A DNA stretch of 63,458 nt from Nemertoderma westbladi. Taxonomy: Eukaryota > Animalia > Xenacoelomorpha. The position numbers and the translations under genes are program-made. Of the stretch, positions 1 through 63,458 are shown one piece after another. The notes under the pieces are model-generated. The model saw only the letters and a program-made list of their open reading frames with translations. It ran no database searches and had not been told where the DNA came from. Numbering within the stretch: position 1 is the first letter of the stretch; the number at the start of each line of letters is the position of its first letter. The stretch lies in assembly GCA_032718475.1 (NCBI GenBank), contig JAUCBJ010001625.1, positions 1-63,458 on the forward strand, given 5' to 3'.

Positions 1-544
1 TATGTGAATAGGACTGGTTCTGGGTAGTACAGTTGTCTACCGGTACCGGTACCTGGGTACCTGTTATTGGTGGTGGTCAAGGACTACTATACTACAGGAC
101 TGGCATACTGCTGTACTGCCTGATCCGACTTCGCCAGCGAAGTCCATTCATTTCATACTGCAGTATTCAGGTATTCCGGTATTGCTGTAAGCTGTACTGC
201 TACCATAGAATGATTTATTATACCAGTACTGTAGTATACCTAACCTACAAACAGACAGATAGACAGTTTACTCTGTCGGTGCCGAACGAGATCAGTGGAT
301 CGCCGCGCTGCCACGACCACGACGCCGACGCAGTGCAGGCAGATGACGGTTCTCCGTTTAAGTTATGGAAGCACTGCCGTCTTTTGTATTCAACATTCTG
401 ACATTGGCCAGAGTGTCCCGCGCAGCCGCAGCAATTCCGCACAAGAAAGTCCCTGGCGGTTCCTTGCGACCAACAGTACCTCCATTCTACAGTTCTACTT
501 CCCTTATCGTGAGTTCCACCGCGACCCACCACTCCACGAGAACT

Positions 545-725
545 CCGTCCGAACCAGGAGAGACTCATAAAAACTGACATATTTCTCTACAGGGGACGTT
601 GAGTCCGAACCAGGAGAGACTCATAAAAACTGATATATTTCTCTACAGGGGGTCACACGTTGAGTCCGTGCCCGGAGAGACTCATAAAAACTGAGATATA
701 TGGAGGAGTCTACAGGGGAGTCACT
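545..725. repeat. Tandem repeat, ~56-60 bp unit, ~3 copies
   Basis: GTCCGAACCAGGAGAGACTCATAAAAACTGA...CTACAGGGG recurs near 548, 604 and 665. Confidence 0.8.
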
Positions 726-753
726 CGTTTAACCCGATTATTTACAGTGTCAC

Positions 754-1232
754 CCGATTATTTACAGCAGCAGTAGTTCCAGTACTCCTCTATGGGAGTC
801 CATGCTGGTCTCTAACTGCTGAGGACACCAAATCTCTGGATGGCACATTCACAAGAATGCTACGCCGGGTTCATTGTGTCAAGTACAATTCACACATCTC
901 CAACAAGACACTATATAACATTGGAGGTGTCTCATTGGTTCCCCCAAGCTTGACACTAGAACAAAATCGCCTCCGCTTTGCAGGACATTGCTTTCGCCGT
1001 GAGGACCAGCCACTGCATAATCTTGTACTTTGGCAGCCTCATGGAGTGAATAAGCATGGTGGACAGCCCATGACTTTATTGAGACGCATCTTAAAGGACA
1101 CTGGCCTTGAAGATGCGGATGATCTAGCAAATGTCATGGGTGATAGGGAGTTGTGGTGGCGCAATTTTGTCGACAAGCCGGCACAGCATTCTTATAAATG
1201 CAGCTGCAATGCAGCATGCCGATCCTAGTAGT
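754..1232 (+). mobile_element. RTE-clade LINE, 5'-truncated 3' fragment
   Basis: Encodes an RTE RT C-terminus (VPVLLYG..W, LDGTFTRMLRRV, RLRFAGHCFRR) and ends in a short (TAG)n tail. Nearly identical to the copy at 36540-37049. Confidence 0.9.
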
Positions 1233-1233
1233 A

Positions 1234-1450
1234 AGGGAATGCCGGGAAATCTTCACATGCTGACATGGGCAGAAACTCCAGTACTCATTTAGCTACCATT
1301 TAAGGATGCAAGTCCTGAAGGCAGAGATGCCTCGCTAAACCCTTCAAAGCATTTGTGCCGAAACGAAAACTACCTTGGCCCCCATGCCGGGGTTGAACCC
1401 ACAACCTCCGTGAGATGTGAATTCAATATAACCACTACACCAAGGTGGGC
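1234..1450 (-). mobile_element. tRNA-derived SINE-like element
   Basis: Minus strand has an A-box-like TGGTGTAGTGG and a B-box-like GGTTCAACCCC at tRNA spacing, followed by a non-tRNA body. Confidence 0.6.
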
Positions 1451-1496
1451 TCTGAACCAAGGTGGAACAAGTATCAGATACCGTCAGATCAGATCA

Positions 1497-1770
1497 GATA
1501 AGGACAGAAGGTTTAGCCATCCTAGTAGATGCGGCGTAATCGATATGTGGTTGTATCAGTTTATTGCATAGCAAACATCTTGTATAGTAGTCTAGTAATC
1601 CGCCATATCTATGTAAAAACTTCAATCTATTGTTACATTTCTTTAATACCTTTGTGGCCATCTCGGTCCCACTTAGATGTTGGTCTAGCATGGAGCCAAG
1701 GTAAGTGACTGATTTTGCATTTTTTATACGTTGCCCACCACAATAGACTTCTAGTTCAGGAGAGGAAGCT
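1497..1770 (-). pseudogene. CR1/L2-group LINE RT C-terminal fragment
   Basis: ORF 1494-1820 contains VTYLGSMLDQHLS and LIQPHIDYA, typical of the CR1/L2/Crack RT thumb region. Confidence 0.8.
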
Positions 1771-2399
1771 ATGTTTTGGTGAGAGAGAGGGAGGTCCATG
1801 TATATTGTGGGGTGAGACAAATATACCGTTAGTTTAATCCGTTATCATCTGTGTCACAACATTCCCCTACCAATAGGGGTACTGTTCACATTGTTTTTTA
1901 TGTTGCACAATGTACTAACTAAACACGGGCGTTCTAGACTATATTGAATAGTTAGTACACAACACTCGCCCCCTTTGTTAGAAGCCTCCCTGCGCTCGTC
2001 CTTTATTTCCTGACACCAAAATTTATTATGTTACTAATAATTACGATTGTGTAATCAATTTCATACAAATCCTTTGATAACAATGTCTATAACAGTATAA
2101 AGAATACCAAACCAATGGACTTTGCTAGCAAAGTCCGATGAAGGGGTGTGCCAGTCCTGTAGTATAGTAGTCCTTGGTGGTGGTCGATTTATAATATATA
2201 TTTGTAGTTTATTATGATAGTGATCTGATAGTTGCTGTAAGAAAGTAATATTGGAAGATAGAAATATTGTAACTTTTAACAATGGTAGCGGAGCGTGTAA
2301 CCCGTGACGTGGATCTAGAGAGACAGTAGGTCGGTGGAGTGGAGCGTCAGACTGATGATAACAGCTAATACAGTAGGTCATAATTAACTGAGTACCGGC

Positions 2400-2936
2400 T
2401 GAACTGTAATAGGTATATTGCAATTGGCCTACTGGACTGGCCTAGCTCTACCTATCTAACAATGAAGGCCTACCTAATGTTATCACGGTGCTGGATAAAT
2501 TTTATCTGAAAGACGAGCAGACACATCCACGACACAAGGATATGAGGTATGGTTAAAATTATAACAGTATACAAAAACATCTAGTATAAATTATCAAGAA
2601 TACTGTAGTCAATTTTCAAGACTAAGGAAAGAAGCAAAATTGTTTCATGTAGAAGTTAGTGAAACTACTTTTGCATATATGTTATTGGATAGTGCTGGCC
2701 TTAAAAAAGATCAAAGGCTTCTAGTGTTGACAGTAGCAATGAGTGCGGCTGGGGGTGACAAGGTGAACCCAGTCCATGTTGAGTCTGCACTCAGGAGGTT
2801 AACTTAGTACTACTGTAAAATTATGTAAAGATGAGGAGGATTTATTACAAACATCATGACGTGTAAAAGGTCTGGATGTTAGTGGTGATGGTATATGCGA
2901 TTTTGACAATGTAGAGTATGACAAATGGTTACAGGA
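2400..2936 (-). pseudogene. Possible highly degenerate Penelope-like (GIY-YIG) fragment
   Basis: Interrupted minus-strand translation gives ARLSDKFIQHRDNIR, resembling the GIY-YIG R.L..RF.EH..I helix, after a Cys-containing segment. Many stops; weak. Confidence 0.3.
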
Positions 2937-4231
2937 TGTTGCCGTTATTCCCGGTTAAACGCCAATGCTGGAGGCGGAATTTTCAGACCACGTAATTCCG
3001 GCCAGTCACCGGATATTGGGAGTGGAGAAGGAGTCCTTTCTTAAATGCAAGATTGCGATTGAGAAAACGTTGCATTGGTTGGATATAATCTTTAAATGTA
3101 ACTTTCCTACAGTTGAATCTTATCGAGAATAAGTTGGGCTTCCCCACATCAATATACACCAAATATTCACAATTATATACGAAAATATAAATTCCTACAG
3201 TACATTATTTAATTACCCACTGTTCGCTTTAGATTTTAACCTAACTAATGTTCCCCATTTTCCCTCGGTCCTAGTCTCGGTACCATAGTGTCGGTGTCGG
3301 TCGACCCTGTTGCGTGTCCATCCCACCCTCCCCAAACCCCGAAGGGATCGGTCATCAGGAAAGCGGTACGGCTTGGCTAGGGGTCTGTCGGTTCATCACA
3401 GGGACCCAACCACCTAAGCTTTCCGATTCCTTTTCAGGCTCGTAGTTGCTTCGGTGGCCGAGAATCTGCTCCGAACAGTCGGTAGGCCAGTAAAGTCCAG
3501 TCCTTTGTCTTTCAACCCCGTTGCGTGTCCGTCCCACCCTTCCCAAACCCCGAAGGGATCGTTCATCAGGAAAGCGGTACGGCTTGGCAAGGGGTCTGTC
3601 AGCCCGTCATGAGTCCCAAATGTTGGTAGTTTTCCGAGTCCTTATTCAGGCTCGTACTAACGCCGGTCGTGGAACCCACTCCAGGAAGGCAGTCCTCGTC
3701 GAACCCTTCCTCCATTTAGTTGGTCAATCCGTCGCAAGTCCCCGGTGCAGTCGGCAAGCTTTCCGAGTCCTTATTCAGGCTCGTAATAACTGCCGGTGAC
3801 AAGGGACCGCTAAGGATCTGTCTGTCGGTTCCCGTTGCGAATCCCCAACACAATCAGCAGACTTTCTGAGTCCTTATTCAGGCTCGTAATAACTGCTGTT
3901 GGCCAGGGACCGCTAAGGGCAGTCCTTGTCCCTAGGCCTAGCGAGTTACAAAATCCACCTCTACAGGCAGCAGGAAGTTGGCTAGGCCTAATAGTATTCA
4001 GGTAAACCTGAGTACTGCTTGAGGACTGCCTCCCACCCTTGGCCCTTAAATATCTGATATCAGTCCCGTACCCCGTAAGTCTCCCCAATATTTGCACGTG
4101 AATCGCCCCCAGTCCAATGAATATACCCAAATTCCATGTTCCTGCACCCAGTACTGATATTGGAATATTCATTATAAATAAATCCGAAAAATATTCAACT
4201 CGCATTATGAAAAGTTGAATTACCGCGAACA
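2937..4231 (-). repeat. BEL-A 3' LTR (~1.3 kb)
   Basis: Minus strand starts TGTTCGCGG right after a G-rich PPT and plausibly ends GGCAACA at 2937. It has internal direct repeats. There is no second copy to confirm the left boundary. Confidence 0.6.
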
Positions 4232-4243
4232 GTCCCCCCCAAT
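4232..4243 (-). promoter_or_regulatory. BEL-A polypurine tract
   Basis: Minus strand ATTGGGGGGGAC immediately precedes the LTR TGT. Confidence 0.7.
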
Positions 4244-4412
4244 GACCTTTGTGAGGTCTATCGGTAGATCGAGTTTGCGTAGGTCATTTCCCATATAAAA
4301 AACCCAAATTTTAGTATTTTATAGTCCTGATTATTTTTTTCTAGAGATAGTTTACGTAGATATAAAAAAAAATAAATGTTTGATATAAATGTCTCTGGAA
4401 TATCCAGGTCTT

Positions 4413-7400
4413 CTATTTCTTACTCTGATACGCTTTCCTCCTCTTCGCCCGTCTGCTCTCATCAATCGCCAGTGCAGGTAGGGGAGCGTCGACGTCCATC
4501 GTGAGCATCGCTGCAGCTTGTCTCCTAGCGGCCCTTCCTTTGGATGGTAGCGGTATCATGTCCGTCCGTCTTTCCAGCTCGTTAGTGCGTGCCTCTAGAA
4601 ACCACTTTCCGTCACCGAATTCTTCTTTGTAGGAGTATAAGCGCCTGAGGATCTCGAAGGGACCGAATAATCCAGCGCTCAAGAGTAGATCCACATAATG
4701 GAATGGTAGTGTCGCTGCTGTATGGAGGTGTTCTGGGAACAAGAAGTATCCACACGTCATCTCTTGCGCAATATTTCGAGTGCTTCTCCGCACTTTGGTC
4801 TTTACGTGGTTATTGGCGTAGGTTTCAAACATAACCATATTTCCCATAGCTGTTACGTCCTTAGTAGGACACTTTATATTACAATGGGGGCTCGCGGAAT
4901 GTCCACGGAAACTGCATTTTGTGCAGAGGTTGTATAAGGTTGGACAAACCGATACATCATGGCCCGATACCGCGCAATAGGGACAGTAAAGTATCCCAAG
5001 GAGCTGTAGACACAAATCGGTAACCCGATTTCTCCTACCGCATGGACACTGTTCCAAACCACAGTTTCCGCACACCTCCAGTTGCATCTCCTGGCCAAAG
5101 AATATCGGAATCGGTACGCCGGCGTAATACTCCAGTCGTCGGTTGCTTTTGGGAACACTTGCCTTGGCCGGTAGCCCGTGGAATGCTGGGCTTTGGCGTA
5201 GTATGTTCTCACTACGATAACCTTCTTTATAGCCTGCCGGTCGCATCCCGGGAGACCGTTTCTGGCAGTGGATCCACTCAGTTTGTTCGACGTACCATCG
5301 GGTAAGTCGCATAGGGTCTTGTGGGACGGAGGGTGCCGTTGTCACAGCCGGTCGGCGAAGTGGTGCCGAGGCGTTCGCCGGAGTAATTCCGAGGAGATCT
5401 ACGGGAGTCGGAGCAACGCTGGGACCCTTTGCAACCTGTATAGCTGAGCGGGTCCGCTGTGTGCTGGTACTCGGGATCTCCGAAGACCAGTCTTCTCCTC
5501 CCTGGAATGGATATTGAGATAACCTCTGACATGTGTCGCCGAAGTCACTCAGCGGGAAGGTGGTTACTAACTCCCCAGCAGGACTACCGGAGCCAAGCGG
5601 GGTGGTTACGCCTGCTTCCATTGCCGGTTTGGCCGTGGCGATTCATTTGGCTGCTGGTCTTTAAGCGACTTCTGGTTCAAGTTGTTGTTTTGGGGTGGAC
5701 AGCAGGACACCCTCCTGTAGCCATAATTCCTCCCTGTCCGATGATATCAGTGGTTCCTCTGCACTGAGGAGATCAGCAATCGTAGGGATGTCGAACGGTC
5801 CGTTATCATCCCAGGATGCGATCACGTTGAGCGTTTTTGTATCTCCCGGTAGAATATTCTCTACCGCTTTGAACGAGTGGTCGATAAATTCGTTCCACTC
5901 ATAGTCGATAAAGGATCTAGGAACCGCATTAATGAGTTTATCAAGAGTCTTGCAGATGAACTTGGCAACAGTATATGATTCCATTACAACGTAGATATAG
6001 CTCCGTCGATCCGGATTCTCCCACTTGTGGTGGATCGTCCACTTTCTTTCTACGTCCTTCCAATGACTCTCTCGCTCACTCTTTAACTCTAATTCCGGGT
6101 ATGCACCATATATCTTATTATAGTCCAGGAATTTCTGATGTTTAAAGTCTATACCGCCGTTTAATACCGTGAGGTATCTGATTCCGGATTTCGTCGGTCT
6201 CACCTCCCGGAATCCACGTATAAATTCGGTGGATCATAACCAGGCTAACAGGGTTTGGGTGTATTCCTCGGAGGAATTCCGAGGAGATCTACGGGAGTCG
6301 GAGCAACGCTGGGACCCTTTGCAACCTGTATAGCTGAGCGGGTCCACTGTGTGCTGGTACTCGGGATCTCCGAAGACCAGTCTTCTCCTCCCGGGAACGG
6401 ATATGGAGATAACCTCTGACATGTGTCGCCGAAGTCACTCAGCGCGAAGGTGGTTACTAACTCCCTAGCAGGACTACCGGAGCCAAGCGGTGTGGTTACG
6501 CCTGCTTCCGTTGCCGGTTCCTTTGCGGCGATTCGTTTGGCTGCTGGTCTGTAAGCAACTTCTGGTTCAAGTTGTCGTTTTGGGGTGGACAGCAGGACAC
6601 CCTCCTGTAGCCATAATTCCTCCCCGTCCGATGATATCAGTGGTTCCTCTGCACCGAGGAGATCAGCAATCGTAGGGATGTCGATCGGTCCGTTATCATC
6701 CCAGGATGCGATGACGTTGAGCGTTTTTGTATCTCCCGGTGGAATATTCTCTACCGCTTTGAATGCGTGGTCGACAACTTCGTTCCACTCATAGTCAATA
6801 AAGGATCTAGGAACCGCATTAATGAGTTTATCGAGAGTCTTGCAGATGAACTTGGCAACAGTATATGATTCCATTACGACGTAGATATAGCTCCGTCGAT
6901 CTGGATTCTCCCACTTGTGGTGGATCGTCCACTTTCTTTCTACGTCCTTCCAATGACTCTCTCGCTCACTCTTTATCTCTAATTCCGGGTACGCACCATA
7001 TATCTTATCACAGTCCAGGAATTTCTGAGGTTTAAAGTCTATACCGCCGTTTTATACCGCGAGGTATCCGATACCGGATTTTGTCAGTCTCACCTCCCGG
7101 AATCCACGCATGAATTCGGTAGATCGTAACCAGGCTAACAGGGTTTGGGTGTTGACGAAATGACTAATGGCGTTGAGATCTTCTTGACGGTTTCTTCCGA
7201 AGGGAGCGTTAGCGTAGTCGTTTCGGACGTCCGCCTTTATATCCGACGCAATTTTAATGACGTCGAAATCGAATAGGATCTGTTGGAGCTCTGGAGATGA
7301 TAGCCAGACCGCTCCGGCTGTTCGCACCTCCTGTTTGGGTGTCGGAAATATTCGACATATCAACACCAGACCATCTAGGGTTCTGAGGACGACGACTAAT

Positions 7401-7903
7401 GATCGACTGTATTCCTTCGTCCCATACTTCTCTTGGTAGTCGTCGCAATTCTGGATAACTGATATACGTTCCTCTCGCAGCGTCGCTGTACATTCCGCTA
7501 GGTTTCCGCAGTGGGTGAGGTATGTACTCTTGTCGTCGACGAAACTTTGGCATCGCGCCAACGTAATCGCTTTCGAAGTGGGCGTCGCGTTTCCCTCGTT
7601 GTCGTATATCAAACATCGGGATTTGTAGACGCTTCGCCGGAACGTATCCCAGAACGACAACTCCGCATCTCCAGTTGCCTTTGCGTTCCGAGTTCTTTTC
7701 AGGCTCGTACTAGCATCAGACAACTGGAGCTCTCGTAGATTACGGGAATCCGGTTCCTCCCGCCCGGAGAATTTAATGATTTGCACATTCTCTGTTATCA
7801 GGGCGTTCCATTCCGTATCAAAGTTAGGAGATCCAGGCTGTGGATATTCCAGTAAATCTAATGTATTACGTAATTCGCCGAAAATCTGGCAATTTGGGCC
7901 CAT
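4413..7903 (-). pseudogene. BEL-A accessory gene: DEDD 3'-5' exonuclease-like domain plus tandem CCHC knuckles (disrupted)
   Basis: ORF pieces 7052-7903, 6245-6874, 5661-6203 and 4413-5621 carry IYDNEG, KIASDIKAD, FVNTQ, YVVME and YCPYCAVSGHDVSVCP..CTKCSFRGH. They are colinear with 56152-60405. Confidence 0.8.
5385..7152. repeat. Tandem duplication, offset ~890 bp, inside the BEL-A accessory gene
   Basis: ~5385-6262 is repeated at ~6275-7152 with scattered substitutions. Confidence 0.9.
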
Positions 7904-8199
7904 ATTTTAAATTATGTCCGTTGCAAATTTACATCAGTTAATTATAAATCCAGAAAGTCTGATTCTATAGTGACTGCAGAATAATTCAGCTTATTTGTAA
8001 TTCAGTTTATTAATTATTATTGCTATATAGGCATCTACCATCTTATGGCTACTACATTCAGTATTTACAGTTACTATAGCTATACATTAATATCCAACCA
8101 GTTTTGACTTTTTATGTCCTCTTCTTTTTTCCAATTCTTTTCTTTCTACATTTTATACATTTTTTTTGTCTTTTTTCATTTCTCATTTATTACTCATTT

Positions 8200-8310
8200 C
8201 ACATTTCATTATTTCATCACATTTCATCATTTATTTCCACATTTCATAATTTATTTCTACATTTCATCATTTATTTCCACATTTCATCATTTATTTCCAC
8301 CATTTCATGG
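8200..8310. repeat. 20-bp AT-rich tandem repeat in the pol/accessory-gene spacer
   Basis: CATTTCATCATTTATTTCCA, ~4-5 copies. Confidence 0.75.
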
Positions 8311-8589
8311 GGGTTATAACACAATACAACACAATGGATACATTGAATTCCACTTCAAATCTTTACCATTTCCAATAATCCAATGTAGTTGGTCCCGATG
8401 AACAAAATCAGGGTGAACAAACATAAACTACCCTGCGTCAGTCGAAACATCTGCAGGGTGACGCTGGACTCCACTTAACACATGAGGAAACACAAATACC
8501 ATTGCGTGTTACAGTTGTTTTAAGGGGGTCCATTATTCATTGTCAGTAAATCACATTTTAAAAGAGTTTGTCAACAGGATGAGAAGAGT

Positions 8590-10141
8590 TTAAACGGGTT
8601 TAGCATTGTCACCAATGTCTGCAGCAGGATCCGGAGTAGGGAACTTATCACCTCTCGTAGAGTCACCGCTGCCATTGCCTTCAAGAAGGCACAGCCTCTG
8701 GATAGGGCGTTGGTAGTGGCTCTTTGCCATTCGTATAATCACAATCTTCGCAAGTCCGTCTTTACTTGGGGTTATTTCCACGACTCGCGCCACAGGCCAG
8801 TGGACGCGGTCTTTAAGATCTTCCTTAACCAGTACCATGTCGCCAACTGCGATGTTCCTGTAGGTGTTATTCCACTTCCTCCTGGTCCGGAGGGTTATGA
8901 GGTACTCTTGGGCCCAGATTCTTCACCAATGCACTGCCAGCGCTTGGGCCTTTTTCCAATTGGTATGTCTCACGATATTGTTGGGATCTGGGAACATTGC
9001 CTCTGGAAGAATGTTGGTTTTGGGTCCTCCAAGTAGATGGTTAGGTGTTAGAGGTTCTAGATCTGTGGGGTCATCGTGGATAGGTACGATGGGCCGGTTG
9101 TTTAGGGTGGCCGTGATCTTGCAGAATGTAGTGCGAAGGGTGTTGTGGGTTACCTAACGTGGTGCGCATGGATCGTTTCACCAAGTCGATGAGTTTCTCC
9201 CATACCCTGCTCGTATGGGGTGCCAAGGGTGTTTGAAAGTGCCATTGTATATGGTGTTCCTTCCAGACTTGGGATGCAGTCTCTTCAGTGAACCATCCCT
9301 CGATCGCCTCTCTAAGTTCCCTTTCTCCTCCTACGAAATTTGTTCCATTATCGGAGTACATATGCCGACATGATCTGTTGTTTGCCACAAACCGACGCAG
9401 GATGTTGATAAATGCGTGCTGTGTAAGGTTTATCACGAGGTCTAGGTAAATCGCCCTAGACCTAAGGCATGTAAAAATGGCTCCCCAGCATTTGATGTTG
9501 GATCGTCGCTCGATGACTGTAAATTGTCCGAAACAGTCTACTCCGGTTACGTAGAACGGCAGTGAATCGGACTGCAGTCGTGTGGCCGGTAGGTCGGCCA
9601 TTCTTTGGGTGAGCGGTGGCACTAGGTATCATCTGCAAGGGAAACAACGTTTTAAGACTTTCTGGATCAGTGGCTGGATGTGGGTGATCCAATAACTTTG
9701 CCGGATGTTAGCCATACTCCAGTTCTGGCCCGCGTGATGGTTTTCCTCGTGACACTGTTGGATTAATAGCTTGGCTAGTGTTGATGTTCGTGGCAGAAGT
9801 GCTGGGTATTTGACTTCATAATCGACTGGGGCGTTTGCCATCCGGGTATTTAGTCGGATCAGTCCATCTTCCCCCATCATGGGTCTCAATTGGTTGACTG
9901 GGCTGTCCGGTTTCAAGGTCTTGCCCGCACTGAGCTGTTCCCATTCATTGGGGAAACTTTCTTTCTGGACATATCTAACAATACATTTCTCCGCAATAAT
10001 GAGTTCTTGTATACTTCGTCGAACTATCGGTTTATTATCCTTCCACCACAGGAAGTTACGAAGAGTTATGACATGGTGGATAAGACGTCTCATTGAGGAG
10101 GTTCGCTCTATCAATAGTTGTAAGGACGCGGCTGGTTGCAT
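8590..10141 (-). pseudogene. pol: BEL-A integrase (Zn-binding, core, C-terminal), frameshifted
   Basis: H..H..CxxC, TGVDCFG, SDNGTNFVG, WEKLI and the C-terminal WPVARV...RPIQRL, split over three ORFs. Confidence 0.9.
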
Positions 10142-10174
10142 AATAGTTGCGACATTATAGTGCCTGCCCGAGTC

Positions 10175-12214
10175 CTATGCAGGCTCGGTCAGACAACTAT
10201 AGATCTCTACAGTGGCGCTTCCATGGACTTTACGAATCTCCTTGTCATCCTCGGAGTATTTTCCGCTATCTAGTTCTGGATCGAATCGGGTGCTCCAGGT
10301 TAGTTGTGGCTGCTGTAAGAATTCCGGGCCTGTGAGCCAAAGTTTACTCTTACCGAGCTGTCGTGGGGTGGCGCCTCTGCTCGATAAGTCCGCCGGGTTT
10401 TCTTTCCCGTTTACGTGGTGCCACTGTTCTCGGCCGGTACACTGTTTTATTTCCGTGGCTTGGTTCGCAACGAACGTGGTGTGTCGCCGTGATGGTGAGT
10501 GGAGGTAGTAAAGCACAATACTCGAATCAACCCAGATATGCTGTGATTCGATGGGAATTCTTAAGTCCCGCATGATCATGCGGTTCTGCTTCACTGCCCA
10601 GACTGCGGCCTGCAACTCGAGTCTCGGGATTGTTGCTACGAATTCCCCGGATACCGTCTTAGCCTTAGTGAATAAGAAGCTTGTATCACCATTTCTATCC
10701 TGACTTAATCTTCTTAGGAAGGTAACTACGCCGATTCCGGTATTCGATGCATCCGAGAAAGTATGGAGCTGGAATATATCGGTGGGTAGTTTGTCGAGGA
10801 AGAACAGTTGAAGGATCCGCATAAGATGTAGATGTTCAAGTTGTTCCGTCCACTTTCCCCATTTGGCACTGAGGTGTGGGGGGAGTTCTTTTTCCCATCC
10901 CAGTCCTTCTATCCACATTTCTTTGATCAAATTCATTCCGGCCAATGTTACTGGGGATATGAAGTTTAATGGATCAAAAATGGCACTCTTTATAAATAAA
11001 CATCCCCTCTTAGTCATTGGTTTGGTTAGGGGATTATATTTGAAGATGAATTGATCCAATTCTATGTCCCATTCGATACCGAGTACACGGTGATCCACAC
11101 CCTCGGAGTACATTTTGTTGTCGTCTAGCCTGATTTCTTCCGGGAACCTTTCCATAAGTTCCTTATCATGAGATCTAAACTTTACAAGAGGAAAACCTCC
11201 TCTCTTTAAACATTCCACCATTAGCATAGCCAGCTGATATGCCTCATCGACATTATCGGCACCAGCGCATCCGTCGTCTATGTAGAAACATCGCCGGATG
11301 GTCTCTATGACTGTCGGAGGGAACTCACTTTCGCACATAGTCGCTGTTTTCTTCAACATGTTGCTACATGCCACCGGCGAGTCCTTAGCGCCGAAGATTC
11401 TGACAATCATGCGCATTACGTCCACATCCTTCAAGGTGGGTTGATCTATCTCTTGTGGAGTTAATGTTTTATCTGTCCACAATATACGTAGGCAATCTGA
11501 GTCTCTTGGTAGCGTTCGAACCTGGTGGAACATCGCTTTGATGTCGCATGTGAAGGTTATTTTGTTTTCTCTGAACCTGATCAATACGCCGATAAGTGTA
11601 CTGTAGATGTTGGGCCCGGTGTAAAGTTGGCTGTTCAAGGATTCGCCCTGATACATGGCCGCAGCATCATTTACTACCCAGATTTTACCGCCCTTCCAGG
11701 CTTCTACCACATAGTGAGTTGGGATGTAATACGTCCGTCCAGTCCCCTGTAGTTCATTCCGGGGCACCATTTCTGCCAATCCATCTTCTAAATATCCTTT
11801 AATTACGTTATTGTATTTCTCCTTTATCTCGGGTAGCTTGTTTAACCGGCATAGGATTCCCTTGAGCCTCCTAAGGGCCATGCTGGCATTATTCGCCATC
11901 GGTCTATCTGGGTCTTTCCAAAGCATGGGTGAACACCAATGTCCGTCTTTGAACGTTGCCTTATCAAGAACGTCAATACAATATTGATCTTCCTCGGACG
12001 GATTCTCGTCCTTCTCAGCAAACTCTTGAGTCTCTAACTTAAAATACTTTGTCATCTCCTGCTGGGTCTTTTCAGTCTCCAAGAATAAATCTTTGTCCAG
12101 GTCAGTTGCTGCACAGTAACCCACATATGTTGTGTTCTCTCTGATCTGGCATTTAGGGAGATATGTATATGTGTCGGTAGTTTCCTCTTCGGTGCCGCAG
12201 AGTGTCCATCCCAT
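10175..12214 (-). CDS. pol: BEL-A reverse transcriptase plus RNase H (679-aa open segment)
   Basis: FYIDD RT motif; RNase H motifs LHTFSDAS, RLELQAA, WVDS. Confidence 0.92.
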   Translation of the reverse strand: MGWTLCGTEEETTDTYTYLPKCQIRENTTYVGYCAATDLDKDLFLETEKTQQEMTKYFKLETQEFAEKDENPSEEDQYCIDVLDKATFKDGHWCSPMLWKDPDRPMANNASMALRRLKGILCRLNKLPEIKEKYNNVIKGYLEDGLAEMVPRNELQGTGRTYYIPTHYVVEAWKGGKIWVVNDAAAMYQGESLNSQLYTGPNIYSTLIGVLIRFRENKITFTCDIKAMFHQVRTLPRDSDCLRILWTDKTLTPQEIDQPTLKDVDVMRMIVRIFGAKDSPVACSNMLKKTATMCESEFPPTVIETIRRCFYIDDGCAGADNVDEAYQLAMLMVECLKRGGFPLVKFRSHDKELMERFPEEIRLDDNKMYSEGVDHRVLGIEWDIELDQFIFKYNPLTKPMTKRGCLFIKSAIFDPLNFISPVTLAGMNLIKEMWIEGLGWEKELPPHLSAKWGKWTEQLEHLHLMRILQLFFLDKLPTDIFQLHTFSDASNTGIGVVTFLRRLSQDRNGDTSFLFTKAKTVSGEFVATIPRLELQAAVWAVKQNRMIMRDLRIPIESQHIWVDSSIVLYYLHSPSRRHTTFVANQATEIKQCTGREQWHHVNGKENPADLSSRGATPRQLGKSKLWLTGPEFLQQPQLTWSTRFDPELDSGKYSEDDKEIRKVHGSATVEIYSCLTEPA

Positions 12215-12415
12215 GATGGTGCGCTCTGCATAAAAACCGTCATCCGGCTTTACGGATCAGGCAATGTCTCCAGTTGATATATGTAATTCCGGTGTATCAA
12301 GTCCAATTAATAGCGTAATTCTATTTATGTCCAATGGCGAGCATCGTAGGTCCACATCTTCCCGGTCTAACTGTATGAGGGGTGTCGGATGATCAGATGA
12401 TTGTCGGAACCGCAC

Positions 12416-12742
12416 TCAGAGATCGGTGTGTACCAGAGCGTTTTTTATCGTCAGTTTGACCATCTTGTAACCCTTCATAACTCCTTCCATCTTGAGTTGT
12501 ACCTCCCCGGACTCCACTTTTTTATGGTCGGTTATAGTCTGTATGGGCCGCTTGCAAGGTTCGTAGTCTAGGCCTAGTTGTTTGAGGAAATCCCGGTCGA
12601 TGATGGTTCCGTCCGACCCGTTGTCGAGGAACGCGAGTGTTGTTAAGGATTTTCCGGCCCCTTGGATTCTTACTGGGATCACTTTGGCGAAGACCATATA
12701 ACGGTGGTTTATTAAATTGACCGTAGCTGATATACTGGTCAC
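12416..12742 (-). pseudogene. pol: BEL-A aspartic protease
   Basis: AFLDNGSDGT catalytic motif. Confidence 0.85.
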
Positions 12743-14325
12743 ATCGATGGTGGTCTTAAACGGATTGGTTTCCCTCCGTTGAATCGTCCGGGTACCCTTG
12801 GAGACATGATTCGTTTCTCCTCTCCGTTTGGATTCGATCCGGAACGGTAGGGTGGTGAAATCAAAATTGGCAGGAATGTGGAGGAGTGTGTGATGTCATA
12901 GGTCGTTACAGACCGCGCAGCACAACCTTTGGTCGCAATCCCGGACGTAGTGACCTGTTCCAAGACACCGGAAGCATCCTCAGTGTTTCATTATTGCCTT
13001 GAAGCGTGGGACGAGTTCAGCAAACTGGAACTTTCTGCAGAATTCCACCTTATGCTTCTCCCAGCAGAAGAGACGCCTTGAAGCGTGGGACGAGTTCAGC
13101 AAACTGGAATTTTCTGCAGAATTCCACCTTATGCTTCTCCCAGCAGAAGAGACATAGAAGGGAGGTTGTGGTGCCTTCCCTTTCGGGTGCCCAATTCGCT
13201 AGATAACACACCCATTCCTCAGCTGATGTTGGTTCCTCATAGTCCTCGTCATCTGAATCCTCGGCCATGGTGATGGCCATTGTACTTACCGGAGGGGGGT
13301 GGAATCTCGGTTTCGGAGTGGGTACCCTGCTCCTAGAGTTGTTCTCTATTTCGTCTAACTTGGAGAGACTTTATTTGGAGAACATCGAGTCGTTCATGGC
13401 TTTGGAGATATCATCTAAGAATGTCGACATTTCGAGGAAGCTGGGATCCCAATCCGGGTGTCTGCGTCGGAGATCGACGCATTTGTACACCCATTTGCTT
13501 TGCAACCATCCAGGGAACTTCCAGGCAATCTGTCGGAAGCTTAGGATGTTGTTTACTTGTTCCTCCTTGTTCAATGGTTTTAAAGTGTAGTAAGTATCTT
13601 TCATTGAGTCTGAGAACTCTTGGATATTCTGTTGGTCCCCTAGAGATCCAGCATCCTGTATCAGTTTTCAAGCGTCTTATTAATTATAGTTCCGATGTTA
13701 CCATATCTTTTATCTAGAGTTTTCCACGTGTCGTGGTACGCTTCATGAGATCCTCCTTCGAAACATTTAATGATTCGATGTGGCTTGTCACCCAGGTATT
13801 GGGATAAATATACCAGTTTTTGTGCGTCGGTTACATCTGTTGATCCGATCTGAGCAAAGAACCGTTTTTTAAATCCAAGATAATCAACGGGGTCTCCCTC
13901 GAAGGTACGGATCTCGATCTTGGGCATAGCTAGGTGGTTCTCTAATGCTCGGATGATGCCAACGTCGTCCGAGTTGGAATGACTAGGAGGATTGTAATTA
14001 CTAACACTCTCTCCCATACATGATGGATCGATTAGAGGTGGAGTTTTAATGATGACGCGGTTACGGATTTTCGGTGTGGACGTGAACGGATTATTGGATC
14101 GAGTGGTGGCGTCCCGTTCCGAGTCCTTTTCAGGCCCGTACTGCGGAACGCTTGGTGCCGTAGGATTTGATGGGAGATAGGGTTCCTCATTCTTAAGCGT
14201 AACCGGTGGGGGATGGAATACGGGTGCTTGAGCCGATAAGGTGGACCGTATTATTATTCGTCCTGTAACTAGGACCCCCTTCGTTCTTGGATAAGGACGC
14301 CCTTGGTCCTGGATTAAGGACCCAT
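12739..14325 (-). pseudogene. gag: BEL-A gag (capsid-like region and zinc knuckles), fragmented, N-terminus missing
   Basis: PKIEIRTFEGDPVDY, QKLVYLSQYL, LDKRYGN and CLFCWEKHKVEFC. A small ~79-bp internal duplication lies near 12996-13152. Confidence 0.85.
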
Positions 14326-16425
14326 ATACTTGGCTGCAGGGGTATATGGCCTGGCCAGGCAGATGGTAATCTACCAATGCTGGTCAGGAGTAGAGTGTTC
14401 GCATGTTCACTCTGAGTGCACTTCACTGCAACCTGCACCTGGCAGTAGGGGTACAGAGCATGACCCAGCAGATGAGCTGCACAGACAATGGTGGGTCATG
14501 TGCGCAAGAATAGATATGGGTGATGGGCCTCATATCTGACTCCACTGCGACACCCACCCTGTAGAATGGCAAACCAGGGTGTGGTATTTGCCCCGAGAGC
14601 TGACTCGGCAAAAAAGCACACCCAACCCCCACTATGGATTACATTAGTAATGCGGAGGTCCAGCCACTAGAGGCCAGTGGAATGAGTGGACACAATTGGC
14701 CTCACAGGTGTCAGTTATCTCCTGACCGGCTGCCTATCTCACCCCCTAATGGAGAGAGAACGGCAAACAATTTTTTGAGTCCCTTTCCTGATGACCTTTC
14801 TGGCCCAAACCCTGGGTCACCAGGGAGGCCAGATTGTGAGGGGAAGAGGGATTCTGGAGTTGGAGGCTACTCTCATGTTCCACCCCGACCAACAAAGCCA
14901 TTGGCCAAAGTCACTAGACTAGCCTCAGTAAACACCCTAACACTCGGGTCCCCAATGCGACAAGGTGAGCTGATTGCCTTGGCAGATAAGCTTTCTCTTA
15001 GTGCAGTGGGTGTTCAAGAGCACCGAATGCAGACAGGACAGACTGATGAGGTTCTGATTAAGGACATGGGGGGCGGTTGGCAACTCGCCCTTGCTTCAGC
15101 AGATGATAGTGGCAATGGTGGAATTGGTCTATTGATGAATCCGACTGCACATGCAGCATTGTACAAAATAGACCAAATCTCTAACCGCATCATCCGTTGC
15201 CACTTCTCATGTTCTGGAAGACTGGCTAAGAAGTTTCCTAAGGTGGTTCTGATTGTGTGCTATTCTCCAACTAGTGTTACCCCTGTAGAGGAGGTAGAAA
15301 ATTTCTACCAGAATCTACAAGCACCTACTGATGGAGTGGATCAGCACGCATTCTTAACATTCCTGGGAGACTTTAATGCAAGTCTGCATCAATCACCTAC
15401 ATCGCCCTGGGTCTATAGCAATAGTGTTAACCGAAATTCCGTCCATATTCAGGATTTTATCTCTGGAAATGGATTGTTTTCGGCTGGAACCCAGTTCAAG
15501 AAGCGAACTGGAAAGCTATGGACTCATAGTAGACCCAGTGGTCACAAGTCTCAGATAGACCATATCCTGTTTCGTAGGAAATACAGGAGCTCTATACAAG
15601 ACTGTAATGCATTTACACTACGACCCTTCTCCAGTGATCACCGCCTTATTGTGGACAAGGTAAGAGTCAGTCTGCGTGCTAGCAGAACAACGAAATCTGC
15701 CTTACCGCGGCATGACTGGTCCTCTCTGTTGCAACAGCCAAGTGTGAGATCCAGCTTCACACTACAGCTGAGCAACAGGTATGTGGCTCTTGCCTCTGAG
15801 GCGGCAGATCACTGTGGGGGCTATACTGCCTTTACAGAAGCAGTTCCTGTATACCCTCAAAACAGGAAACGGGCCCCCTGGACTGACAACAAAATTCAGA
15901 AGTGCCGAAATGACCTCTACAAGGCGCAGAAAGAGTCCCGACTCAAACAGACTACAGCGGCCAAGAATGCAGTTAAGGCTGCATCTAGGTCCCTGAACAG
16001 GCAGTACTCTGTTAATTTACAGGAGCTAATAAACCAACAGGTTGATGCCATCAATGATGCTGACGACAGCAGGCAATCATCCCAGGCATGGAGATCTATC
16101 AACTTGCTTGCTGGTCGAAAAAGCCAACCAACCACCAAGGTTAAGGCTGAATCACCAGCCGATCGCCTCAATGGTTGGAAGGCCCACTTTGAAAAGCTCC
16201 TCAATAATGACAGGGTATTGCCTGATAACTTTATAGAAGTAAAAGTGTCTGAGTCCATACTCCCAGATATTCCCATTGGTGATATCTCCTTTGCAGAAGT
16301 GAAGGCTGCTGTAAAGAGCATTAAGACCAATCGTGCTAGTGGAGTAGATGGTTTTCCCCCTGAGGTCTTTAAAATAACTGAGTGTTTAAAGCTCATCTAT
16401 CCCATCATAGTAGACATGTACCGTA
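14325..16425 (+). mobile_element. RTE-clade LINE 5' portion (5' UTR plus APE endonuclease), 3'-truncated, interrupting BEL-A gag
   Basis: A GC-rich leader is followed by an endonuclease ORF that breaks off at the start of RT. Boundaries are approximate. Confidence 0.8.
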
Positions 16426-16457
16426 CGGAGGGTGGTGAAGACGGAACAGCAAGGTGA
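14634..16457 (+). CDS. RTE ORF: APE endonuclease, linker and start of RT (truncated)
   Basis: GVQEHR, YSPT, GDFNA, QIDHIL, SDHR and RASGVDG..PEVFK. Confidence 0.9.
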   Translation: MDYISNAEVQPLEASGMSGHNWPHRCQLSPDRLPISPPNGERTANNFLSPFPDDLSGPNPGSPGRPDCEGKRDSGVGGYSHVPPRPTKPLAKVTRLASVNTLTLGSPMRQGELIALADKLSLSAVGVQEHRMQTGQTDEVLIKDMGGGWQLALASADDSGNGGIGLLMNPTAHAALYKIDQISNRIIRCHFSCSGRLAKKFPKVVLIVCYSPTSVTPVEEVENFYQNLQAPTDGVDQHAFLTFLGDFNASLHQSPTSPWVYSNSVNRNSVHIQDFISGNGLFSAGTQFKKRTGKLWTHSRPSGHKSQIDHILFRRKYRSSIQDCNAFTLRPFSSDHRLIVDKVRVSLRASRTTKSALPRHDWSSLLQQPSVRSSFTLQLSNRYVALASEAADHCGGYTAFTEAVPVYPQNRKRAPWTDNKIQKCRNDLYKAQKESRLKQTTAAKNAVKAASRSLNRQYSVNLQELINQQVDAINDADDSRQSSQAWRSINLLAGRKSQPTTKVKAESPADRLNGWKAHFEKLLNNDRVLPDNFIEVKVSESILPDIPIGDISFAEVKAAVKSIKTNRASGVDGFPPEVFKITECLKLIYPIIVDMYRTEGGEDGTAR

Positions 16458-16534
16458 GTAGTAAACATACTGAAAATAATTACATATTTCAATTATTCCG
16501 CTATATTAATATATTCGATTACTGTATTATATAA

Positions 16535-16577
16535 TTTCCAACGTTTCAACTACACAGTAGCCATCATCAGGGATAAA
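16535..16577 (-). ncRNA. Candidate minimal hammerhead ribozyme (Penelope-type)
   Basis: Minus strand reads TCC-CTGATGA-T-GGCTAC-TGT-GTAGTT-GAAACGTT-GGA. The core boxes flank a pairable stem II and there is a palindromic AACGTT. Confidence 0.55.
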
Positions 16578-16705
16578 CAAACCATAAAAAGAAGCAAAGA
16601 ATGCAGGATAGTAATTACAAAAATTAAATTGAAGAATTATTAAGATATATGTAAAAGTGATAACTGTAAACTACAGTAGTACCGGTGGGTAGGTGCCGAC
16701 ACTAA

Positions 16706-16806
16706 CAGTGAGGCATAGCCTGGGCCTCAGTGAGGCATAGTCTGGGCCTCAGTGAGACATAGTCTGGGCCTCAGTGAGGCATAGTCTGGGCCTCAGTGAG
16801 GCATAA
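16706..16806. repeat. 22-bp tandem repeat, ~4.5 copies
   Basis: CAGTGAGGCATAGTCTGGGCCT repeated. Confidence 0.9.
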
Positions 16807-17574
16807 TTTTTCAAACAAAATCTATCCAGTAAGCAACCGAGAGTGGACTCTCTATAGCCGAGGGGCACTTGTATAATAACTAATAATCACGAACCCCATC
16901 CTCTTATAATATATAACTCTGTAGTAGTCAGTAGCAGTAGTAGTAGTAGTATAAGTAGTAAGTAATAGTAAAGGAGATCGGTTTAAACCAAAGTGATAAA
17001 GTAACATTATTATATAACATAATCATATAGACAAAGCAGAATAAGATACAGATTCATAATTATTTTATCAAACTCATGTACTACTTACTTCAATGTGCCA
17101 ATTGTAATAATAATTAAACATATTATTCCGATTAATCTGCGTTTGGCCCTATAAGATATTATACTGAAGTGTTTTATATCAATATATCCATGCGAGTAAA
17201 CAAGAAGTGAAGTAAATGTTTATTATTATAGTTTTAGAAATTGAATGATATACCCAAGATAGTGAAATAGATAATATACAAGAAATTGCCATTTGATCAG
17301 ATATATCAAAGCGGCGTCTTTAGTATAATACCGTAATAGTATCAATTAACTCTGTTATACAATGTAAATATACTAAATCTATTTATAAATATATTATGAG
17401 CCCTACATTGTATATTTCTCCTACAGGTAGACAATGTAGTATGTTAAAACTTGATATAATTTGGTATAATGTATAACATATTACAAATACCACCCTATAA
17501 ATATACCACCCTATAAATAGTGTTCACCACCTACCCCACCCACCGCCCTTATTACTTCATTATAATGAAAGATA

Positions 17575-18888
17575 GTACTGGCGCTCCGGTCACTCTGTTC
17601 CCTCCGCTGGGGGGGTTAAGTAGTAGGTTCTGACACTATGCAAAATCCGAGCACAGAGTTAGAAGCGCATTGGATAGGCGAACATTTCTTGCAGTGAAAG
17701 TATTTCCATACCTATTATAGTTTTCGAGATAGTCAGACATGAGTAGCAAAAATTTGAATTTTTTTCGGTAAAGTCTGATTTCACCGGTACCTGTCATCCG
17801 AAATATGGATTGTGATATATCGTTGGATGCGAATCCACTAACTGTACATTCACATATTTTCAAGGAAAAAATTCGATCAAGGGTTTTCGAAATATTTTCG
17901 AATTACCGGAAGCAGACTTTGGACGACCATATCTCCGGTACCGCTAGGCCTATTGAGTCGAAATTTTTTTTAATCTACTTAGAACACTCCAGTGAATGTT
18001 TTTTAGTTTGAAAGTTTTGCCCCAAAATGCTCAGAAGTAATTTCGAAAAAACTGATCATTTTGCGATCATGATCTTTTGACCCCCTAGAATTGAACTTTT
18101 TATGGTCAAATTTTGGCTACCCCCCCTAATTCGAGGGTGAGGAATCTTTTTGTAATGTTAACTTTTTTCATACGGTGAACTCACAGGACTTGGTCTTCGA
18201 AATAAAACCGAAAACATGATCTTTCCTGATCATGGCTTGATCAAATCGCTTTTTGAAAATTTTGAAATGCTCAAAAGTTGCCCCTTCTTAATAGAAGTCG
18301 ATTAGTAAAAAAAAAAATCGGGGGTCTCAAACAAAGTTTTCGAGAAAATCGGGAAAAACCGAAAAACACGATCTTTTATGATCAGGAAGCTGATCTCGAG
18401 AACTGGTTGCCCGATCGAGCCAATTTTTTTTAATCAACTCAGAATAGACTATTGCACATTTCTTACAATGAATGTTTATTAGAAAAATGCTTAGAATCGA
18501 TTTTAAATATACTGATCTTTTCGCGATCATGATCTTGAGTTTTGACCCACTAGACTTGAACTTTTTTATGCACAAATTTTGGCTACCCCCCATAATTCGA
18601 GGGCGAGGAATCTTTTTGTGATGTTAAGTTTTTCCATACGGTGAACTCCCTGGACTTGGTCTTCAAAATAAAACCGAAAACACGATCTTTTCTGATCGCG
18701 GCCTGATCAAATCGCTTTTTGAAAATTTCGAAATTAGCGGTTCTGGACTTATCTCCATAGCAACGTGGTTGCTAGGGAAGCAGACTTTTTGACTCAAATT
18801 GGCCCTAGCCGGAGAACCGTAGACTTTTTTAACACATTATGTATGGCGAAAAGTCTTCTGGATAAATTTTTTTTTGGGGGGGGGGGGT
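17575..18888. mobile_element. Non-coding, internally repetitive non-autonomous element (possibly Helentron-associated/DINE-like or MITE)
   Basis: No credible ORF. Internal direct repeat ~18055-18270 vs ~18510-18735. Composition is distinct from the flanks. Family assignment is a guess. Confidence 0.4.
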
Positions 18889-18889
18889 C

Positions 18890-19947
18890 TAGGAACATCC
18901 TATTGTTCGTTTTCGCTTAGTTGCTGAGATCCTCTCATCCCCCAAATCCCAGGATTCTATAAAGGCATTCTGCTGGACTAGTTCCGTGGCCGGAATAGTG
19001 TTCGGTGTTCTGCGAACAGAGAACCTAATCGGTTTAGGGCCCTGACCGTCCAGATAATTCCACTGACAAAGCATCTCAGAACATGGAGAACACCTTAACC
19101 AGGTTAATAACCAGGTTAAACGTCCACAGTCTCCCACACCTTCTCCACGCAGTGTAATTGCTAATATTCCGGCTTCCTCGAAATGATTCACAGTATTCGA
19201 TGCAGCACACGGAAATTGGCAGATTCCCCTGGACTCAAAAAGCTAACTTCTCACAACATTTACCACACCATGGGGCGCTACGTACATCGACGTAGTGAAA
19301 TGGGCCTCATCTCGAGTGGTGATGAATATAATCGTAGTGGAGACAACGCATTGCAGGGTATTCCCAACATGGTCAAGTTGGTTGATGACCTACTGATCTA
19401 CGGAGCCAATCTTGAAGAACATATCTCCCAGATTAGGGTTGTACTGCAACGCAACAAAAAATTGTGTCTTCACCCAGAGAAGATACAATTTGCTAAGTCG
19501 GAAGTTAAATATGCCGGATTTCTAGTGGGAGAATCGGGAATAAAACCAGATCCAATGAAACTTCGAGTGATCTCAAGTTTTCCATGTCCAACTAACATAA
19601 CAGACTTAAGAAGTTTTGTTGGGTTAGTCGAACAATTGGACCCTTTCTCACATGACTTGGTGTCACATTTAACTCCACTGCGTCCCTATTAAGTGCGAGG
19701 TCTCCATTTATATGGACTCCAGACCACAAACGCGCATTGATTGCGACTAAGGCCGGACTGATTTTGTGGCCTATTCTAGCATCATTCGACCCCACTAAGA
19801 AAATTCAGCTCCAAACAGATGCATCCCGGAATCATGGCCTTGGGTACACTCCAACTCCATGGCAAAGATTGGCGTCTCGTTGAATGCTGTAGTTGGTTTG
19901 TGAACGAAACAGAATCCCGCTATGCCATAGTCGAGTTGGAGATGTTT
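18890..19947 (+). pseudogene. pol: Ty3/Gypsy RT-RNase H fragment
   Basis: FTVFDAAHG.WQIPLD, MGLISSGDEY, VDDLLIYG, LRSFVGLV and RYAIVELE, with frameshifts. Confidence 0.85.
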
Positions 19948-20549
19948 ATAGCGATGAGCGACAACGAGACGGACATAAGGGAGATAGTAAAGAGCGATGA
20001 GTGACAATGAGACGGACATTAGGGAGATAGTAAAGAGCGATGAGCGACAACGAGACGGACATAAGGGAGGTAGTAAAGAGCAATGAGCGAAAACGAGACG
20101 GACATAAGGGAGGTAGTAAAGAGCGATGAGCGACAACGAGACAGACATTAAGGAGATAGTAAAGAGCGATGAGCAACAACGAGACGGACATTAGGGAGAT
20201 AGTGAAGAGCGATGAGCGACAACGAGACGGACATAAGGGAGGTAGTAAAGAGCGATGAGCGACAACGAGACAGACATTTGGGAGATAGTAAAGAGCGATG
20301 AGCGACAACGAGACGGACATTAGGGAGATAGTAAAGAGCGATGAGCAACAACGAGACGGACATTAGGGACATAGTAAAGAGCGATGAGCGACAACGAGAC
20401 GGACATTAGGGAGATAGTAAAGAGTGATGAGTGACAACAAGACGGACATTAGGGAGATAGTAAAGAGCGATGAGCAACAACGAGACGGACATTAGGGAGA
20501 TAGTAAAGAGCGATGAGCAACAACGAGACGGACATTAGGGACATAGTAA
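19948..20549. repeat. 43-bp minisatellite, ~14 copies
   Basis: AGAGCGATGAGCGACAACGAGACGGACATTAGGGAGATAGTAA in head-to-tail array with no spacers. Confidence 0.95.
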
Positions 20550-21038
20550 TTTTTCGATATTGTCATGTCGCTCTCATATTATATGGGTGAATGTCAGAGA
20601 CCTTTGAAAATAAATTAGAGAGACTTGAATTGCCGGGATTGTTGGATATATCAAACATTACCGTAGCTACTTGCTGTATGTATAACTTTTCAATTGGTAG
20701 AATCCATAGTTCTTTGTAAAGTTGAGTAGCTGAGGATCGGGAGTCGGAAAATATAGCTCTTAGTACTTTATTAACACACACCTTGAGTGGGTGAATGAAA
20801 GAATGATGTGTTAACCCAAACTATAAGAGCATAAAAAAGGTGTAAGGATGGATTAATGTAAAATAAAGCATACGCAATATTTGCCGTGAAAGGACATAAT
20901 GTAACTTGTAAAATATTCCAATGGATTTTGATATTTTTTTGTGTATATACTATATAGTTAGTGTGTGTTTTCCAAGACATGTCAGAATCAATCTACAGCC
21001 CTAAGTATTTAGTCATCAGAGTTTCAGAAATAGGTTTA
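20550..21038 (-). pseudogene. Host LINE (CR1/L2/Crack group), 3' half
   Basis: KPISETLMTKYLG..IDSDMSWKTH and NKVLRAIF...LYKELWILPI. Continues in frame from the 5' half at 62209. Confidence 0.85.
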
Positions 21039-21045
21039 AGATAAG

Positions 21046-23276
21046 TGTTGTGTCCTCTACGGTAGTGACTACCCTACGGCCTACAAATCTACTAATATGA
21101 AGCTATAGAATATCTCTAACCGTAATGTCCAATAGTATACCGCTTACCAGATCCTAGTAACGATGTATCTTACTGTAAGACTCTAGTAATGAAACGGGCT
21201 CGTACAGTATCGGACAACAAATCCCAGTCCAGGATATCTAAACAAACAGATACAATACACAAACTACTACTGGCGAGGAGCAGAGCCTGGTGTCTATTCT
21301 ATGTACGTGAGCGGGTCTAATGCCTACGAACTAGACAAAAGGATACCTGTCCTCTAACCGGTATGGCAGATGTACAGTTACAGTAACAGACCAAACTGAC
21401 GGGAAAACAATCCCCGCGCAGCAAATCCTAACTATCGCTGACAGTCCTAAAATACCGTAACTTGCCGCGGTGTGATTTATATGGTTTATATACGAGCTAG
21501 GTGGGTTACAGCCCTAGCGTAACAATACTGATCTCCCTGTCTGAAGCAGTCTAAAAGGGGTCGTGCCTAATGTAACAATACTGCTGCTCTAGGCAAACAA
21601 CAGTTTAATAACAAAATAATGAAATACTCCCTTTGCCGTAACTAAATATCTGATCCTTATTTTACAAATACGAATAGTAAAGTGCAGATAAATTCTGCCT
21701 AAAGTAATCTAAAGTGCGCTATAACTAGTAGAACTCTAGGGGTAAATATGTTTTAGGGCGTATGTGTGTGGGTGTGTGTGTGTGTGGGTGTGTGTGGGTG
21801 TGTTACAATAAAACAATTTTGGTGTATATTATTTTACTAGGTTTTAGTAATTCTCTGACCAAAACAATACCGTGCGCTAGCTACTAAAATAAGCTAGTCG
21901 CGTTATTGTAGAACTTTATACTTACAAATGACGTCAAAGCTCTCTCCTTCCTATCCACAACTCAACTGGGCAACCACGGTGTTAGTAACTACACCCGTGA
22001 TCGGCACAAATACCAGATTCTGGTTATAAGATAAGAAATAGGGGTTAATTGCTACCGTACGCTAGCTGATCTGGTATACAAATTTGATTCTAGAACTTTG
22101 TTGCTGCTGTAGTTAGCAGCAAATACCTATCAGTACGTGGCAAGGCGCCGTAGGATATTAATAAAACCTCCCTAGGCCAAGCGGTGTGCCGGTAGCAGAA
22201 ATGCTCCTTGCCTGATCAAATAACTAACTTCAGGCAGGGGGGGGGGGGGGGGGGGGGTGTACTAATGTATAGTTCTACAGAACGAACCGGTACCGAACGG
22301 TCAGTTTGCGAATCACTAAATTATGGAACGTATGCTGTCTGTACCTAATATGTACTCGTGTACTGACGGACGGCAATAGCTCGCACCTGTGAGGTATACA
22401 GGTAACCCAGGGATTTGCAGGACTGACAAAGGGGGTTCTGCCTAGAACATAGTTATTTGATCCTAAATTTTGCGGCGTCCCAGAACGGCATCACGCTTAC
22501 CCTGATCTATAGGTCTTACTTCGGGCAAGGGCGTCAAACAAAGTCTTACCTTCCTCAGAAGTCGGGCGCTGCGTGGCAAGTGGAGTATTTCGTAGGGCAA
22601 AGGGGGTGCGCGGTCTAACCTAATGTGGGCGCTAGCGTGTTGTGGACATCCTTTCCCTGCGTTGCTGACGGCCTAACGGTCTAGGCAGCCATCTTCCTGC
22701 TGCTTGGCTGTCCCAAAGTTGGACAAAGGAAAAACTTGTTCAGAAATTGACAGTGTATTTACAGTTTAGCAAAAGATTTATCAAAACAGATTTACCAAAT
22801 AGTTTCAACAAGAAACTAATAACGAATGATTAGTGCAAGAAGTGAGACAAGAGTGAATGGTAAGGTGATAACCGAAGGCAAACCAGCCCTTATATACACT
22901 AAATCTGTGACATGGAATCCAAACAGAATTTTCCATAGCCTCACATTGGAGCAATAAGATGTTCTATGCCCTATGATTGGCCCAGCTCATCGTTCGATAC
23001 GTTGTACGCACCTCATTGGTCCACCAATCTGCACCAAGTGAAAATAAATTGCCCCAAAATGCAAACCTCCCGACCGGGATTCGAACTCGTAACCTATCTG
23101 TAATGTAACCAACGCCTTAACCATCTGACCACTACGCCATGAGAGTAACTAGGGGTTTTATGTGTACAAATATGAATAGGCATATTACAATACTGTAACT
23201 TAATCAAAATGCGTCGGGTTTTAGAAAGTTTTTACGTTAAACTACAAATGCTATCTTATAGTTAAATAATCCATCA
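21046..23276 (-). repeat. BEL-B 3' LTR (2231 bp)
   Basis: Direct repeat of 33950-36133; minus-strand ends TGATG...CAACA. Confidence 0.95.
23066..23138 (-). ncRNA. tRNA-like Pol III cassette in the BEL-B 3' LTR
   Basis: A-box-like TGGTCAGATGG and B box GTTCGAATCC, with TTTT shortly after. The acceptor stem does not pair, so it is not a true tRNA. Confidence 0.65.
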
Positions 23277-23290
23277 CCACTCCATGAAAA
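23277..23290 (-). promoter_or_regulatory. BEL-B polypurine tract
   Basis: Minus strand TTTTCATGGAGTGG abuts the LTR and resembles the BEL-C PPT TTTTCTGGGAGCGG. Confidence 0.7.
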
Positions 23291-23874
23291 CAGTAAGTAA
23301 GACTGTTTTCACCAATCGAAATACAAACTATTTAAATATACTTCTAAGTCTAATGGTGGGGCCTTAAATATCAAATAATCACTATCTAATTTTTGCATAT
23401 TTAATATTGCAGGTTCGGCGTAAATACAATCCATCGTACATACAAAATACAATTTTACAAATTAACTTTAGTGCCTAAAATACAAAAGGCTTTCGGTTAT
23501 CAAGGTAAGCAAATTAAACAAATTAGATCAAAACAAATTAGAACAAATCAAACAAATAATTTCAATCTCTTTCGATAAATCTTTATATATTGTAAATATA
23601 CATAATAAACTTTCACCAAATTAAATCAGTTCACATATAAAATAAACATAATGCGATAATAACTTCCAAATAAGTTTTAAAGTGTCCTCCTGACGATCTA
23701 AAGTTCGTCCTGCTGGTCTGGATATCTTCTCCTGAGCACTAATTGCTAACGGTAGGCTCGCAAGCCTTCCTTTCTCTATCTCGCTCCTCCAAAACCAACA
23801 TTCAATATGAATACCAAATATAATATCCAATATAAACATCCAAATAAAATATCTGGTTGGTCTCGCGACTGGTA

Positions 23875-24430
23875 CTACCGCTTTAATAGGATGGGGCTGA
23901 GGTTCTCGCGTCCATGTAGTCTCTGCGACAAACGCTGAGCAAAGGTGATACTATCGAAGAGCTCGGGTGTCATCTCCTTAGGTTCGGTTTGATCGTGGGA
24001 TATCCAGTAAAATGGTAGGCTCGCGAGCCTTCCGCCAAACTCCTCGATCTCGCCTTTCTCGTATTCCTTCAAATTCGTCCCTGGCTGCAGGTAAGGGTTC
24101 ATTTGCCGTCAGATATTGCAGCGTATGATATAATCGGCGTATCTCTGTGTCTGGATCCTTGAAAAATGTTACTGGCGTCGCATAACGCATTGTGGGGATA
24201 CAACGCATTGAACTCCGCGCGTAATTCCTCCGCTCTTTTGTTATAAGCGTCCAATCGCTGTCGCGTAACATTCGGGTCCGCCTTGGATTTAGCGAGCTTG
24301 GCTGTACTCCTAGCCATACTCTCCACTCCAAACACGTTAAAGTTTTGGCTCCATAACAATTAAATGGTGCCTGGTGCTCCTGTTCCTGCGTGAATCCCTG
24401 TATATGTAGTGTTTCTACTAGAGGAAGCAC
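23875..24430 (-). pseudogene. BEL-B remnant of the accessory gene (N-terminal domain)
   Basis: DPDTEIRRLYHTLQYLTANEPLP..DEFE aligns by eye with DPIMELKRLYFTMMYLTADRPLP..DSFE of the 1417-aa ORF. Confidence 0.75.
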
Positions 24431-25051
24431 AAACAGAGGTTAGATGTGAGGAGACTTAGAGTTTTGTCGGCTTTTAGCTCAACTTTGCTCTAAAACCCCT
24501 ACCCATTTGCCTAATGACTTCAGGTTCGCGTAATTTCGCACTGGCTCCTAATCCAAAATTGTGCCGATAAAAAACGAATTCCGGGTAAACTAGCTGCGAG
24601 TCTAAAATACTCACCTTTTCATTTCCCAAACTACATTCCTAAAGAAAATAATGCAGTCGAGAATTAATTCGGTCTAAATAATAGTAGACACGACTACGTA
24701 GAACAAGGCCGGTTTTCTTTTTCAAAAAAATTTATCGGTAGGCTCGCAAGCCTTCCATCCGCTCTTGTCCTCCCCAATTCTAATTTTTATCTATCTGTAT
24801 TCTAGAATTCGCATTCACTGGAGAATCATTTTTCTTAAATTTAAATCCAACTGAATGGATTTGTCTAATAATTTTTGAAAATTGTCTCACTTGTGGGTTC
24901 CAAGTGGAATTACGTTCCTACTGTACACACAATCCCGCTCCTATGTGATACATAAGGGTACTACCCTCCAGGTTCACATATAAAGGAATTCCACCGCTGT
25001 CTCTATCTACAGTGAAGAGGATTACAAATGCACATACATTAATACAAAATA

Positions 25052-28000
25052 CTAAATTACTAAATTACCGTATCCGTCGCTATCAACAAGTACCGAAATG
25101 GGCAACAATGTCATTGGCGCCTGCATAAGCAGGTGCGCTGGTGTCAAGGCAAACTGTGCGTCGTTATTGTCTGGGATCAAAGCGATCGGTCTAGTGTTCA
25201 AAGTCGCTTCAATTTCTATTAGTGACGTCGTCAGTTGGTCGTCTGTCAAGCTGTGTTGCGTCGGTATTACTTTAGCCATAGCTGTCTTAATTGAGCCAAT
25301 CAGCCTTTCCCAAACGCCCCCTCTCCACAGACTGTCTGGAGTATTAAAATTCCAAACAATACAGTGAGGACGTAGTACCTCGGCAATATGGTTTTGGTAT
25401 AACTTTCTTAAAGCTCTGGTTATTTCGTTCTGTGCGCCCACAAAGTTTGTCCCTTGGTCGCAATAAATGAATTTGACCAATCCACGTCTAGTGATAAATC
25501 GCCGTAAGGCTAGGATAAAAGCATTGGTGGTAAATCTGTCACTCGCTCAATATGGACAGCTCTGCTGGCCATGCAAGTGAAGATCAATCCCCAACGTTTT
25601 ACCTGTACCCTTCCGCGTTTTGCAATTATGGGTCCAAAACAGTCTATCCCTGTCTCAGTGAAAGGGGGTCTAAACGCCTGTAATCTCGCTAATGGTAGTT
25701 CACTCATTTCTTGGTGTCCTATCCTCGCATGCACCTTCTTACAAATCATACAGTTCCGTGTTACCGAACTCAGTGCCTTGCTAGGCCTAATCAGTACAAA
25801 CCTCAATCGTAAATGTGACAGACAGTGATGTCTACCCACGTGTTTGAGTTGTACATGTGCGTCCAGTATCATAGCGCGCTGTAACTCATGGTATTGCGGT
25901 ATGATGATAGGATACCTAAAGTCAAGTGCAAAGTCGATGTTTTGAAGTCTGGACTTGTGACAAAGTAAGCCCCGATAAATAATCGGACTCCAACTGAAAA
26001 TCGGTGAAGACTTGATCTGTTTACCTTGGTTGATCGCTGTAAACTCTCGTGCAAAATATCGCATCGCAATATCATTAAGGTAAGTCTTCTAGGAAAGTCG
26101 CGTTTGCCTCTGGCATATTGTCTCAAACGTTTGAGCCATGCTAACTTGCGGCACGCGTCAGTCCATGATCTAGTTAGGTTTACTATCCGGTCAACGTAAG
26201 TGTTAGTGACGTCATCAGGTAAGGTATAGTCATAGTGTGGATACTTGTTTGGACTTGGTAGGCCCACGGGCCTTCCGGTAGGTTTGTCTGAGTCCCCAAG
26301 TATGTCAAACTCCACGGTCTTACCTTTACCGTCCGCTCCTAGTGATTCGACTGGCAGTAACGGTTTCAACTCTACAGTATTTGTGTGTTCCTGTGAGCCT
26401 GTAAGCTTCCTAACCTTAGTTACACGTTTACCTGTAGGTGGTAAGTCAAGTACTTTCTTTGAGCGGAGTGTGATCGCTGTGGCCACACCTTTGTCGTCCA
26501 AAGAAGTCAAATTTGGTAAGTTTCTAATTGTCCGCTCCAATGGGTCTTCTACTGGAGTGTCTAGTAGACAGTCTGGTAAAACGTCCGGTGAAAAGTCTGG
26601 TGAGACGTCTGGTGAGACATAGCGCGGAACATCCGGCAAAATGTCCTGTCGTCGGTCCCAAAGAGAGTCAAGCGTAATTTCTGTCAGAAAGTCTGGTCTA
26701 AAGTCTGGTGGAGAGTCTGTCGAGATGTCTGGTGGAAAGTCTGGTGAGACGTCTGGTAGACAATCTGTCGAGAGTTAAATAAAACAATCTGGCGAACAAT
26801 CCGGAGAACAATCTGGTGTCGTTTCTGGTGAATAATCTGGCGAGTAATCTGGTGAACAATCCGGCGAAGCGTCTGGTGAAATCTCCCGCGGAACATCCGG
26901 TGAAAGATTCGTATGAGCGTCTGGTCGAGATTCTGGTGAGACGTCTGGCGTAATGTCAGGTCTAGCATCCAGGTCATCAGATTTCGTCAGTCCTTGTTTC
27001 CTCTTGACCTTGGCGTTGGCTTTCGCTTTAGATTTGACAACCTTGTCGATTTTTATCTCGGCACCCTCTGGTATGGTATTGGTTGTCGCGTCGAATAAAG
27101 GTGGCCATTCGTCTGATGGTCGCTGTAGGAAATCGGGTCCTCTAAACCAAAGGGATTTATTGTCCGGTTTACAAAAGTCAAGCGGTTGCATCCCCCGTGA
27201 TGCGATGTCAGCTGGGTTCAGCTTCCCTGGACAGTGACGCCAATCTTGTTTGAGCGACCGGTCTAATATTTCAGCCCATCTGTTGGCTACGAAAGTATTG
27301 AACTCAAATGCTTCGTTGTTTATGTACCAAAGTACCAACGTCGCATCCGTCCAGTATGTGACCTTCAAGTTAGCCTCCAGCTCGCGTAGAACTAGACTGA
27401 CAATATCGGTGGATATCGTCCCGGCTTGCAGCTCTCCACGAGGTAGTCATATACTTCAATGGCATTGTTCTAGCTCTTGAAGTAACGAGAGACACATCGT
27501 AGCTGTCCGATGTCACTTGTCGTCTAAGGTATAAAGTAACCCCCAATCCATCCTTGCTAGCGTCACTAAAGCTGTGAAGCTCTAAATCAGCAGGAAAGGT
27601 GGTCTGCAAAGGAAAGTATACCCTTGGTATGGTATAGTCTTGTAGGAACGTCAGTTGGGCTTCCCAGTCCCTCCATTGTTCAGCTAGCTTTTCTGGGATG
27701 GGGTCGTCCCATTCCAGTCCGGCTTGCCAAATGCTGCGGAGTATGATCCTAGCATGTAGGATCACTGGACTAATGAAACACAATGGGTCATACAATCGAC
27801 TCATGGTCAATAAGCAAGTCCTCTTAGTGAGAGGTCTAGTCTGGTTGTTGGACCTTACACGTACCCTAAAATTGTCGGTGTTAGGGTCCCAACTAAGTCC
27901 TAATACTTTGGTCGTCGGTAGAGGTTCTAGGTCTAAGTCTAAATCTCCTCCACTGCGATCCGTCGGGTCAAATGAGTCCACTAGTTCGGGTTCGTTGGAA

Positions 28001-29627
28001 GCAAACTTCGTAAGGCGGAATCCGCCCTCAGCGAGACAATCCTGGAGTTGGTGTGCTACGGTTGTAGCGCGCTCCAAAGTGTCACAACTCTTGAGGCCGT
28101 CATCCACGTAGAATTCTCGTTTCACTGTCCAAACTACTTCTGGGTCAAATTGATCTCGTCTGTCTAGTGCGGTCTGCTTTAAGGCGTACAAGAAGGTGCA
28201 GTTGGGGCTGTCCCTGGCTCCGAAAACTCTTACCTGCATTTGGTAAGTTTCTGGCGGAAATTTCCGTCCGGATACCAAAGAAACCTCAAGCTGTCCCTGT
28301 CCCGCTCCAAAGCCTTAACATGGTGAAACATGGCCTCTACGTCACAGGTGAAAGCCACTCTGCGTTGTCTAAAACGCATTAGGACTCCCATGAAGTAATT
28401 ATTCATATTCGGCCTGTCTATCAGTTCGCTGTTCATAGACATTCCTTGGTAAAGTGCTGCGCAGTCGTTGACTACACGCACCTTGCCAGGTTTGTCCGGG
28501 TGTCGAACAAAATGATGTGGCAGGTAATATGTCTGATCTGTGGTTACGTCGGGATTTAACATTCTAATGGCGTATCCCTTTTGGAGATACGTCTGAAGTT
28601 GGGCATTGTATTGCATATGGGCCGTCTTGTCTCGCAACAATCGCTGCCTTATTGATTTGAGTTGCCTTAAAGCAAGCGGGTAATTGTTAACAAGCTTAGG
28701 TTGTCCATTGCGCCACAACATGCCAACCTTGTAGTGGCCATTCGCGGTCTGGCAAATAGTATCTCTCATAATATTTAATGACCGTTTTTCCTGTTCTGAC
28801 ATAGCGGTCTCGTAACTACCGGGTTCTGCTGAGTCCTGTTCCAACCATTGAATGGTCCGTTCAGTCAGCAGTCGGTCAAGCGCTGCTTGCACTGCGCCAT
28901 GGTCCTCGTCCACATCTTCGTCCGCTGCGGTGGCTAGTGTCAATGTGTCTGGTAGGCTCGCAAGCCTTCCGGTGTCACTAGTCGGCGTAGAATCGTCGTG
29001 CGGCGGTTTGACAACCTCTTTATCTGTCGGTAGGCTCGCAAGCCTTCCTAGATCAAAGACCGGTGTTGAAGCTTGGTGGGTGGGGTCAATGACCTTTGGA
29101 TTTTTCGGTAGGCTTGCAAGCCTTCCAAAAACCTCGTTCATCGAATCAACATTCAACCCAATCAACATCGCGATTGAGCAATAGTTAACAGGACATTCCG
29201 GTATTCCAAGATGTCGGAAACACTTACGATCTTCCGGTGATTGCTCTGGCATAGGGCCGAGCAAGTTACTAAAGTCCTTCGTAGCTGCAAAGGTCAAATT
29301 TCTTACCGAAAGTAATGAGCGCTCCTCCTTGCTGTGTTCCGCTTTGGAAAGAAGAGTGTCTAAGGTTAGTTTTACTCTTGTCACTGGGATCGCTCTCTTA
29401 CCATACATGCTGCTTACAGCATACTGAGCAGTCTTACCTTGACTCATGTCCGTAACTACGTCGGCTACTTGTTCGTCGACATGACTATGCAATGACGCAG
29501 AATCTAAGATAGTGTATATACGCTTGCTCCCTCGGGTTCCGGTAATCTTTATAGGAATCACGCTAAACCCTTTCAATTGGTTCTGTGTGAGGAGTGTTAC
29601 CGATGGCTGTTCCTCACCCGCATGCAC
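25052..29627 (-). pseudogene. pol: BEL-B pol (PR, RT, RNase H, IN), frameshifted
   Basis: TILDSAS, DVEAMFH, FYVDD, FSDAS, NPADIASRG, TGIDCFG, DQGTNFVG and WERLI across six ORF pieces. Confidence 0.93.
26560..26960 (-). repeat. 12-bp coding minisatellite, (SPDx)n, between RNase H and integrase
   Basis: TCTGGTGAGACG-like units on plus, translating to SPDVSPDCSPDYSPE on minus. Confidence 0.85.
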
Positions 29628-29708
29628 GTAGAAAGTATTGTCTTCCTCCTCATCCTCGTCCGATGATCCCGATTGATTCGTACAATCCGCATAAAACGTA
29701 CGGATCTC

Positions 29709-32700
29709 TCACGGCGCACGCTTCTTGTAAAGCGCGTCGCATCTAGCCGCTTTATCTAGATGCTCTCGTCGAAAGCGTCTGGTCGGAGTATGACTTGTTG
29801 AGTGAAGTAAAGCGTCGTGGTTACTTCCACACTGAGGACATGTATCGTCGCTCGGGCAATCCTTCCGGACGTGTCCTGGCTTCGTACATCTCCAGCAAGA
29901 ATCCAAAGATCGAATTTGAAGTCTTCTCTCTTCGATTCCTAACTCCCTAAAAGCGCAACATCCACGAAGTTTATGTCCGCTATGGTTTCTGCCGTTCCGC
30001 TCGCAGTATGAGCATCCCACAAAGTCCGCCGGCAACTGTTGTCATGGCTGCGTGGTGCCGATAGGCATCAGAACTTTAGAAGTCTCAGTAGGGGTGGCGT
30101 AGGTAACGGCTTTCGCGTTCGTCAGAAATGGTTTGGTCCGAGTCGGCGCAGAAATAGCTATCCCTTCTGCCGCGATATAGTGATCAGTGTAGTTTGATCG
30201 AGTCTCGATCACGGCCTCCCGTGAAATCAGTTGGTAGACGTCGGTGAGTTTCAAAAGCCCGCCGGCTTCTTCACGCTGGTACTCGATGCGTCGCCATTCT
30301 CGTCGGAGTCGATAATGAAGTCGACCGATTATCCTGATGAGAACCGTCGGTGCGTTTGCGTATTCGAGTTGTCCAATGGACCGTAAAGTCCCTATAGCGT
30401 TTTTGATTTCGTCCGCGAGTCGTAGAAGGTCGATCGGTCTCGAAATGTTGCCTCCTCTGCAGAGGTCTTCTATAATGGATTTAGCCATGGCCACGTTAAC
30501 GCCGTAAATCGAATACAAATGGTCGTACGCCAACTCAAAGGCATCTGGAACACCAATAAAGGTTTCCGCTAATCGTTTCGGCTCACCAGACAGGACTTGG
30601 AGCAAGTAATTAACAGGACTTCTCCGCCGATGTGAAAGCACACTTAGCAATCTGGGACTCTACGTAGTCTACCAGTGTGCGCCAGTGTTTCGCGTTGCCA
30701 GAGAACTTCGGCGGTTGTTGGGCCGGTAATCCGTGTCTAGCCGCAAATTTTGCAATCTCGCTAACCAAATCCAACTGTCCGCGTCCCTGTTCGGTTGCGT
30801 CGTCCAGTCGTTCCCTTCCGTGCATTGTCCGTCGGTAGGAATTATTAACGGGATCTTCTTCTCGATGGGTCAGAGTCTGTCTAGTCTCCTGTTCTCTCCG
30901 TGGTAGTTGATGTTGTTTAGGTTGTTCTAACTCCACGCTGGTTCGTGATCGATCCGACGGTTGCGCTTCGAGTCGTTCTTCGAGTTGAGCTAGTCGGTCC
31001 GTCACAGGTCGTATTATTTTGGCGAGTCTGTTGGTGCTGATCGCTTCCGCTGATCGCTTCCGCTGGTTGCAACGTGGGTTTCTGTTGGGGTATTTCTCGT
31101 GGTGGATTGTCGATGTATGGGTTCGTTAATCTCTCCTCCCGTTTGTAATCAGCCGCCGCTCCAGTATGGAATATTTCCCGTTCCGTAGACTCCGAGGCAC
31201 TGGATGAATCGCTGTCGTCCGTATAAGTTGGTTGGCGGGTTCGCGTATGGCGTATTACTCTTGGTCGAGTTCGTTGTGATCTGGGATCTACGGCTCTCCG
31301 TTGTTCGGTAGGCTCGCAAGCCTTCCACGTAGTCATAGGTCTCGTTAAACATTGGGTGAGAGGTCTAGTAAAAACATCAGAGTTAAGTGCTACTGTAGGT
31401 TTATAAATGACTGGGTTCGCACAGCACGTCACAGGTTTAACTTGTAATGGTTTACTCACCTGTTTTACCGTCATAAACGCAGGTTCGTCTCTCTCTACAA
31501 GTAAACTACGGCTTACAGTAGGTGGACTGCGATCTTACCTGCGAGAATCAGCGATGAAGTCGCTCGTGGCTGCGGAATTGATTCCGACATAACAAACCTA
31601 TTACCTTGCACGGGTGATATTTTCTTCTGTTTTGCAAACATAACCGATTTTAATGGAGTCGTGGGTTTGAGCATAGGAATAACTTGGGGAAAACGTTGAC
31701 AGTAATCCTCGACGAACTCCTCTCCTTGATCTATTGCTCCCAAACTTCATTCCTCGATTTGCTTCTGAATTCCGCGATATCGAGTCTCCATGCAATCCAG
31801 GGCAGACAAGTCATGTCCAGCTCGAGACCTTATAGATCTATCTCTCGTGTCAAGTTCGAGGTCCTCTTGCGCGTTCGCCGCCTTGCGCGATCTGCGATTT
31901 AGTTCGAACTGGAGCTGCATCTCCCTTTCACGTCGATCTGCTTCCTGTTGTTGTGGCGTTAATTCTGCTTCTTGTATAGCTAGTCGAGCGTTAATTTGTC
32001 GCGCCTCCAACTTGGCACGAGCGTCGGATGCTGCTTTCTTCCGTGCTGACTCAGCTGCGTTTACCGCCACAACTCGTGCTAACTCATCAGCTGCTGCCGC
32101 CGCGGCCGCTTCCTCCAATCTTCGCATCTCCGTGGCTTCGAATTCGGCTTGCGCCTTGAGTTGCGCAATTCTCGCCTCGTCCTCTCTATGTTGTTTCTCT
32201 CCCTCGATGGCGATCTGTGCCATCTGCCATTGCGCTTCTTCCTCGACGACTTGTTGTCGGCGTGCGACCTCCTGTTGTTGTCGAGTAATTACAGACGCTG
32301 TCCTACTAATGTCGCCAACGTCGCTCCGCACACTAACGAACGATCTATCCAGTGGTGGAATTTGGTAGGCTCGCGAGCCTTCCGTAGAGAGAACTTCCGT
32401 CGTCCCTCTCGGTACAACTTCCGGTTCTTCGATCAGTACGCCGCATCTACGAAGAAAATAAGTGAGCGTCTCTAACAGTTCTTCTTCCTCTTTGGGTTGT
32501 AACAACGCATCCGAAATTTACTCACCTAGCAGTTGGTCGAGCTGCTCCTGTTGAGCCAGTCTTATTACTGACTTAAACTGAATAAGGCTTTCTCTCGCAC
32601 TTACCAACTTATCAATTATCTTTACCTGAGTAAAGTTGTCGCCACGCAACTCTGCAAGTTTGTGTAAACCTTTAAGTTTATCTACGGAAGCATGTACCCT

Positions 32701-32808
32701 ACATTCTATCCTCACCTGTAAGGTGTAAAACTCGTATCTCGACATCGGGGCGGTTAACTCGCGTAAAACACGAAAACCTTCTCCGAAGTTTCGAGTAATC
32801 TGAGCCAT
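29709..32808 (-). pseudogene. gag: BEL-B gag (Ala/Glu coiled coil, capsid-like region, zinc knuckles)
   Basis: PPKFSGNAKHW, LIRIIGRL..RLRREW and CWRCTKPGHVRKDC..CPQCGSNHDALLH. ATG at 32808. Confidence 0.88.
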
Positions 32809-33939
32809 GTGTCCTCCTATACTCCTAATAACGTTCTCCTGGCTTCCAGTCGAACTTACATTGTCCGGTTCCCGCGATCTGGTCTGCGGGACGGTAAGGA
32901 AATCTTCAATTCTGCCGTCACCACGCGTTGCGGCTTCCGGTATTTCCGTTCAGGGTACCGGCGATGCACGCGGTGTGACATCGGTGGAATCTCGGGTTCT
33001 CCTTCTCGGTTCGTCTACTGTCGATCTGTCCGGGTCGCACGAGTCATAGTCGGTAGGAGGGTATCGAGTCGAATGTGGTGTGTCACTCATGTCTTATTAT
33101 ATACGTCGAGTACAGGTAATAAAAGGTCAAAGTATCAAAATGTCAAACTTACCTTGGTATATATATATATATCATATATATACCCTAACCGGTACAAATA
33201 AAACTAACAAAGTATATAATAAAATATGTAATAATCTAGCCTACCGGCTAAATTTGTACGAATAAGTGAGATAATGGTATACGTTCCCAAAATGTAGATC
33301 AACAAGTACAAATAATAGGCAAAACAGCAACGTCTAATGGGAAAATAAGTACCAACAACACTACTAATTTAGACAGTGAAACCCACAAATTTTGAGTACT
33401 ACTGTGCTTTCTAAGTTTGAACGACACGAGTCATAAAACTTACGCTCCTTTGATCTTCCAGTCGTGCAAATTCCCAAATACAAACAGGACGTAGGTCGTT
33501 CCGTTTTTTGGCGGTGCGGACGAAATTTGTGTCTCCCAAACTTTGCGAAAAGCGGTCTAATCCTCAAAGCGGTCCAGAAATGAGTCCTTGAGTCTTGAAA
33601 AGTCGAAGGTGAGAGTTTTACTTCTACTCTACGAAAAATCTTCCTAGGTACCGATACAACTTGGTCTTTAAACCCTATGTACCTTTTCAAGTACCGAAAG
33701 TAACACCGCACACACACAGCATAAAACATTGCTACAAACTAACTATTAGCTAGTCAAATGTTAAATACGAAACTACTAGCTACCCTAAAGGCCTACTGAA
33801 GCAGGGGACGTTCTACAAATTACTAATTTTACTAATTTTAAATTTTTTAAATATCTCCTACATTTACAATAGCTAACAATATATTTATATATCTCACCTT
33901 AAAATGCGCACGCACTTCCGGTCGAGATATTTAATAAAA

Positions 33940-33949
33940 TATACCTCAC
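33940..33949 (-). promoter_or_regulatory. BEL-B non-canonical primer-binding site (self-complementary)
   Basis: Minus strand GTGAGGTATA directly follows the LTR end with no TGG. It is complementary to TATACCTCAC in the LTR (35246-35255 and 22389-22398). Confidence 0.7.
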
Positions 33950-35709
33950 TGTTGTGTCCTCTGCGGTAGGGACTACCCTACGGCCTACAAATCTACTAAT
34001 ATGAAGCTCTAACCGTAAAGTCCAGTAGTATACCGCTTACCAGATCCTAGTAACTATGTATCTTACTGTAAGACTCTAGTAATGAAATGGGCTCGTACAG
34101 TATCTGACAATAAATCCCAGTCCAGGATATCTAAACAAACAGATACAATACACAAACTACTACTGGCGAGGAGCAGAGCCTGGTGTCTATTCTATGTACG
34201 TGAGCGGGTCTAATGCCTACGAACTAGACAAAAGGATACCTGTCCTCTAACCGGTATGGCAGATGTACAGTTACAGTAACAGACCAAACTCACGGGAAAA
34301 CAAACCCCGCGCAGCAAATCCTAACTATCGCTGACAGTCCTAAAATACCGTAACTTGCCGCGCTGTGATTTATATGGTTTATATACGAGCTAGGTGGGTT
34401 ACAGCCCTAGCGTAACAATACTGATCTCCCTGTCGGAATCAGTCTAAAAGGGGTCGTGCCTAATGTAACAATACTGCTGCTCTAGGCAAACAACAGTTTA
34501 ATAACGAAATAATGAAATACTCCCTTTGCCGTAACTAAATATCTGATCTTAATTTTACAAATACGAATAGTAAAGTGCAGATATATTCTTCCTAAAGTAA
34601 TCTAAAGAGCGCTATAACTAGTAGAACTCTAGGGGTAAATATGTTTTAGGGCGTGTGTGTGTGGGTGTGTTACAATAAAATAATTTTGGTGTATATTATT
34701 TTACTAGGTTTTAGTAATTCTCTGACCAAAACAATACCGTGCGCTAGCTACTAAAATAAGCTAGTCGCGTTTTTGTAGAACTTTATACTTACAAATGACG
34801 TCAAAGCTCTCTCCTTCCTATCCACAACTCAACTGGGCAACCATGGTGTTAGTAACTATACCCGTGATCGGCACAAATACCAGATTCTGGTTATAAGATA
34901 AGAAATAGGGGTTAATTGCTACCGTACGCTAGCTGATCTGGTATACAAATTTGATTCTAGAACTTTGTTGCTGCGGTAGTTAGCAGCAAATACCTATCAG
35001 TACGTGGCAAGGCGCAGTAGGATATTAATAAAACCTCCCTAGGCCAAGAGGTGTGCCGGTAGCAGAAATGCTCCTTGCCTGATCAAATAACTAACTTCAA
35101 GCAGGGGGGGGGGGTGTACTAATGTATAGTTCTACAGAACAAACTGGTACCGAGCGGTCAGTTTGCGAATCACTAAATTATGGAACGTATGCTGTCTGTA
35201 CCTAATATGTACTCGCGTACTGACGGACGGCAATAGCTCGCACCTGTGAGGTATACAGGTAACCCAGGGATTTGCAGGACTGACAAAGGGGGTTCTGCCT
35301 AGAACATAGTTATTTGATCCTAAATTTTGCAGCGTTCCAGGACGGCGTCACGCTTACCCTGATCTATAGGTCTTACGTCGGGCAAGAGCGTCAAACAAAG
35401 TCTTACCTTCCTCGGAAGTCGGGCGCTGCATGGCAAGTGGAGTATTTTGTAGGGCGAAGGGGGTGCGCGGTCTAACCTAATGTGGGCGCTAGCGTGTTGT
35501 GGACATCCTTTCCCTGCGTTGCTGACGGCCTAACGGTCTAGGCGGCCATCTTCCTGCTGCTTGGCTGTCCCAAAGTTGGACAAAGGAAAAACATGTTCAG
35601 AAGTTGACAGTGTAATTACAGTTTAGCAAAAGATTTATCAAAACAGATTTACCAAATAGTTTCAACAAGAAACTAATAACGAATGATTAGTGCAAGAAGT
35701 GAGACAAGA

Positions 35710-35876
35710 GTGAATGGTAAGGTGATAACCGAAGGCAAACCAGCCCTTATATACACTAAATCTGGGACATGGAATCCAAACAGAATTTTCCATAGCCTCA
35801 CATTGGAGCAATAAGACGTTCTATGCCCTATGATTGGCCCAGCTCATCGTTTGATACGTTGTACGCACCTCATTGG
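35710..35876 (-). promoter_or_regulatory. Probable Pol II promoter of BEL-B
   Basis: Minus strand has two CCAAT boxes (35872-35876, 35833-35837), TATATAAG (35746-35753) and an Inr-like CCATTC ~30 nt downstream. Confidence 0.6.
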
Positions 35877-35922
35877 TCCACCAATCTGCACCAAATGAAA
35901 ATAAATTGCACCAAAATGCAAA

Positions 35923-35995
35923 CCTCCCGACCGGGATTCGAACTCGTAACCTATCTGTAATGTAACCAACGGCTTAACCATCTGACCACTACGCC
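35923..35995 (-). ncRNA. tRNA-like Pol III cassette in the BEL-B 5' LTR
   Basis: Same A/B-box cassette as 23066-23138. Confidence 0.65.
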
Positions 35996-36364
35996 ATGAG
36001 AGTAACTAGGGGTTTTATGTGTACAAATATGAATAGGCATATTACAATACTGTAACTTAATCAAAATGCGTCGGGTTTTAGAAAGTTTTTACGTGAAACT
36101 ACAAATGCTATCTTATAGTGAAATAATCCATCAATAAGATAAGATAAGATATAGTATTCGGAGATAACTCCAGTTAGAGTAGCGCACAGACAACATTAAA
36201 AATCACAATAAAAGGCACAATGTACCGACCAGGACAAAAGTAAAAAGGTTAACACGGTAAACGAGGCGACTGATACTCTAGCTTAAGTAAATATCAATTA
36301 ATATAAAATATGCAACGCATTGCACAAAGTATTTAAATGAAATAAAAATTCACAACGAAACAAG

Positions 36365-39300
36365 TTACAAATTCCTATAAAAATTGCAGTATTTAGTGAG
36401 ATCGCATTCAATAAGTTTTAGTTTAAATTGCTCCACAGAAATACTGGTAACAATATCATCGATGAGGTCATTCCAGATATTTACAACTCGATTAAAGAAC
36501 ATATTCGATATTGGGTTAGTAGCACATTTAATGCCTCGACTACTACTACTAGGATCGGCATGCTGCATTGCAGCTGCATTTTTAAGAATGCTGTGCCGGA
36601 TTGTCAACAAAATTGCACCGCCACAACTCCCTATCACCCATGACATTTGCTAGATCATCCGCATCTTTAAGGCCAGTGTCCTTTAAGATGCGTCTCAAGA
36701 AAGTCATGGGCTGTCCACCATGCTTATTCACTCCATGAGGCTGCCAAAGTACAAGATTATGCACTGGCTGGTCCTCACGGCGAAAGCAATGTCCTTCAAA
36801 GCGGAGGCGATTTTGTTCTAGTGACAAGCTTGGGGGAACCAATGAGACACCTCCAATGTTATATAGTGTCTGGTTGGAGATGTGTGCATTGTACTTGACA
36901 CAATAAACCCGGCGTAGCATTCTCGTGAATGTGCCATCCAGAGATTTGGTGACCTCAGCAGTTAGAGCCCAGCATGGACTCCCGTAGAGGAGTACTGGAA
37001 CTACTGCTGCTCTAAATAATCGGACCTTAAGTTTCCGATTAATTCTCGGTGCCTCGAAGTTTATATGAGTGGCCACGAGTAATTAAAAGTGATCGCTGGA
37101 AGTATTTTTTGAGGATCAAGGTCTAAAAGATTATGCATTATTTTATAAGTGTACACCAAATCAATATGGATCCTACGTAATTCCAGCGGTTGCAAATTTA
37201 AAAATGAAAGCCTATCTACATAACACATGTCACAATCCAACTTACACCGATAGAATAGTCAACGGGTGAAATAACGTTGAGTCGCTTCAATTTTGTCCGT
37301 AAGGCCGAGAAATGGCGCGCCAGAATAAAATGGGTTCCAGACACAGCTAGCGTACTCTAGAATGGGTCTAACAAACGCTGTATATGCACATAATAATGCC
37401 TGAACGTTAGAAGTTAAAAAGCATCGAAATATTTTATTTATAGACCGATAAGCAGAGGATGTAATAGTCATTACATGTTCTGTAAATTTAAGATCCTTAT
37501 ACACAATCACTCCAAGATCGCGATACGAATTAACATTTGCAAGTTGCGTATCATTAATTCTATATGATGAAGGCATAGCTACATTACCAAGGGTGAGGCT
37601 TTTACATTTTGTTTCTTCTAAATTCAACTGCCAATCACTAGACCAACTGGAAAAAATATCAAGATTTTTCTGCAGTAATATACGGTTATCAATATTACGA
37701 AAAGCACAAAATATCTTGGCATCGTCAGCAAAGAGCCTAGAATTAATACCGGAAAGGTGCGTAGGCATATCATTAATGAAAATAATAAATAATAGGGGAC
37801 CGACACACGAACCCTGTGCTACACCCGATATAACTTTGTGAAAATTAGAAAAGCTTTCACCTATTTTCACTCGCTGAACATGATCAGTTAAATAGCTGGC
37901 AAACCAGCGATGCAAATTACCTGTAATTCCATAACATTTAAGTTTAATTAACAATTTACTAGGCACAACAGAGTCAAATGCCTTGGCATAGTCTGTGTAT
38001 ACTACATCAGTAAAACATTTTGCATTAAGGGCAGTTGCCCAATTATAGGTGCAGTCTAAAAGTTGAGTGGTAGTGCTACGGCCCTTGATAAATCCGTATT
38101 GTTCATCTGTTATTAAATTGTTCCTTTTTAAAAAACCCGACATTTCATGAACTATGATTTGTACTAGAACACGACAGACTGAAGAAGTGATGGAAATAGG
38201 GCGATAATTAGCACCAATGGACGCATCGCCTTTTTTGTAGACAGATGTAATATCAGCCTGTTTCCAACACTTCGGTAATGCACCAGTTAAGAGTGATTCA
38301 TTAAATAATATGCACAATGAATAACATAATTCAAATCTAAATATTTTTAAGGTAGCAACAGGAATGCCGTCTGGCGTATCACCAAATTTATACTTTATTA
38401 ATAACTTTAGATTCAGAAATGCAATCAATGTCAAAAGTTTCGTCAGTTTGCTGGTTAAATACAGGAAATTCACCATTATCTACATTACCGACAGATGAGT
38501 ATTGAGTTATCAGACAATCACATTTTTCTTTGTCAGTGGTTGCTAGGGAACCATCCTTTTTCTTTAAGGGGGCTATAGAGCTACGATTTGTTGTACGGCT
38601 CTTAGCGTATTTAAAGAATGCTTTTTTATTTTTACTAGATAGAATTTTCAATTCTTGTTGCATGTGAAAGGAACGGATTGCCTTGTCAAACTCAAAGCAC
38701 ACACGTCTATACGCTTGTAGATCAGACGTAGACCTATTCCGTAGACGCCAGAGGCATCGTTTGTTTGCTTGTAATTTTCTGATATGTAGGGGTGGCCTAT
38801 AACGATTGCTACATAATTTATAAGTAGGTACATATTTAACAAACAAGTCAGCAATTCTAGATTGAAACGAGTCCCACTTGGAGTTTATATCATTACAATT
38901 TAGGAATTCTGTATCCCAATTTATTTGAGACAACTCTAATTTCAGCGCAGATTTATTCATCTTCGAAAAATTAAACCTAGGTTGTGATGTGAAGGAATTG
39001 CTGGCATGTGGCGCTGACAAAACCAAGGAAAACGAAAAACTGTCATGATCACTATTACCAATAGCAGGTTCACATACTAAGTCTGACACTAATAGAGGGT
39101 CAGTGCACAGTAAAAGATCTAATGTTCGAGATTTGCGCGTTGGAAAGTCAACTAGTTGACAGAGGTTTGACGCAGAGACTGCCTCGATAAATAAATCGCA
39201 CTGTGTATTGTGTCTGTACCCTATATTAGTCCAGTCAATGTCACCAAGGTTAAAGTCACCTAATACGTACACAGGGTAGTCAATTTCAGACAAAAATATA

Positions 39301-39722
39301 AGCAATTCGTTAAGTAGTTTTAAATAAGCATACATTGCATTCCTATCACTATAGCAGGTTCCAGGAGGGCGATAAAAAGATACCATTCTAAATTTATCAT
39401 GAACAGACGTATCAAACGCGACACATTCAATATTGTGACACTTGGGAGGTATAAATACCTTGGCCGGGTGTAGTGCGACTCGACAGGCAAGCATTACACC
39501 ACCTCCATAACCGCGATCTGAACCGCGGTCCCATCGGAATATTTCATATTCCTTCTCAAGTTCATTGCCTGTTATTAACGAATTTACATCATCGTTCTTT
39601 AGAAAAGTTTCACAAATTCCCACTATATCGTGGTTAGATAATATAACTTGCACTTCTGCACGTTTACTTTCGTCACGTACAGATTGTGTATTAGCAAAAT
39701 AACATGATAATTTAGGAACCAT
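36365..39722 (-). pseudogene. CR1-type ORF2 (APE endonuclease plus RT), frameshifted and interrupted by RTE
   Basis: ICETFL, GDFNL, LDLLL, SDH; NYRPISITS, DYAKAFDSV, GVAQGS, LFADD, RGHSYKL and FFNRVVNIWNDL. Confidence 0.93.
36540..37049 (-). mobile_element. RTE-clade LINE, 5'-truncated, with 8-bp TSD
   Basis: TGCCTCGA at 36532-36539 and 37050-37057; (TAG)n tail. Removing it restores CR1 RGHSYKLRGIKC. Confidence 0.93.
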
Positions 39723-39939
39723 ATCGCTATTGTATTACGAGTGGTCAAAGTTTCATTAAGAACGGTGGTTTTGTTAGATAAGTTTACTACTGGGTTACCT
39801 CCTGATCGTTCTCCGCTGTAGCGCGTACTACTGTTGCCGGGTTCTGAAACCTTGGTCCGATAATTGGTGTACGGAAGTTATTTTTCTGACGTTGAGTGTC
39901 GAGTTTTCCAGATGCGGTGTCATAGTCGGCCTCAGAAAT

Positions 39940-41178
39940 TGTAAAAGCTTTTGTGGGATAACTGGTTCGTTTGCTTTGCTGGCCAGTTCCCCCCTGGTCG
40001 CTAGAAATACTCAAAAGGGGATCTGTAGTTAAAATAGTGCAAGCTACCAGCTTATTGGCTGATTTGCGGTATGCAGGTATCTGGGCTCTGTTTAATCGTC
40101 CAACTAGCCTAAGGGGGTTGCGTCATAGCCCTGTTTTTTGTATCTCCCAATAGAATTTGAGTTATCCTGGATTTTAACCAATCCTGAGCTACTGAACTGA
40201 AATTTTCCTATCTCACTGCTCATCCTCTGTGTTGAACGGGAGCTTCGTGGAATAAGTGTAGTTGGTATTCTCGTAGTCACGAGTTTTTCAAAGCCACGAA
40301 AGAACGGCTTTATAGTGTTTTGTGCTTTTCTGCTTTTAACTCAACACTAGTAGGTTTAATTATAAGGACATATATCCTTTAACTGGCAAAACGCACTAAC
40401 CAAACTGCACTACAAACGGCGGACCAGTAAACAAACTGCCTGACGCACGGCATACTACTGACTGCTGAAACATTGCAAACTCATAACAATCAGTGTTCAG
40501 TTGTTGTTTTATACTGCTATTTACTGTCGGTTATTCATTATATTTGTGGATGAATTATTATATTTGGAATAACGATAAATACCCCGAAACCCAATATTCT
40601 TGATATACCGAAGGTAAGAGAGAAAGGTTACAGATAAACGATTGTGACTTATGTTAAAGTGGTTTGAAGTGAATCTAATGTTATTTGATAGACCCTACAT
40701 GAGTCAGCCTGTGTTCCTTTTATATGTGACTAAAATCAGTGAAGATCGGCAGATTAGTGTGCAGTATTGTGCAGCATTGTGTATGCGTGAGTCTGTTAAA
40801 GAAGCATTTCCTAAAGAATGCGCCATATATGTTAATTATAACTAAACCATATCGTTGTGAGTAGTTTAAGTCATAACTCTGTTTATATAGATAGAGCGCC
40901 ACGTCCTAAAGGAACTGTTAATATTCCCCGAAGGTGAATAATATTGTCAGAGATTATATAATACTGTCAGTCGAATAATACATTAGGCTTACATAGCAAT
41001 AAGATTAAACCGTCGAACCCAATCTCCCGGGTATAACCAGCAGGTGAATGATCGCGCACGGATTGGTTTCGACTAGTGTAGTGAATCAAATACTTGTCGT
41101 AGGCAGAAAAGCGATTTAATATCTAGAAGACATCATAATTTGGCGGGTTAAACTGCCAAAGGTCTGAAAGCGCGAACA
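39940..41178 (+). repeat. BEL-C 5' LTR
   Basis: Direct repeat of 60484-61722. Confidence 0.97.
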
Positions 41179-41190
41179 TTAAAGGATATA
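41179..41190 (+). promoter_or_regulatory. BEL-C non-canonical primer-binding site (self-complementary)
   Basis: TTAAAGGATATA directly follows the LTR end and is the exact reverse complement of TATATCCTTTAA at 40371-40382 (and 60915-60926). Confidence 0.75.
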
Positions 41191-41224
41191 GCTTCTTTAT
41201 TGCAGTAAGCAATAAAGTTGAAAG

Positions 41225-41372
41225 TACCGGTCAACCGGTAAACCTGAACGGTACATCTGTAGGTCAGTAGGCCCAATTGCAAGAACCGGTACTGCTGTAG
41301 GCCCGTAGGTCCAACTGCAAGAACCGGTACTTCTGTAGGTCCGTAGGCCTAACTGTCCTAACCGGTACTTCC
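41225..41372. repeat. ~37-39-bp tandem repeat in the BEL-C leader
   Basis: CTGTAGGYCCGTAGGYCCAACTGCAAGAACCGGTAC, ~3-4 copies. Confidence 0.75.
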
Positions 41373-43138
41373 CGTATAAGTACATTAGTATTATTCGATT
41401 TGATTGTTGTATACTGGTAGGCTGTTTAAGAGATTAGGGACTGTACACCCCTTGTTTCTTTTGGAGCTTACTTATTTCTGTCAGTTTTATTTGTTAGTAG
41501 GCCAGTATTGAACAGAAGGCGTGTAAACCTGATCAGATTGTACAGACAATTTGTAGGCTGAGCTGTTGTCTGATTGCTGTTAGGTCTGAACGGATTGCAG
41601 TGTGTGTAGAGCAACTGTCTGGTTGAGTACGGTTAGGAAGTAGGGGCAGCGAACGCTGTAAGGTAAACCCCCAGCTAAAGAATAAGTCGTACTACTGGGT
41701 TAGAACGCATACTGCCTAATCATTTCGGAGTCTGCATATACCGTAGTTTGTTTAGGCTTGATGGTAGTCTGTCGGTATTTGGTCTGCATTTTGTTTGAGT
41801 AGTTTGTACGTGTAGCGTAATATTTATTATTCAGAGTTTATGCGATTATTCGCAACATTCATATTCCCCAAGTTTGTTCCTACAGTAATTGTGTTTGTTA
41901 TACATACCGTTATAGTTAAATTAACCCCGGTACTACACGGGCTGCTTGGCGTAGGTAAAGACTGGTGATTTTGTGCACCGGTTACTCCAGCAGATGCCGT
42001 GGTTCTTTTAGCTGTTCAAGTATATGTAACTACTGATTATCTGTTGTACAAGTACTCGTACCTAATTTAGGGTTTAGTGTACAGTGCTTTCCGAAAGTAA
42101 TTATTGTAGGCATTATATTTGTGTTGTAAAGTGGTTGATAGGCACGTTCGATTAGCTCTATTAACTTCTAGGTAGGAACACTCCGTGATACATAACGTAG
42201 AACCTATAGCGATACGGCCATAGGTCGTCAGGCGGTGGTATTTTCCTATCTAGACAACGCAGTGTATTTACTACTACTTATTATTTTCAAATACCGTAGT
42301 ACCCTGTCCGTTGTAATAACCAGATTCTAACCCTTTGTTAGGCTGGTTTGTAGACTTCTTGTAAAATTACCCTAAAAATTCGTATTTTGTGTTTTTGTAA
42401 ATTTTTGTGTTTATTTAGAGATTGTAATCTCAACCCGAATTGTACGTAATTTGTAGTATTAAGTAACTTAGGTAAATTAGAATTATTTGTTTTAGTGTCC
42501 TATAAGTAACACTCCACTGAAAGCGTACCGCTTTGTGCAGTGATTAACCCCAGAAATAATAACATTTATTTCAAATATTGCCAAAACCCATTAAACGGGT
42601 ACATATATTATAAATCAAATCTAACGATTTATAAATAGTAGGCCTACCATATAACCATTAGGTCTCAATATCAGTTGGACTACTGCTCAAATAACGGTAA
42701 TAAAGTAAGTAAAGTAACCAAGTAACCTTAAAGTACAGAAATTCAATTATTTAAAAATAATTGATATACCGGTATTTACGATAGGACTATTATCTTTATT
42801 TCTGTAAATTTAGGCTGAAATTATACTGGTACTTGTAATTAATTCTAGTCCAGAATTATATATACTACAAACTGTAAGCTGTATACCGGTATTCCCAATA
42901 GGCCTATTATATATTTATATATTTGTGCTAAAATTATACCGGTATTCTGAGATAAACCTAGTCTGTAATAATACTTATATATAATATAAGCATACCGGTA
43001 TTCTAATATATTATATATATATCACTCTACATTGAGTAGCAATATCGGTAATTAATTACTAGGCTAGTAGTTAATACTTAACTACTAGACTTGCTTAGAC
43101 TGTAATATAGCAGTAGGCATTCAACTGTATATACAAAT

Positions 43139-44587
43139 ATGTCTGATACTAAGCAGAACCTGTCAGACAGTCTATTAGATGTAACTATCTGCAACTCGGA
43201 TAGAGGTGTAGAACCCTCTAGTCGTAAGTCCAGTTCACCTCCCACTGTGAGGAAGGTCATCCCTCCAGTAGTAATAACAGAACCTAGGCTAGTCCAACAT
43301 CGTAGGTCTATCATAGGCACCCGAGCTCAGGTCAAGCGGGACCAAGAAGCAGCGGAACAGCAACAACCCGCGAGTCAAGAACTTATAACTCAGCGGCCCA
43401 GCAGCTCCAGTAGTGAGGATACTGTAGAGCTGACACCCGAGCGCGGAGCAGAGATGACGGATGCGGTTTATACGGATCCCCTTCTCATCCTTCCTGCAGC
43501 CGTACTCACTAGGTTATTGATCGCGGTGGAAGAACACCAGATCGATTGGGCGAGAAGTCAACGACCAACTAGAGATAGTTATGCGGGATACACGAGTGAA
43601 GAACTGAAGTCTATTGTCGAGTCACAATGGAACTTCCCCGGACCCGGACTCCCGTTTGATTTATCAGAAGCTGCCTGGGAAGACATACACCGGATGGGAG
43701 TAGCCAAGGAAACCATCGATCCAGCTGTATGGAAGAGGTCCGCAGCCGGATACGCACAAGGATTCTTCAGCTCTATGGAGCGAGTAGAAAAACAACTGTT
43801 TCAACAACCTCAAGGACCTCAAGAGCAGGGATCGCTGCTTTATCAAGTTAGAGAAAGAGTTCTGCGAATTAGGCTAATCTTATCCGCCTTTGAGGAGGCT
43901 TCTAAAAGAAGACAAGACACGTCGTTGCAAGTTGCCGTGAAGACTTGGTTTCAACGAGTGAGACGCCAGGTTCAAGGAGCAGCTCAGTGGAAAGCTCAGT
44001 TGGAGGAGCGCTCAACCCATGGAGAATCAACCGACGCTACTTTTTCCCAAGTGGAAAGTGAAGCGACGGCAGAGAAACCACATAAGAAGGATGCCATTGA
44101 CATCTATCTGTCAGACTATCAGCGCTTTGTAGGAGACGCAGAGTTGAGGAGAAGGTTAGAGGGACTTAGCCCTAATAGCGAAGGAGCCAAACTTGTGTTG
44201 GATGCAATTGATGTAGATAGGTTAGCGGCGAACCAAGCTAAATTCGATGAACAACTCCGCATCGCTAGAGAAAGGGAAGAACAAGTAAAGAAAAAACGTA
44301 TAGAAGACAGAAAGGCAGCGGCAGTAGCAGCAGCAGTGGCATCTGCAGAGGCTGAAAGAAAAACGGCAGCGGCAGAGGCAAAAGCGGCAGCGGCAGAGGC
44401 AGCGGCAGAGGCAAAGGCAGCAGCCGAAGCGGAAAGAAAGGTGGCGGAGGCAGTGGTAGAAGCAGAACGGAGAGCGGCTGAAGAAACCAACCAATTAGAA
44501 TTGGAAAACATTCAAGAGAATCAAGACTGCATAAACAATAATAACATAAACAAACTGCTAAGCAGAACCTGTCAGACAGTCTATTAG
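43139..44587 (+). CDS. gag: BEL-C gag N-terminus, copy 1 (ends at duplication junction)
   Basis: ATG at 43139; Ala/Glu/Lys coiled coil similar in character to BEL-B gag. Confidence 0.75.
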   Translation: MSDTKQNLSDSLLDVTICNSDRGVEPSSRKSSSPPTVRKVIPPVVITEPRLVQHRRSIIGTRAQVKRDQEAAEQQQPASQELITQRPSSSSSEDTVELTPERGAEMTDAVYTDPLLILPAAVLTRLLIAVEEHQIDWARSQRPTRDSYAGYTSEELKSIVESQWNFPGPGLPFDLSEAAWEDIHRMGVAKETIDPAVWKRSAAGYAQGFFSSMERVEKQLFQQPQGPQEQGSLLYQVRERVLRIRLILSAFEEASKRRQDTSLQVAVKTWFQRVRRQVQGAAQWKAQLEERSTHGESTDATFSQVESEATAEKPHKKDAIDIYLSDYQRFVGDAELRRRLEGLSPNSEGAKLVLDAIDVDRLAANQAKFDEQLRIAREREEQVKKKRIEDRKAAAVAAAVASAEAERKTAAAEAKAAAAEAAAEAKAAAEAERKVAEAVVEAERRAAEETNQLELENIQENQDCINNNNINKLLSRTCQTVY

Positions 44588-45947
44588 ATGTAACTATCTG
44601 CGACTCGGATAGAGGTGTAGAACCCTCTAGTCGTAAGTCCAGTTCACCTCCCACTGTGAGGAAGGTCATCCCTCCAGTAGTAATAACAGAACCTAGGCTA
44701 GTCCAACATCGTAGGTCTATCATAGGCACCCGAGCTCAGGTCAAGCGGGACCAAGAAGCAGCGGAACAGCAACAACCCGCGAGTCAAGAACTTATAACTC
44801 AGCGGCCCAGCAGCTCCAGTAGTGAGGATACTGTAGAGCTGACACCCGAGCGCGGAGCAGAGATGACGGATGCGGTTTATACGGATCCCCTTCTCATCCT
44901 TCCTGCAGCCGTACTCACTAGGTTATTGATCGCGGTGGAAGAACACCAGATCGATTGGGCGAGAAGTCAACGACCAACTAGAGATAGTTATGCGGGATAC
45001 ACGAGTGAAGAACTGAAGTCTATTGTCGAGTCACAATGGAACTTCCCCGGACCCGGACTCCCGTTTGATTTATCAGAAGCTGCCTGGGAAGACATACACC
45101 GGATGGGAGTAGCCAAGGAAACCATCGATCCAGCTGTATGGAAGAGGTCCGCAGCCGGATACGCACAAGGATTCTTCAGCTCTATGGAGCGAGTAGAAAA
45201 ACAACTGTTTCAACAACCTCAAGGACCTCAAGAGCAGGGATCGCTGCTTTATCAAGTTAGAGAAAGAGTTCTGCGAATTAGGCTAATCTTATCCGCCTTT
45301 GAGGAGGCTTCTAAAAGAAGACAAGACACGTCGTTGCAAGTTGCCGTGAAGACTTCGTTTCAACGAGTGAGACGCCAGGTTCAAGGAGCAGCTCAGTGGA
45401 AAGCTCAGTTGGAGGAGCGCTCAACCCATGGAGAATCAACCGACGCTACTTTTTCCCAAGTGGAAAGTGAAGCGACGGCAGAGAAACCACATAAGAAGGA
45501 TGCCATTGACATCTATCTGTCAGACTATCAGCGCTTTGTAGGAGACGCAGAGTTGAGGAGAAGGTTAGAGGGACTTAGCCCTAATAGCGAAGGAGCCAAA
45601 CTTGTGTTGGATGCAATTGATGTAGATAGGTTAGCGGCGAACCAAGCTAAATTCGATGAACAACTCCGCATCGCTAGAGAAAGGGAAGAACAAGTAAAGA
45701 AAAAACGTATAGAAGACAGAAAGGCAGCGGCAGTAGCAGCAGCAGTGGCATCTGCAGAGGCTGAAAGAAAAACGGCAGCGGCAGAGGCAAAAGCGGCAGC
45801 GGCAGAGGCAGCGGCAGAGGCAAAGGCAGCAGCCGAAGCGGAAAGAAAGGTGGCGGAGGCAGTGGTAGAAGCAGAACGGAGAGCGGCTGAAGAAACCAAC
45901 CAATTAGAATTGGAAAACATTCAAGAGAATCAAGACTGCATAAACAA
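43149..45947. repeat. Tandem duplication, offset 1409 bp
   Basis: 43149-44538 is repeated at 44558-45947, with a 19-nt filler between copies. Confidence 0.95.
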
Positions 45948-46692
45948 ACAGTTAACAGCTAGTAATATGCAGATGATGAATCGATCTACTCCCAAACGAC
46001 AAGGTTATACATCATCTGAGGAAGGCGATACCACCGATACTGAAGGCAAAGGAAATAGATCTCGTCTAAGTAGACGTAAAAGAACATTCCACCGTCAGAA
46101 ATTGCCTGATTTGCCTCCAGCTGTTAGAAGGCAACTAAATAGCACCAACTTAGGTAGTACAGAACCCACAGACCAAATAATTAAAATCGAAAGACTCCCT
46201 ACTATAGTAGATGAGCCTGAAATAATTAGGCCTGTTCTTGAAATCACCCCTACTGTGATAGACACACCTGTGCTCCCTGAAATAACCGCTAAATTCCCTC
46301 TGCATAGCACTAAGCTACCTGTGCCCCGTAGAACTGCCCAGGCGACAGTTCAGGTCCTGGACCCCGAGCGAAATATTCATAATTTGTCGCCCGTTGTCCC
46401 TCGTCCGCCCGCTACATCGTTGGCGACTCCCGCTTCGGCGGTCGAATGGGTGGACGAGAGACGGCGGGGGATGGATATCCTGCTCGGGCAGATGCAGGAG
46501 ACTGTCCAGCAATTTAAGGGCACGGTAAGGGAAAGTAGACTAGAGTTGCAAGAAGTGCAGCAAAGTATCGCGCTAGAGCGCGATACCCAAAGAGGTGAGG
46601 TCTCTATAGGGGTGTCGCGAACAGGCGGCGGCGGGCTCGTGAGGGTCTGGGGGCACGTTAAATCCTCTAGTATAGTGCAAGGGAGTTACTGA
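44656..46692 (+). CDS. gag: BEL-C gag N-terminus, copy 2 (runs into the solo-LTR-like insert)
   Basis: Nearly identical to copy 1, then continues until the insert at 46613. Confidence 0.75.
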   Translation: MRKVIPPVVITEPRLVQHRRSIIGTRAQVKRDQEAAEQQQPASQELITQRPSSSSSEDTVELTPERGAEMTDAVYTDPLLILPAAVLTRLLIAVEEHQIDWARSQRPTRDSYAGYTSEELKSIVESQWNFPGPGLPFDLSEAAWEDIHRMGVAKETIDPAVWKRSAAGYAQGFFSSMERVEKQLFQQPQGPQEQGSLLYQVRERVLRIRLILSAFEEASKRRQDTSLQVAVKTSFQRVRRQVQGAAQWKAQLEERSTHGESTDATFSQVESEATAEKPHKKDAIDIYLSDYQRFVGDAELRRRLEGLSPNSEGAKLVLDAIDVDRLAANQAKFDEQLRIAREREEQVKKKRIEDRKAAAVAAAVASAEAERKTAAAEAKAAAAEAAAEAKAAAEAERKVAEAVVEAERRAAEETNQLELENIQENQDCINKQLTASNMQMMNRSTPKRQGYTSSEEGDTTDTEGKGNRSRLSRRKRTFHRQKLPDLPPAVRRQLNSTNLGSTEPTDQIIKIERLPTIVDEPEIIRPVLEITPTVIDTPVLPEITAKFPLHSTKLPVPRRTAQATVQVLDPERNIHNLSPVVPRPPATSLATPASAVEWVDERRRGMDILLGQMQETVQQFKGTVRESRLELQEVQQSIALERDTQRGEVSIGVSRTGGGGLVRVWGHVKSSSIVQGSY

Positions 46693-47652
46693 AGGCCCTC
46701 GTGTCTTGCGAACCATGAATTGACATGGTGCCGTGGTACCGTCTAGTCGGCCTGTTGCCGTACTGCCAGTCCTGTACACAGTAGGGGTGGTGGCATAGTG
46801 TGATCTGTGGTTTGTGTGTGTACGTAGTATACGTGAGTGTGTGTATGGCCACTGCGAGTGAGTGTGGGAAACCTTGCCGGTTGGTTCAGTCGCCGCCGGT
46901 TATTAGTAGGACCATATCTTTACTGCGCCCCAGCATACTTTGTGCACACAAAGTTATTTTGCCCTGACGGCAAAATAAGGTACTCTCGACTCTTTAACAG
47001 TCGATACAATTTTGTCCCCTCTGATTTCGTCCCCGATTTTGTCTATTCCCGATTATGTCTTCTGTGTGTGCATGGTATGTGTCCGATTTTGTGTCTACCG
47101 TAGTGTACTCGATTTCGTGAGCATCTATTGAGTACATGTGTACAGTGACTGGTAAGTGGTGACTTGTTCTTAGCTTAGCTTTTAAGCTAGTCAGTATTGT
47201 TGGTGGAACCGACTTCCCCTCAATACTGCCGGCGAGGCGGGTGAAAACGGTCAATATTCCATGCTGGGTAGCGCAAGCCCACATGGGACAAGACCGTCGG
47301 TTTGGCTCAAGGGCGACCTTGATGCTCGATCGCTATCGACTGGTCCACCCGCCGGTTGACTCTCTGAGTTGGCTCAATGTACAGTCAGGCCACAGTAAGT
47401 TGACAGTAGGCGAACTTTGAGTCGCCGTTCGGCTACACACGACGAGCTGTGCCGGTGTGATCGGGGGATTGAAAATTGAACCCGGGAAGCATCGGGCTAC
47501 CCTCCGGCCCGGTCTGATAAAAACGGAGTCGGACTGGCCCCAAGGGTAGTGGAAAAGCGTCCGCCTCGTGGGTGCGCCTCGGGGAGGAGCCCAGAAGGAC
47601 GTAAGCGAAATTAGTAAATACCCAAAGGGGTATACCACCACCCTCTGTAACA
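46613..47652 (-). mobile_element. Solo-LTR-like insert in BEL-C gag (1040 bp)
   Basis: Non-coding block bounded by TGTCGC...GTAACA that interrupts gag. AGTAAA on minus. No clean TSD. Confidence 0.5.
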
Positions 47653-50600
47653 ATGTGTCAACCTGTTAGGTCTGAAGTAACACATGCGCAAGGTGTGGAG
47701 CCTACATGCATTTATACTGCTAGCGAAGTAGAAACTCCTATTGTGAACCCTATTAAGGGTAATTATAGACCTGTTGATAATGACATTCCCTATAGACCTG
47801 ATCATAATCCGAGAAATTTATATACCGATAACTCGATATTAAATAACACGATGGCCCAAGAAAGTTTTACGCGTCAAATGGCTAGAACCGAAGCCCGGCA
47901 AGCGGTAAAGGTTGGAGAGATCGTCAAGTTCAATGGAGATGAGATGAAATGGTTACTTTTTAATGAATATTACAAAGATAACATACAGAACTCTGTACTG
48001 TCTAACGGAGAGAAACTTAGATTCCTCATCGAATGTTTGGAAGGACCTCCCAAGTCAATGGCGTTAAAATTTATTGGACATCCAGATGGATTAAGACAAG
48101 TTTGGGATACACTAAACATCAGGTATGGTAATAGGACTAACATAGCTAGGTATTTATATGCGAAATTAATGGCGCCCCGAAAGTTTCTTAGCAGCGGGAT
48201 TATAGAGTTTTCCGATGAGATTCAGGAGATCTGTAGACAACTAGATTGGTTAGGTAAGTCTCATGAATACCAGAATTCTATGGTTGTAGGAGCCTTAGCA
48301 TCTACTTTGCCCAAGGGTGGAGTAGGTACACGCTGGGACAAGAAGGTGTTATATATGATGGAACAACAACAACGAGACCCTACCATGGCAGATTTCATGT
48401 CATTCCTGGATGGAGAAGTGAAATTGCAACTCCTCAAGCAATCCAGAGAGAAGACACCGGAAAGTAAGGTAAGTGAGAAACCCGTTTCTAGGAGAAGGGT
48501 AATACCAGTATGTTATACCGACGACGGTGAAAGACAAACTTCTCAAGGAGAGGACAGCGGGAAAGACACTGACAGATCTTATGTCAATAAAATGCCTAAA
48601 GATCAGGTAAGTAAATCCAAGTCTCGACCCAATGACAGAAGGGAACCGGTACAAAAAACCCCTCCTACGTCTCCTAAAAGAATTCAGGTGAGAAAGCCCG
48701 AGGAAAGAACAAGTGTGCACCACACAGCACATGTTAAAGTAAGTAACATCAAGCCCAAATGTGTGCTGTGCGATGGGCCCCACCGTTTAAATGCGTGTGA
48801 TAAATTCCTGAGGAAATCACTAAAGGATAGACGTGAAGTCATGTGGGATAAGCGGTTGTGTTATAATTGCCTCAGACGAGGACACCAACGGCGAACCTGT
48901 AACTCTGACGCAAGGTGTGCAAAGTGCGGCGCAAAACATCATATCTTGTTGCACACGGAATTCGAACAAAACAGTCCGAATCAGGTAAGTGATTCCGAAC
49001 TACATGTCCAATTCAGTGATGTAAACGACACTGATCAATCTGAGATGGAAGGATTCTATACAGACGAGATCTCCGACGAAAACGAATCCTGTTACTTGAT
49101 AAATACCGCAGTGTATCGAGCACTCACATATGAAAAGGATACAGACAGCGACCTCACTCTAACTACTTCTGAACGACAACCGTCTTGGAAAGAGCCATCT
49201 TCCAATGTAGGGATTAGAGAATTTCCTGTGGTACAGGTAAGGGTTCACGGACCTAAACGGAGTTATGTAGTGAACGCCCTCCTTGACTCCGGTAGTACAG
49301 GAACATTCATCGACCAAGAGCTAGCCGAAGACATATTTGCTGGACAACCCAAGTTCCGAACTACGCTCAACATGTCAGGCATTATGCAAGTCTGGAAATC
49401 CACAATAACAGCGGATTATTATGTAGGAGCGTTGTCCACCCCACAGGACGAACTAGGAGAACATAGCATCAGGTCAGTGAAAATGGTGGCTATAAAGAAC
49501 TTCGCTACTACTCAAGCAGACCTTTATAATTGGGACGAGGATGAGAGCATCCAACATCTTAACATACCTCGATTCCAGACTGATTATCCTGGAGTGCAAA
49601 TACTCATCGGCCAAAACGCGCATGAGGCGCTGGAGACATTAGAGAAACGGCCTGCTCAACCGCAGCCACTACAGACCTATGCGGTAAGAACTAGAGTAGG
49701 TTGGTACCTTACTGGACCTTCCAGAAAGGCAGCGGCAGTAGCAGCAGCAGTGGCATCTGCAGAGGCTGAAAGAAAAACGGCAGCGGCAGAGGCAAAAGCG
49801 GCAGCGGCAGAGGCAGCGGCAGAGGCAAAGGCAGCAGCCGAAGCGGAAAGAAAGGTGGCGGAGGCAGTGGTAGAAGCAGAACGGAGAGCGGCTGAAGAAA
49901 CCAACCAATTAGAATTGGAAAACATTCAAGAGAATCAAGACTGCATAAACAAACAGTTAACAGCTAGTAATATGCAGATGATGAATCGATCTACTCCCAA
50001 ACGACAAGGTTATACATCATCTGAGGAAGGCGATACCACCGATACTGAAGGCAAAGGAAATAGATCTCGTCTAAGTAGACGTAAAAGAACATTCCACCGT
50101 CAGAAATTGCCTGATTTGCCTCCAGCTGTTAGAAGGCAACTAAATAGCACCAACTTAGGTAGTACAGAACCCACAGACCAAATAATTAAAATCGAAAGAC
50201 TCCCTACTATAGTAGATGAGCCTGAAATAATTAGGCCTGTTCTTGAAATCACCCCTACTGTGATAGACACACCTGTGCTCCCTGAAATAACCGCTAAATT
50301 CCCTCTGCATAGCACTAAGCTACCTGTGCCCCGTAGAACTGCCCAGGCGACAGTTCAGGTCCTGGACCCCGAGCGAAATATTCATAATTTGTCGCCCGTT
50401 GTCCCTCGTCCGCCCGCTACATCGTTGGCGACTCCCGCTTCGGCGGTCGAATGGGTGGACGAGAGACGGCGGGGGATGGATATCCTGCTCGGGCAGATGC
50501 AGGAGACTGTCCAGCAATTTAAGGGCACGGTAAGGGAAAGTAGACTAGAGTTGCAAGAAGTGCAGCAAAGTATCGCGCTAGAGCGCGATACCCAAAGAGG

Positions 50601-50697
50601 TGAGGTCTCTATAGGGGTGTCGCGAACAGGCGGCGGCGGGCTCGTGAGGGTCTGGGGGCACGTTAAATCCTCTAGTATAGTGCAAGGGAGTTACTGA
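47653..50697 (+). CDS. gag: BEL-C gag core plus protease, fused in frame to duplicated gag N-terminal part
   Basis: KFNGDEMKW, LNIRYGN, three BEL knuckles (CVLCDGPH, CYNCLRRGH, CAKCGAKHHILLH) and ALLDSGS. Junction at 49722. Confidence 0.9.
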   Translation: MCQPVRSEVTHAQGVEPTCIYTASEVETPIVNPIKGNYRPVDNDIPYRPDHNPRNLYTDNSILNNTMAQESFTRQMARTEARQAVKVGEIVKFNGDEMKWLLFNEYYKDNIQNSVLSNGEKLRFLIECLEGPPKSMALKFIGHPDGLRQVWDTLNIRYGNRTNIARYLYAKLMAPRKFLSSGIIEFSDEIQEICRQLDWLGKSHEYQNSMVVGALASTLPKGGVGTRWDKKVLYMMEQQQRDPTMADFMSFLDGEVKLQLLKQSREKTPESKVSEKPVSRRRVIPVCYTDDGERQTSQGEDSGKDTDRSYVNKMPKDQVSKSKSRPNDRREPVQKTPPTSPKRIQVRKPEERTSVHHTAHVKVSNIKPKCVLCDGPHRLNACDKFLRKSLKDRREVMWDKRLCYNCLRRGHQRRTCNSDARCAKCGAKHHILLHTEFEQNSPNQVSDSELHVQFSDVNDTDQSEMEGFYTDEISDENESCYLINTAVYRALTYEKDTDSDLTLTTSERQPSWKEPSSNVGIREFPVVQVRVHGPKRSYVVNALLDSGSTGTFIDQELAEDIFAGQPKFRTTLNMSGIMQVWKSTITADYYVGALSTPQDELGEHSIRSVKMVAIKNFATTQADLYNWDEDESIQHLNIPRFQTDYPGVQILIGQNAHEALETLEKRPAQPQPLQTYAVRTRVGWYLTGPSRKAAAVAAAVASAEAERKTAAAEAKAAAAEAAAEAKAAAEAERKVAEAVVEAERRAAEETNQLELENIQENQDCINKQLTASNMQMMNRSTPKRQGYTSSEEGDTTDTEGKGNRSRLSRRKRTFHRQKLPDLPPAVRRQLNSTNLGSTEPTDQIIKIERLPTIVDEPEIIRPVLEITPTVIDTPVLPEITAKFPLHSTKLPVPRRTAQATVQVLDPERNIHNLSPVVPRPPATSLATPASAVEWVDERRRGMDILLGQMQETVQQFKGTVRESRLELQEVQQSIALERDTQRGEVSIGVSRTGGGGLVRVWGHVKSSSIVQGSY

Positions 50698-51657
50698 AGG
50701 CCCTCGTGTCTTGCGAACCATGAATTGACATGGTGCCGTGGTACCGTCTAGTCGGCCTGTTGCCGTACTGCCAGTCCTGTACACAGTAGGGGTGGTGGCA
50801 TAGTGTGATCTGTGGTTTGTGTGTGTACGTAGTATACGTGAGTGTGTGTATGGCCACTGCGAGTGAGTGTGGGAAACCTTGCCGGTTGGTTCAGTCGCCG
50901 CCGGTTATTAGTAGGACCATATCTTTACTGCGCCCCAGCATACTTTGTGCACACAAAGTTATTTTGCCCTGACGGCAAAATAAGGTACTCTCGACTCTTT
51001 AACAGTCGATACAATTTTGTCCCCTCTGATTTCGTCCCCGATTTTGTCTATTCCCGATTATGTCTTCTGTGTGTGCATGGTATGTGTCCGATTTTGTGTC
51101 TACCGTAGTGTACTCGATTTCGTGAGCATCTATTGAGTACATGTGTACAGTGACTGGTAAGTGGTGACTTGTTCTTAGCTTAGCTTTTAAGCTAGTCAGT
51201 ATTGTTGGTGGAACCGACTTCCCCTCAATACTGCCGGCGAGGCGGGTGAAAACGGTCAATATTCCATGCTGGGTAGCGCAAGCCCACATGGGACAAGACC
51301 GTCGGTTTGGCTCAAGGGCGACCTTGATGCTCGATCGCTATCGACTGGTCCACCCGCCGGTTGACTCTCTGAGTTGGCTCAATGTACAGTCAGGCCACAG
51401 TAAGTTGACAGTAGGCGAACTTTGAGTCGCCGTTCGGCTACACACGACGAGCTGTGCCGGTGTGATCGGGGGATTGAAAATTGAACCCGGGAAGCATCGG
51501 GCTACCCTCCGGCCCGGTCTGATAAAAACGGAGTCGGACTGGCCCCAAGGGTAGTGGAAAAGCGTCCGCCTCGTGGGTGCGCCTCGGGGAGGAGCCCAGA
51601 AGGACGTAAGCGAAATTAGTAAATACCCAAAGGGGTATACCACCACCCTCTGTAACA
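50618..51657 (-). mobile_element. Second copy of the solo-LTR-like insert (part of the 4005-bp duplication)
   Basis: Matches 46613-47652. Confidence 0.5.
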
Positions 51658-54501
51658 ATGTGTCAACCTGTTAGGTCTGAAGTAACACATGCGCAAGGTG
51701 TGGAGCCTACATGCATTTATACTGCTAGCAAAGTAGAAACTCCTATTGTGAACCCTATTAAGGGTAATTATAGACCTGTTGATAATGACATTCCCTATAG
51801 ACCTGATCATAATTCGAGAAATTTATATACCGATAACTCGATATTAAATAACACGATGGCCCAAGAAAGTTTTACGCGTCAAATGGCCAGAACCGAAGCC
51901 CGGCAAGCGGTAAAGGTTGGAGAGATCGTCAAGTTCAATGGAGATGAGATGAAATGGTTACTTTTTAATGAATATTACAAAGATAACATACAGAACTCTG
52001 TACTGTCTAACGGAGAGAAACTTTGATTCCTCATCGAATGTTTGGAAGGACCTCCCAAGTCAATGGCGTTAAAATTTATTGGACATCCAGATGGATTAAG
52101 ACAAGTTTGGGATACACTAAACATCAGGTATGGTAATAGGACTAACATAGCTAGGTATTTATATGCGAAATTAATGGCGCCCCGAAAGTTTCTTAGCAGC
52201 GGGATTATAGAGTTTTCCGATGAGATTCAGGAGATCTGTAGACAACTAGATTGGTTAGGTAAGTCTCATGAATACCAGAATTCTATGGTTGTAGGAGCCT
52301 TAGCATCTACTTTGCCCAAGGGTGGAGTAGGTACACGCTGGGACAAGAAGGTGTTATATATGATGGAACAACAACAACGAGACCCTACCATGGCAGATTT
52401 CATGTCATTCCTGGATGGAGAAGTGAAATTGCAACTCCTCAAGCAATCCAGAGAGAAGACACCGGAAAGTAAGGTAAGTGAGAAACCCGTTTCTAGGAGA
52501 AGGGTAATACCAGTATGTTATACCGACGACGGTGAAAGACAAACTTCTCAAGGAGAGGACAGCGGGAAAGACACTGACAGATCTTATGTCAATAAAATGC
52601 CTAAAGATAAGGTAAGTAAATCCAAGTCTCGACCCAATGACAGAAGGAAACCGGTACAAAAAACCCCTCCTACGTCTCCTAAAAGAATTCAGGTGAGAAA
52701 GCCCGAGGAAAGAACAAGTGTGCACCACACAGCACATGTTAAAGTAAGTAACATCAAGCCCAAATGTGTGCTGTGCGATGGGCCCCACCGTTTAAATGCG
52801 TGTGATAAATTCCTGAGGAAATCACTAAAGGATAGACGTGAAGTCATGTGGGATAAGCGGTTGTGTTATAATTGCCTCAGACGAGGACACCAACGGCGAA
52901 CCTGTAACTCTGACGCAAGGTGTGCAAAGTGCGGCGCAAAACATCATATCTTGTTGCACACGGAATTCGAACGAAACAGTCCGAATCAGGTAAGTGATTC
53001 CGAACTACATGTCCAATTCAGTGATGTAAACGACACTGATCAATCTGAGATGGAAGGATTCTATACAGACGAGATCTCCGACGAAAACGAATCCTGTTAC
53101 TTGATAAATACCGCAGTGTATCGAGCACTCACATATGAAAAGGATACAGACAGCGACCTCACTCTAACTACTTCTGAACGACAACCGTCTTGGAAAGAGC
53201 CATCTTCCAATGTAGGGATTAGAGAATTTCCTGTGGTACAGGTAAGGGTTCACGGACCTAAACGGAGTTATGTAGTGAACGCCCTCCTTGACTCCGGTAG
53301 TACAGGAACATTCATCGACCAAGAGCTAGCCGAAGACATATTTGCTGGACAACCCAAGTTCCGAACTACGCTCAACATGTCAGGCATTATGCAAGTCTGG
53401 AAATCCACAATAACAGCGGATTATTATGTAGGAGTGTTGTCCACCCCACAGGACGAACTAGGAGAACATAGCATCAGGTCAGTGAAAATGGTGGCTATAA
53501 AGAACTTCGCTACTACTCAAGCAGACCTTTATAATTGGGACGAGGATGAGAGCATCCAACATCTTAACATACCTCGATTCCAGACTGATTATCCTGGAGT
53601 GCAAATACTCATCGGCCAAAACGCGCATGAGGCGCTGGAGACATTAGAGAAACGGCCTGCTCAACCGCAGCCACTACAGACCTATGCGGTAAGAACTAGA
53701 GTAGGTTGGTACCTTACTGGACCTTCCCGTAGAACGCTCAGGGAAAGAATGCTTCAAGATCGCGTCTGCCAGGTGAGTGAATGGGAAGATGATACTAGTG
53801 AGGGAGACGACCCAACTGAGGGAACACCACACTCCTCAGATAATGACAATCTTAGCTCCAATGTAGATCAATGGAGATATTGCCCCAAGAAGTTTAATCC
53901 AACGGACATCGCTTCCAGAGGAGCAACTCCTCAAGAACTGACAGATACTATAGACCGGTTAGGTGAACCCGACTTCCTGAGTAAGGAGAATGAATGGCCT
54001 CCCCATCTTACTCCGACTGAGATTAGACCAGCCAAGGGAGCGGAGAAAGCCGAACCTGAAACCCGGACGGGTGGATCGGAGTTATTTGAACCCGGGATAG
54101 ATCTGTCGGTATTACATATTGCCAGGGACGACGCCGTGGATCTGGACCTCCCCACCGCGAGTGGATCCTTCATGAAGATCAGAGAGAGCGATTGGAGCTC
54201 TGGAACATCAGACGTCTCGCAGGGACTCTCACCTCTCCTGCAGAGAGCGACGGACCACTATAGCTCCTGGAATCGGCTTTGTGACGCCGTCATATACTTT
54301 GAGCGATGTTTCTATCGTCACTATTCCAGGACGAAGAGGAAACCTGGAATTGTATTCAGGATGCAGCGACTCAATCACCCAGTCGGTCGTTTGTGTTTAC
54401 CGGAAGGGAATGGAGGACTCTCCGGAAACTGTGGAAGGCAAGATTCTCTTCCCACGACCACCTCCCTAATCCTTCAAACATCTAGGGACTCCATAACGTA
54501 G
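51658..54501 (+). pseudogene. pol: BEL-C gag core, protease and deleted pol (RT/RNase H and most of integrase missing)
   Basis: Premature TGA at 52024. After GWYLTGP the frame jumps to the RNase H tail QWRYCP..NPTDIASRG. No YxDD and no integrase core. Confidence 0.88.
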
Positions 54502-56151
54502 CAACATATGGAGTGGGTGTGTGACTCTATTATTTTATATTATTTTATTATTTTCATATTTATGTATGTATTACTATGTAATTTTATTATAATCGTTTTA
54601 TTTAATTTAGTAGAATATTATTTAGCGATTATTTAGTAGAATAGTGCAATATATTCGTGTTTATTACGTACGTAATTACGTATATATTATATTTAATGCG
54701 ACGGCAAGAAATAATTCTTTTCCTTCTTCCTTACTGTCCGTATTACATTACAAATACGTAACTACAGTAAGATGAAATGTCCGTACTTATTAAAGTACAA
54801 TAAAGCCACTACTATATTCAAGTATTATTGGTAGGCAGAGTATTAGGAATGCAAAGTTCAGATCCTCGTGTCTCGGCTAAACCAAGCTCTGGGTAGACCT
54901 TGGAAACGACTTGCCTCTTCACACTGACATTGCTTCGTGCGATATTGCTCTCATACCGTATATTAAATAATACATATAGTAGCGTGATGTCCCTTTAACA
55001 GTAGCGTATAACGCAAAATAAATCTGTTAAACCCTTTGACCATCTGTAATTCTAGTCGATTAAGATATCGTGGCACCCACCGATATACTTGAAAGACAAA
55101 TTATAGAATCAGTGGTTAACGTCCCCAGACAAGTTCTGGAATAAATCGGTGCCCATCTCAAATATTAATTAGTTAATATTTACAAATCAAATAAGTCAAA
55201 ATCTGTAAAATTCAGATCCTTCAACAATTCTAGTCAATTAAGATATCGTAGCATTTACCGATATTCTTAAAGAGACAATTTCTTAGAATTAAGGATCTTG
55301 TGTCCCTAGACATGTTCTAGAATCAAAATATGTCAATTTAATTATCAAATAATAAAATTTCAGGGAATAAATTTAAATTCATGTTTTTTAATGAATTTAA
55401 TAAATTGCTATTTCACGCAATTTATAACATTCCCAAAATTCCATTAATTAATAGATCAAGGGAGTGGAGATTTATATTATTATGCGTATGCGTGTAAGAA
55501 AGTCTCCCAAACATAGTCAATAGCCGATAAAATTCATAAAGTCATGTATAAAACAGGACCTTGACTATTAAAGAATTACTATTAAATAACATCCCAGATC
55601 TGTATGCCTTGGAATTACCCTAATTCTACCGCTAGCTTTGCATAATGTCACCATAGCAACAACCACGCTAGAATTAGAATTGAGTAAAAAGAACAATAGA
55701 AAGCTTGTCCCATTGAATAGCATAGGGAATAAATAGCGCACTGCTAGTATCCAAGGATACATAACAATACAGTGACATTCTGGAAGGCATTGACTAACGG
55801 ACAAATGGCCCGAATGTGTGTAGTTGTGACAAGTTGTATTGTATTTGTGAGTTTATAGGTGAATGTTACTGCTAAAGTGTGTTTACAGTAGCTAGTCGCA
55901 ATCGTAAAAGTAACCTAACTCTCCAAGGAAAACCTGACGTACATCTAAGCCTTTGGGACGGACAGTGGAGTGACTTGTGCTGGTTATCGTTGTCGTTGTA
56001 CAGCTACGTCGTTGGCGAAAGTACAGCTACAGCGGTATATCGGCGCTGAGAATCTCTTACTGTCCGGGGGCACGGGAGAAATAGGCAGCGACGCCCGCTC
56101 GCCTAACGATATATAAACTCATTATAATATTGGTGAACTCGTATAGCAGAT

Positions 56152-59100
56152 ATGACTGAATTAATAGAAGATGATCTTGGTATCAGGGAGAGATATACTC
56201 TACCTTTACAAGCGTTTGTCGATAGCTTGATACGCGGCGACGCTGATCCAACTACTACAGAGGACGATGGTCGTTATATCGAACCGCCAATGTCCCAGGA
56301 GCAACTTACGCGTGAATTGGATTATAGAAAGTTCACGGCTCGCTATACGCATCGTAATGGTACGTATATGGACTTCTTGACTACTGGTCACCCTATCGAT
56401 TTACACGATACGGACGATGTAGACACCGAAAGGGAAATGGTTTTATTTAAATATCATACCCAGCGGAGTCGAAACGATAAATCGAGAATAGAACACGAGA
56501 ACTCTATTCGAAACAAACTCGAAAGAGAAGACGTTGAAGAACCTGATAAACGTAACGGTTTCAACGATTATCTAGAATTCTTACGAGAGACCTATCTCAA
56601 TGTTGCCAGTCAACAAAATCTCGAAACTCGATATCCTCAAGGTATACATCCAGATCCTATAATGGAACTCAAACGGCTCTATTTTACGATGATGTATCTT
56701 ACCGCCGATCGACCGCTACCTGTCGTTCCAGATAGCTTCGAACAGATGGAGGAATATTGTAAAACTGGAGAGCGATCACCCGCGTTTCCCCTTCAAGACG
56801 TGCGTCTTTGGTATTACTGTGACGAATGCCCTAGACCTAACCAGCAAATCGAAAGGCATAAACATCCTCGGAGACGTTGCGCTAAACACAGTTTTACGCG
56901 ATATACTTATGGGAGTTTCGAGCGTAACCTTTTCGACGTATCGCCTACGGTCGCGCGCCTTAAGCGATCATTGAATAAACCCATGATCAGAGTTCCGGAA
57001 TACTCGGTCAGACCTCCCCATTCACAAGTGATACCTCAAACTCTAGACCCTAATAGTATTACGGATCCTCCCGAGCTGTACTCACTGTTCAAAGATCTAG
57101 TGTTACCTGAACAGTTGATTGGTGGCACTCCGGTAGTGGGTTCGTTGGATATTCGCCAACCTTACCTCGCTGGACTAGGACGCGGTCATCTAATATCACC
57201 GTTTAACCCCTACAACCGTCCTGGCCTTCCTCCGATCCAACCTGTTACAGAAGTCGAAGAGAGCGTGATACGAAATGCATTGGACGCTATTCGGCAGAAA
57301 ATCGGAAAAGGAACTTACGATTGCTTGGAGAAACGTAAATTGCAACAACAAGTCCAAGCGGTGAAAGAACTAGCTTTACCCCAGTTCGATAGAGAAATAC
57401 AAAATCTAGAGGAGGACATCGAACGTGGACGAACCTACTCTTTACAGGAATTCCTGGACGAGCGCTTGCAACAACAAGCGGAGGAAAATCAGCTCGAGGA
57501 AAGACATATAGAGCTGACTGAGAGGGAAGAAGCAGCTTTAGCTCAACCGGAAGCTCAAATTCTCGTGACGGATCTCTATTCCAAAACGATCCTCCACCCC
57601 TCGATGGTTCCTCATTTCAAAGACAAGCTCTTTGCTACGGTACAACCTCAACCGGTTAATACTGATCTCAGATCTCACAAGCTCGTTGCTGACGCTCCCA
57701 TGCTACAACGTCCACCCGTCGAGGCTGCTCGTGTCGATGGCGTACTTGTTGAGCCTCCGGACAATAGAGCGGATCTTGTCCGTCGCATGGTGCACGATGT
57801 TAACATACGCGCTAGACCTTTGCCGGACTCTTTTTATGGAATTAAGGATCACCCTTATTACGTCAATTTGAAGCAATATTACATGGTGAAACCGGAAGAT
57901 CCTACGCATAGTCTGAGGTTCCTACCATTAATCAATCCTCTCGATCTTGTCGAACTCGAACAACTACAAAAACATTTAGATCAGCTAGTTAAACTGAACT
58001 CATTTCGAAAACCGTATAATATTTCTAGAATAGAGAAAGAGATATCACCTCCGTACAATCTTGATGGATTCATTAAAACTCGATTAGTACACTGGAATCT
58101 TGACGTGTTATTCGAGGAAGAAAGAATAAAACGATATGGAGATGTGGAAACCTATACTACACAATGCTTAAAGTATAGAGATTTACCCAATGCTAACGAG
58201 TGCGCTACTTTGTGGCATCCAGTGGGAATGACTCTCAAAAACGCCACTAAAGAATGGAACGAGACTCTTAACGTTATCGAGATGTATGGCGTTGTTACTT
58301 ATGACAACGAAGGTAGCGTTCCGGTGGGAGAACTAGGAACTACGCGAATGATACATATACGAGGACTCGCTGGTTCTACCCACGTATTCACTCGAGCGTG
58401 TTCCGACGTAATAGATTATTCTTTTGAACCTCTTACAGAGATACAAAAGAAACTTCGACATGGACAATTCGAGCTTGTGCAGCGTTACGTCACCGACACC
58501 GAACGCAAACCGGCCATGGGTATCGATGGATTAATGTTACCCCAACCTGTGCTCGAAATGTTGTTTAACGAAAGAATTCTAAAAATCGGCTCAGCTGTTT
58601 ATGGAGATCTCCAAAACGACTTCCGGAATATGGAGAACATTCCATACCCTTTCGTTGATACTCAGCTGATTGCTCCTTGGGCCAAAGGCAGAGGTTTCTT
58701 TCGCACTATGTATGCTAATACACCCAGCGGCATTACTAAAGTACAACGGACATCCATCGGACATCTTGCCTTTCAAGAATATGGTTGGAATTTCAAGGTT
58801 GGAAACCCTATTAATTACCAGCAAGTATATGGAGATCATTACTCTCGTTTATATTTCGATAGACCATTAACTGCGCCTGGTGCCGTATATAGCTTTATGA
58901 GTGTTCCACTTCGCCCCTCCTTAGCTATATACACGATCTTTGAAAACGCAGCACTTGCCGGTTGGCTAGCCGATGTGTGCAGTCGTACCATACGCGCTCA
59001 CCCATTAATACTTGGAACTAAACTCGCTAAGTTAGACGAACATAATAAGTTTATACGTTTCGAATGTTTCCGGCGCTTTCTGACTCCGTTCCGCAACGTC

Positions 59101-60405
59101 GATAGTCAGTTCAAGGACTGCGCGCTGACCAAACTTAGTCTAAGAGACTCAGCTGCGGAGAAACTGAGTAGCGCTGGATTTGCCGTTTTTCAAGACGTTT
59201 GTATACAGAACTTACATTCATCTGTTATACAAAGACCTCGAATACCTACGGGATATTCTGTCGTGGAAATACAAACAGTGGGTCCACTTACGGAAACAGA
59301 CGCACCCACTTCGTCTATGCAGTTGGAGGATGAGCCAGTATGCTTGGAATCAGAAGCGATTCAGCCTACAGCTTCCCGGAGCAGTGACAATGATTATGTC
59401 ATAGAGTGGTATCAAGGTCCACAGCGTCTCACAGCGTACGATTATCGACACGCCAACTACGTTTCCCGAAAACGTTGTCGATTATGCGCATCGAGAGACC
59501 ACTTCACCCCTCTCGACTCCAACGCACCTTGCTCCTATTTCCTCGAACAACCGATGATGGAAATATATTGTGCTTATTGCAGACTTAATAACTCTCATAT
59601 TTTTGCTGTCTGCCCACAATTTATGACTCAGTGTCACTACTGTCAACTTAAAGGACATGAAAGTTATAATTGTCCCTTTAATCGCGATTTAGAGAGCGTA
59701 GACGAGATGATCACCCTGCGATACATCCGAGCTTGGGAAGCGAATGCAGATTTACATTGCGAATCCCGACATCGCTATTACCCTGGACGAGCTTACGAGG
59801 GAGTTTACACGTTCCATCCTTACCTATTCGCATCGATTGAGCAGAAAACACGCGTACCAAGTTACGAGTTAATGAAGCGTGTTGGTGAGTGTATTTCCAC
59901 CAAGTTTGTCAGAAAATATCTTAGAAACGTCAACCCTAATGATATAACCACTTATCACCTGATCAATTTTATACGTCAGGACCCTGAGTATGGCGACATC
60001 TTTGTAAACTCGCATCCTGAACTACAAGAAATATCTCGGCGACCATATGAATATCGAACCCGAGAACGCGAGCTGGAGAGAACCATTAAACCGAGAAAGT
60101 TCCTCACCACTCACGGTCCACCCACCGCTAGTGTCCAGACTACCCGTCAAGGACCCGTAGGAGCTGCTGTCCTGAGACGCGCCCTAAAGGCCGTTAGATC
60201 TCGCTCCACTGAGGTTGATATTAATCAACCAGGCACTTCGACCGGCGGGTATACCGATCGTAATCCTACACCTTCTGATGCAATCGTATTGCACCCTTCG
60301 CCTAGGAGCTACAGCCCTCCTCATAAAGTGGCTCGCCCCAAAGAGAAAAAGACTCTTGCTAGCCTCAAGAAACTGCGTAAACGCCGTCCGCGCAAGAAAG
60401 ACTAA
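56152..60405 (+). CDS. BEL-C accessory protein (1417 aa): unknown N-terminal domain, DEDD 3'-5' exonuclease-like domain, CCHC zinc knuckles, basic tail
   Basis: Intact ORF between pol and the PPT. ExoI-like YDNEG (D718/E720), ExoII-like KIGSAVYGD (D819), FVDTQ, ExoIII-like YTIFE (Y927/E931). Knuckles at ~aa 1140-1174. No signal peptide or TM segment seen. Confidence 0.85.
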   Translation: MTELIEDDLGIRERYTLPLQAFVDSLIRGDADPTTTEDDGRYIEPPMSQEQLTRELDYRKFTARYTHRNGTYMDFLTTGHPIDLHDTDDVDTEREMVLFKYHTQRSRNDKSRIEHENSIRNKLEREDVEEPDKRNGFNDYLEFLRETYLNVASQQNLETRYPQGIHPDPIMELKRLYFTMMYLTADRPLPVVPDSFEQMEEYCKTGERSPAFPLQDVRLWYYCDECPRPNQQIERHKHPRRRCAKHSFTRYTYGSFERNLFDVSPTVARLKRSLNKPMIRVPEYSVRPPHSQVIPQTLDPNSITDPPELYSLFKDLVLPEQLIGGTPVVGSLDIRQPYLAGLGRGHLISPFNPYNRPGLPPIQPVTEVEESVIRNALDAIRQKIGKGTYDCLEKRKLQQQVQAVKELALPQFDREIQNLEEDIERGRTYSLQEFLDERLQQQAEENQLEERHIELTEREEAALAQPEAQILVTDLYSKTILHPSMVPHFKDKLFATVQPQPVNTDLRSHKLVADAPMLQRPPVEAARVDGVLVEPPDNRADLVRRMVHDVNIRARPLPDSFYGIKDHPYYVNLKQYYMVKPEDPTHSLRFLPLINPLDLVELEQLQKHLDQLVKLNSFRKPYNISRIEKEISPPYNLDGFIKTRLVHWNLDVLFEEERIKRYGDVETYTTQCLKYRDLPNANECATLWHPVGMTLKNATKEWNETLNVIEMYGVVTYDNEGSVPVGELGTTRMIHIRGLAGSTHVFTRACSDVIDYSFEPLTEIQKKLRHGQFELVQRYVTDTERKPAMGIDGLMLPQPVLEMLFNERILKIGSAVYGDLQNDFRNMENIPYPFVDTQLIAPWAKGRGFFRTMYANTPSGITKVQRTSIGHLAFQEYGWNFKVGNPINYQQVYGDHYSRLYFDRPLTAPGAVYSFMSVPLRPSLAIYTIFENAALAGWLADVCSRTIRAHPLILGTKLAKLDEHNKFIRFECFRRFLTPFRNVDSQFKDCALTKLSLRDSAAEKLSSAGFAVFQDVCIQNLHSSVIQRPRIPTGYSVVEIQTVGPLTETDAPTSSMQLEDEPVCLESEAIQPTASRSSDNDYVIEWYQGPQRLTAYDYRHANYVSRKRCRLCASRDHFTPLDSNAPCSYFLEQPMMEIYCAYCRLNNSHIFAVCPQFMTQCHYCQLKGHESYNCPFNRDLESVDEMITLRYIRAWEANADLHCESRHRYYPGRAYEGVYTFHPYLFASIEQKTRVPSYELMKRVGECISTKFVRKYLRNVNPNDITTYHLINFIRQDPEYGDIFVNSHPELQEISRRPYEYRTRERELERTIKPRKFLTTHGPPTASVQTTRQGPVGAAVLRRALKAVRSRSTEVDINQPGTSTGGYTDRNPTPSDAIVLHPSPRSYSPPHKVARPKEKKTLASLKKLRKRRPRKKD

Positions 60406-60469
60406 CTGTTTAGAGTATTTTTATATTTTAGAAACTGTGATTTTGTATATTTTATAGACTTAAATCCCA

Positions 60470-60483
60470 TTTTCTGGGAGCGG
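60470..60483 (+). promoter_or_regulatory. BEL-C polypurine tract
   Basis: TTTTCTGGGAGCGG abuts the 3' LTR TGT. Confidence 0.75.
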
Positions 60484-61722
60484 TGTAAAAGCTTTTGTGG
60501 GATAACTGGTTCGTTTGCTTTGCTGGCCAGTTCCCCCCCGGTCGCTAGAAATACTCAAAAGGGGATCTGTAGTTAAAATAGTGCAAGCTACCAGCTTATT
60601 GGCTGATTTGCGGTATGCAGGTATCTGGGCTCTGTTTAATCGTCCAACTAGCCTAAGGGGGTTGCGTCATAGCCCTGTTTTTTGTATCTCCCAATAGAAT
60701 TTGAGTTATCCTGGATTTTAACCAATCCTGAGCTACTGAACTGAAATTTTCCTATCTCACTGCTCATCCTCTGTGTTGAACGGGAGCTTCGTGGAATAAG
60801 TGTAGTTGGTATTCTCGTAGTCACGAGTTTTTCAAAGCCATGAAAGAACGGCTTTATAGTGTTTTGTGCTTTTCTGCTTTTAACTCAACACTAGTAGGTT
60901 TAATTATAAGGACATATATCCTTTAACTGGCAAAACGCACTAACCAAACTGCACTACAAACGGCGGACCAGTAAACAAACTGCCTGACGCACGGCATACT
61001 ACTGACTGCTGAAACATTGCAAACTCATAACAATCAGTGTTCAGTTGTTGTTTTATACTGCTATTTACTGTCGGTTATTCATTATATTTGTGGATGAATT
61101 ATTATATTTGGAATAACGATAAATACCCCAAAACCCAATATTCTTGATATACCGAAGGTAAGAGAGAAAGGTTACAGATAAACGATTGTGACTTATGTTA
61201 AAGTGGTTTGAAGAGAATCTAATGTTATTTGATAGACCCTACATGAGTCAGCCTGTGTTCCTTTTATATGTGACTAAAATCAGTGAAGATCGGCAGATTA
61301 GTGTGCAGTATTGTGCAGCATTGTGTATGCGTGAGTCTGTTAAAGAAGCATTTCCTAAAGAATGCGCCATATATGTTAATTATAACTAAACCATATCGTT
61401 GTGAGTAGTTTAAGTCATAACTCTGTTTATATAGATAGAGCGCCACGTCCTAAAGGAACTGTTAATATTCCCCGAAGGTGAATAATATTGTCAGAGATTA
61501 TATAATACTGTCAGTCGAATAATACATTAGGCTTACATAGCAATAAGATTAAACCGTCGAACCCAATCTCCTGGGTATAACCAGCGGGTGAATGATCGCG
61601 CACGGATTGGTTTCGACTAGTGTAGTGAATCAAATACTTGTCGTAGGCAGAAAAGCGATTTAATATCTAGAAGACATCATAATTTGGCGGGTTAAACTGC
61701 CAAAGGTCTGAAAGCGCGAACA
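60484..61722 (+). repeat. BEL-C 3' LTR
   Basis: Direct repeat of 39940-41178. Confidence 0.97.
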
Positions 61723-61727
61723 GAAAT

Positions 61728-62208
61728 CACTACAACGTAACGCCAATCAATTTTCCCCTCAGAGTTCGCGCGACGTAGGACGTAACAATCCGCCCGATTA
61801 TCATACTGTATACCACAAGAGTACTAGGAGAATTATCCCGCAGGTTATTGAGCGTTGAAGAATGTACTCGTAGAAAGTTGCGATGCCGAATGGCTTCGGT
61901 CGTGAGAGCGGGTCGGAGATAAACTCGATTAAACTCACTCAAATTGCAGAGTAATTTTTTGCTCCTAAGAACAAACAGTCGATCGGCAGGGGACTTTAAT
62001 TCAACCTTTACTAATCTAGGATACTTGGAAAAGGCAGGCTTCGGCAGACGACGCAATCCCATGATTTGAATATCTTGGCAGTTTATGGAATCGAGAAGTT
62101 TTCGGATCAGTTTGAAATCATCTTCGCCAGGTTGTCTATCCGATAATCCTTCCACGATAAATGACGAGCGGACATCTTCTGATTCCTTTTGCCGTTTTGC
62201 CTTTTCCA
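61728..62208 (-). pseudogene. CR1-type ORF1 C-terminal part
   Basis: FIVEGLSD, RRL, YPRLVKVEL, VLRSKKLL and VYLRPALT are typical CR1-group ORF1 motifs. Resumes at 39934 across BEL-C. Confidence 0.8.
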
Positions 62209-63185
62209 GTTTATTTTTAATTTGGAGCATTAGGGTGGTGGTGTTGGAAAATTTTCTTTTCGATATCATCATGTACTCTGTTTTAGAAAGGTTTAGTGAC
62301 AGTTTATTGGCTATCAGCCAGTTGGAGACTTTTTCAAGTTCGAGATTAGCTTCTCTTAATAATATTTCAGGTGATTGGGAACTATGTGTTTAACTCGTGT
62401 CGTCGGCAAAAAGGACCGCCAAAAGTCTAGAACAATAATTGGGTAGATCATTTATATAGATAATAAACAATAAGACACAATAACACAGGGATCCTTGAGG
62501 TCTACCGCATATAAGATTAAGTGTACTAGAAATATGGCTACCTACTGTACTGCCTATACGTACTATCTAGGGTTACTAAGATAACTAGCTAATAATTTTA
62601 ACGGCAGCCGTATCACACCATAAGTTTCTAGCTTTTTTAATAATATTGATAATAATTTATATATTAAGTTTATAATTTTGTTTTTCGATATGAAACCAAG
62701 AAGTTGAATGTAAATTATTTTTTTAAAAATTTTAGAAAAAATGCTTCAAATAGAAATAGGTGTGTAGTTCGTCCTGTCTAGAGGGCTGCCGCCTTTATAA
62801 ATCTGTATTACTTTTGCAATTTTCATAAATGATGGATAAACTGCATTCCGCATGCGGCAATTAATTAATATAGTTAGGTGTAATGCTAATATTCCCGGCC
62901 CTATTTTAATTAATTTAATATAATAATAACTCGTTGATTTGTTTTCTGGGATGTCATTAATTATATTCAATACCTCCTCGCTTGACACTTCCCATAAGGA
63001 GAAAGAGTTCGGAAGTGGTGCTCTTAAATAAGTAGTGGGATTAATCGGACTATCCGGAATATTGGAAGCCAGTTTCGGACCGATAAAAGAAAAAAATTCG
63101 TTAAACGACTCTGCAATTTCCGTTGGATCTGAGATAATTTTTGTATTTTCGTTCTGTTGTATAATGGGTTGCGACAAAACAGCGG
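62209..63185 (-). pseudogene. Host LINE (CR1/L2/Crack group), 5' half of RT
   Basis: IAESFNEFF, KIAKVIQIYKGG, NYTPISI, PQGS, LFADDT and WLIANKLSLNLSKTEYM. Confidence 0.88.
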
Positions 63186-63458
63186 CATTCGGTAGAGAGG
63201 GGGGGGGGGGGGGGGGGGGGTTGTAATGGGGGTTGGGCAGCCGTATCTGGAAATGAATGTAATGGCTGTTGTGTAGGGTGGACAGCAGTCACTAGTGGGT
63301 GTTGTATGGGGGGTTGGACAGCTGTGTCTGGAAATGGTTGTAATGTGTGTTGTAATGGGTGTTGTGTAGGGTGGACAGCAGTACAGTTTGGGGTAGGGCG
63401 GGTTGACCTCAGGTGACTAATGAAATGAATAAAGTGTCATATATTGATATTATGTGCT

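Follow-up and report, generated by a model that had tools for sequence, protein, structure and literature searches.

Self-primed LTR retrotransposons have been described among the Ty3/gypsy chromoviruses, where Tf1 and Tf2 of S. pombe, Tj1, Tosmo/Tcry and the Tf1/sushi group are reported to prime with their own RNA (PMC7175516, PMC4600332, PMC10085805, in the text portions available). In Tf1, a match of about 11 nt pairs primer and template, the 3' end of the primer being produced when RNase H cleaves the RNA duplex (PMC7175516, available text), and two helper duplexes are required, the whole forming a three-duplex 'pretzel' (PMC10085805, available text). For the plant Ty1/copia TAR lineage (Houba, Osr-1) and the Tcn1 clade, self-priming has been predicted from an LTR complement of at least 10 nt located 0-5 nt past the LTR, so that the accessible parts of this literature report or predict it for Tf1/sushi, Tcn1 and copia TAR (PMC6317226, PMC4600332).

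The BEL/Pao superfamily stands apart. According to the ICTV, a host tRNA primes these elements: the Belpaoviridae are given an 18-nt primer binding site (PBS) matching tRNA-Arg or tRNA-Gly, with LTRs measuring 0.2-1.2 kb and genomes 4.2-10 kb in length (PMC8742986). Descriptions of self-priming are confined to some gypsy and copia groups. A term search of the accessible text of four BEL/Pao surveys (PMC554778, PMC3118150, PMC6238403, PMC8556966) found no discussion of the PBS or of priming; the available parts of PMC8220671 contain a generic mention only, and those of PMC12440569, PMC13524379, PMC4558846 and PMC6934838 nothing on self-priming in BEL elements. BEL/Pao self-priming was thus not found in this literature, of which subscription papers, Repbase reports and supplements may hold an earlier remark.

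BEL-B is a BEL/Pao retrotransposon with an unusual primer binding site

We analysed a contig of Nemertoderma westbladi (JAUCBJ010001625.1, assembly GCA_032718475.1, forward strand), whose entire 63,458 nt we call the window. It holds three BEL/Pao elements, A, BEL-B and BEL-C (Table 1).

Table 1. Coordinates of the features of the three BEL/Pao elements in the window.
Feature	Position	Strand	Remarks
BEL-B 5' LTR	33950-36133	-	2184 nt, TG...CA; self-BLAST
BEL-B 3' LTR	21046-23276	-	2231 nt, TG...CA; self-BLAST
BEL-B target site duplication	36134-36138, partner 21041-21045	-	CTTAT, 5 bp, flanks both outer LTR ends
BEL-B polypurine tract	23277-23283	-	adjoins 3' LTR
BEL-B gag-pol	25052-32517	-	DUF1759 gag, protease, RT (YVDD), Pao RNase H region (PF05380), integrase
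BEL-B remnant of extra ORF	24056-24175	-	homolog of BEL-C extra ORF residues 167-206
BEL-B PBS position	33940-33949	-	GTGAGGTATA, adjoins 5' LTR; no TGG
PBS complement in BEL-B 5' LTR	35246-35255	-	LTR nt 879-888; candidate self-primer
PBS complement in BEL-B 3' LTR	22389-22398	-	
Hairpin around BEL-B site	35242-35260	-	6 bp; 3' arm overlaps possible splice donor at 35243
Initiator-like motif TCAGTC	35278-35283	-	28 nt before site; candidate start site or splice acceptor (prediction)
Predicted Pol II promoter of BEL-B	35747-35876	-	CCAAT x3 (LTR nt 258, 297, 328), TATA box 35747-35753
BEL-C LTRs	39940-41178, 60484-61722	+	99.5% identical; target site duplication GAAAT
BEL-C PBS position	41179-41190	+	TTAAAGGATATA, no TGG
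BEL-C PBS complement	40371-40382 (5' LTR), 60915-60926	+	12 nt
BEL-C extra ORF	56137-60405	+	1422 aa; DEDDy-like 3'-5' exonuclease region about 58237-58986; zinc knuckles
Extra ORF zone of element A	4413-7906	-	
Exonuclease-like region homolog, element A	5891-7663	-	broken, partly duplicated

BEL-B is a BEL/Pao LTR retrotransposon, with its LTRs, target site duplication, polypurine tract, DUF1759 gag and the order protease-RT-RNase H-integrase, and it resembles the Belpaoviridae in these features as well as in its Pao RNase H region. Its LTRs are 95.5% identical in self-BLAST, with 53 substitutions between them, and its gag-pol is interrupted and split over several frames. The domain order is marked by PF03564 (E 8e-4, below the cut-off), PF05380 (E 8e-33) and PF17921 (E 2.5e-5, just below the cut-off), and PF05380 is present in 19 of 19 homologs. 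The differences from the ICTV description are the lack of the tRNA-Arg or tRNA-Gly site, LTRs of 2.2 kb and a span of 15.1 kb (PMC8742986); since a tRNA-type PBS is missing, the placement in the superfamily rests on the proteins.

With the Tf1/sushi elements, as far as the available text describes them, BEL-B shares the absence of a tRNA PBS, a complement of about 11 nt in the 5' LTR and a PBS that adjoins the terminal CA of the LTR. Those elements, however, are Ty3/gypsy chromoviruses, whereas the proteins of BEL-B are those of BEL/Pao, and BEL-B is not a Tf1/sushi member. BEL-B and BEL-C also both show the feature by which TAR and Tcn1 elements were recognized, at least 10 nt of complement 0-5 nt past the LTR, although those are copia or gypsy elements, in plants, and the available portions of the source do not state where the complement lies with respect to the start of transcription.

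BEL-C is a young, internally duplicated element; it gives no RT match and is missing most of its pol. Element A has no LTR pair inside the window.

The PBS pairs with a segment of the element's own LTR

The reverse complement of GTGAGGTATA occurs only twice in the window, once in each LTR of BEL-B. The initial annotation had described a perfect 10-nt pairing that ends exactly at the LTR edge, and this was borne out: both LTR sites were located, and the pairing does stop at the edge, as the base 3' of the site is unable to pair with the last A of the LTR. At the other end, by inspection of the sequence, a G-U pair formed by the G at 35256, immediately 5' of the site, would bring the duplex to 11 bp. 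The complements of BEL-B and BEL-C are contiguous in the DNA and require no splicing, and across all GT/GC-AG pairs no splice junction lengthens either match at offsets 0-2.

Such a match is rare by chance in a randomisation of the kind that the same annotation had proposed. Among 3000 first-order Markov LTRs for BEL-B, a complement of at least 10 nt was found at offset 0 in 18 and at offsets 0-3 in 41, and 34 of 10,633 internal positions of BEL-B reach 10 nt of LTR complement. The 12-nt complement of BEL-C appeared in none of 3000 Markov LTRs and at one of 19,265 internal positions. Its argument that two elements repeat the geometry with different letters holds as far as chance is concerned, but their independence does not: the LTRs and leaders of BEL-B and BEL-C give no alignment and their PBS letters differ, yet the two elements are related, through an extra 3' ORF common to both (48% identity over 40 aa).

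The leader of BEL-B (33844-33949, minus strand) also holds two degenerate repeats of a PBS-like word. A predicted leader hairpin would sequester the PBS and is not significant (z -1.50), nor is a hairpin at the end of U5 when compared with shuffles (z -1.06).

The arrangement recurs among metagenome relatives

Of 554 confirmed BEL loci in metagenome contigs, we used the best 80 as relatives; these form 50 nucleotide clusters, 21 of them outside the assessable set. Scans of viral contigs gave no relatives. In eight families (L002, L009, L017, L018, L025, L052, L067, L079) the LTR end is set independently by the divergence of two LTR copies. All eight have a non-TGG PBS, different in each, with a complement of 11-14 nt in their own LTR. 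This complement spans the junction of a predicted GT-AG intron of the LTR in seven families and is contiguous in one; the match starts at the LTR edge in seven and at +4 in L067. The background of matches of at least 11 nt at non-CA positions is 29 contiguous and 9 junction matches among 20,802 positions. We restricted the count to these eight families because a permissive junction scan of 17 uncalled loci returned scattered 11-mers at non-terminal positions. L060 and L023 were left out for want of a second copy fixing their ends, and L019 was dropped since its repeat is an internal duplication. Ten further clusters with motif-defined ends, chosen after the match had been seen, match at 10-14 nt, and L001 has a 10-nt junction match found by eye. 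Another ten have a non-TGG end and a best match of 0-8 nt in partial LTR sequence, a low value that probably reflects the missing part of the LTR.

We then exchanged PBS and LTR among 18 clusters (10 of them selected after the match was seen), BEL-B and BEL-C. The own LTR supplied at least 10 nt of complement in 20 of 20 cases; among 360 pairs with a foreign LTR, 6 did so. These 20 families display 16 distinct first 11-mers of the PBS. The match is mostly 11 nt long, as it is in Tf1 (PMC7175516). In 22 of 23 rows pairing starts at the first base past the LTR, and the terminal CA is never included; a T after the segment, which would extend pairing into the LTR, occurs in none of the 22 edge-starting rows, which are related to one another, T making up 31% of the BEL-B and BEL-C LTRs. 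A complement that covaries with its own LTR and begins at the first base beyond it fits the need of a primer and not that of a structural helix.

In 13 of 21 rows the segment is followed by an AATAAA or ATTAAA at a distance of at most 36 nt, which would place the segment in R; L017 enters this count scored at a nearer acceptor, which hid its hexamer. GG[AT] is found 15-20 nt before the 3' end of the segment in 18 of 21 rows, as well as in BEL-B and BEL-C, and several relatives have TATA- or initiator-like motifs 50-113 nt upstream of the segment. Precise loss of a GT-AG intron, of 168 nt in L032 and 536 nt in the 3' LTR of L025, left the complement contiguous.

Some copies of L025, L030, L032 and L009 show precise loss of the LTR intron. 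L025 retains the intron acceptor in one LTR and has the spliced form in the other, and its contig is possibly chimeric. In L007 (509-829), unrelated sequence gives way to likeness between the 5' and 3' LTR 14 nt before the splice donor, a point that may mark the border of U3 and R.

A quick tree of 70 RT-RNase H segments puts BEL-B and A as sister to a group of 56 rows that includes all these loci (support 92), in a midpoint-rooted analysis with long A and B branches, its careful search unfinished and no named BEL/Pao references (Sinbad, Sparrow, Surcouf, Suzu, Tas, Dan, Flow) among its rows. Judged from these sequences, BEL-B reads as the contiguous, long-LTR form of an arrangement found throughout the lineage.

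Copies of the BEL-B family

The BEL-B family is abundant in DNA contigs, 3528, 2083, 1637 and 110 of which aligned in four runs. We checked variation over 33895-33995 in 121 contigs from these runs, representing at most three samples. Substitutions occur at 33952-33964 and indels at 33935-33936, and no substitution is listed at 33940-33951, where the PBS lies. A canonical TGG PBS in other copies of the family was looked for, as the annotation had proposed, and none appeared among the contigs of the four runs as listed, nor among the loose contig ends listed. These loose ends, at 33895-33938 in three runs, come from a sister sub-family that has the leader of BEL-B but differs from it in the LTR end and in the PBS, again a non-TGG one.

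Position of the segment in the transcript

All start sites, poly(A) sites and splicing events considered here are motif predictions. The predicted TATA box lies 498 nt upstream of the BEL-B site, and the distance of about 460 nt from start to site derives from this predicted box. The 5' LTR contains a single initiator-like motif of the form TCAGTY, namely TCAGTC. Depending on whether the TATA box or the initiator is followed, the primer would carry a predicted 5' tail of about 470 or about 26 nt. The 120 nt that follow the site contain no poly(A) hexamer; ATTAAA first appears 744 nt on. A sigma-70 promoter scan was set aside as inapplicable to a eukaryotic LTR. In other contigs of the family the CCAAT-bearing unit of U3 is tandemly duplicated (joints 35851 to 35752-35760).

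Two statements of the initial annotation have to be revised here. The hairpin that was said to display the site does form in the model, but 63 of 200 shuffles fold equally well (z -0.36), and its stem includes the last two bases of the site, so that the 3' end is hidden rather than displayed. The annotation had also reasoned that the primer 3' end must come from cleavage or trimming, in contrast with Tf1. The reasoning stands, since under each of the promoter readings considered here the complement is not formed by the first bases of the RNA; the contrast does not, as Tf1 too cleaves internally. In Tf1 the transcript's first 11 nt serve as primer, while the BEL-B segment is predicted to be internal, 26-470 nt downstream according to promoter motifs, so that the real difference is the 5' extension that precedes the primer. 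Most relatives of BEL-B depart from Tf1 in a further respect, their segment spanning a predicted splice junction.

We also considered a primer end left by the first splicing step at the donor at 35243. This was rejected: such an end would carry two additional bases opposite the terminal CA, and neither BEL-C nor the intron-less copies have a donor there.

Discussion

Our data support the view that the geometry of PBS and LTR is not due to chance and that a tRNA-type PBS is absent, and they make self-priming of some form in the BEL-B lineage quite likely. The arrangement would work by analogy with Tf1-type self-priming, outside Tf1/sushi. Our preferred model, to which we give a probability of about 0.5, is that BEL-B primes with an internal LTR segment of 10-11 nt, the 3' end of which is produced by RNase H cutting where the duplex ends. 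The segment would be transcribed within R, downstream of the start site, with splicing of the LTR intron by the host assembling it beforehand in most relatives, and would anneal to the PBS inside the particle. There, the RT-RNase H of the element would cleave the RNA-RNA duplex immediately 3' of the segment, in the manner shown for Tf1, yielding a 3'-OH for which the first template base is the last A of the LTR. The BEL-B primer would then bear a 5' tail, of about 470 nt if the TATA box sets the start and of about 26 nt if the initiator-like motif does. Minus-strand DNA would be copied back to the cut and jump to the 3' LTR using the sequence from the segment to the poly(A) site, the effective R extending from the cut to the poly(A) site.

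Several observations weigh against this model. Local hairpins compete for both the site and the PBS in the model, L067 has a gap of 4 nt, and the pol of BEL-B is broken. The three-duplex 'pretzel' of Tf1 was not found in BEL-B or BEL-C: in flanks of 40-60 nt, random LTR windows did as well as the six helper duplexes tested in 55-205 of 300 cases. Also, with a primer acting in cis, the families with a junction would need the 5' intron to be spliced and the 3' copy to stay unspliced, as the intron would otherwise be lost.

Other explanations have to be weighed against RNase H cleavage of an internal segment. That the match arose by chance, or reflects a host tRNA fragment or small RNA sharing the sequence, might be argued from BEL-B alone, for which p is about 0.006-0.014, but the result for BEL-C, the eight of eight delimited families and the swap control largely refute this, and we consider it extremely improbable. 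A structural function of the pairing is easier to conceive, with the leader folded for packaging, dimerisation, translation control or shielding of the PBS while another primer is used. Long-range pairings between U5 or R and the leader are common in retroviral RNAs, and the failure to find helper duplexes would agree with such a role. Nonetheless, a structural helix has no need to begin at the LTR edge, as the pairing does in 22 of 23 rows, or to avoid the terminal CA; moreover, no alternative primer site is evident, and with 16 different 11-mers in 20 families as many host primers would be called for. We therefore regard a purely structural role as unlikely. The likelihood shrinks somewhat further for a strictly Tf1-like start, in which transcription would begin within a few bases of the segment, the primer would be at or near the 5' end of the RNA, and the 460 nt would stem from a wrong promoter call. 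The GG[AT] motif before the segment in most rows, in BEL-B and in BEL-C suggests such a start, as do L007, where the likeness of the two LTRs begins 5 nt before GG[AT], as it might at a border of U3 and R, and the initiator-like motif close to the BEL-B site. This would nevertheless leave aside the CCAAT boxes and TATA box far upstream in BEL-B, the tandem duplication of the CCAAT unit, which is typical of U3, and the TATA- or initiator-like motifs 50-113 nt upstream in several relatives, and it would impose a first exon of about 10-15 nt on the junction families.

Self-priming could also proceed through 3'-to-5' trimming, a short capped LTR transcript or the 3' copy of R being chewed back by an exonuclease of the host or of the element. 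The transcript could come from any LTR, solo LTRs included, and would be spliced in most families. The poly(A) hexamers close to the segment in 13 of 21 rows would place it close to the RNA's 3' end, which suits trimming, and a primer supplied in trans would explain why LTR introns are retained in unspliced genomes. In BEL-B, however, about 750 nt separate the site from the predicted poly(A) site. A candidate enzyme is suggested by the extra 3' ORF, whose DEDDy-like region is found in A and C and of which BEL-B keeps an N-terminal remnant. Both A and C have YDNEG, a second D motif and YxxxE (aligned by eye with the reference motifs ExoI D-x-E, ExoII D and ExoIII Y-x3-D, E standing in the last position instead of D). 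Atlas scores, which we count as one source of evidence, are 0.87 for the whole BEL-C ORF and 0.93 for residues 670-960, with 24 of 30 matches in clusters bearing PF01612. P0020, the top-ranking homolog (E 2e-7), itself matches PF01612 weakly (E 0.2), and only three distant homologs were found among 1.84 billion representatives; the ORF also carries three zinc-knuckle-like motifs. Word-based homolog searches with the BEL-C ORF gave no match, PDB sequence searches returned the zinc knuckles only, no significant Pfam match covers the exonuclease-like region, and its structure models (pLDDT 32 and 35) are unusable. We thus take the DEDDy-like exonuclease of A and C as a lead only. An extra 3' ORF with such a region likens A and C to Juno and Vesta of bdelloid rotifers, whose ORF3 is DEDDy; those are other LTR lineages, and the available text of PMC5408684 mentions no link of ORF3 with priming. 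Furthermore, in 35 related loci pol homology ends 20-216 nt short of the polypurine tract, which leaves no space for an extra ORF; some of them show the same PBS geometry, so an exonuclease of the element is not generally required. On balance we find trimming rather unlikely. Its most specific form, in which a short LTR transcript, spliced by the host in most families and provided in trans even by solo LTRs, would be trimmed to the PBS duplex, in this sub-lineage by a DEDDy exonuclease that had been captured and is specified by the extra ORF, is more doubtful still.

Use of an internal primer in a third superfamily, in animals, would imply a further origin of self-priming and a wider range of primers usable by RT-RNase H. 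In most relatives, replication would be tied to host splicing of the LTR intron. Annotation pipelines that rely on the PBS would tend to overlook or mis-score such elements.

Other features of the window

In U3 of BEL-B, a tRNA-like stretch with A-box- and B-box-like motifs, recognized by eye (35915-36005, minus strand, also present in the 3' LTR), is possibly a captured SINE head or a Pol III promoter; neither ARAGORN over the entire window nor Rfam over 33500-36200 gave a match, this stretch included. Between RNase H and integrase, a 12-nt tandem repeat (26535-26973, minus strand) encodes an insert rich in S, P and D. The gag-protease region of BEL-C (43149-53727, plus strand) contains nested tandem duplications of 1390 and 4006 nt, 99.8% identical. 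Fragments of LINE-type endonuclease and RT lie at 14604-16457 (plus strand) and 37259-39734 (minus strand), one of them inserted at the gag of element A. The window also has a pair of 480-nt inverted repeats (754-1233 and 36544-37023) and tandem arrays with units of 43 nt (19821-20678), 22 nt (16706-16815) and 20 nt (8219-8318).

Follow-up and report, generated by a model that had tools for sequence, protein, structure and literature searches.

In a 63,458-nt stretch of Nemertoderma westbladi DNA (the whole stretch analysed, hereafter the window), two LTR retrotransposons with BEL/Pao proteins, elements B and C, carry directly past the 5' LTR a short sequence whose exact complement lies within the LTR. 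The two elements pair with different letters, and neither has a TGG at this position. We consider that both probably prime reverse transcription in the manner of Tf1, with a primer from their own RNA and not with a host tRNA, and judging from the sequences a self-derived primer of any kind is very probable. Self-priming independent of tRNA in a BEL lineage had been put forward in the original prediction on the basis of C, and with the pairing found in both elements it is now the best reading.

By analogy with Tf1, the RNA would start at the LTR site or upstream of it, and this site would fold onto the primer-binding site located downstream, at a distance of 0.8 kb in C and 1.3 kb in B. RNase H would then cut at the edge of the duplex, leaving a 3'-OH that faces the last base of the LTR. 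Each cycle would copy the primer back into the primer-binding site, and the two sites would in this way remain complementary even as their sequence drifts. Concerning element C, the RT, RNase H and integrase would be taken from an autonomous relative.

Structure of element C

Element C spans positions 39940 to 61722 on the plus strand (21.8 kb) and is flanked by a 5-bp target-site duplication, GAAAT (39935-39939 and 61723-61727). The 5' LTR (39940-41178, 1239 nt, TG...CA) and the 3' LTR (60484-61722) differ at 6 positions over 1239 nt (99.5% identical), and a purine-rich tract (60474-60483, +) lies ahead of the 3' LTR. The second LTR, the TG...CA ends and the duplicated target set the limits of the element independently of the pairing. 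A gag with DUF1759 (E 8e-14) and zinc knuckles, followed by a DSG protease, is found at 43106-54501 (+). This region is tandemly duplicated, with near-identical duplications of 1390 and 4006 nt (43149-45947 and 45717-53727, 99.8% identity) that may be real or an effect of assembly. After gag-protease, all that is left of the rest of pol is short stretches of the RNase H and integrase tails, which align to elements A and B; C has no RT, no RNase H core and no integrase. As C lacks these enzymes, a helper is needed. Element C is a young, non-autonomous, pol-deleted BEL/Pao derivative. Its insertion point lies just beyond the start of a minus-strand LINE ORF (36544-39734); LINE-type endonuclease/RT pieces are also present at 14604-16457 (+) and 754-1233 (+).

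Pairing at the LTR edge of element C

The predicted primer-binding site of C consists of the 12 nt at 41179-41190 (+), at offset 0 from the LTR. These are the exact reverse complement of the candidate self-primer at 40371-40382 (+, LTR nt 432-443), a second copy of which is present in the 3' LTR at 60915-60926. The original prediction had described this match, its stop at the LTR edge and the lack of a TGG, and the sequence bears out each of these points: the match begins at the first base past the terminal CA and does not extend beyond 12 nt on either side, and no TGG occurs in the first 30 nt past the LTR, nor in the 100 nt examined.

We then estimated how often such a match arises by chance. 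The site at 41179-41190 is the only one among 19294 internal 12-mers of C with a complement in the LTR, and 14 of 79800 12-mers outside C have one. Composition models gave a chance of 2e-4 to 1e-3 for the match, and dinucleotide shuffles of the C LTR reached 12 nt in 3 of 3000 cases at offset 0 and in 5 of 3000 at offsets 0-5. When the RNA was folded with its start assumed at the LTR site, the 12 pairs had probabilities of 0.40-0.75; the first 12 nt are unpaired in the minimum-energy fold, and the ensemble favours pairing.

Concerning local structure, a strong hairpin lies directly 3' of the primer-binding site in both elements (in C at 41195-41217, +, 9 bp, z -3.3; z -3.7 in B). Hairpins ahead of the LTR end are weak (in C at 41139-41160, +, 8 bp, z -1.7; z -1.9 in B); they were compared with the U5 stem-loop that is said to stand beside the priming site of Tf1. 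The AAGGA/TCCTT hairpin that had been proposed at the site in C does exist (5 bp), but it is at chance level (z -1.0), with 26 of 200 shuffles folding equally well. We therefore rejected it as a supporting feature, and it adds nothing to the case for self-priming.

A second case in element B

Because C had been chosen for its match, the fair test is element B. This element lies on the minus strand, has a length of 15.1 kb and is flanked by the target duplication ATAAG (21041-21045 and 36134-36138). Its 5' LTR (33950-36133, 2184 nt) and 3' LTR (21046-23276) enclose an internal region (23277-33939) in which gag-PR-RT-RNase H (Peptidase_A17)-integrase is broken and an extra ORF survives as a remnant. 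The predicted primer-binding site of B (33940-33949, -), again at offset 0, is the exact complement of 35246-35255 (-, LTR nt 879-888), a candidate self-primer that is identical in both LTRs. A TGG was not found at the post-LTR site. Shuffles of the B LTR matched 10 nt in 8 of 3000 cases at offset 0 and in 38 of 3000 at offsets 0-5, and the 10 pairs had probabilities of 0.81-1.0 in an RNA fold whose start was assumed at the LTR site.

The LTRs of B and C gave no blastn match to each other, the gag-protease regions are 23-31% identical, and each primer-binding site matches the LTRs of the other families over only 4-5 nt. Co-variation among relatives had been suggested as a check on self-priming; B, which the original prediction did not cite, repeats this geometry with 10 nt of another sequence, and this represents co-variation between families. 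The geometry is thus present in both testable elements of the window, two families of one host. Element A, whose 5' LTR and primer site are not present in the window, is outside this count. In both B and C the complementarity amounts to at least 10 bp beginning 0-5 nt past the LTR, a criterion by which self-primers are predicted in the available text of PMC6317226.

The C family in host DNA

Four host DNA runs, all in the form of contigs and including X1 and X3, were searched for the C family. The summed depth over C was 1e5-1e6 in X1 and X3 versus ~100 on the flank, a value that is not a copy number, and shows that the family is large and very abundant in host DNA runs. With this abundance, paired changes in natural copies, as well as strong-stop DNA, should be readily accessible. 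As seen at joints and loose ends, sister subfamilies retain a block around the C primer (40344-40385), beyond which their sequences diverge. Across 41140-41235, a single substitution is listed, at 41183, inside the 12-mer, and it accounts for 26% (X1, 38 contigs) and 28% (X3, 26 contigs) of the summed depth. The self-priming model predicts a matching change at 40378, and the variant could count against self-priming; neither 41183 nor 40378 is among the 40 of 585 differences that are listed.

Relatives in other hosts

Scanning metagenomes with the RT-RNase H alignment of A and B, we identified 16 BEL/Pao loci. Seven of these hold an LTR or leader and were tested (L001, L004, L005, L009, L010, L012 and L014); L006 and L008, apparent near copies of L005 and L009, were left out, as were seven others that start too late or lack an LTR. 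In five of the seven tested loci, 10-13 nt of the post-LTR site pair with the exon junction that removal of a GT-AG intron from the LTR would create. The pairing measured 11 nt in L004 (intron 2759-3184, site 3338, span 2759-3348; reached in 1 of 300 shuffles), 10 nt in L005 (7 of 300), 11 nt in L009 (intron 304-467, site 607, span 304-617; 12 of 300), 11 nt in L010 (intron 3384-3557, site 3703, span 3384-3713; 10 of 300) and 13 nt in L012 (intron 6157-6327, site 6503, span 6157-6515; 1 of 300). The count of five was obtained with an acceptor rule relaxed after L004 had been seen; the strict rule, which misses L004, gave three of seven at 11-13 nt (4, 7 and 1 of 300 shuffles). The five loci represent about two lineages and are not independent cases, and the 3' ends of their LTRs were inferred, not fixed by flanks. 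L001 and L014 displayed no junction pairing under either rule. None of the five loci with junction pairing has a TGG at the site, and unspliced complements in the other-host loci reach only 6-9 nt.

Four of the five positive loci have an AATAAA 16-28 nt past the acceptor; neither window LTR (B or C) contains this motif. L012 has a TATA box 35 nt before the donor, a position from which the RNA would start, as in Tf1, close to the beginning of the pairing. The pairing of L012 exceeds those of L009 and L010 by one base on both sides. A GT start after ACA was also observed at the post-LTR sites of L003 (1-90), L002 (56), L007 (124) and L014 (118-280), and in L003, whose donor is off the contig, 8 matching bases directly follow an acceptor-like AG.

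We also considered splicing in the window elements. An intron that would lengthen the match of B or C was rejected, as no junction match touches either primer-binding site. A lariat primer was likewise dropped: the B site ends two bases before an AG that could be an intron end, and C is without such an AG. A wider proposal, that much of BEL/Pao has dropped tRNA priming in favour of a primer formed when an LTR intron is spliced out or, in the long-LTR clade of this host, an unsplit internal primer finished by the element's own exonuclease, seems to us unlikely on present sequences.

Promoter signals and the extra ORF

In C, a TATA-like hexamer (40361-40366, +) lies 10 nt upstream of the LTR site, and an RNA start directed by it would therefore fall downstream of the site. 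A second TATA-like motif begins at 40309, 62 nt upstream, and CCAAT boxes are found at -317, -224 and -193 relative to the site. The clearest TATA box of B (LTR nt 381) has four CCAAT boxes above it and precedes the site by 498 nt, with splice-donor motifs in between. A location of the site at the RNA 5' end, as in Tf1, thus appears doubtful for B, and promoter motifs are equivocal as to whether the primer would correspond to the first bases of the capped RNA.

The poor fit of these motifs to a 5'-terminal primer would be accommodated if an unsplit primer lay far inside the RNA and its 3' end were finished by a 3'-5' exonuclease of the element and not by RNase H. A candidate for such an enzyme is provided by the extra ORF of C, which precedes the 3' LTR (56137-60405, +, 1422 codons stop to stop) and has weakly homologous counterparts in A (4416-7906) and in the remnant of B (23981-24439), with blastp E values of 3e-8 to 9e-5. 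Residues ~680-1000 of the C protein likely form a DEDD-type 3'-5' exonuclease domain, which is likely also present in A; the assignment draws on language-model features and one motif. In the Atlas, the look-alikes of the C residues are 3'-5' exonuclease clusters (0.93, 171 shared features, PF01612 on 50% of members), and 25 of 30 matches fall in the 3'-5' exonuclease set. The corresponding piece of A scored 0.90 with 145 shared features, PF01612 being found on 29% of members. A and C both retain the D-x-E motif, and in both the exonuclease-like domain is followed by zinc knuckles, which are weak matches in Pfam.

On the other hand, the domain gave no match in Pfam or the PDB and no homologue in two homologue searches, and two structure models of the ORF had pLDDT values of 29-30. 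Among the matches listed, the extra ORF has none in the 16 metagenome BEL/Pao loci, yet several of these carry the junction pairing. Furthermore, the DEDDy ORFs of Ty3/gypsy-type elements in bdelloid rotifers are not linked to priming in the available text of PMC5408684. Taking these points together, trimming by an element-encoded exonuclease is an unlikely route to the primer end, and a role of the extra ORF in primer trimming is a guess.

Other functions and other primers

The pairing might be real and selected and yet serve RNA folding, packaging or translation, priming being left to another site or molecule. Long-range pairings between LTR and leader are common in retroelements, and the duplex of C can be extended by 7 further pairs beyond an internal loop. 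An arrangement of this kind does not account for both families ceasing to pair exactly at the LTR edge, with no tRNA site after it, and we regard it as improbable.

A host tRNA half or another small RNA could also be the primer, the LTR complements then being coincidences or copies of the site. In copia lineages half-tRNA priming occurs without a TGG (PMC6317226, in the portion available), and the end of the B primer might be read as a Val anticodon loop. Such a primer would require two separate coincidences, with the frequencies obtained in the shuffles (3 of 3000 and 8 of 3000). In addition, several other post-LTR sequences were found in sister subfamilies of C among the 20 of 37 loose-end rows listed, some of which are 3' LTR flanks, and none of the sequences listed starts with TGG. 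Several different post-LTR sequences within one family would be incompatible with a single tRNA primer. ARAGORN and Rfam detected no tRNA in the window, nor in 33800-43200. Priming by a host small RNA thus has little probability, and Tf1-like self-priming is the reading that we retain.

A nematode BEL element is said to encode its own tRNA-like primer, of which a literature search found nothing. A self-encoded tRNA primer was rejected here, as the tRNA-like or Pol III box A/B-like stretch that we noticed by eye in the B LTR (nt ~125-210; 35920-36010, -) was negative with ARAGORN and Rfam.

Relation to BEL/Pao and to known self-priming elements

B and C display features of the Belpaoviridae (BEL/Pao, Semotivirus): TG...CA LTRs, 5-bp target duplications and a polypurine tract, together with a gag containing DUF1759 and Cys-His boxes and an aspartic protease with DSG. 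The order RT, RNase H (Peptidase_A17), integrase is present, though broken, in A and B and is not present in C. The RT-RNase H segments of A and B had 108 matches at E <= 1e-20, the best all with PF05380, and group with BEL/Pao in an analysis without an outgroup. In a quick tree of 80 rows (A, B and the 78 of 108 matches that cover the segment), A and B form a sister pair (SH-aLRT 97). In a FastTree of 46 rows they fall at another place, on long branches, and their position relative to the splice-junction elements is unstable between the two trees. The best identities are 35-42%, with mollusc, fish and cnidarian proteins among the best matches. Relatives were not found in viral and prokaryote collections, and L017 was rejected as a relative, its 19-nt match being due to chance.

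According to the ICTV description, members of the Belpaoviridae are 4.2-10 kb long, with LTRs of 0.2-1.2 kb and an 18-nt site that pairs with the 3' end of tRNA-Arg or tRNA-Gly (PMC8742986). Unlike these elements, B and C have no TGG past either LTR and no tRNA site, they are 15.1 and 21.8 kb long, and the best RT-RNase H identity is 42%. BEL/Pao elements are described as tRNA-primed, and their replication as poorly understood (PMC8742986). We found no report of self-priming in BEL/Pao in the literature searched, which lacks most subscription journals, repeat-database reports and supplements. The words primer, PBS and tRNA are absent from the available text of a BEL/Pao survey (PMC3118150), as are PBS and tRNA from that of the Sinbad paper. 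Self-priming thus appears to have been described only in retrotransposon groups other than BEL/Pao.

Among these groups, Tf1/Tf2 and Tj1 of fission yeasts, the Tf1/sushi elements and Tcn1 (Ty3/gypsy) share with B and C 10-12 nt beside the 5' LTR that pair with an LTR-internal site, and the lack of a tRNA site (available text of PMC7175516, PMC4600332, PMC5341516 and PMC6317226). In Tf1, the RNA's first 11 bases pair and RNase H cuts between bases 11 and 12 (PMC7175516, in part). B and C resemble Tf1/sushi in that at least 10 nt at the LTR edge are complementary to a site within the LTR, but their proteins are of the BEL/Pao type and not a chromovirus polyprotein, and the two elements are outside the Tf1/sushi group. 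They further differ in the extra ORF, in the length of the LTRs (1.2-2.2 kb), in the 0.8-1.3 kb that separate the site from its partner, and in that the primer as first RNA bases is only a candidate. Moreover, the primer of the BEL/Pao relatives in other hosts would be split by an intron. The original prediction had taken this geometry as defining Tf1/sushi; those elements do share it, but it is not confined to them, as self-priming has been predicted by the same sequence criterion for the copia TAR lineage of plants (Houba and Osr-1; PMC6317226, in part). BEL/Pao is a different superfamily from the TAR lineage, in a host of a different kingdom. Finally, an extra ORF past pol, with a DEDDy-type exonuclease, is found in the bdelloid rotifer LTR elements Juno and Vesta, which the available text of PMC5408684 does not place in BEL/Pao; the ORF in the window has 1422 codons and zinc knuckles.

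If our reading is true, BEL/Pao would be the third LTR superfamily with this mechanism, which is proven for Tf1 and has been predicted for certain copia elements, and this would bear on the order of origin of tRNA priming and self-priming, a question raised in PMC3601003 (in the part available). It would also explain why tRNA-based annotation of such elements gives no primer site. The splice-junction form, if true, would make host splicing a switch in replication.

Element A and other repeats in the window

Element A (3221-14383, -) comprises a 3' LTR (3221-4231), the extra ORF, pol and gag. A LINE piece occupies the place where the 5' end of A would be. A motif of 25-40 nt in the A LTR (3295-3918) recurs in the extra ORF (7678-7717) and in the gag region (14109-14148) of this element. 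In the pol of B, a 12-nt tandem repeat has expanded between RNase H and integrase (26535-26973), giving S/P/D-rich repeats. A further RT fragment (RVT_1) is located at 19030-19940, followed by a 43-nt tandem array at 19938-20549.

Follow-up and report, generated by a model that had tools for sequence, protein, structure and literature searches.

The closest described systems differ in how the primer is obtained. The 2021 ICTV profile of the Belpaoviridae describes an 18-nt primer-binding site (PBS) for tRNA-Arg or tRNA-Gly, LTRs that are 0.2-1.2 kb long and a third gene that is env (PMC8742986). Self-priming is described for Tf1, Tf2 and Tj1 of the Tf1/sushi group, whose PBS is complementary to a stretch of about 10-12 nt in the LTR of the same element, starts 0-5 nt after the LTR and, in the available excerpts of the sources, has no tRNA match; self-primers are also predicted in the plant Tcn1 and TAR lineages (PMC4600332, PMC6317226). 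For Tf1 there is a precedent for RNase H cleavage as the step that makes the primer end (PMC4600332), and a published criterion for self-priming is an LTR complement of at least 10 nt located 0-5 nt from the LTR (PMC6317226). In the bdelloid rotifer elements Juno, Vesta and Athena/Terminon, an RNase D-like DEDDy ORF3 is proposed to process the 3' ends of element RNA, an activity that the available part of the source gives as a proposal (PMC5408684).

Three LTR elements in the window

The window, which is the whole stretch of 63,458 nt that was analysed, contains three LTR elements, designated A, B and C. An earlier note on this DNA had proposed that a 3'-5' exonuclease encoded by such an element matures the element's own RNA primer. 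The features are as follows.

Element C
39940-61722, plus strand: BEL/Pao LTR element C, with LTR pair, target site duplication (TSD) and gag-protease
39940-41178, plus strand: 5' LTR, 1239 nt, TG...CA, with a 5-bp TSD on both sides of the element
40371-40382, plus strand: site inside the LTR (LTR position 432-443) that complements the PBS and is a candidate self-primer
41179-41190, plus strand: PBS, spacer 0, no initial TGG
43106-53727, plus strand: gag-protease region with near-identical tandem duplications (43149-44538 = 44558-45947, 45717-49722 = 49722-53727)
53728-54501, plus strand: deleted pol, with short RNase H-end and integrase-end remnants only and RT absent (tblastn)
56152-60405, plus strand: accessory ORF3, intact, 1417 aa counted from the first ATG
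58300-58947, plus strand: predicted DEDDy exonuclease core, D723/E725, D824, Y932/E936 (numbering from 56137)
59476-59673, plus strand: three Cys/His knuckle-like motifs (zf-CCHC_3 at E 0.011, under the cut-off)
60476-60483, plus strand: purine-rich tract adjoining the 3' LTR
60484-61722, plus strand: 3' LTR, with the second copy of the self-complementary site at 60915-60926

Element B
36133-21046, minus strand: BEL/Pao LTR element B
33950-36133, minus strand: 5' LTR, 2184 nt, self-complementary site at 35255-35246
33940-33949, minus strand: PBS, GT start, spacer 0
24056-24175, minus strand: ORF3 remnant, ORF3 residues 167-206 only (E 1e-7)
21046-23276, minus strand: 3' LTR, with 95.5% identity to the 5' LTR and a second copy of the site at 22398-22389

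Element A
4413-7906, minus strand: accessory ORF broken by an in-frame stop and an 884-nt duplication, exonuclease motifs and knuckles present
3221-4231, minus strand: probable 3' LTR (purine tract, 7-nt terminal inverted repeat)

Elements A and B have a DUF1759 gag, the order PR-RT-RH-IN and Peptidase_A17, and C has gag-PR and the RH/IN remnants only. LTRs with TG...CA ends, a polypurine tract and a 5-bp TSD, all hallmarks of BEL/Pao elements, are found, but an 18-nt PBS for a tRNA 3' end is lacking in B and C, and in many relatives, so that BEL/Pao membership rests on the proteins. An RT tree places A and B as sisters (SH-aLRT 96) and joins them weakly (91) to the families surveyed below, apart from insect elements; both the sisterhood and the placement are unsure because the branches are long and the tree is a quick one without bootstrap, and some of its 'none' labels belong to families with an LTR that the contig covers incompletely. 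The two LTRs of C are 99.5% identical, with six differences. The gag-protease region of C contains a 1024-nt insert that is absent from one contig of run X1, a set of contigs of uncertain kind. Among the X1 contigs listed, none has a GT..AG joint, an observation that says nothing about expression or splicing. No 5' LTR, PBS or second LTR copy of A was found within the window, and A is therefore untestable for self-priming.

Pairing of the primer-binding site with the LTR

The PBS of C, TTAAAGGATATA, is the exact complement over 12 nt of the site in the 5' LTR and of its 3' copy, and neither the 12-mer nor its complement occurs again in the window. A match of this length was reached by one of 19,275 internal positions, which is the PBS itself, and by 2 of 5,000 Markov-simulated LTRs. 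The PBS of B is complementary over 10 nt to both of its LTR site copies; 17/5,000 simulated LTRs reach this length, as do 0.3% of the 10,643 internal positions. With 10 and 12 nt and a spacer of 0, both fall within the published limits for self-priming in the available part of PMC6317226, and the self-complementary PBS that the earlier note had claimed is confirmed in both elements at a level above chance. B and C are thus likely to be primed by their own RNA. No splice junction lengthens either match, and long-range folding is not diagnostic, as the probability of pairing between site and PBS is either 0.0 or >0.9 depending on the RNA start that is chosen. A search for a self-encoded tRNA primer found no tRNA gene or Rfam family.

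The LTR of B has promoter-like elements, three CCAAT boxes and a TATA box, about 500 nt upstream of the site, and transcription is likely to start about 470 nt upstream of it. The B site lies about 25 nt past a predicted acceptor and 2 nt ahead of a donor-like motif. In C, the LTR block 40344-40384, which contains the site, is kept in a diverged related LTR of run X1. A canonical AATAAA is absent from the LTRs of both elements.

BEL/Pao relatives were surveyed in metagenome contigs, with 43 testable families; 10 of 53 were left out for having too little sequence upstream of RT (a search for BEL RT in viral contigs found nothing). In 13/43 families, 11-15 nt of the PBS complement a predicted exon-exon junction within the element's own LTR, the LTR end in most loci being a candidate ACA, and in two (L035 and L057) being confirmed by a 3' LTR copy. 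Complement-only and reverse-only controls both gave 0/43, and in a null of 1000 draws resampled from pol the number of such families averaged 1.0 and never exceeded 3. Contiguous matches between PBS and LTR were rejected as evidence in the relatives, since their number (6/43) is not above the null mean of 3.7. The paired tract begins with GT in 12/13 junction families, like the PBS of B, which suggests a single mechanism for defining the end whether ORF3 is present or not; the PBS of C lacks the initial G. The PBS letters differ among B, C and the relatives, and each is matched by its own LTR.

The accessory gene and the origin of the primer end

ORF3 of C is likely to hold a DEDDy 3'-5' exonuclease together with zinc knuckles. 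DEDDy enzymes have the pattern D-x-E at ExoI, D at ExoII and Y-x3-D at ExoIII. The acidic motifs are common to C, A and an outside homologue, P0127, and these three proteins, which are 24-26% identical, all retain the D-x-E, the D of ExoII and the Y and have E instead of D at ExoIII (3/3); a reading of C as lacking the ExoIII acid was dropped once the alignment showed E there. The knuckles of P0127 resemble retroviral nucleocapsid (E 1e-4). Pfam gave no match for the predicted nuclease domain, an NCBIfam match to RNase D spans 45 aa at E 0.0035, far under the cut-off, and P0127 matches PF01612 at E 0.2. Atlas leads of 0.91 and 0.94 point to PF01612 clusters. A PDB sequence search with the nuclease domain returned nothing significant, EXD2 and RNase D appearing at E 1.7-2.4, and two AlphaFold2 predictions (pLDDT 29-30) establish no fold. 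The proposal of an exonuclease-plus-knuckle gene thus stands as regards the ORF, the knuckles and the conserved motifs; its identity as an exonuclease is suggested by the motifs and by weak profile and language-model matches. No relatives of ORF3 were found by word index or in viral contigs, metagenome contigs or phages, nor was an ORF3-bearing locus found outside the window in viral or metagenome contigs; a further sequence search gave one match.

In the coupled system of the earlier note, the ORF3 exonuclease would trim an LTR RNA, which might be a short transcript or the copy in the 3' LTR, back to the duplex and leave a 3'-OH at the LTR boundary, with the knuckles annealing it to the PBS. 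The system might hold in this clade only, in which a captured exonuclease-knuckle protein would have taken over primer maturation and would trim a contiguous LTR RNA to a flush 3'-OH, where relatives would build their primer on a splice junction. The spacer of 0 in B and C, the conservation of the acidic motifs, the nucleocapsid-like knuckles of P0127, the intact ORF3 of C and the contiguous rather than junction sites of the window clade are all consistent with this. C. elegans Cer7-type BEL elements reportedly combine an RNase D-like accessory ORF with a self-encoded tRNA-like primer, which would be a precedent. However, the earlier note had set the common occurrence of either trait without the other against its proposal, and a self-complementary PBS without the nuclease is what the relatives show. 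None of the 80 surveyed loci carries the ORF3 nuclease (a profile of the C domain and P0127 recovers the A domain at E 1e-5, and its best match among the 80 loci has E 1.6). The gap between integrase and LTR is at most 409 nt in all 35 measurable families, compared with 4.4 kb in A and 6.0 kb in C, and it was measured as <240 nt in 10/13 junction families, which leaves no space for the gene in at least 10 families whose PBS is self-complementary. Both elements testable for self-priming had been said to carry the gene or its remnant, which is true of C; the remnant in B includes neither the exonuclease nor the knuckle part. Since A and B are sisters, the co-occurrence moreover counts as about one phylogenetic event. 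Gag already has Cys/His knuckles of its own, and DEDDy ORF3s are also described in unrelated retroelements, including LTR-less Penelope-like ones, in the available part of PMC5408684. As the relatives pair with their own LTR without an ORF3 gene, the enzyme is probably not the primer maker, and we consider the coupling unsupported and distinctly unlikely. Self-priming is likely to be older and more widespread than the nuclease gene, given the self-complementary PBS of families free of ORF3.

Other routes to the primer end can be weighed against the same data. Priming could occur in trans from a short, often spliced LTR transcript whose end comes from splicing or 3' processing. A host exonuclease, for example the exosome, would then trim it, and ORF3 would be unrelated or would only assist. 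That the relatives' sites require splicing, the position of the B site between predicted acceptor and donor-like motif, and the conserved block in C's relative, which extends from about 27 nt before the site to 2 nt past it, all fit such processing, but plain trimming does not explain the GT start common to the paired tracts and the LTRs of B and C lack AATAAA; we regard this route as rather unlikely. Retrons start reverse transcription from the 2'-OH of a branch G, and a comparable start with no cut at all, from the 2'-OH of a conserved A near the duplex end, would accord with the A-C at which the sites end in 12/13 junction families and in B, and with C, where the A pairs and the next C is left unpaired. 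We know of no precedent in LTR elements, however, and the A-C motif might just as well direct cleavage, making this the most improbable of the routes considered. A host RNA (a tRNA fragment or other small RNA) might instead be the primer, the LTR pairing forming a structural or regulatory stem, in line with the tRNA priming that ICTV gives for Belpaoviridae (PMC8742986). Neither PBS starts with TGG, however, and the covariation of PBS and LTR letters across B, C and the relatives speaks against it, leaving a host primer very unlikely.

The reading that we prefer, at a probability of about 0.6 and by analogy with Tf1, is that these BEL/Pao elements self-prime through a 10-12 nt pairing of PBS and LTR, that the RNase H of RT cuts the primer end, and that ORF3 was added later, in this clade, and serves a different function. 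Within the genomic RNA the LTR site would fold onto the PBS. An endonuclease, which as in Tf1 may be the RNase H of RT, would cut on the 3' side of the site and so yield the 3'-OH, and minus-strand synthesis would copy the end of the LTR as far as the cut before jumping to the 3' LTR. C, having no RT, would depend on an autonomous partner to copy it in trans. ORF3 might most plausibly bind and trim element or small RNAs, either in RNP assembly or to counter host silencing. Several observations count against the preferred reading. C keeps ORF3 intact and has lost pol, which fits an important role for ORF3; the PBS of C departs from the GT rule; and the LTR end used for most of the surveyed loci is a candidate one. 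The relatives use junction sites and B and C contiguous ones, and the window clade could therefore work differently; and the start site of B is probably about 470 nt upstream, whereas the Tf1 primer is the RNA 5' end.

Comparison with described systems

A literature search, conducted mostly among papers readable without subscription, found no record of self-priming or of a DEDDy accessory gene in BEL/Pao. B and C resemble the Tf1 group as it is described in the available excerpts, in having a PBS that is self-complementary over 10-12 nt with a spacer of 0. They differ in that Tf1/sushi elements are Ty3/gypsy chromoviruses, whereas the homologues here are BEL/Pao Peptidase_A17 proteins; in that the Tf1 primer is the mRNA 5' end, whereas the B site is probably well downstream of the start and the relatives' sites span a predicted splice junction; and in that those excerpts describe no accessory nuclease for Tf1.

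ORF3 resembles its rotifer namesake, as far as the latter is described in the available part of PMC5408684, in being an RNase D-like DEDDy ORF that follows pol and precedes the 3' LTR, with one catalytic Asp replaced by Glu. The likeness is one of description; here the host is a BEL/Pao element, the ORF is much longer (1417 aa), knuckles are added, and the Glu is at ExoIII (D-E-D-E by alignment) rather than in the DEED arrangement given there. With the predicted gene, DEDDy accessory genes of the kind carried by rotifer elements would also occur in BEL/Pao, in an apparently new exonuclease-plus-knuckle layout. Were the coupling true after all, which we doubt, this would be a retroelement encoding both its own primer and the enzyme that finishes it.

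The elements share with the Belpaoviridae the DUF1759 gag, the protease, RT-RNase H (Peptidase_A17) and integrase in BEL order and the 5-bp TSD, and differ in the self-complementary PBS, in the 2.2-kb LTR of B and in a third gene that is not env-like. The poorly understood replication of BEL/Pao elements is made directly testable with short RNAs and RT, and a self-priming signature in B, C and 13/43 outside families stands against their official description as tRNA-primed.

Elements in the window and their accessory gene

Three BEL/Pao LTR elements, A, B and C, are present in the window, interspersed with LINE fragments.

Features of the window
39940-61722, + strand: element C, with 1239-nt LTRs (6 differing positions between copies) and a 5-bp TSD
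56152-60405, + strand: accessory ORF (ORF3) of C, intact, 1417 aa
36133-21046, - strand: element B, with 2.2-kb LTRs 95.5% identical and gag-pol broken
23751, 24014, 24737, 28951, 29029, 29107, 31307, 32364: copies of a 19-nt motif in B
3429, 3641, 3770, 3873, 7694, 14125: copies of a 16-nt motif in A
14604-16457, 36544-39734, 695-1233, 19165-19930, 19938-20549: LINE fragments (endonuclease or RT), a short piece of LTR-type RT/RNase H, recognized by eye, and a 43-nt tandem array

The coding part of C starts with gag and protease, which contain internal duplications, and continues with remnants only of RNase H and integrase and then ORF3; RT is absent. With RT and integrase lost, the accessory ORF still intact and LTRs that are 99.5% identical (region 53728-60405), C is a young non-autonomous element retaining its accessory gene. 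Element A is on the - strand and its 5' LTR was not found within the window. Near-perfect tandem duplications in C (99.8%; 1.4 kb and 4.0 kb, at 43149-45947 and 45717-53727) could be assembly artefacts, A has an 884-nt duplication of 94.7% identity at 5379-7152, and a 1024-nt insert in C's gag (46586-47609, 50589-51612) is skipped by one contig of run X1, a set of contigs of uncertain kind. The 19-nt motif of B forms hairpins and is scattered in 8 copies over coding and non-coding sequence alike, where chance would give 0, possibly as a packaging or protein-binding signal; it has a short core in common with the 16-nt motif of A, present in 6 copies (4 LTR, 1 accessory ORF, 1 gag; 0.08 expected).

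Pfam gives no match above cut-off for the accessory protein. The nuclease domains of C and A are homologous (E 8e-10, 24% identity), and in both of them a D-x-E, an Asp placed eight residues past a Lys, and a Y-x3-E correspond to the ExoI, ExoII and ExoIII motifs of the DEDDy nucleases, the final Asp being replaced by Glu. A search of 1.84 billion representatives yielded a single outside homologue, P0127, in which the three motifs and the Cys/His knuckles are all kept; this 648-aa protein, from a 9449-nt contig of another source, has the same exonuclease-plus-knuckle layout. An RNase D match in NCBIfam spans the ExoII stretch at E 0.0035, far under cut-off. In the Atlas, which places proteins near family clusters by shared features, the C domain (0.91; 150 shared features, where 170 is usual within a family) and P0127 (0.94; 179 features) both adjoin PF01612 3'-5' exonuclease clusters, with unnamed clusters ranking top for each. 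On motifs and placement, the accessory protein is probably of DEDDy identity, a predicted exonuclease.

Self-complementary primer-binding sites

In C, the 12 nt immediately 3' of the 5' LTR complement LTR positions 432-443 (40371-40382; second copy at 60915-60926), and in B the 10 nt immediately 3' of the LTR complement LTR positions 879-888. Matches of these lengths arose in 2 and 17, respectively, of 5,000 simulated LTRs, and the PBS of both elements is missing the initial TGG. Both would be scored as self-primers by the rule applied to plant elements (excerpt of PMC6317226). A diverged related LTR, on one contig of run X1, aligns over 40344-40384 with divergence beyond, and the block containing C's site is thus kept. 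Within the site, 40372-40380 is a perfect fit to the U12-type AT-AC 5' splice-site consensus, which may be chance. B's LTR resembles a tRNA at 35922-36000, and at the equivalent place in the 3' LTR, where motifs like the A and B boxes are present; neither ARAGORN nor Rfam calls this stretch.

Co-occurrence was tested on independent loci from a metagenome scan that gave 566 BEL/Pao matches, of which the best 80 were kept; these represent 53 families, of which 43 are testable, and 10 with too little upstream sequence were dropped. In 13 of the 43 (L001, L002, L016, L031, L033, L035/L041, L044, L047, L051, L057, L061, L068 and L075), sequence 0-5 nt past the candidate LTR end complements, over 11-15 nt, a predicted exon-exon junction in the family's own LTR region. 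Complement-only and reverse-only controls both gave 0, and when pseudo-ends were drawn from pol, 1.0 family matched on average (maximum 3, 1000 draws). For L035 and L057 a second LTR copy confirms the LTR end, which is a candidate end in the other loci; in L057 the intron is present in the 3' LTR copy and already gone from the 5' copy. Contiguous self-matches in the outside families were not counted, as they show no excess (6/43 vs a null mean of 3.7). The paired tract starts with GT in 12 of the 13 junction families (spacer 0-5 nt) and in B's PBS, such that the would-be primer ends in A-C; in element C, too, that C comes directly after the site, but the G is missing from the PBS.

Source of the primer

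The simplest reading, by analogy, is Tf1-like self-priming in BEL/Pao elements. The LTR site would fold onto the PBS, RNase H of the RT would cleave on the 3' side of this site, and the minus-strand DNA would copy the LTR end back as far as the cut and then jump to the 3' LTR; Tf1 provides the precedent for an RNase H cut with self-priming (excerpt of PMC4600332). With a cut in cis, the portion upstream of the cut would presumably be copied from the 3' LTR, which would also account for the LTR intron retained by the junction-type relatives. Counting against a plain copy of Tf1 are the CCAAT and TATA boxes of B, which precede the site by about 500 nt, and a predicted folding that flips with the chosen RNA start. 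A separate short transcript, trimmed or processed by the host, is an unlikely source of the primer, a host RNA primer is distinctly improbable, and priming from a 2'-OH without a cut is the least credible of all.

The earlier note proposed that the element's own 3'-5' exonuclease matures the self-primer. In favor of trimming by ORF3 in the window's clade are the contiguous sites and zero spacer found there, and that C held on to ORF3 despite pol loss. The accessory gene is intact in C; the remnant in B holds ORF3 residues 167-206 only, outside the nuclease and knuckles. The surveyed families with a self-priming signature are without ORF3, so that one of the two traits is indeed common without the other, an outcome that the note itself named as a refutation, here in one direction: the integrase-to-LTR gap is at most 409 nt in 35/35 measurable families (in A it is 4.4 kb, in C 6.0 kb) and was measured at <240 nt in 10 of the 13 junction families (about 115 nt, estimated by eye, in L001). 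A profile built from C's domain together with P0127 recovers A's domain at E 1e-5, and its best match among 7,248 translated segments of the loci has an E of 1.6; tblastn of the loci likewise revealed no ORF3. In the reverse direction, viral-contig and metagenome-contig searches yielded no ORF3-bearing locus outside the window. In a quick RT/RNase H tree (70 rows, no bootstrap), A and B pair up on long branches at SH-aLRT 96 and cluster weakly (91) with the surveyed families, and the insect elements lie elsewhere; since A and B pair up, the co-occurrence in the window amounts to roughly one event. Self-priming thus likely predates ORF3. As a general mechanism the coupling finds no support, and trimming by ORF3 within the window's clade is doubtful, somewhat more so than the host-processed transcript. 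The parts themselves, a self-priming signature in BEL/Pao elements and a predicted exonuclease-knuckle accessory gene, are real.

Comparison with known systems

The C. elegans element Cer7 reportedly has an RNase D-like ORF and a self-encoded primer, and the idea of a nuclease-matured primer may therefore have precedent. Belpaoviridae are tRNA-primed according to the ICTV (PMC8742986). In our literature search, neither self-priming of BEL/Pao elements nor a primer spanning a splice junction came up in any publication, and excerpts of PMC3286476, PMC554778, PMC3118150, PMC9094657, PMC3601003 and PMC5443660 contain nothing on either. DEDDy ORF3s are known in the rotifer Juno and Vesta and in Athena elements, for which 3'-end processing of element RNA is proposed as a putative role (excerpt of PMC5408684).
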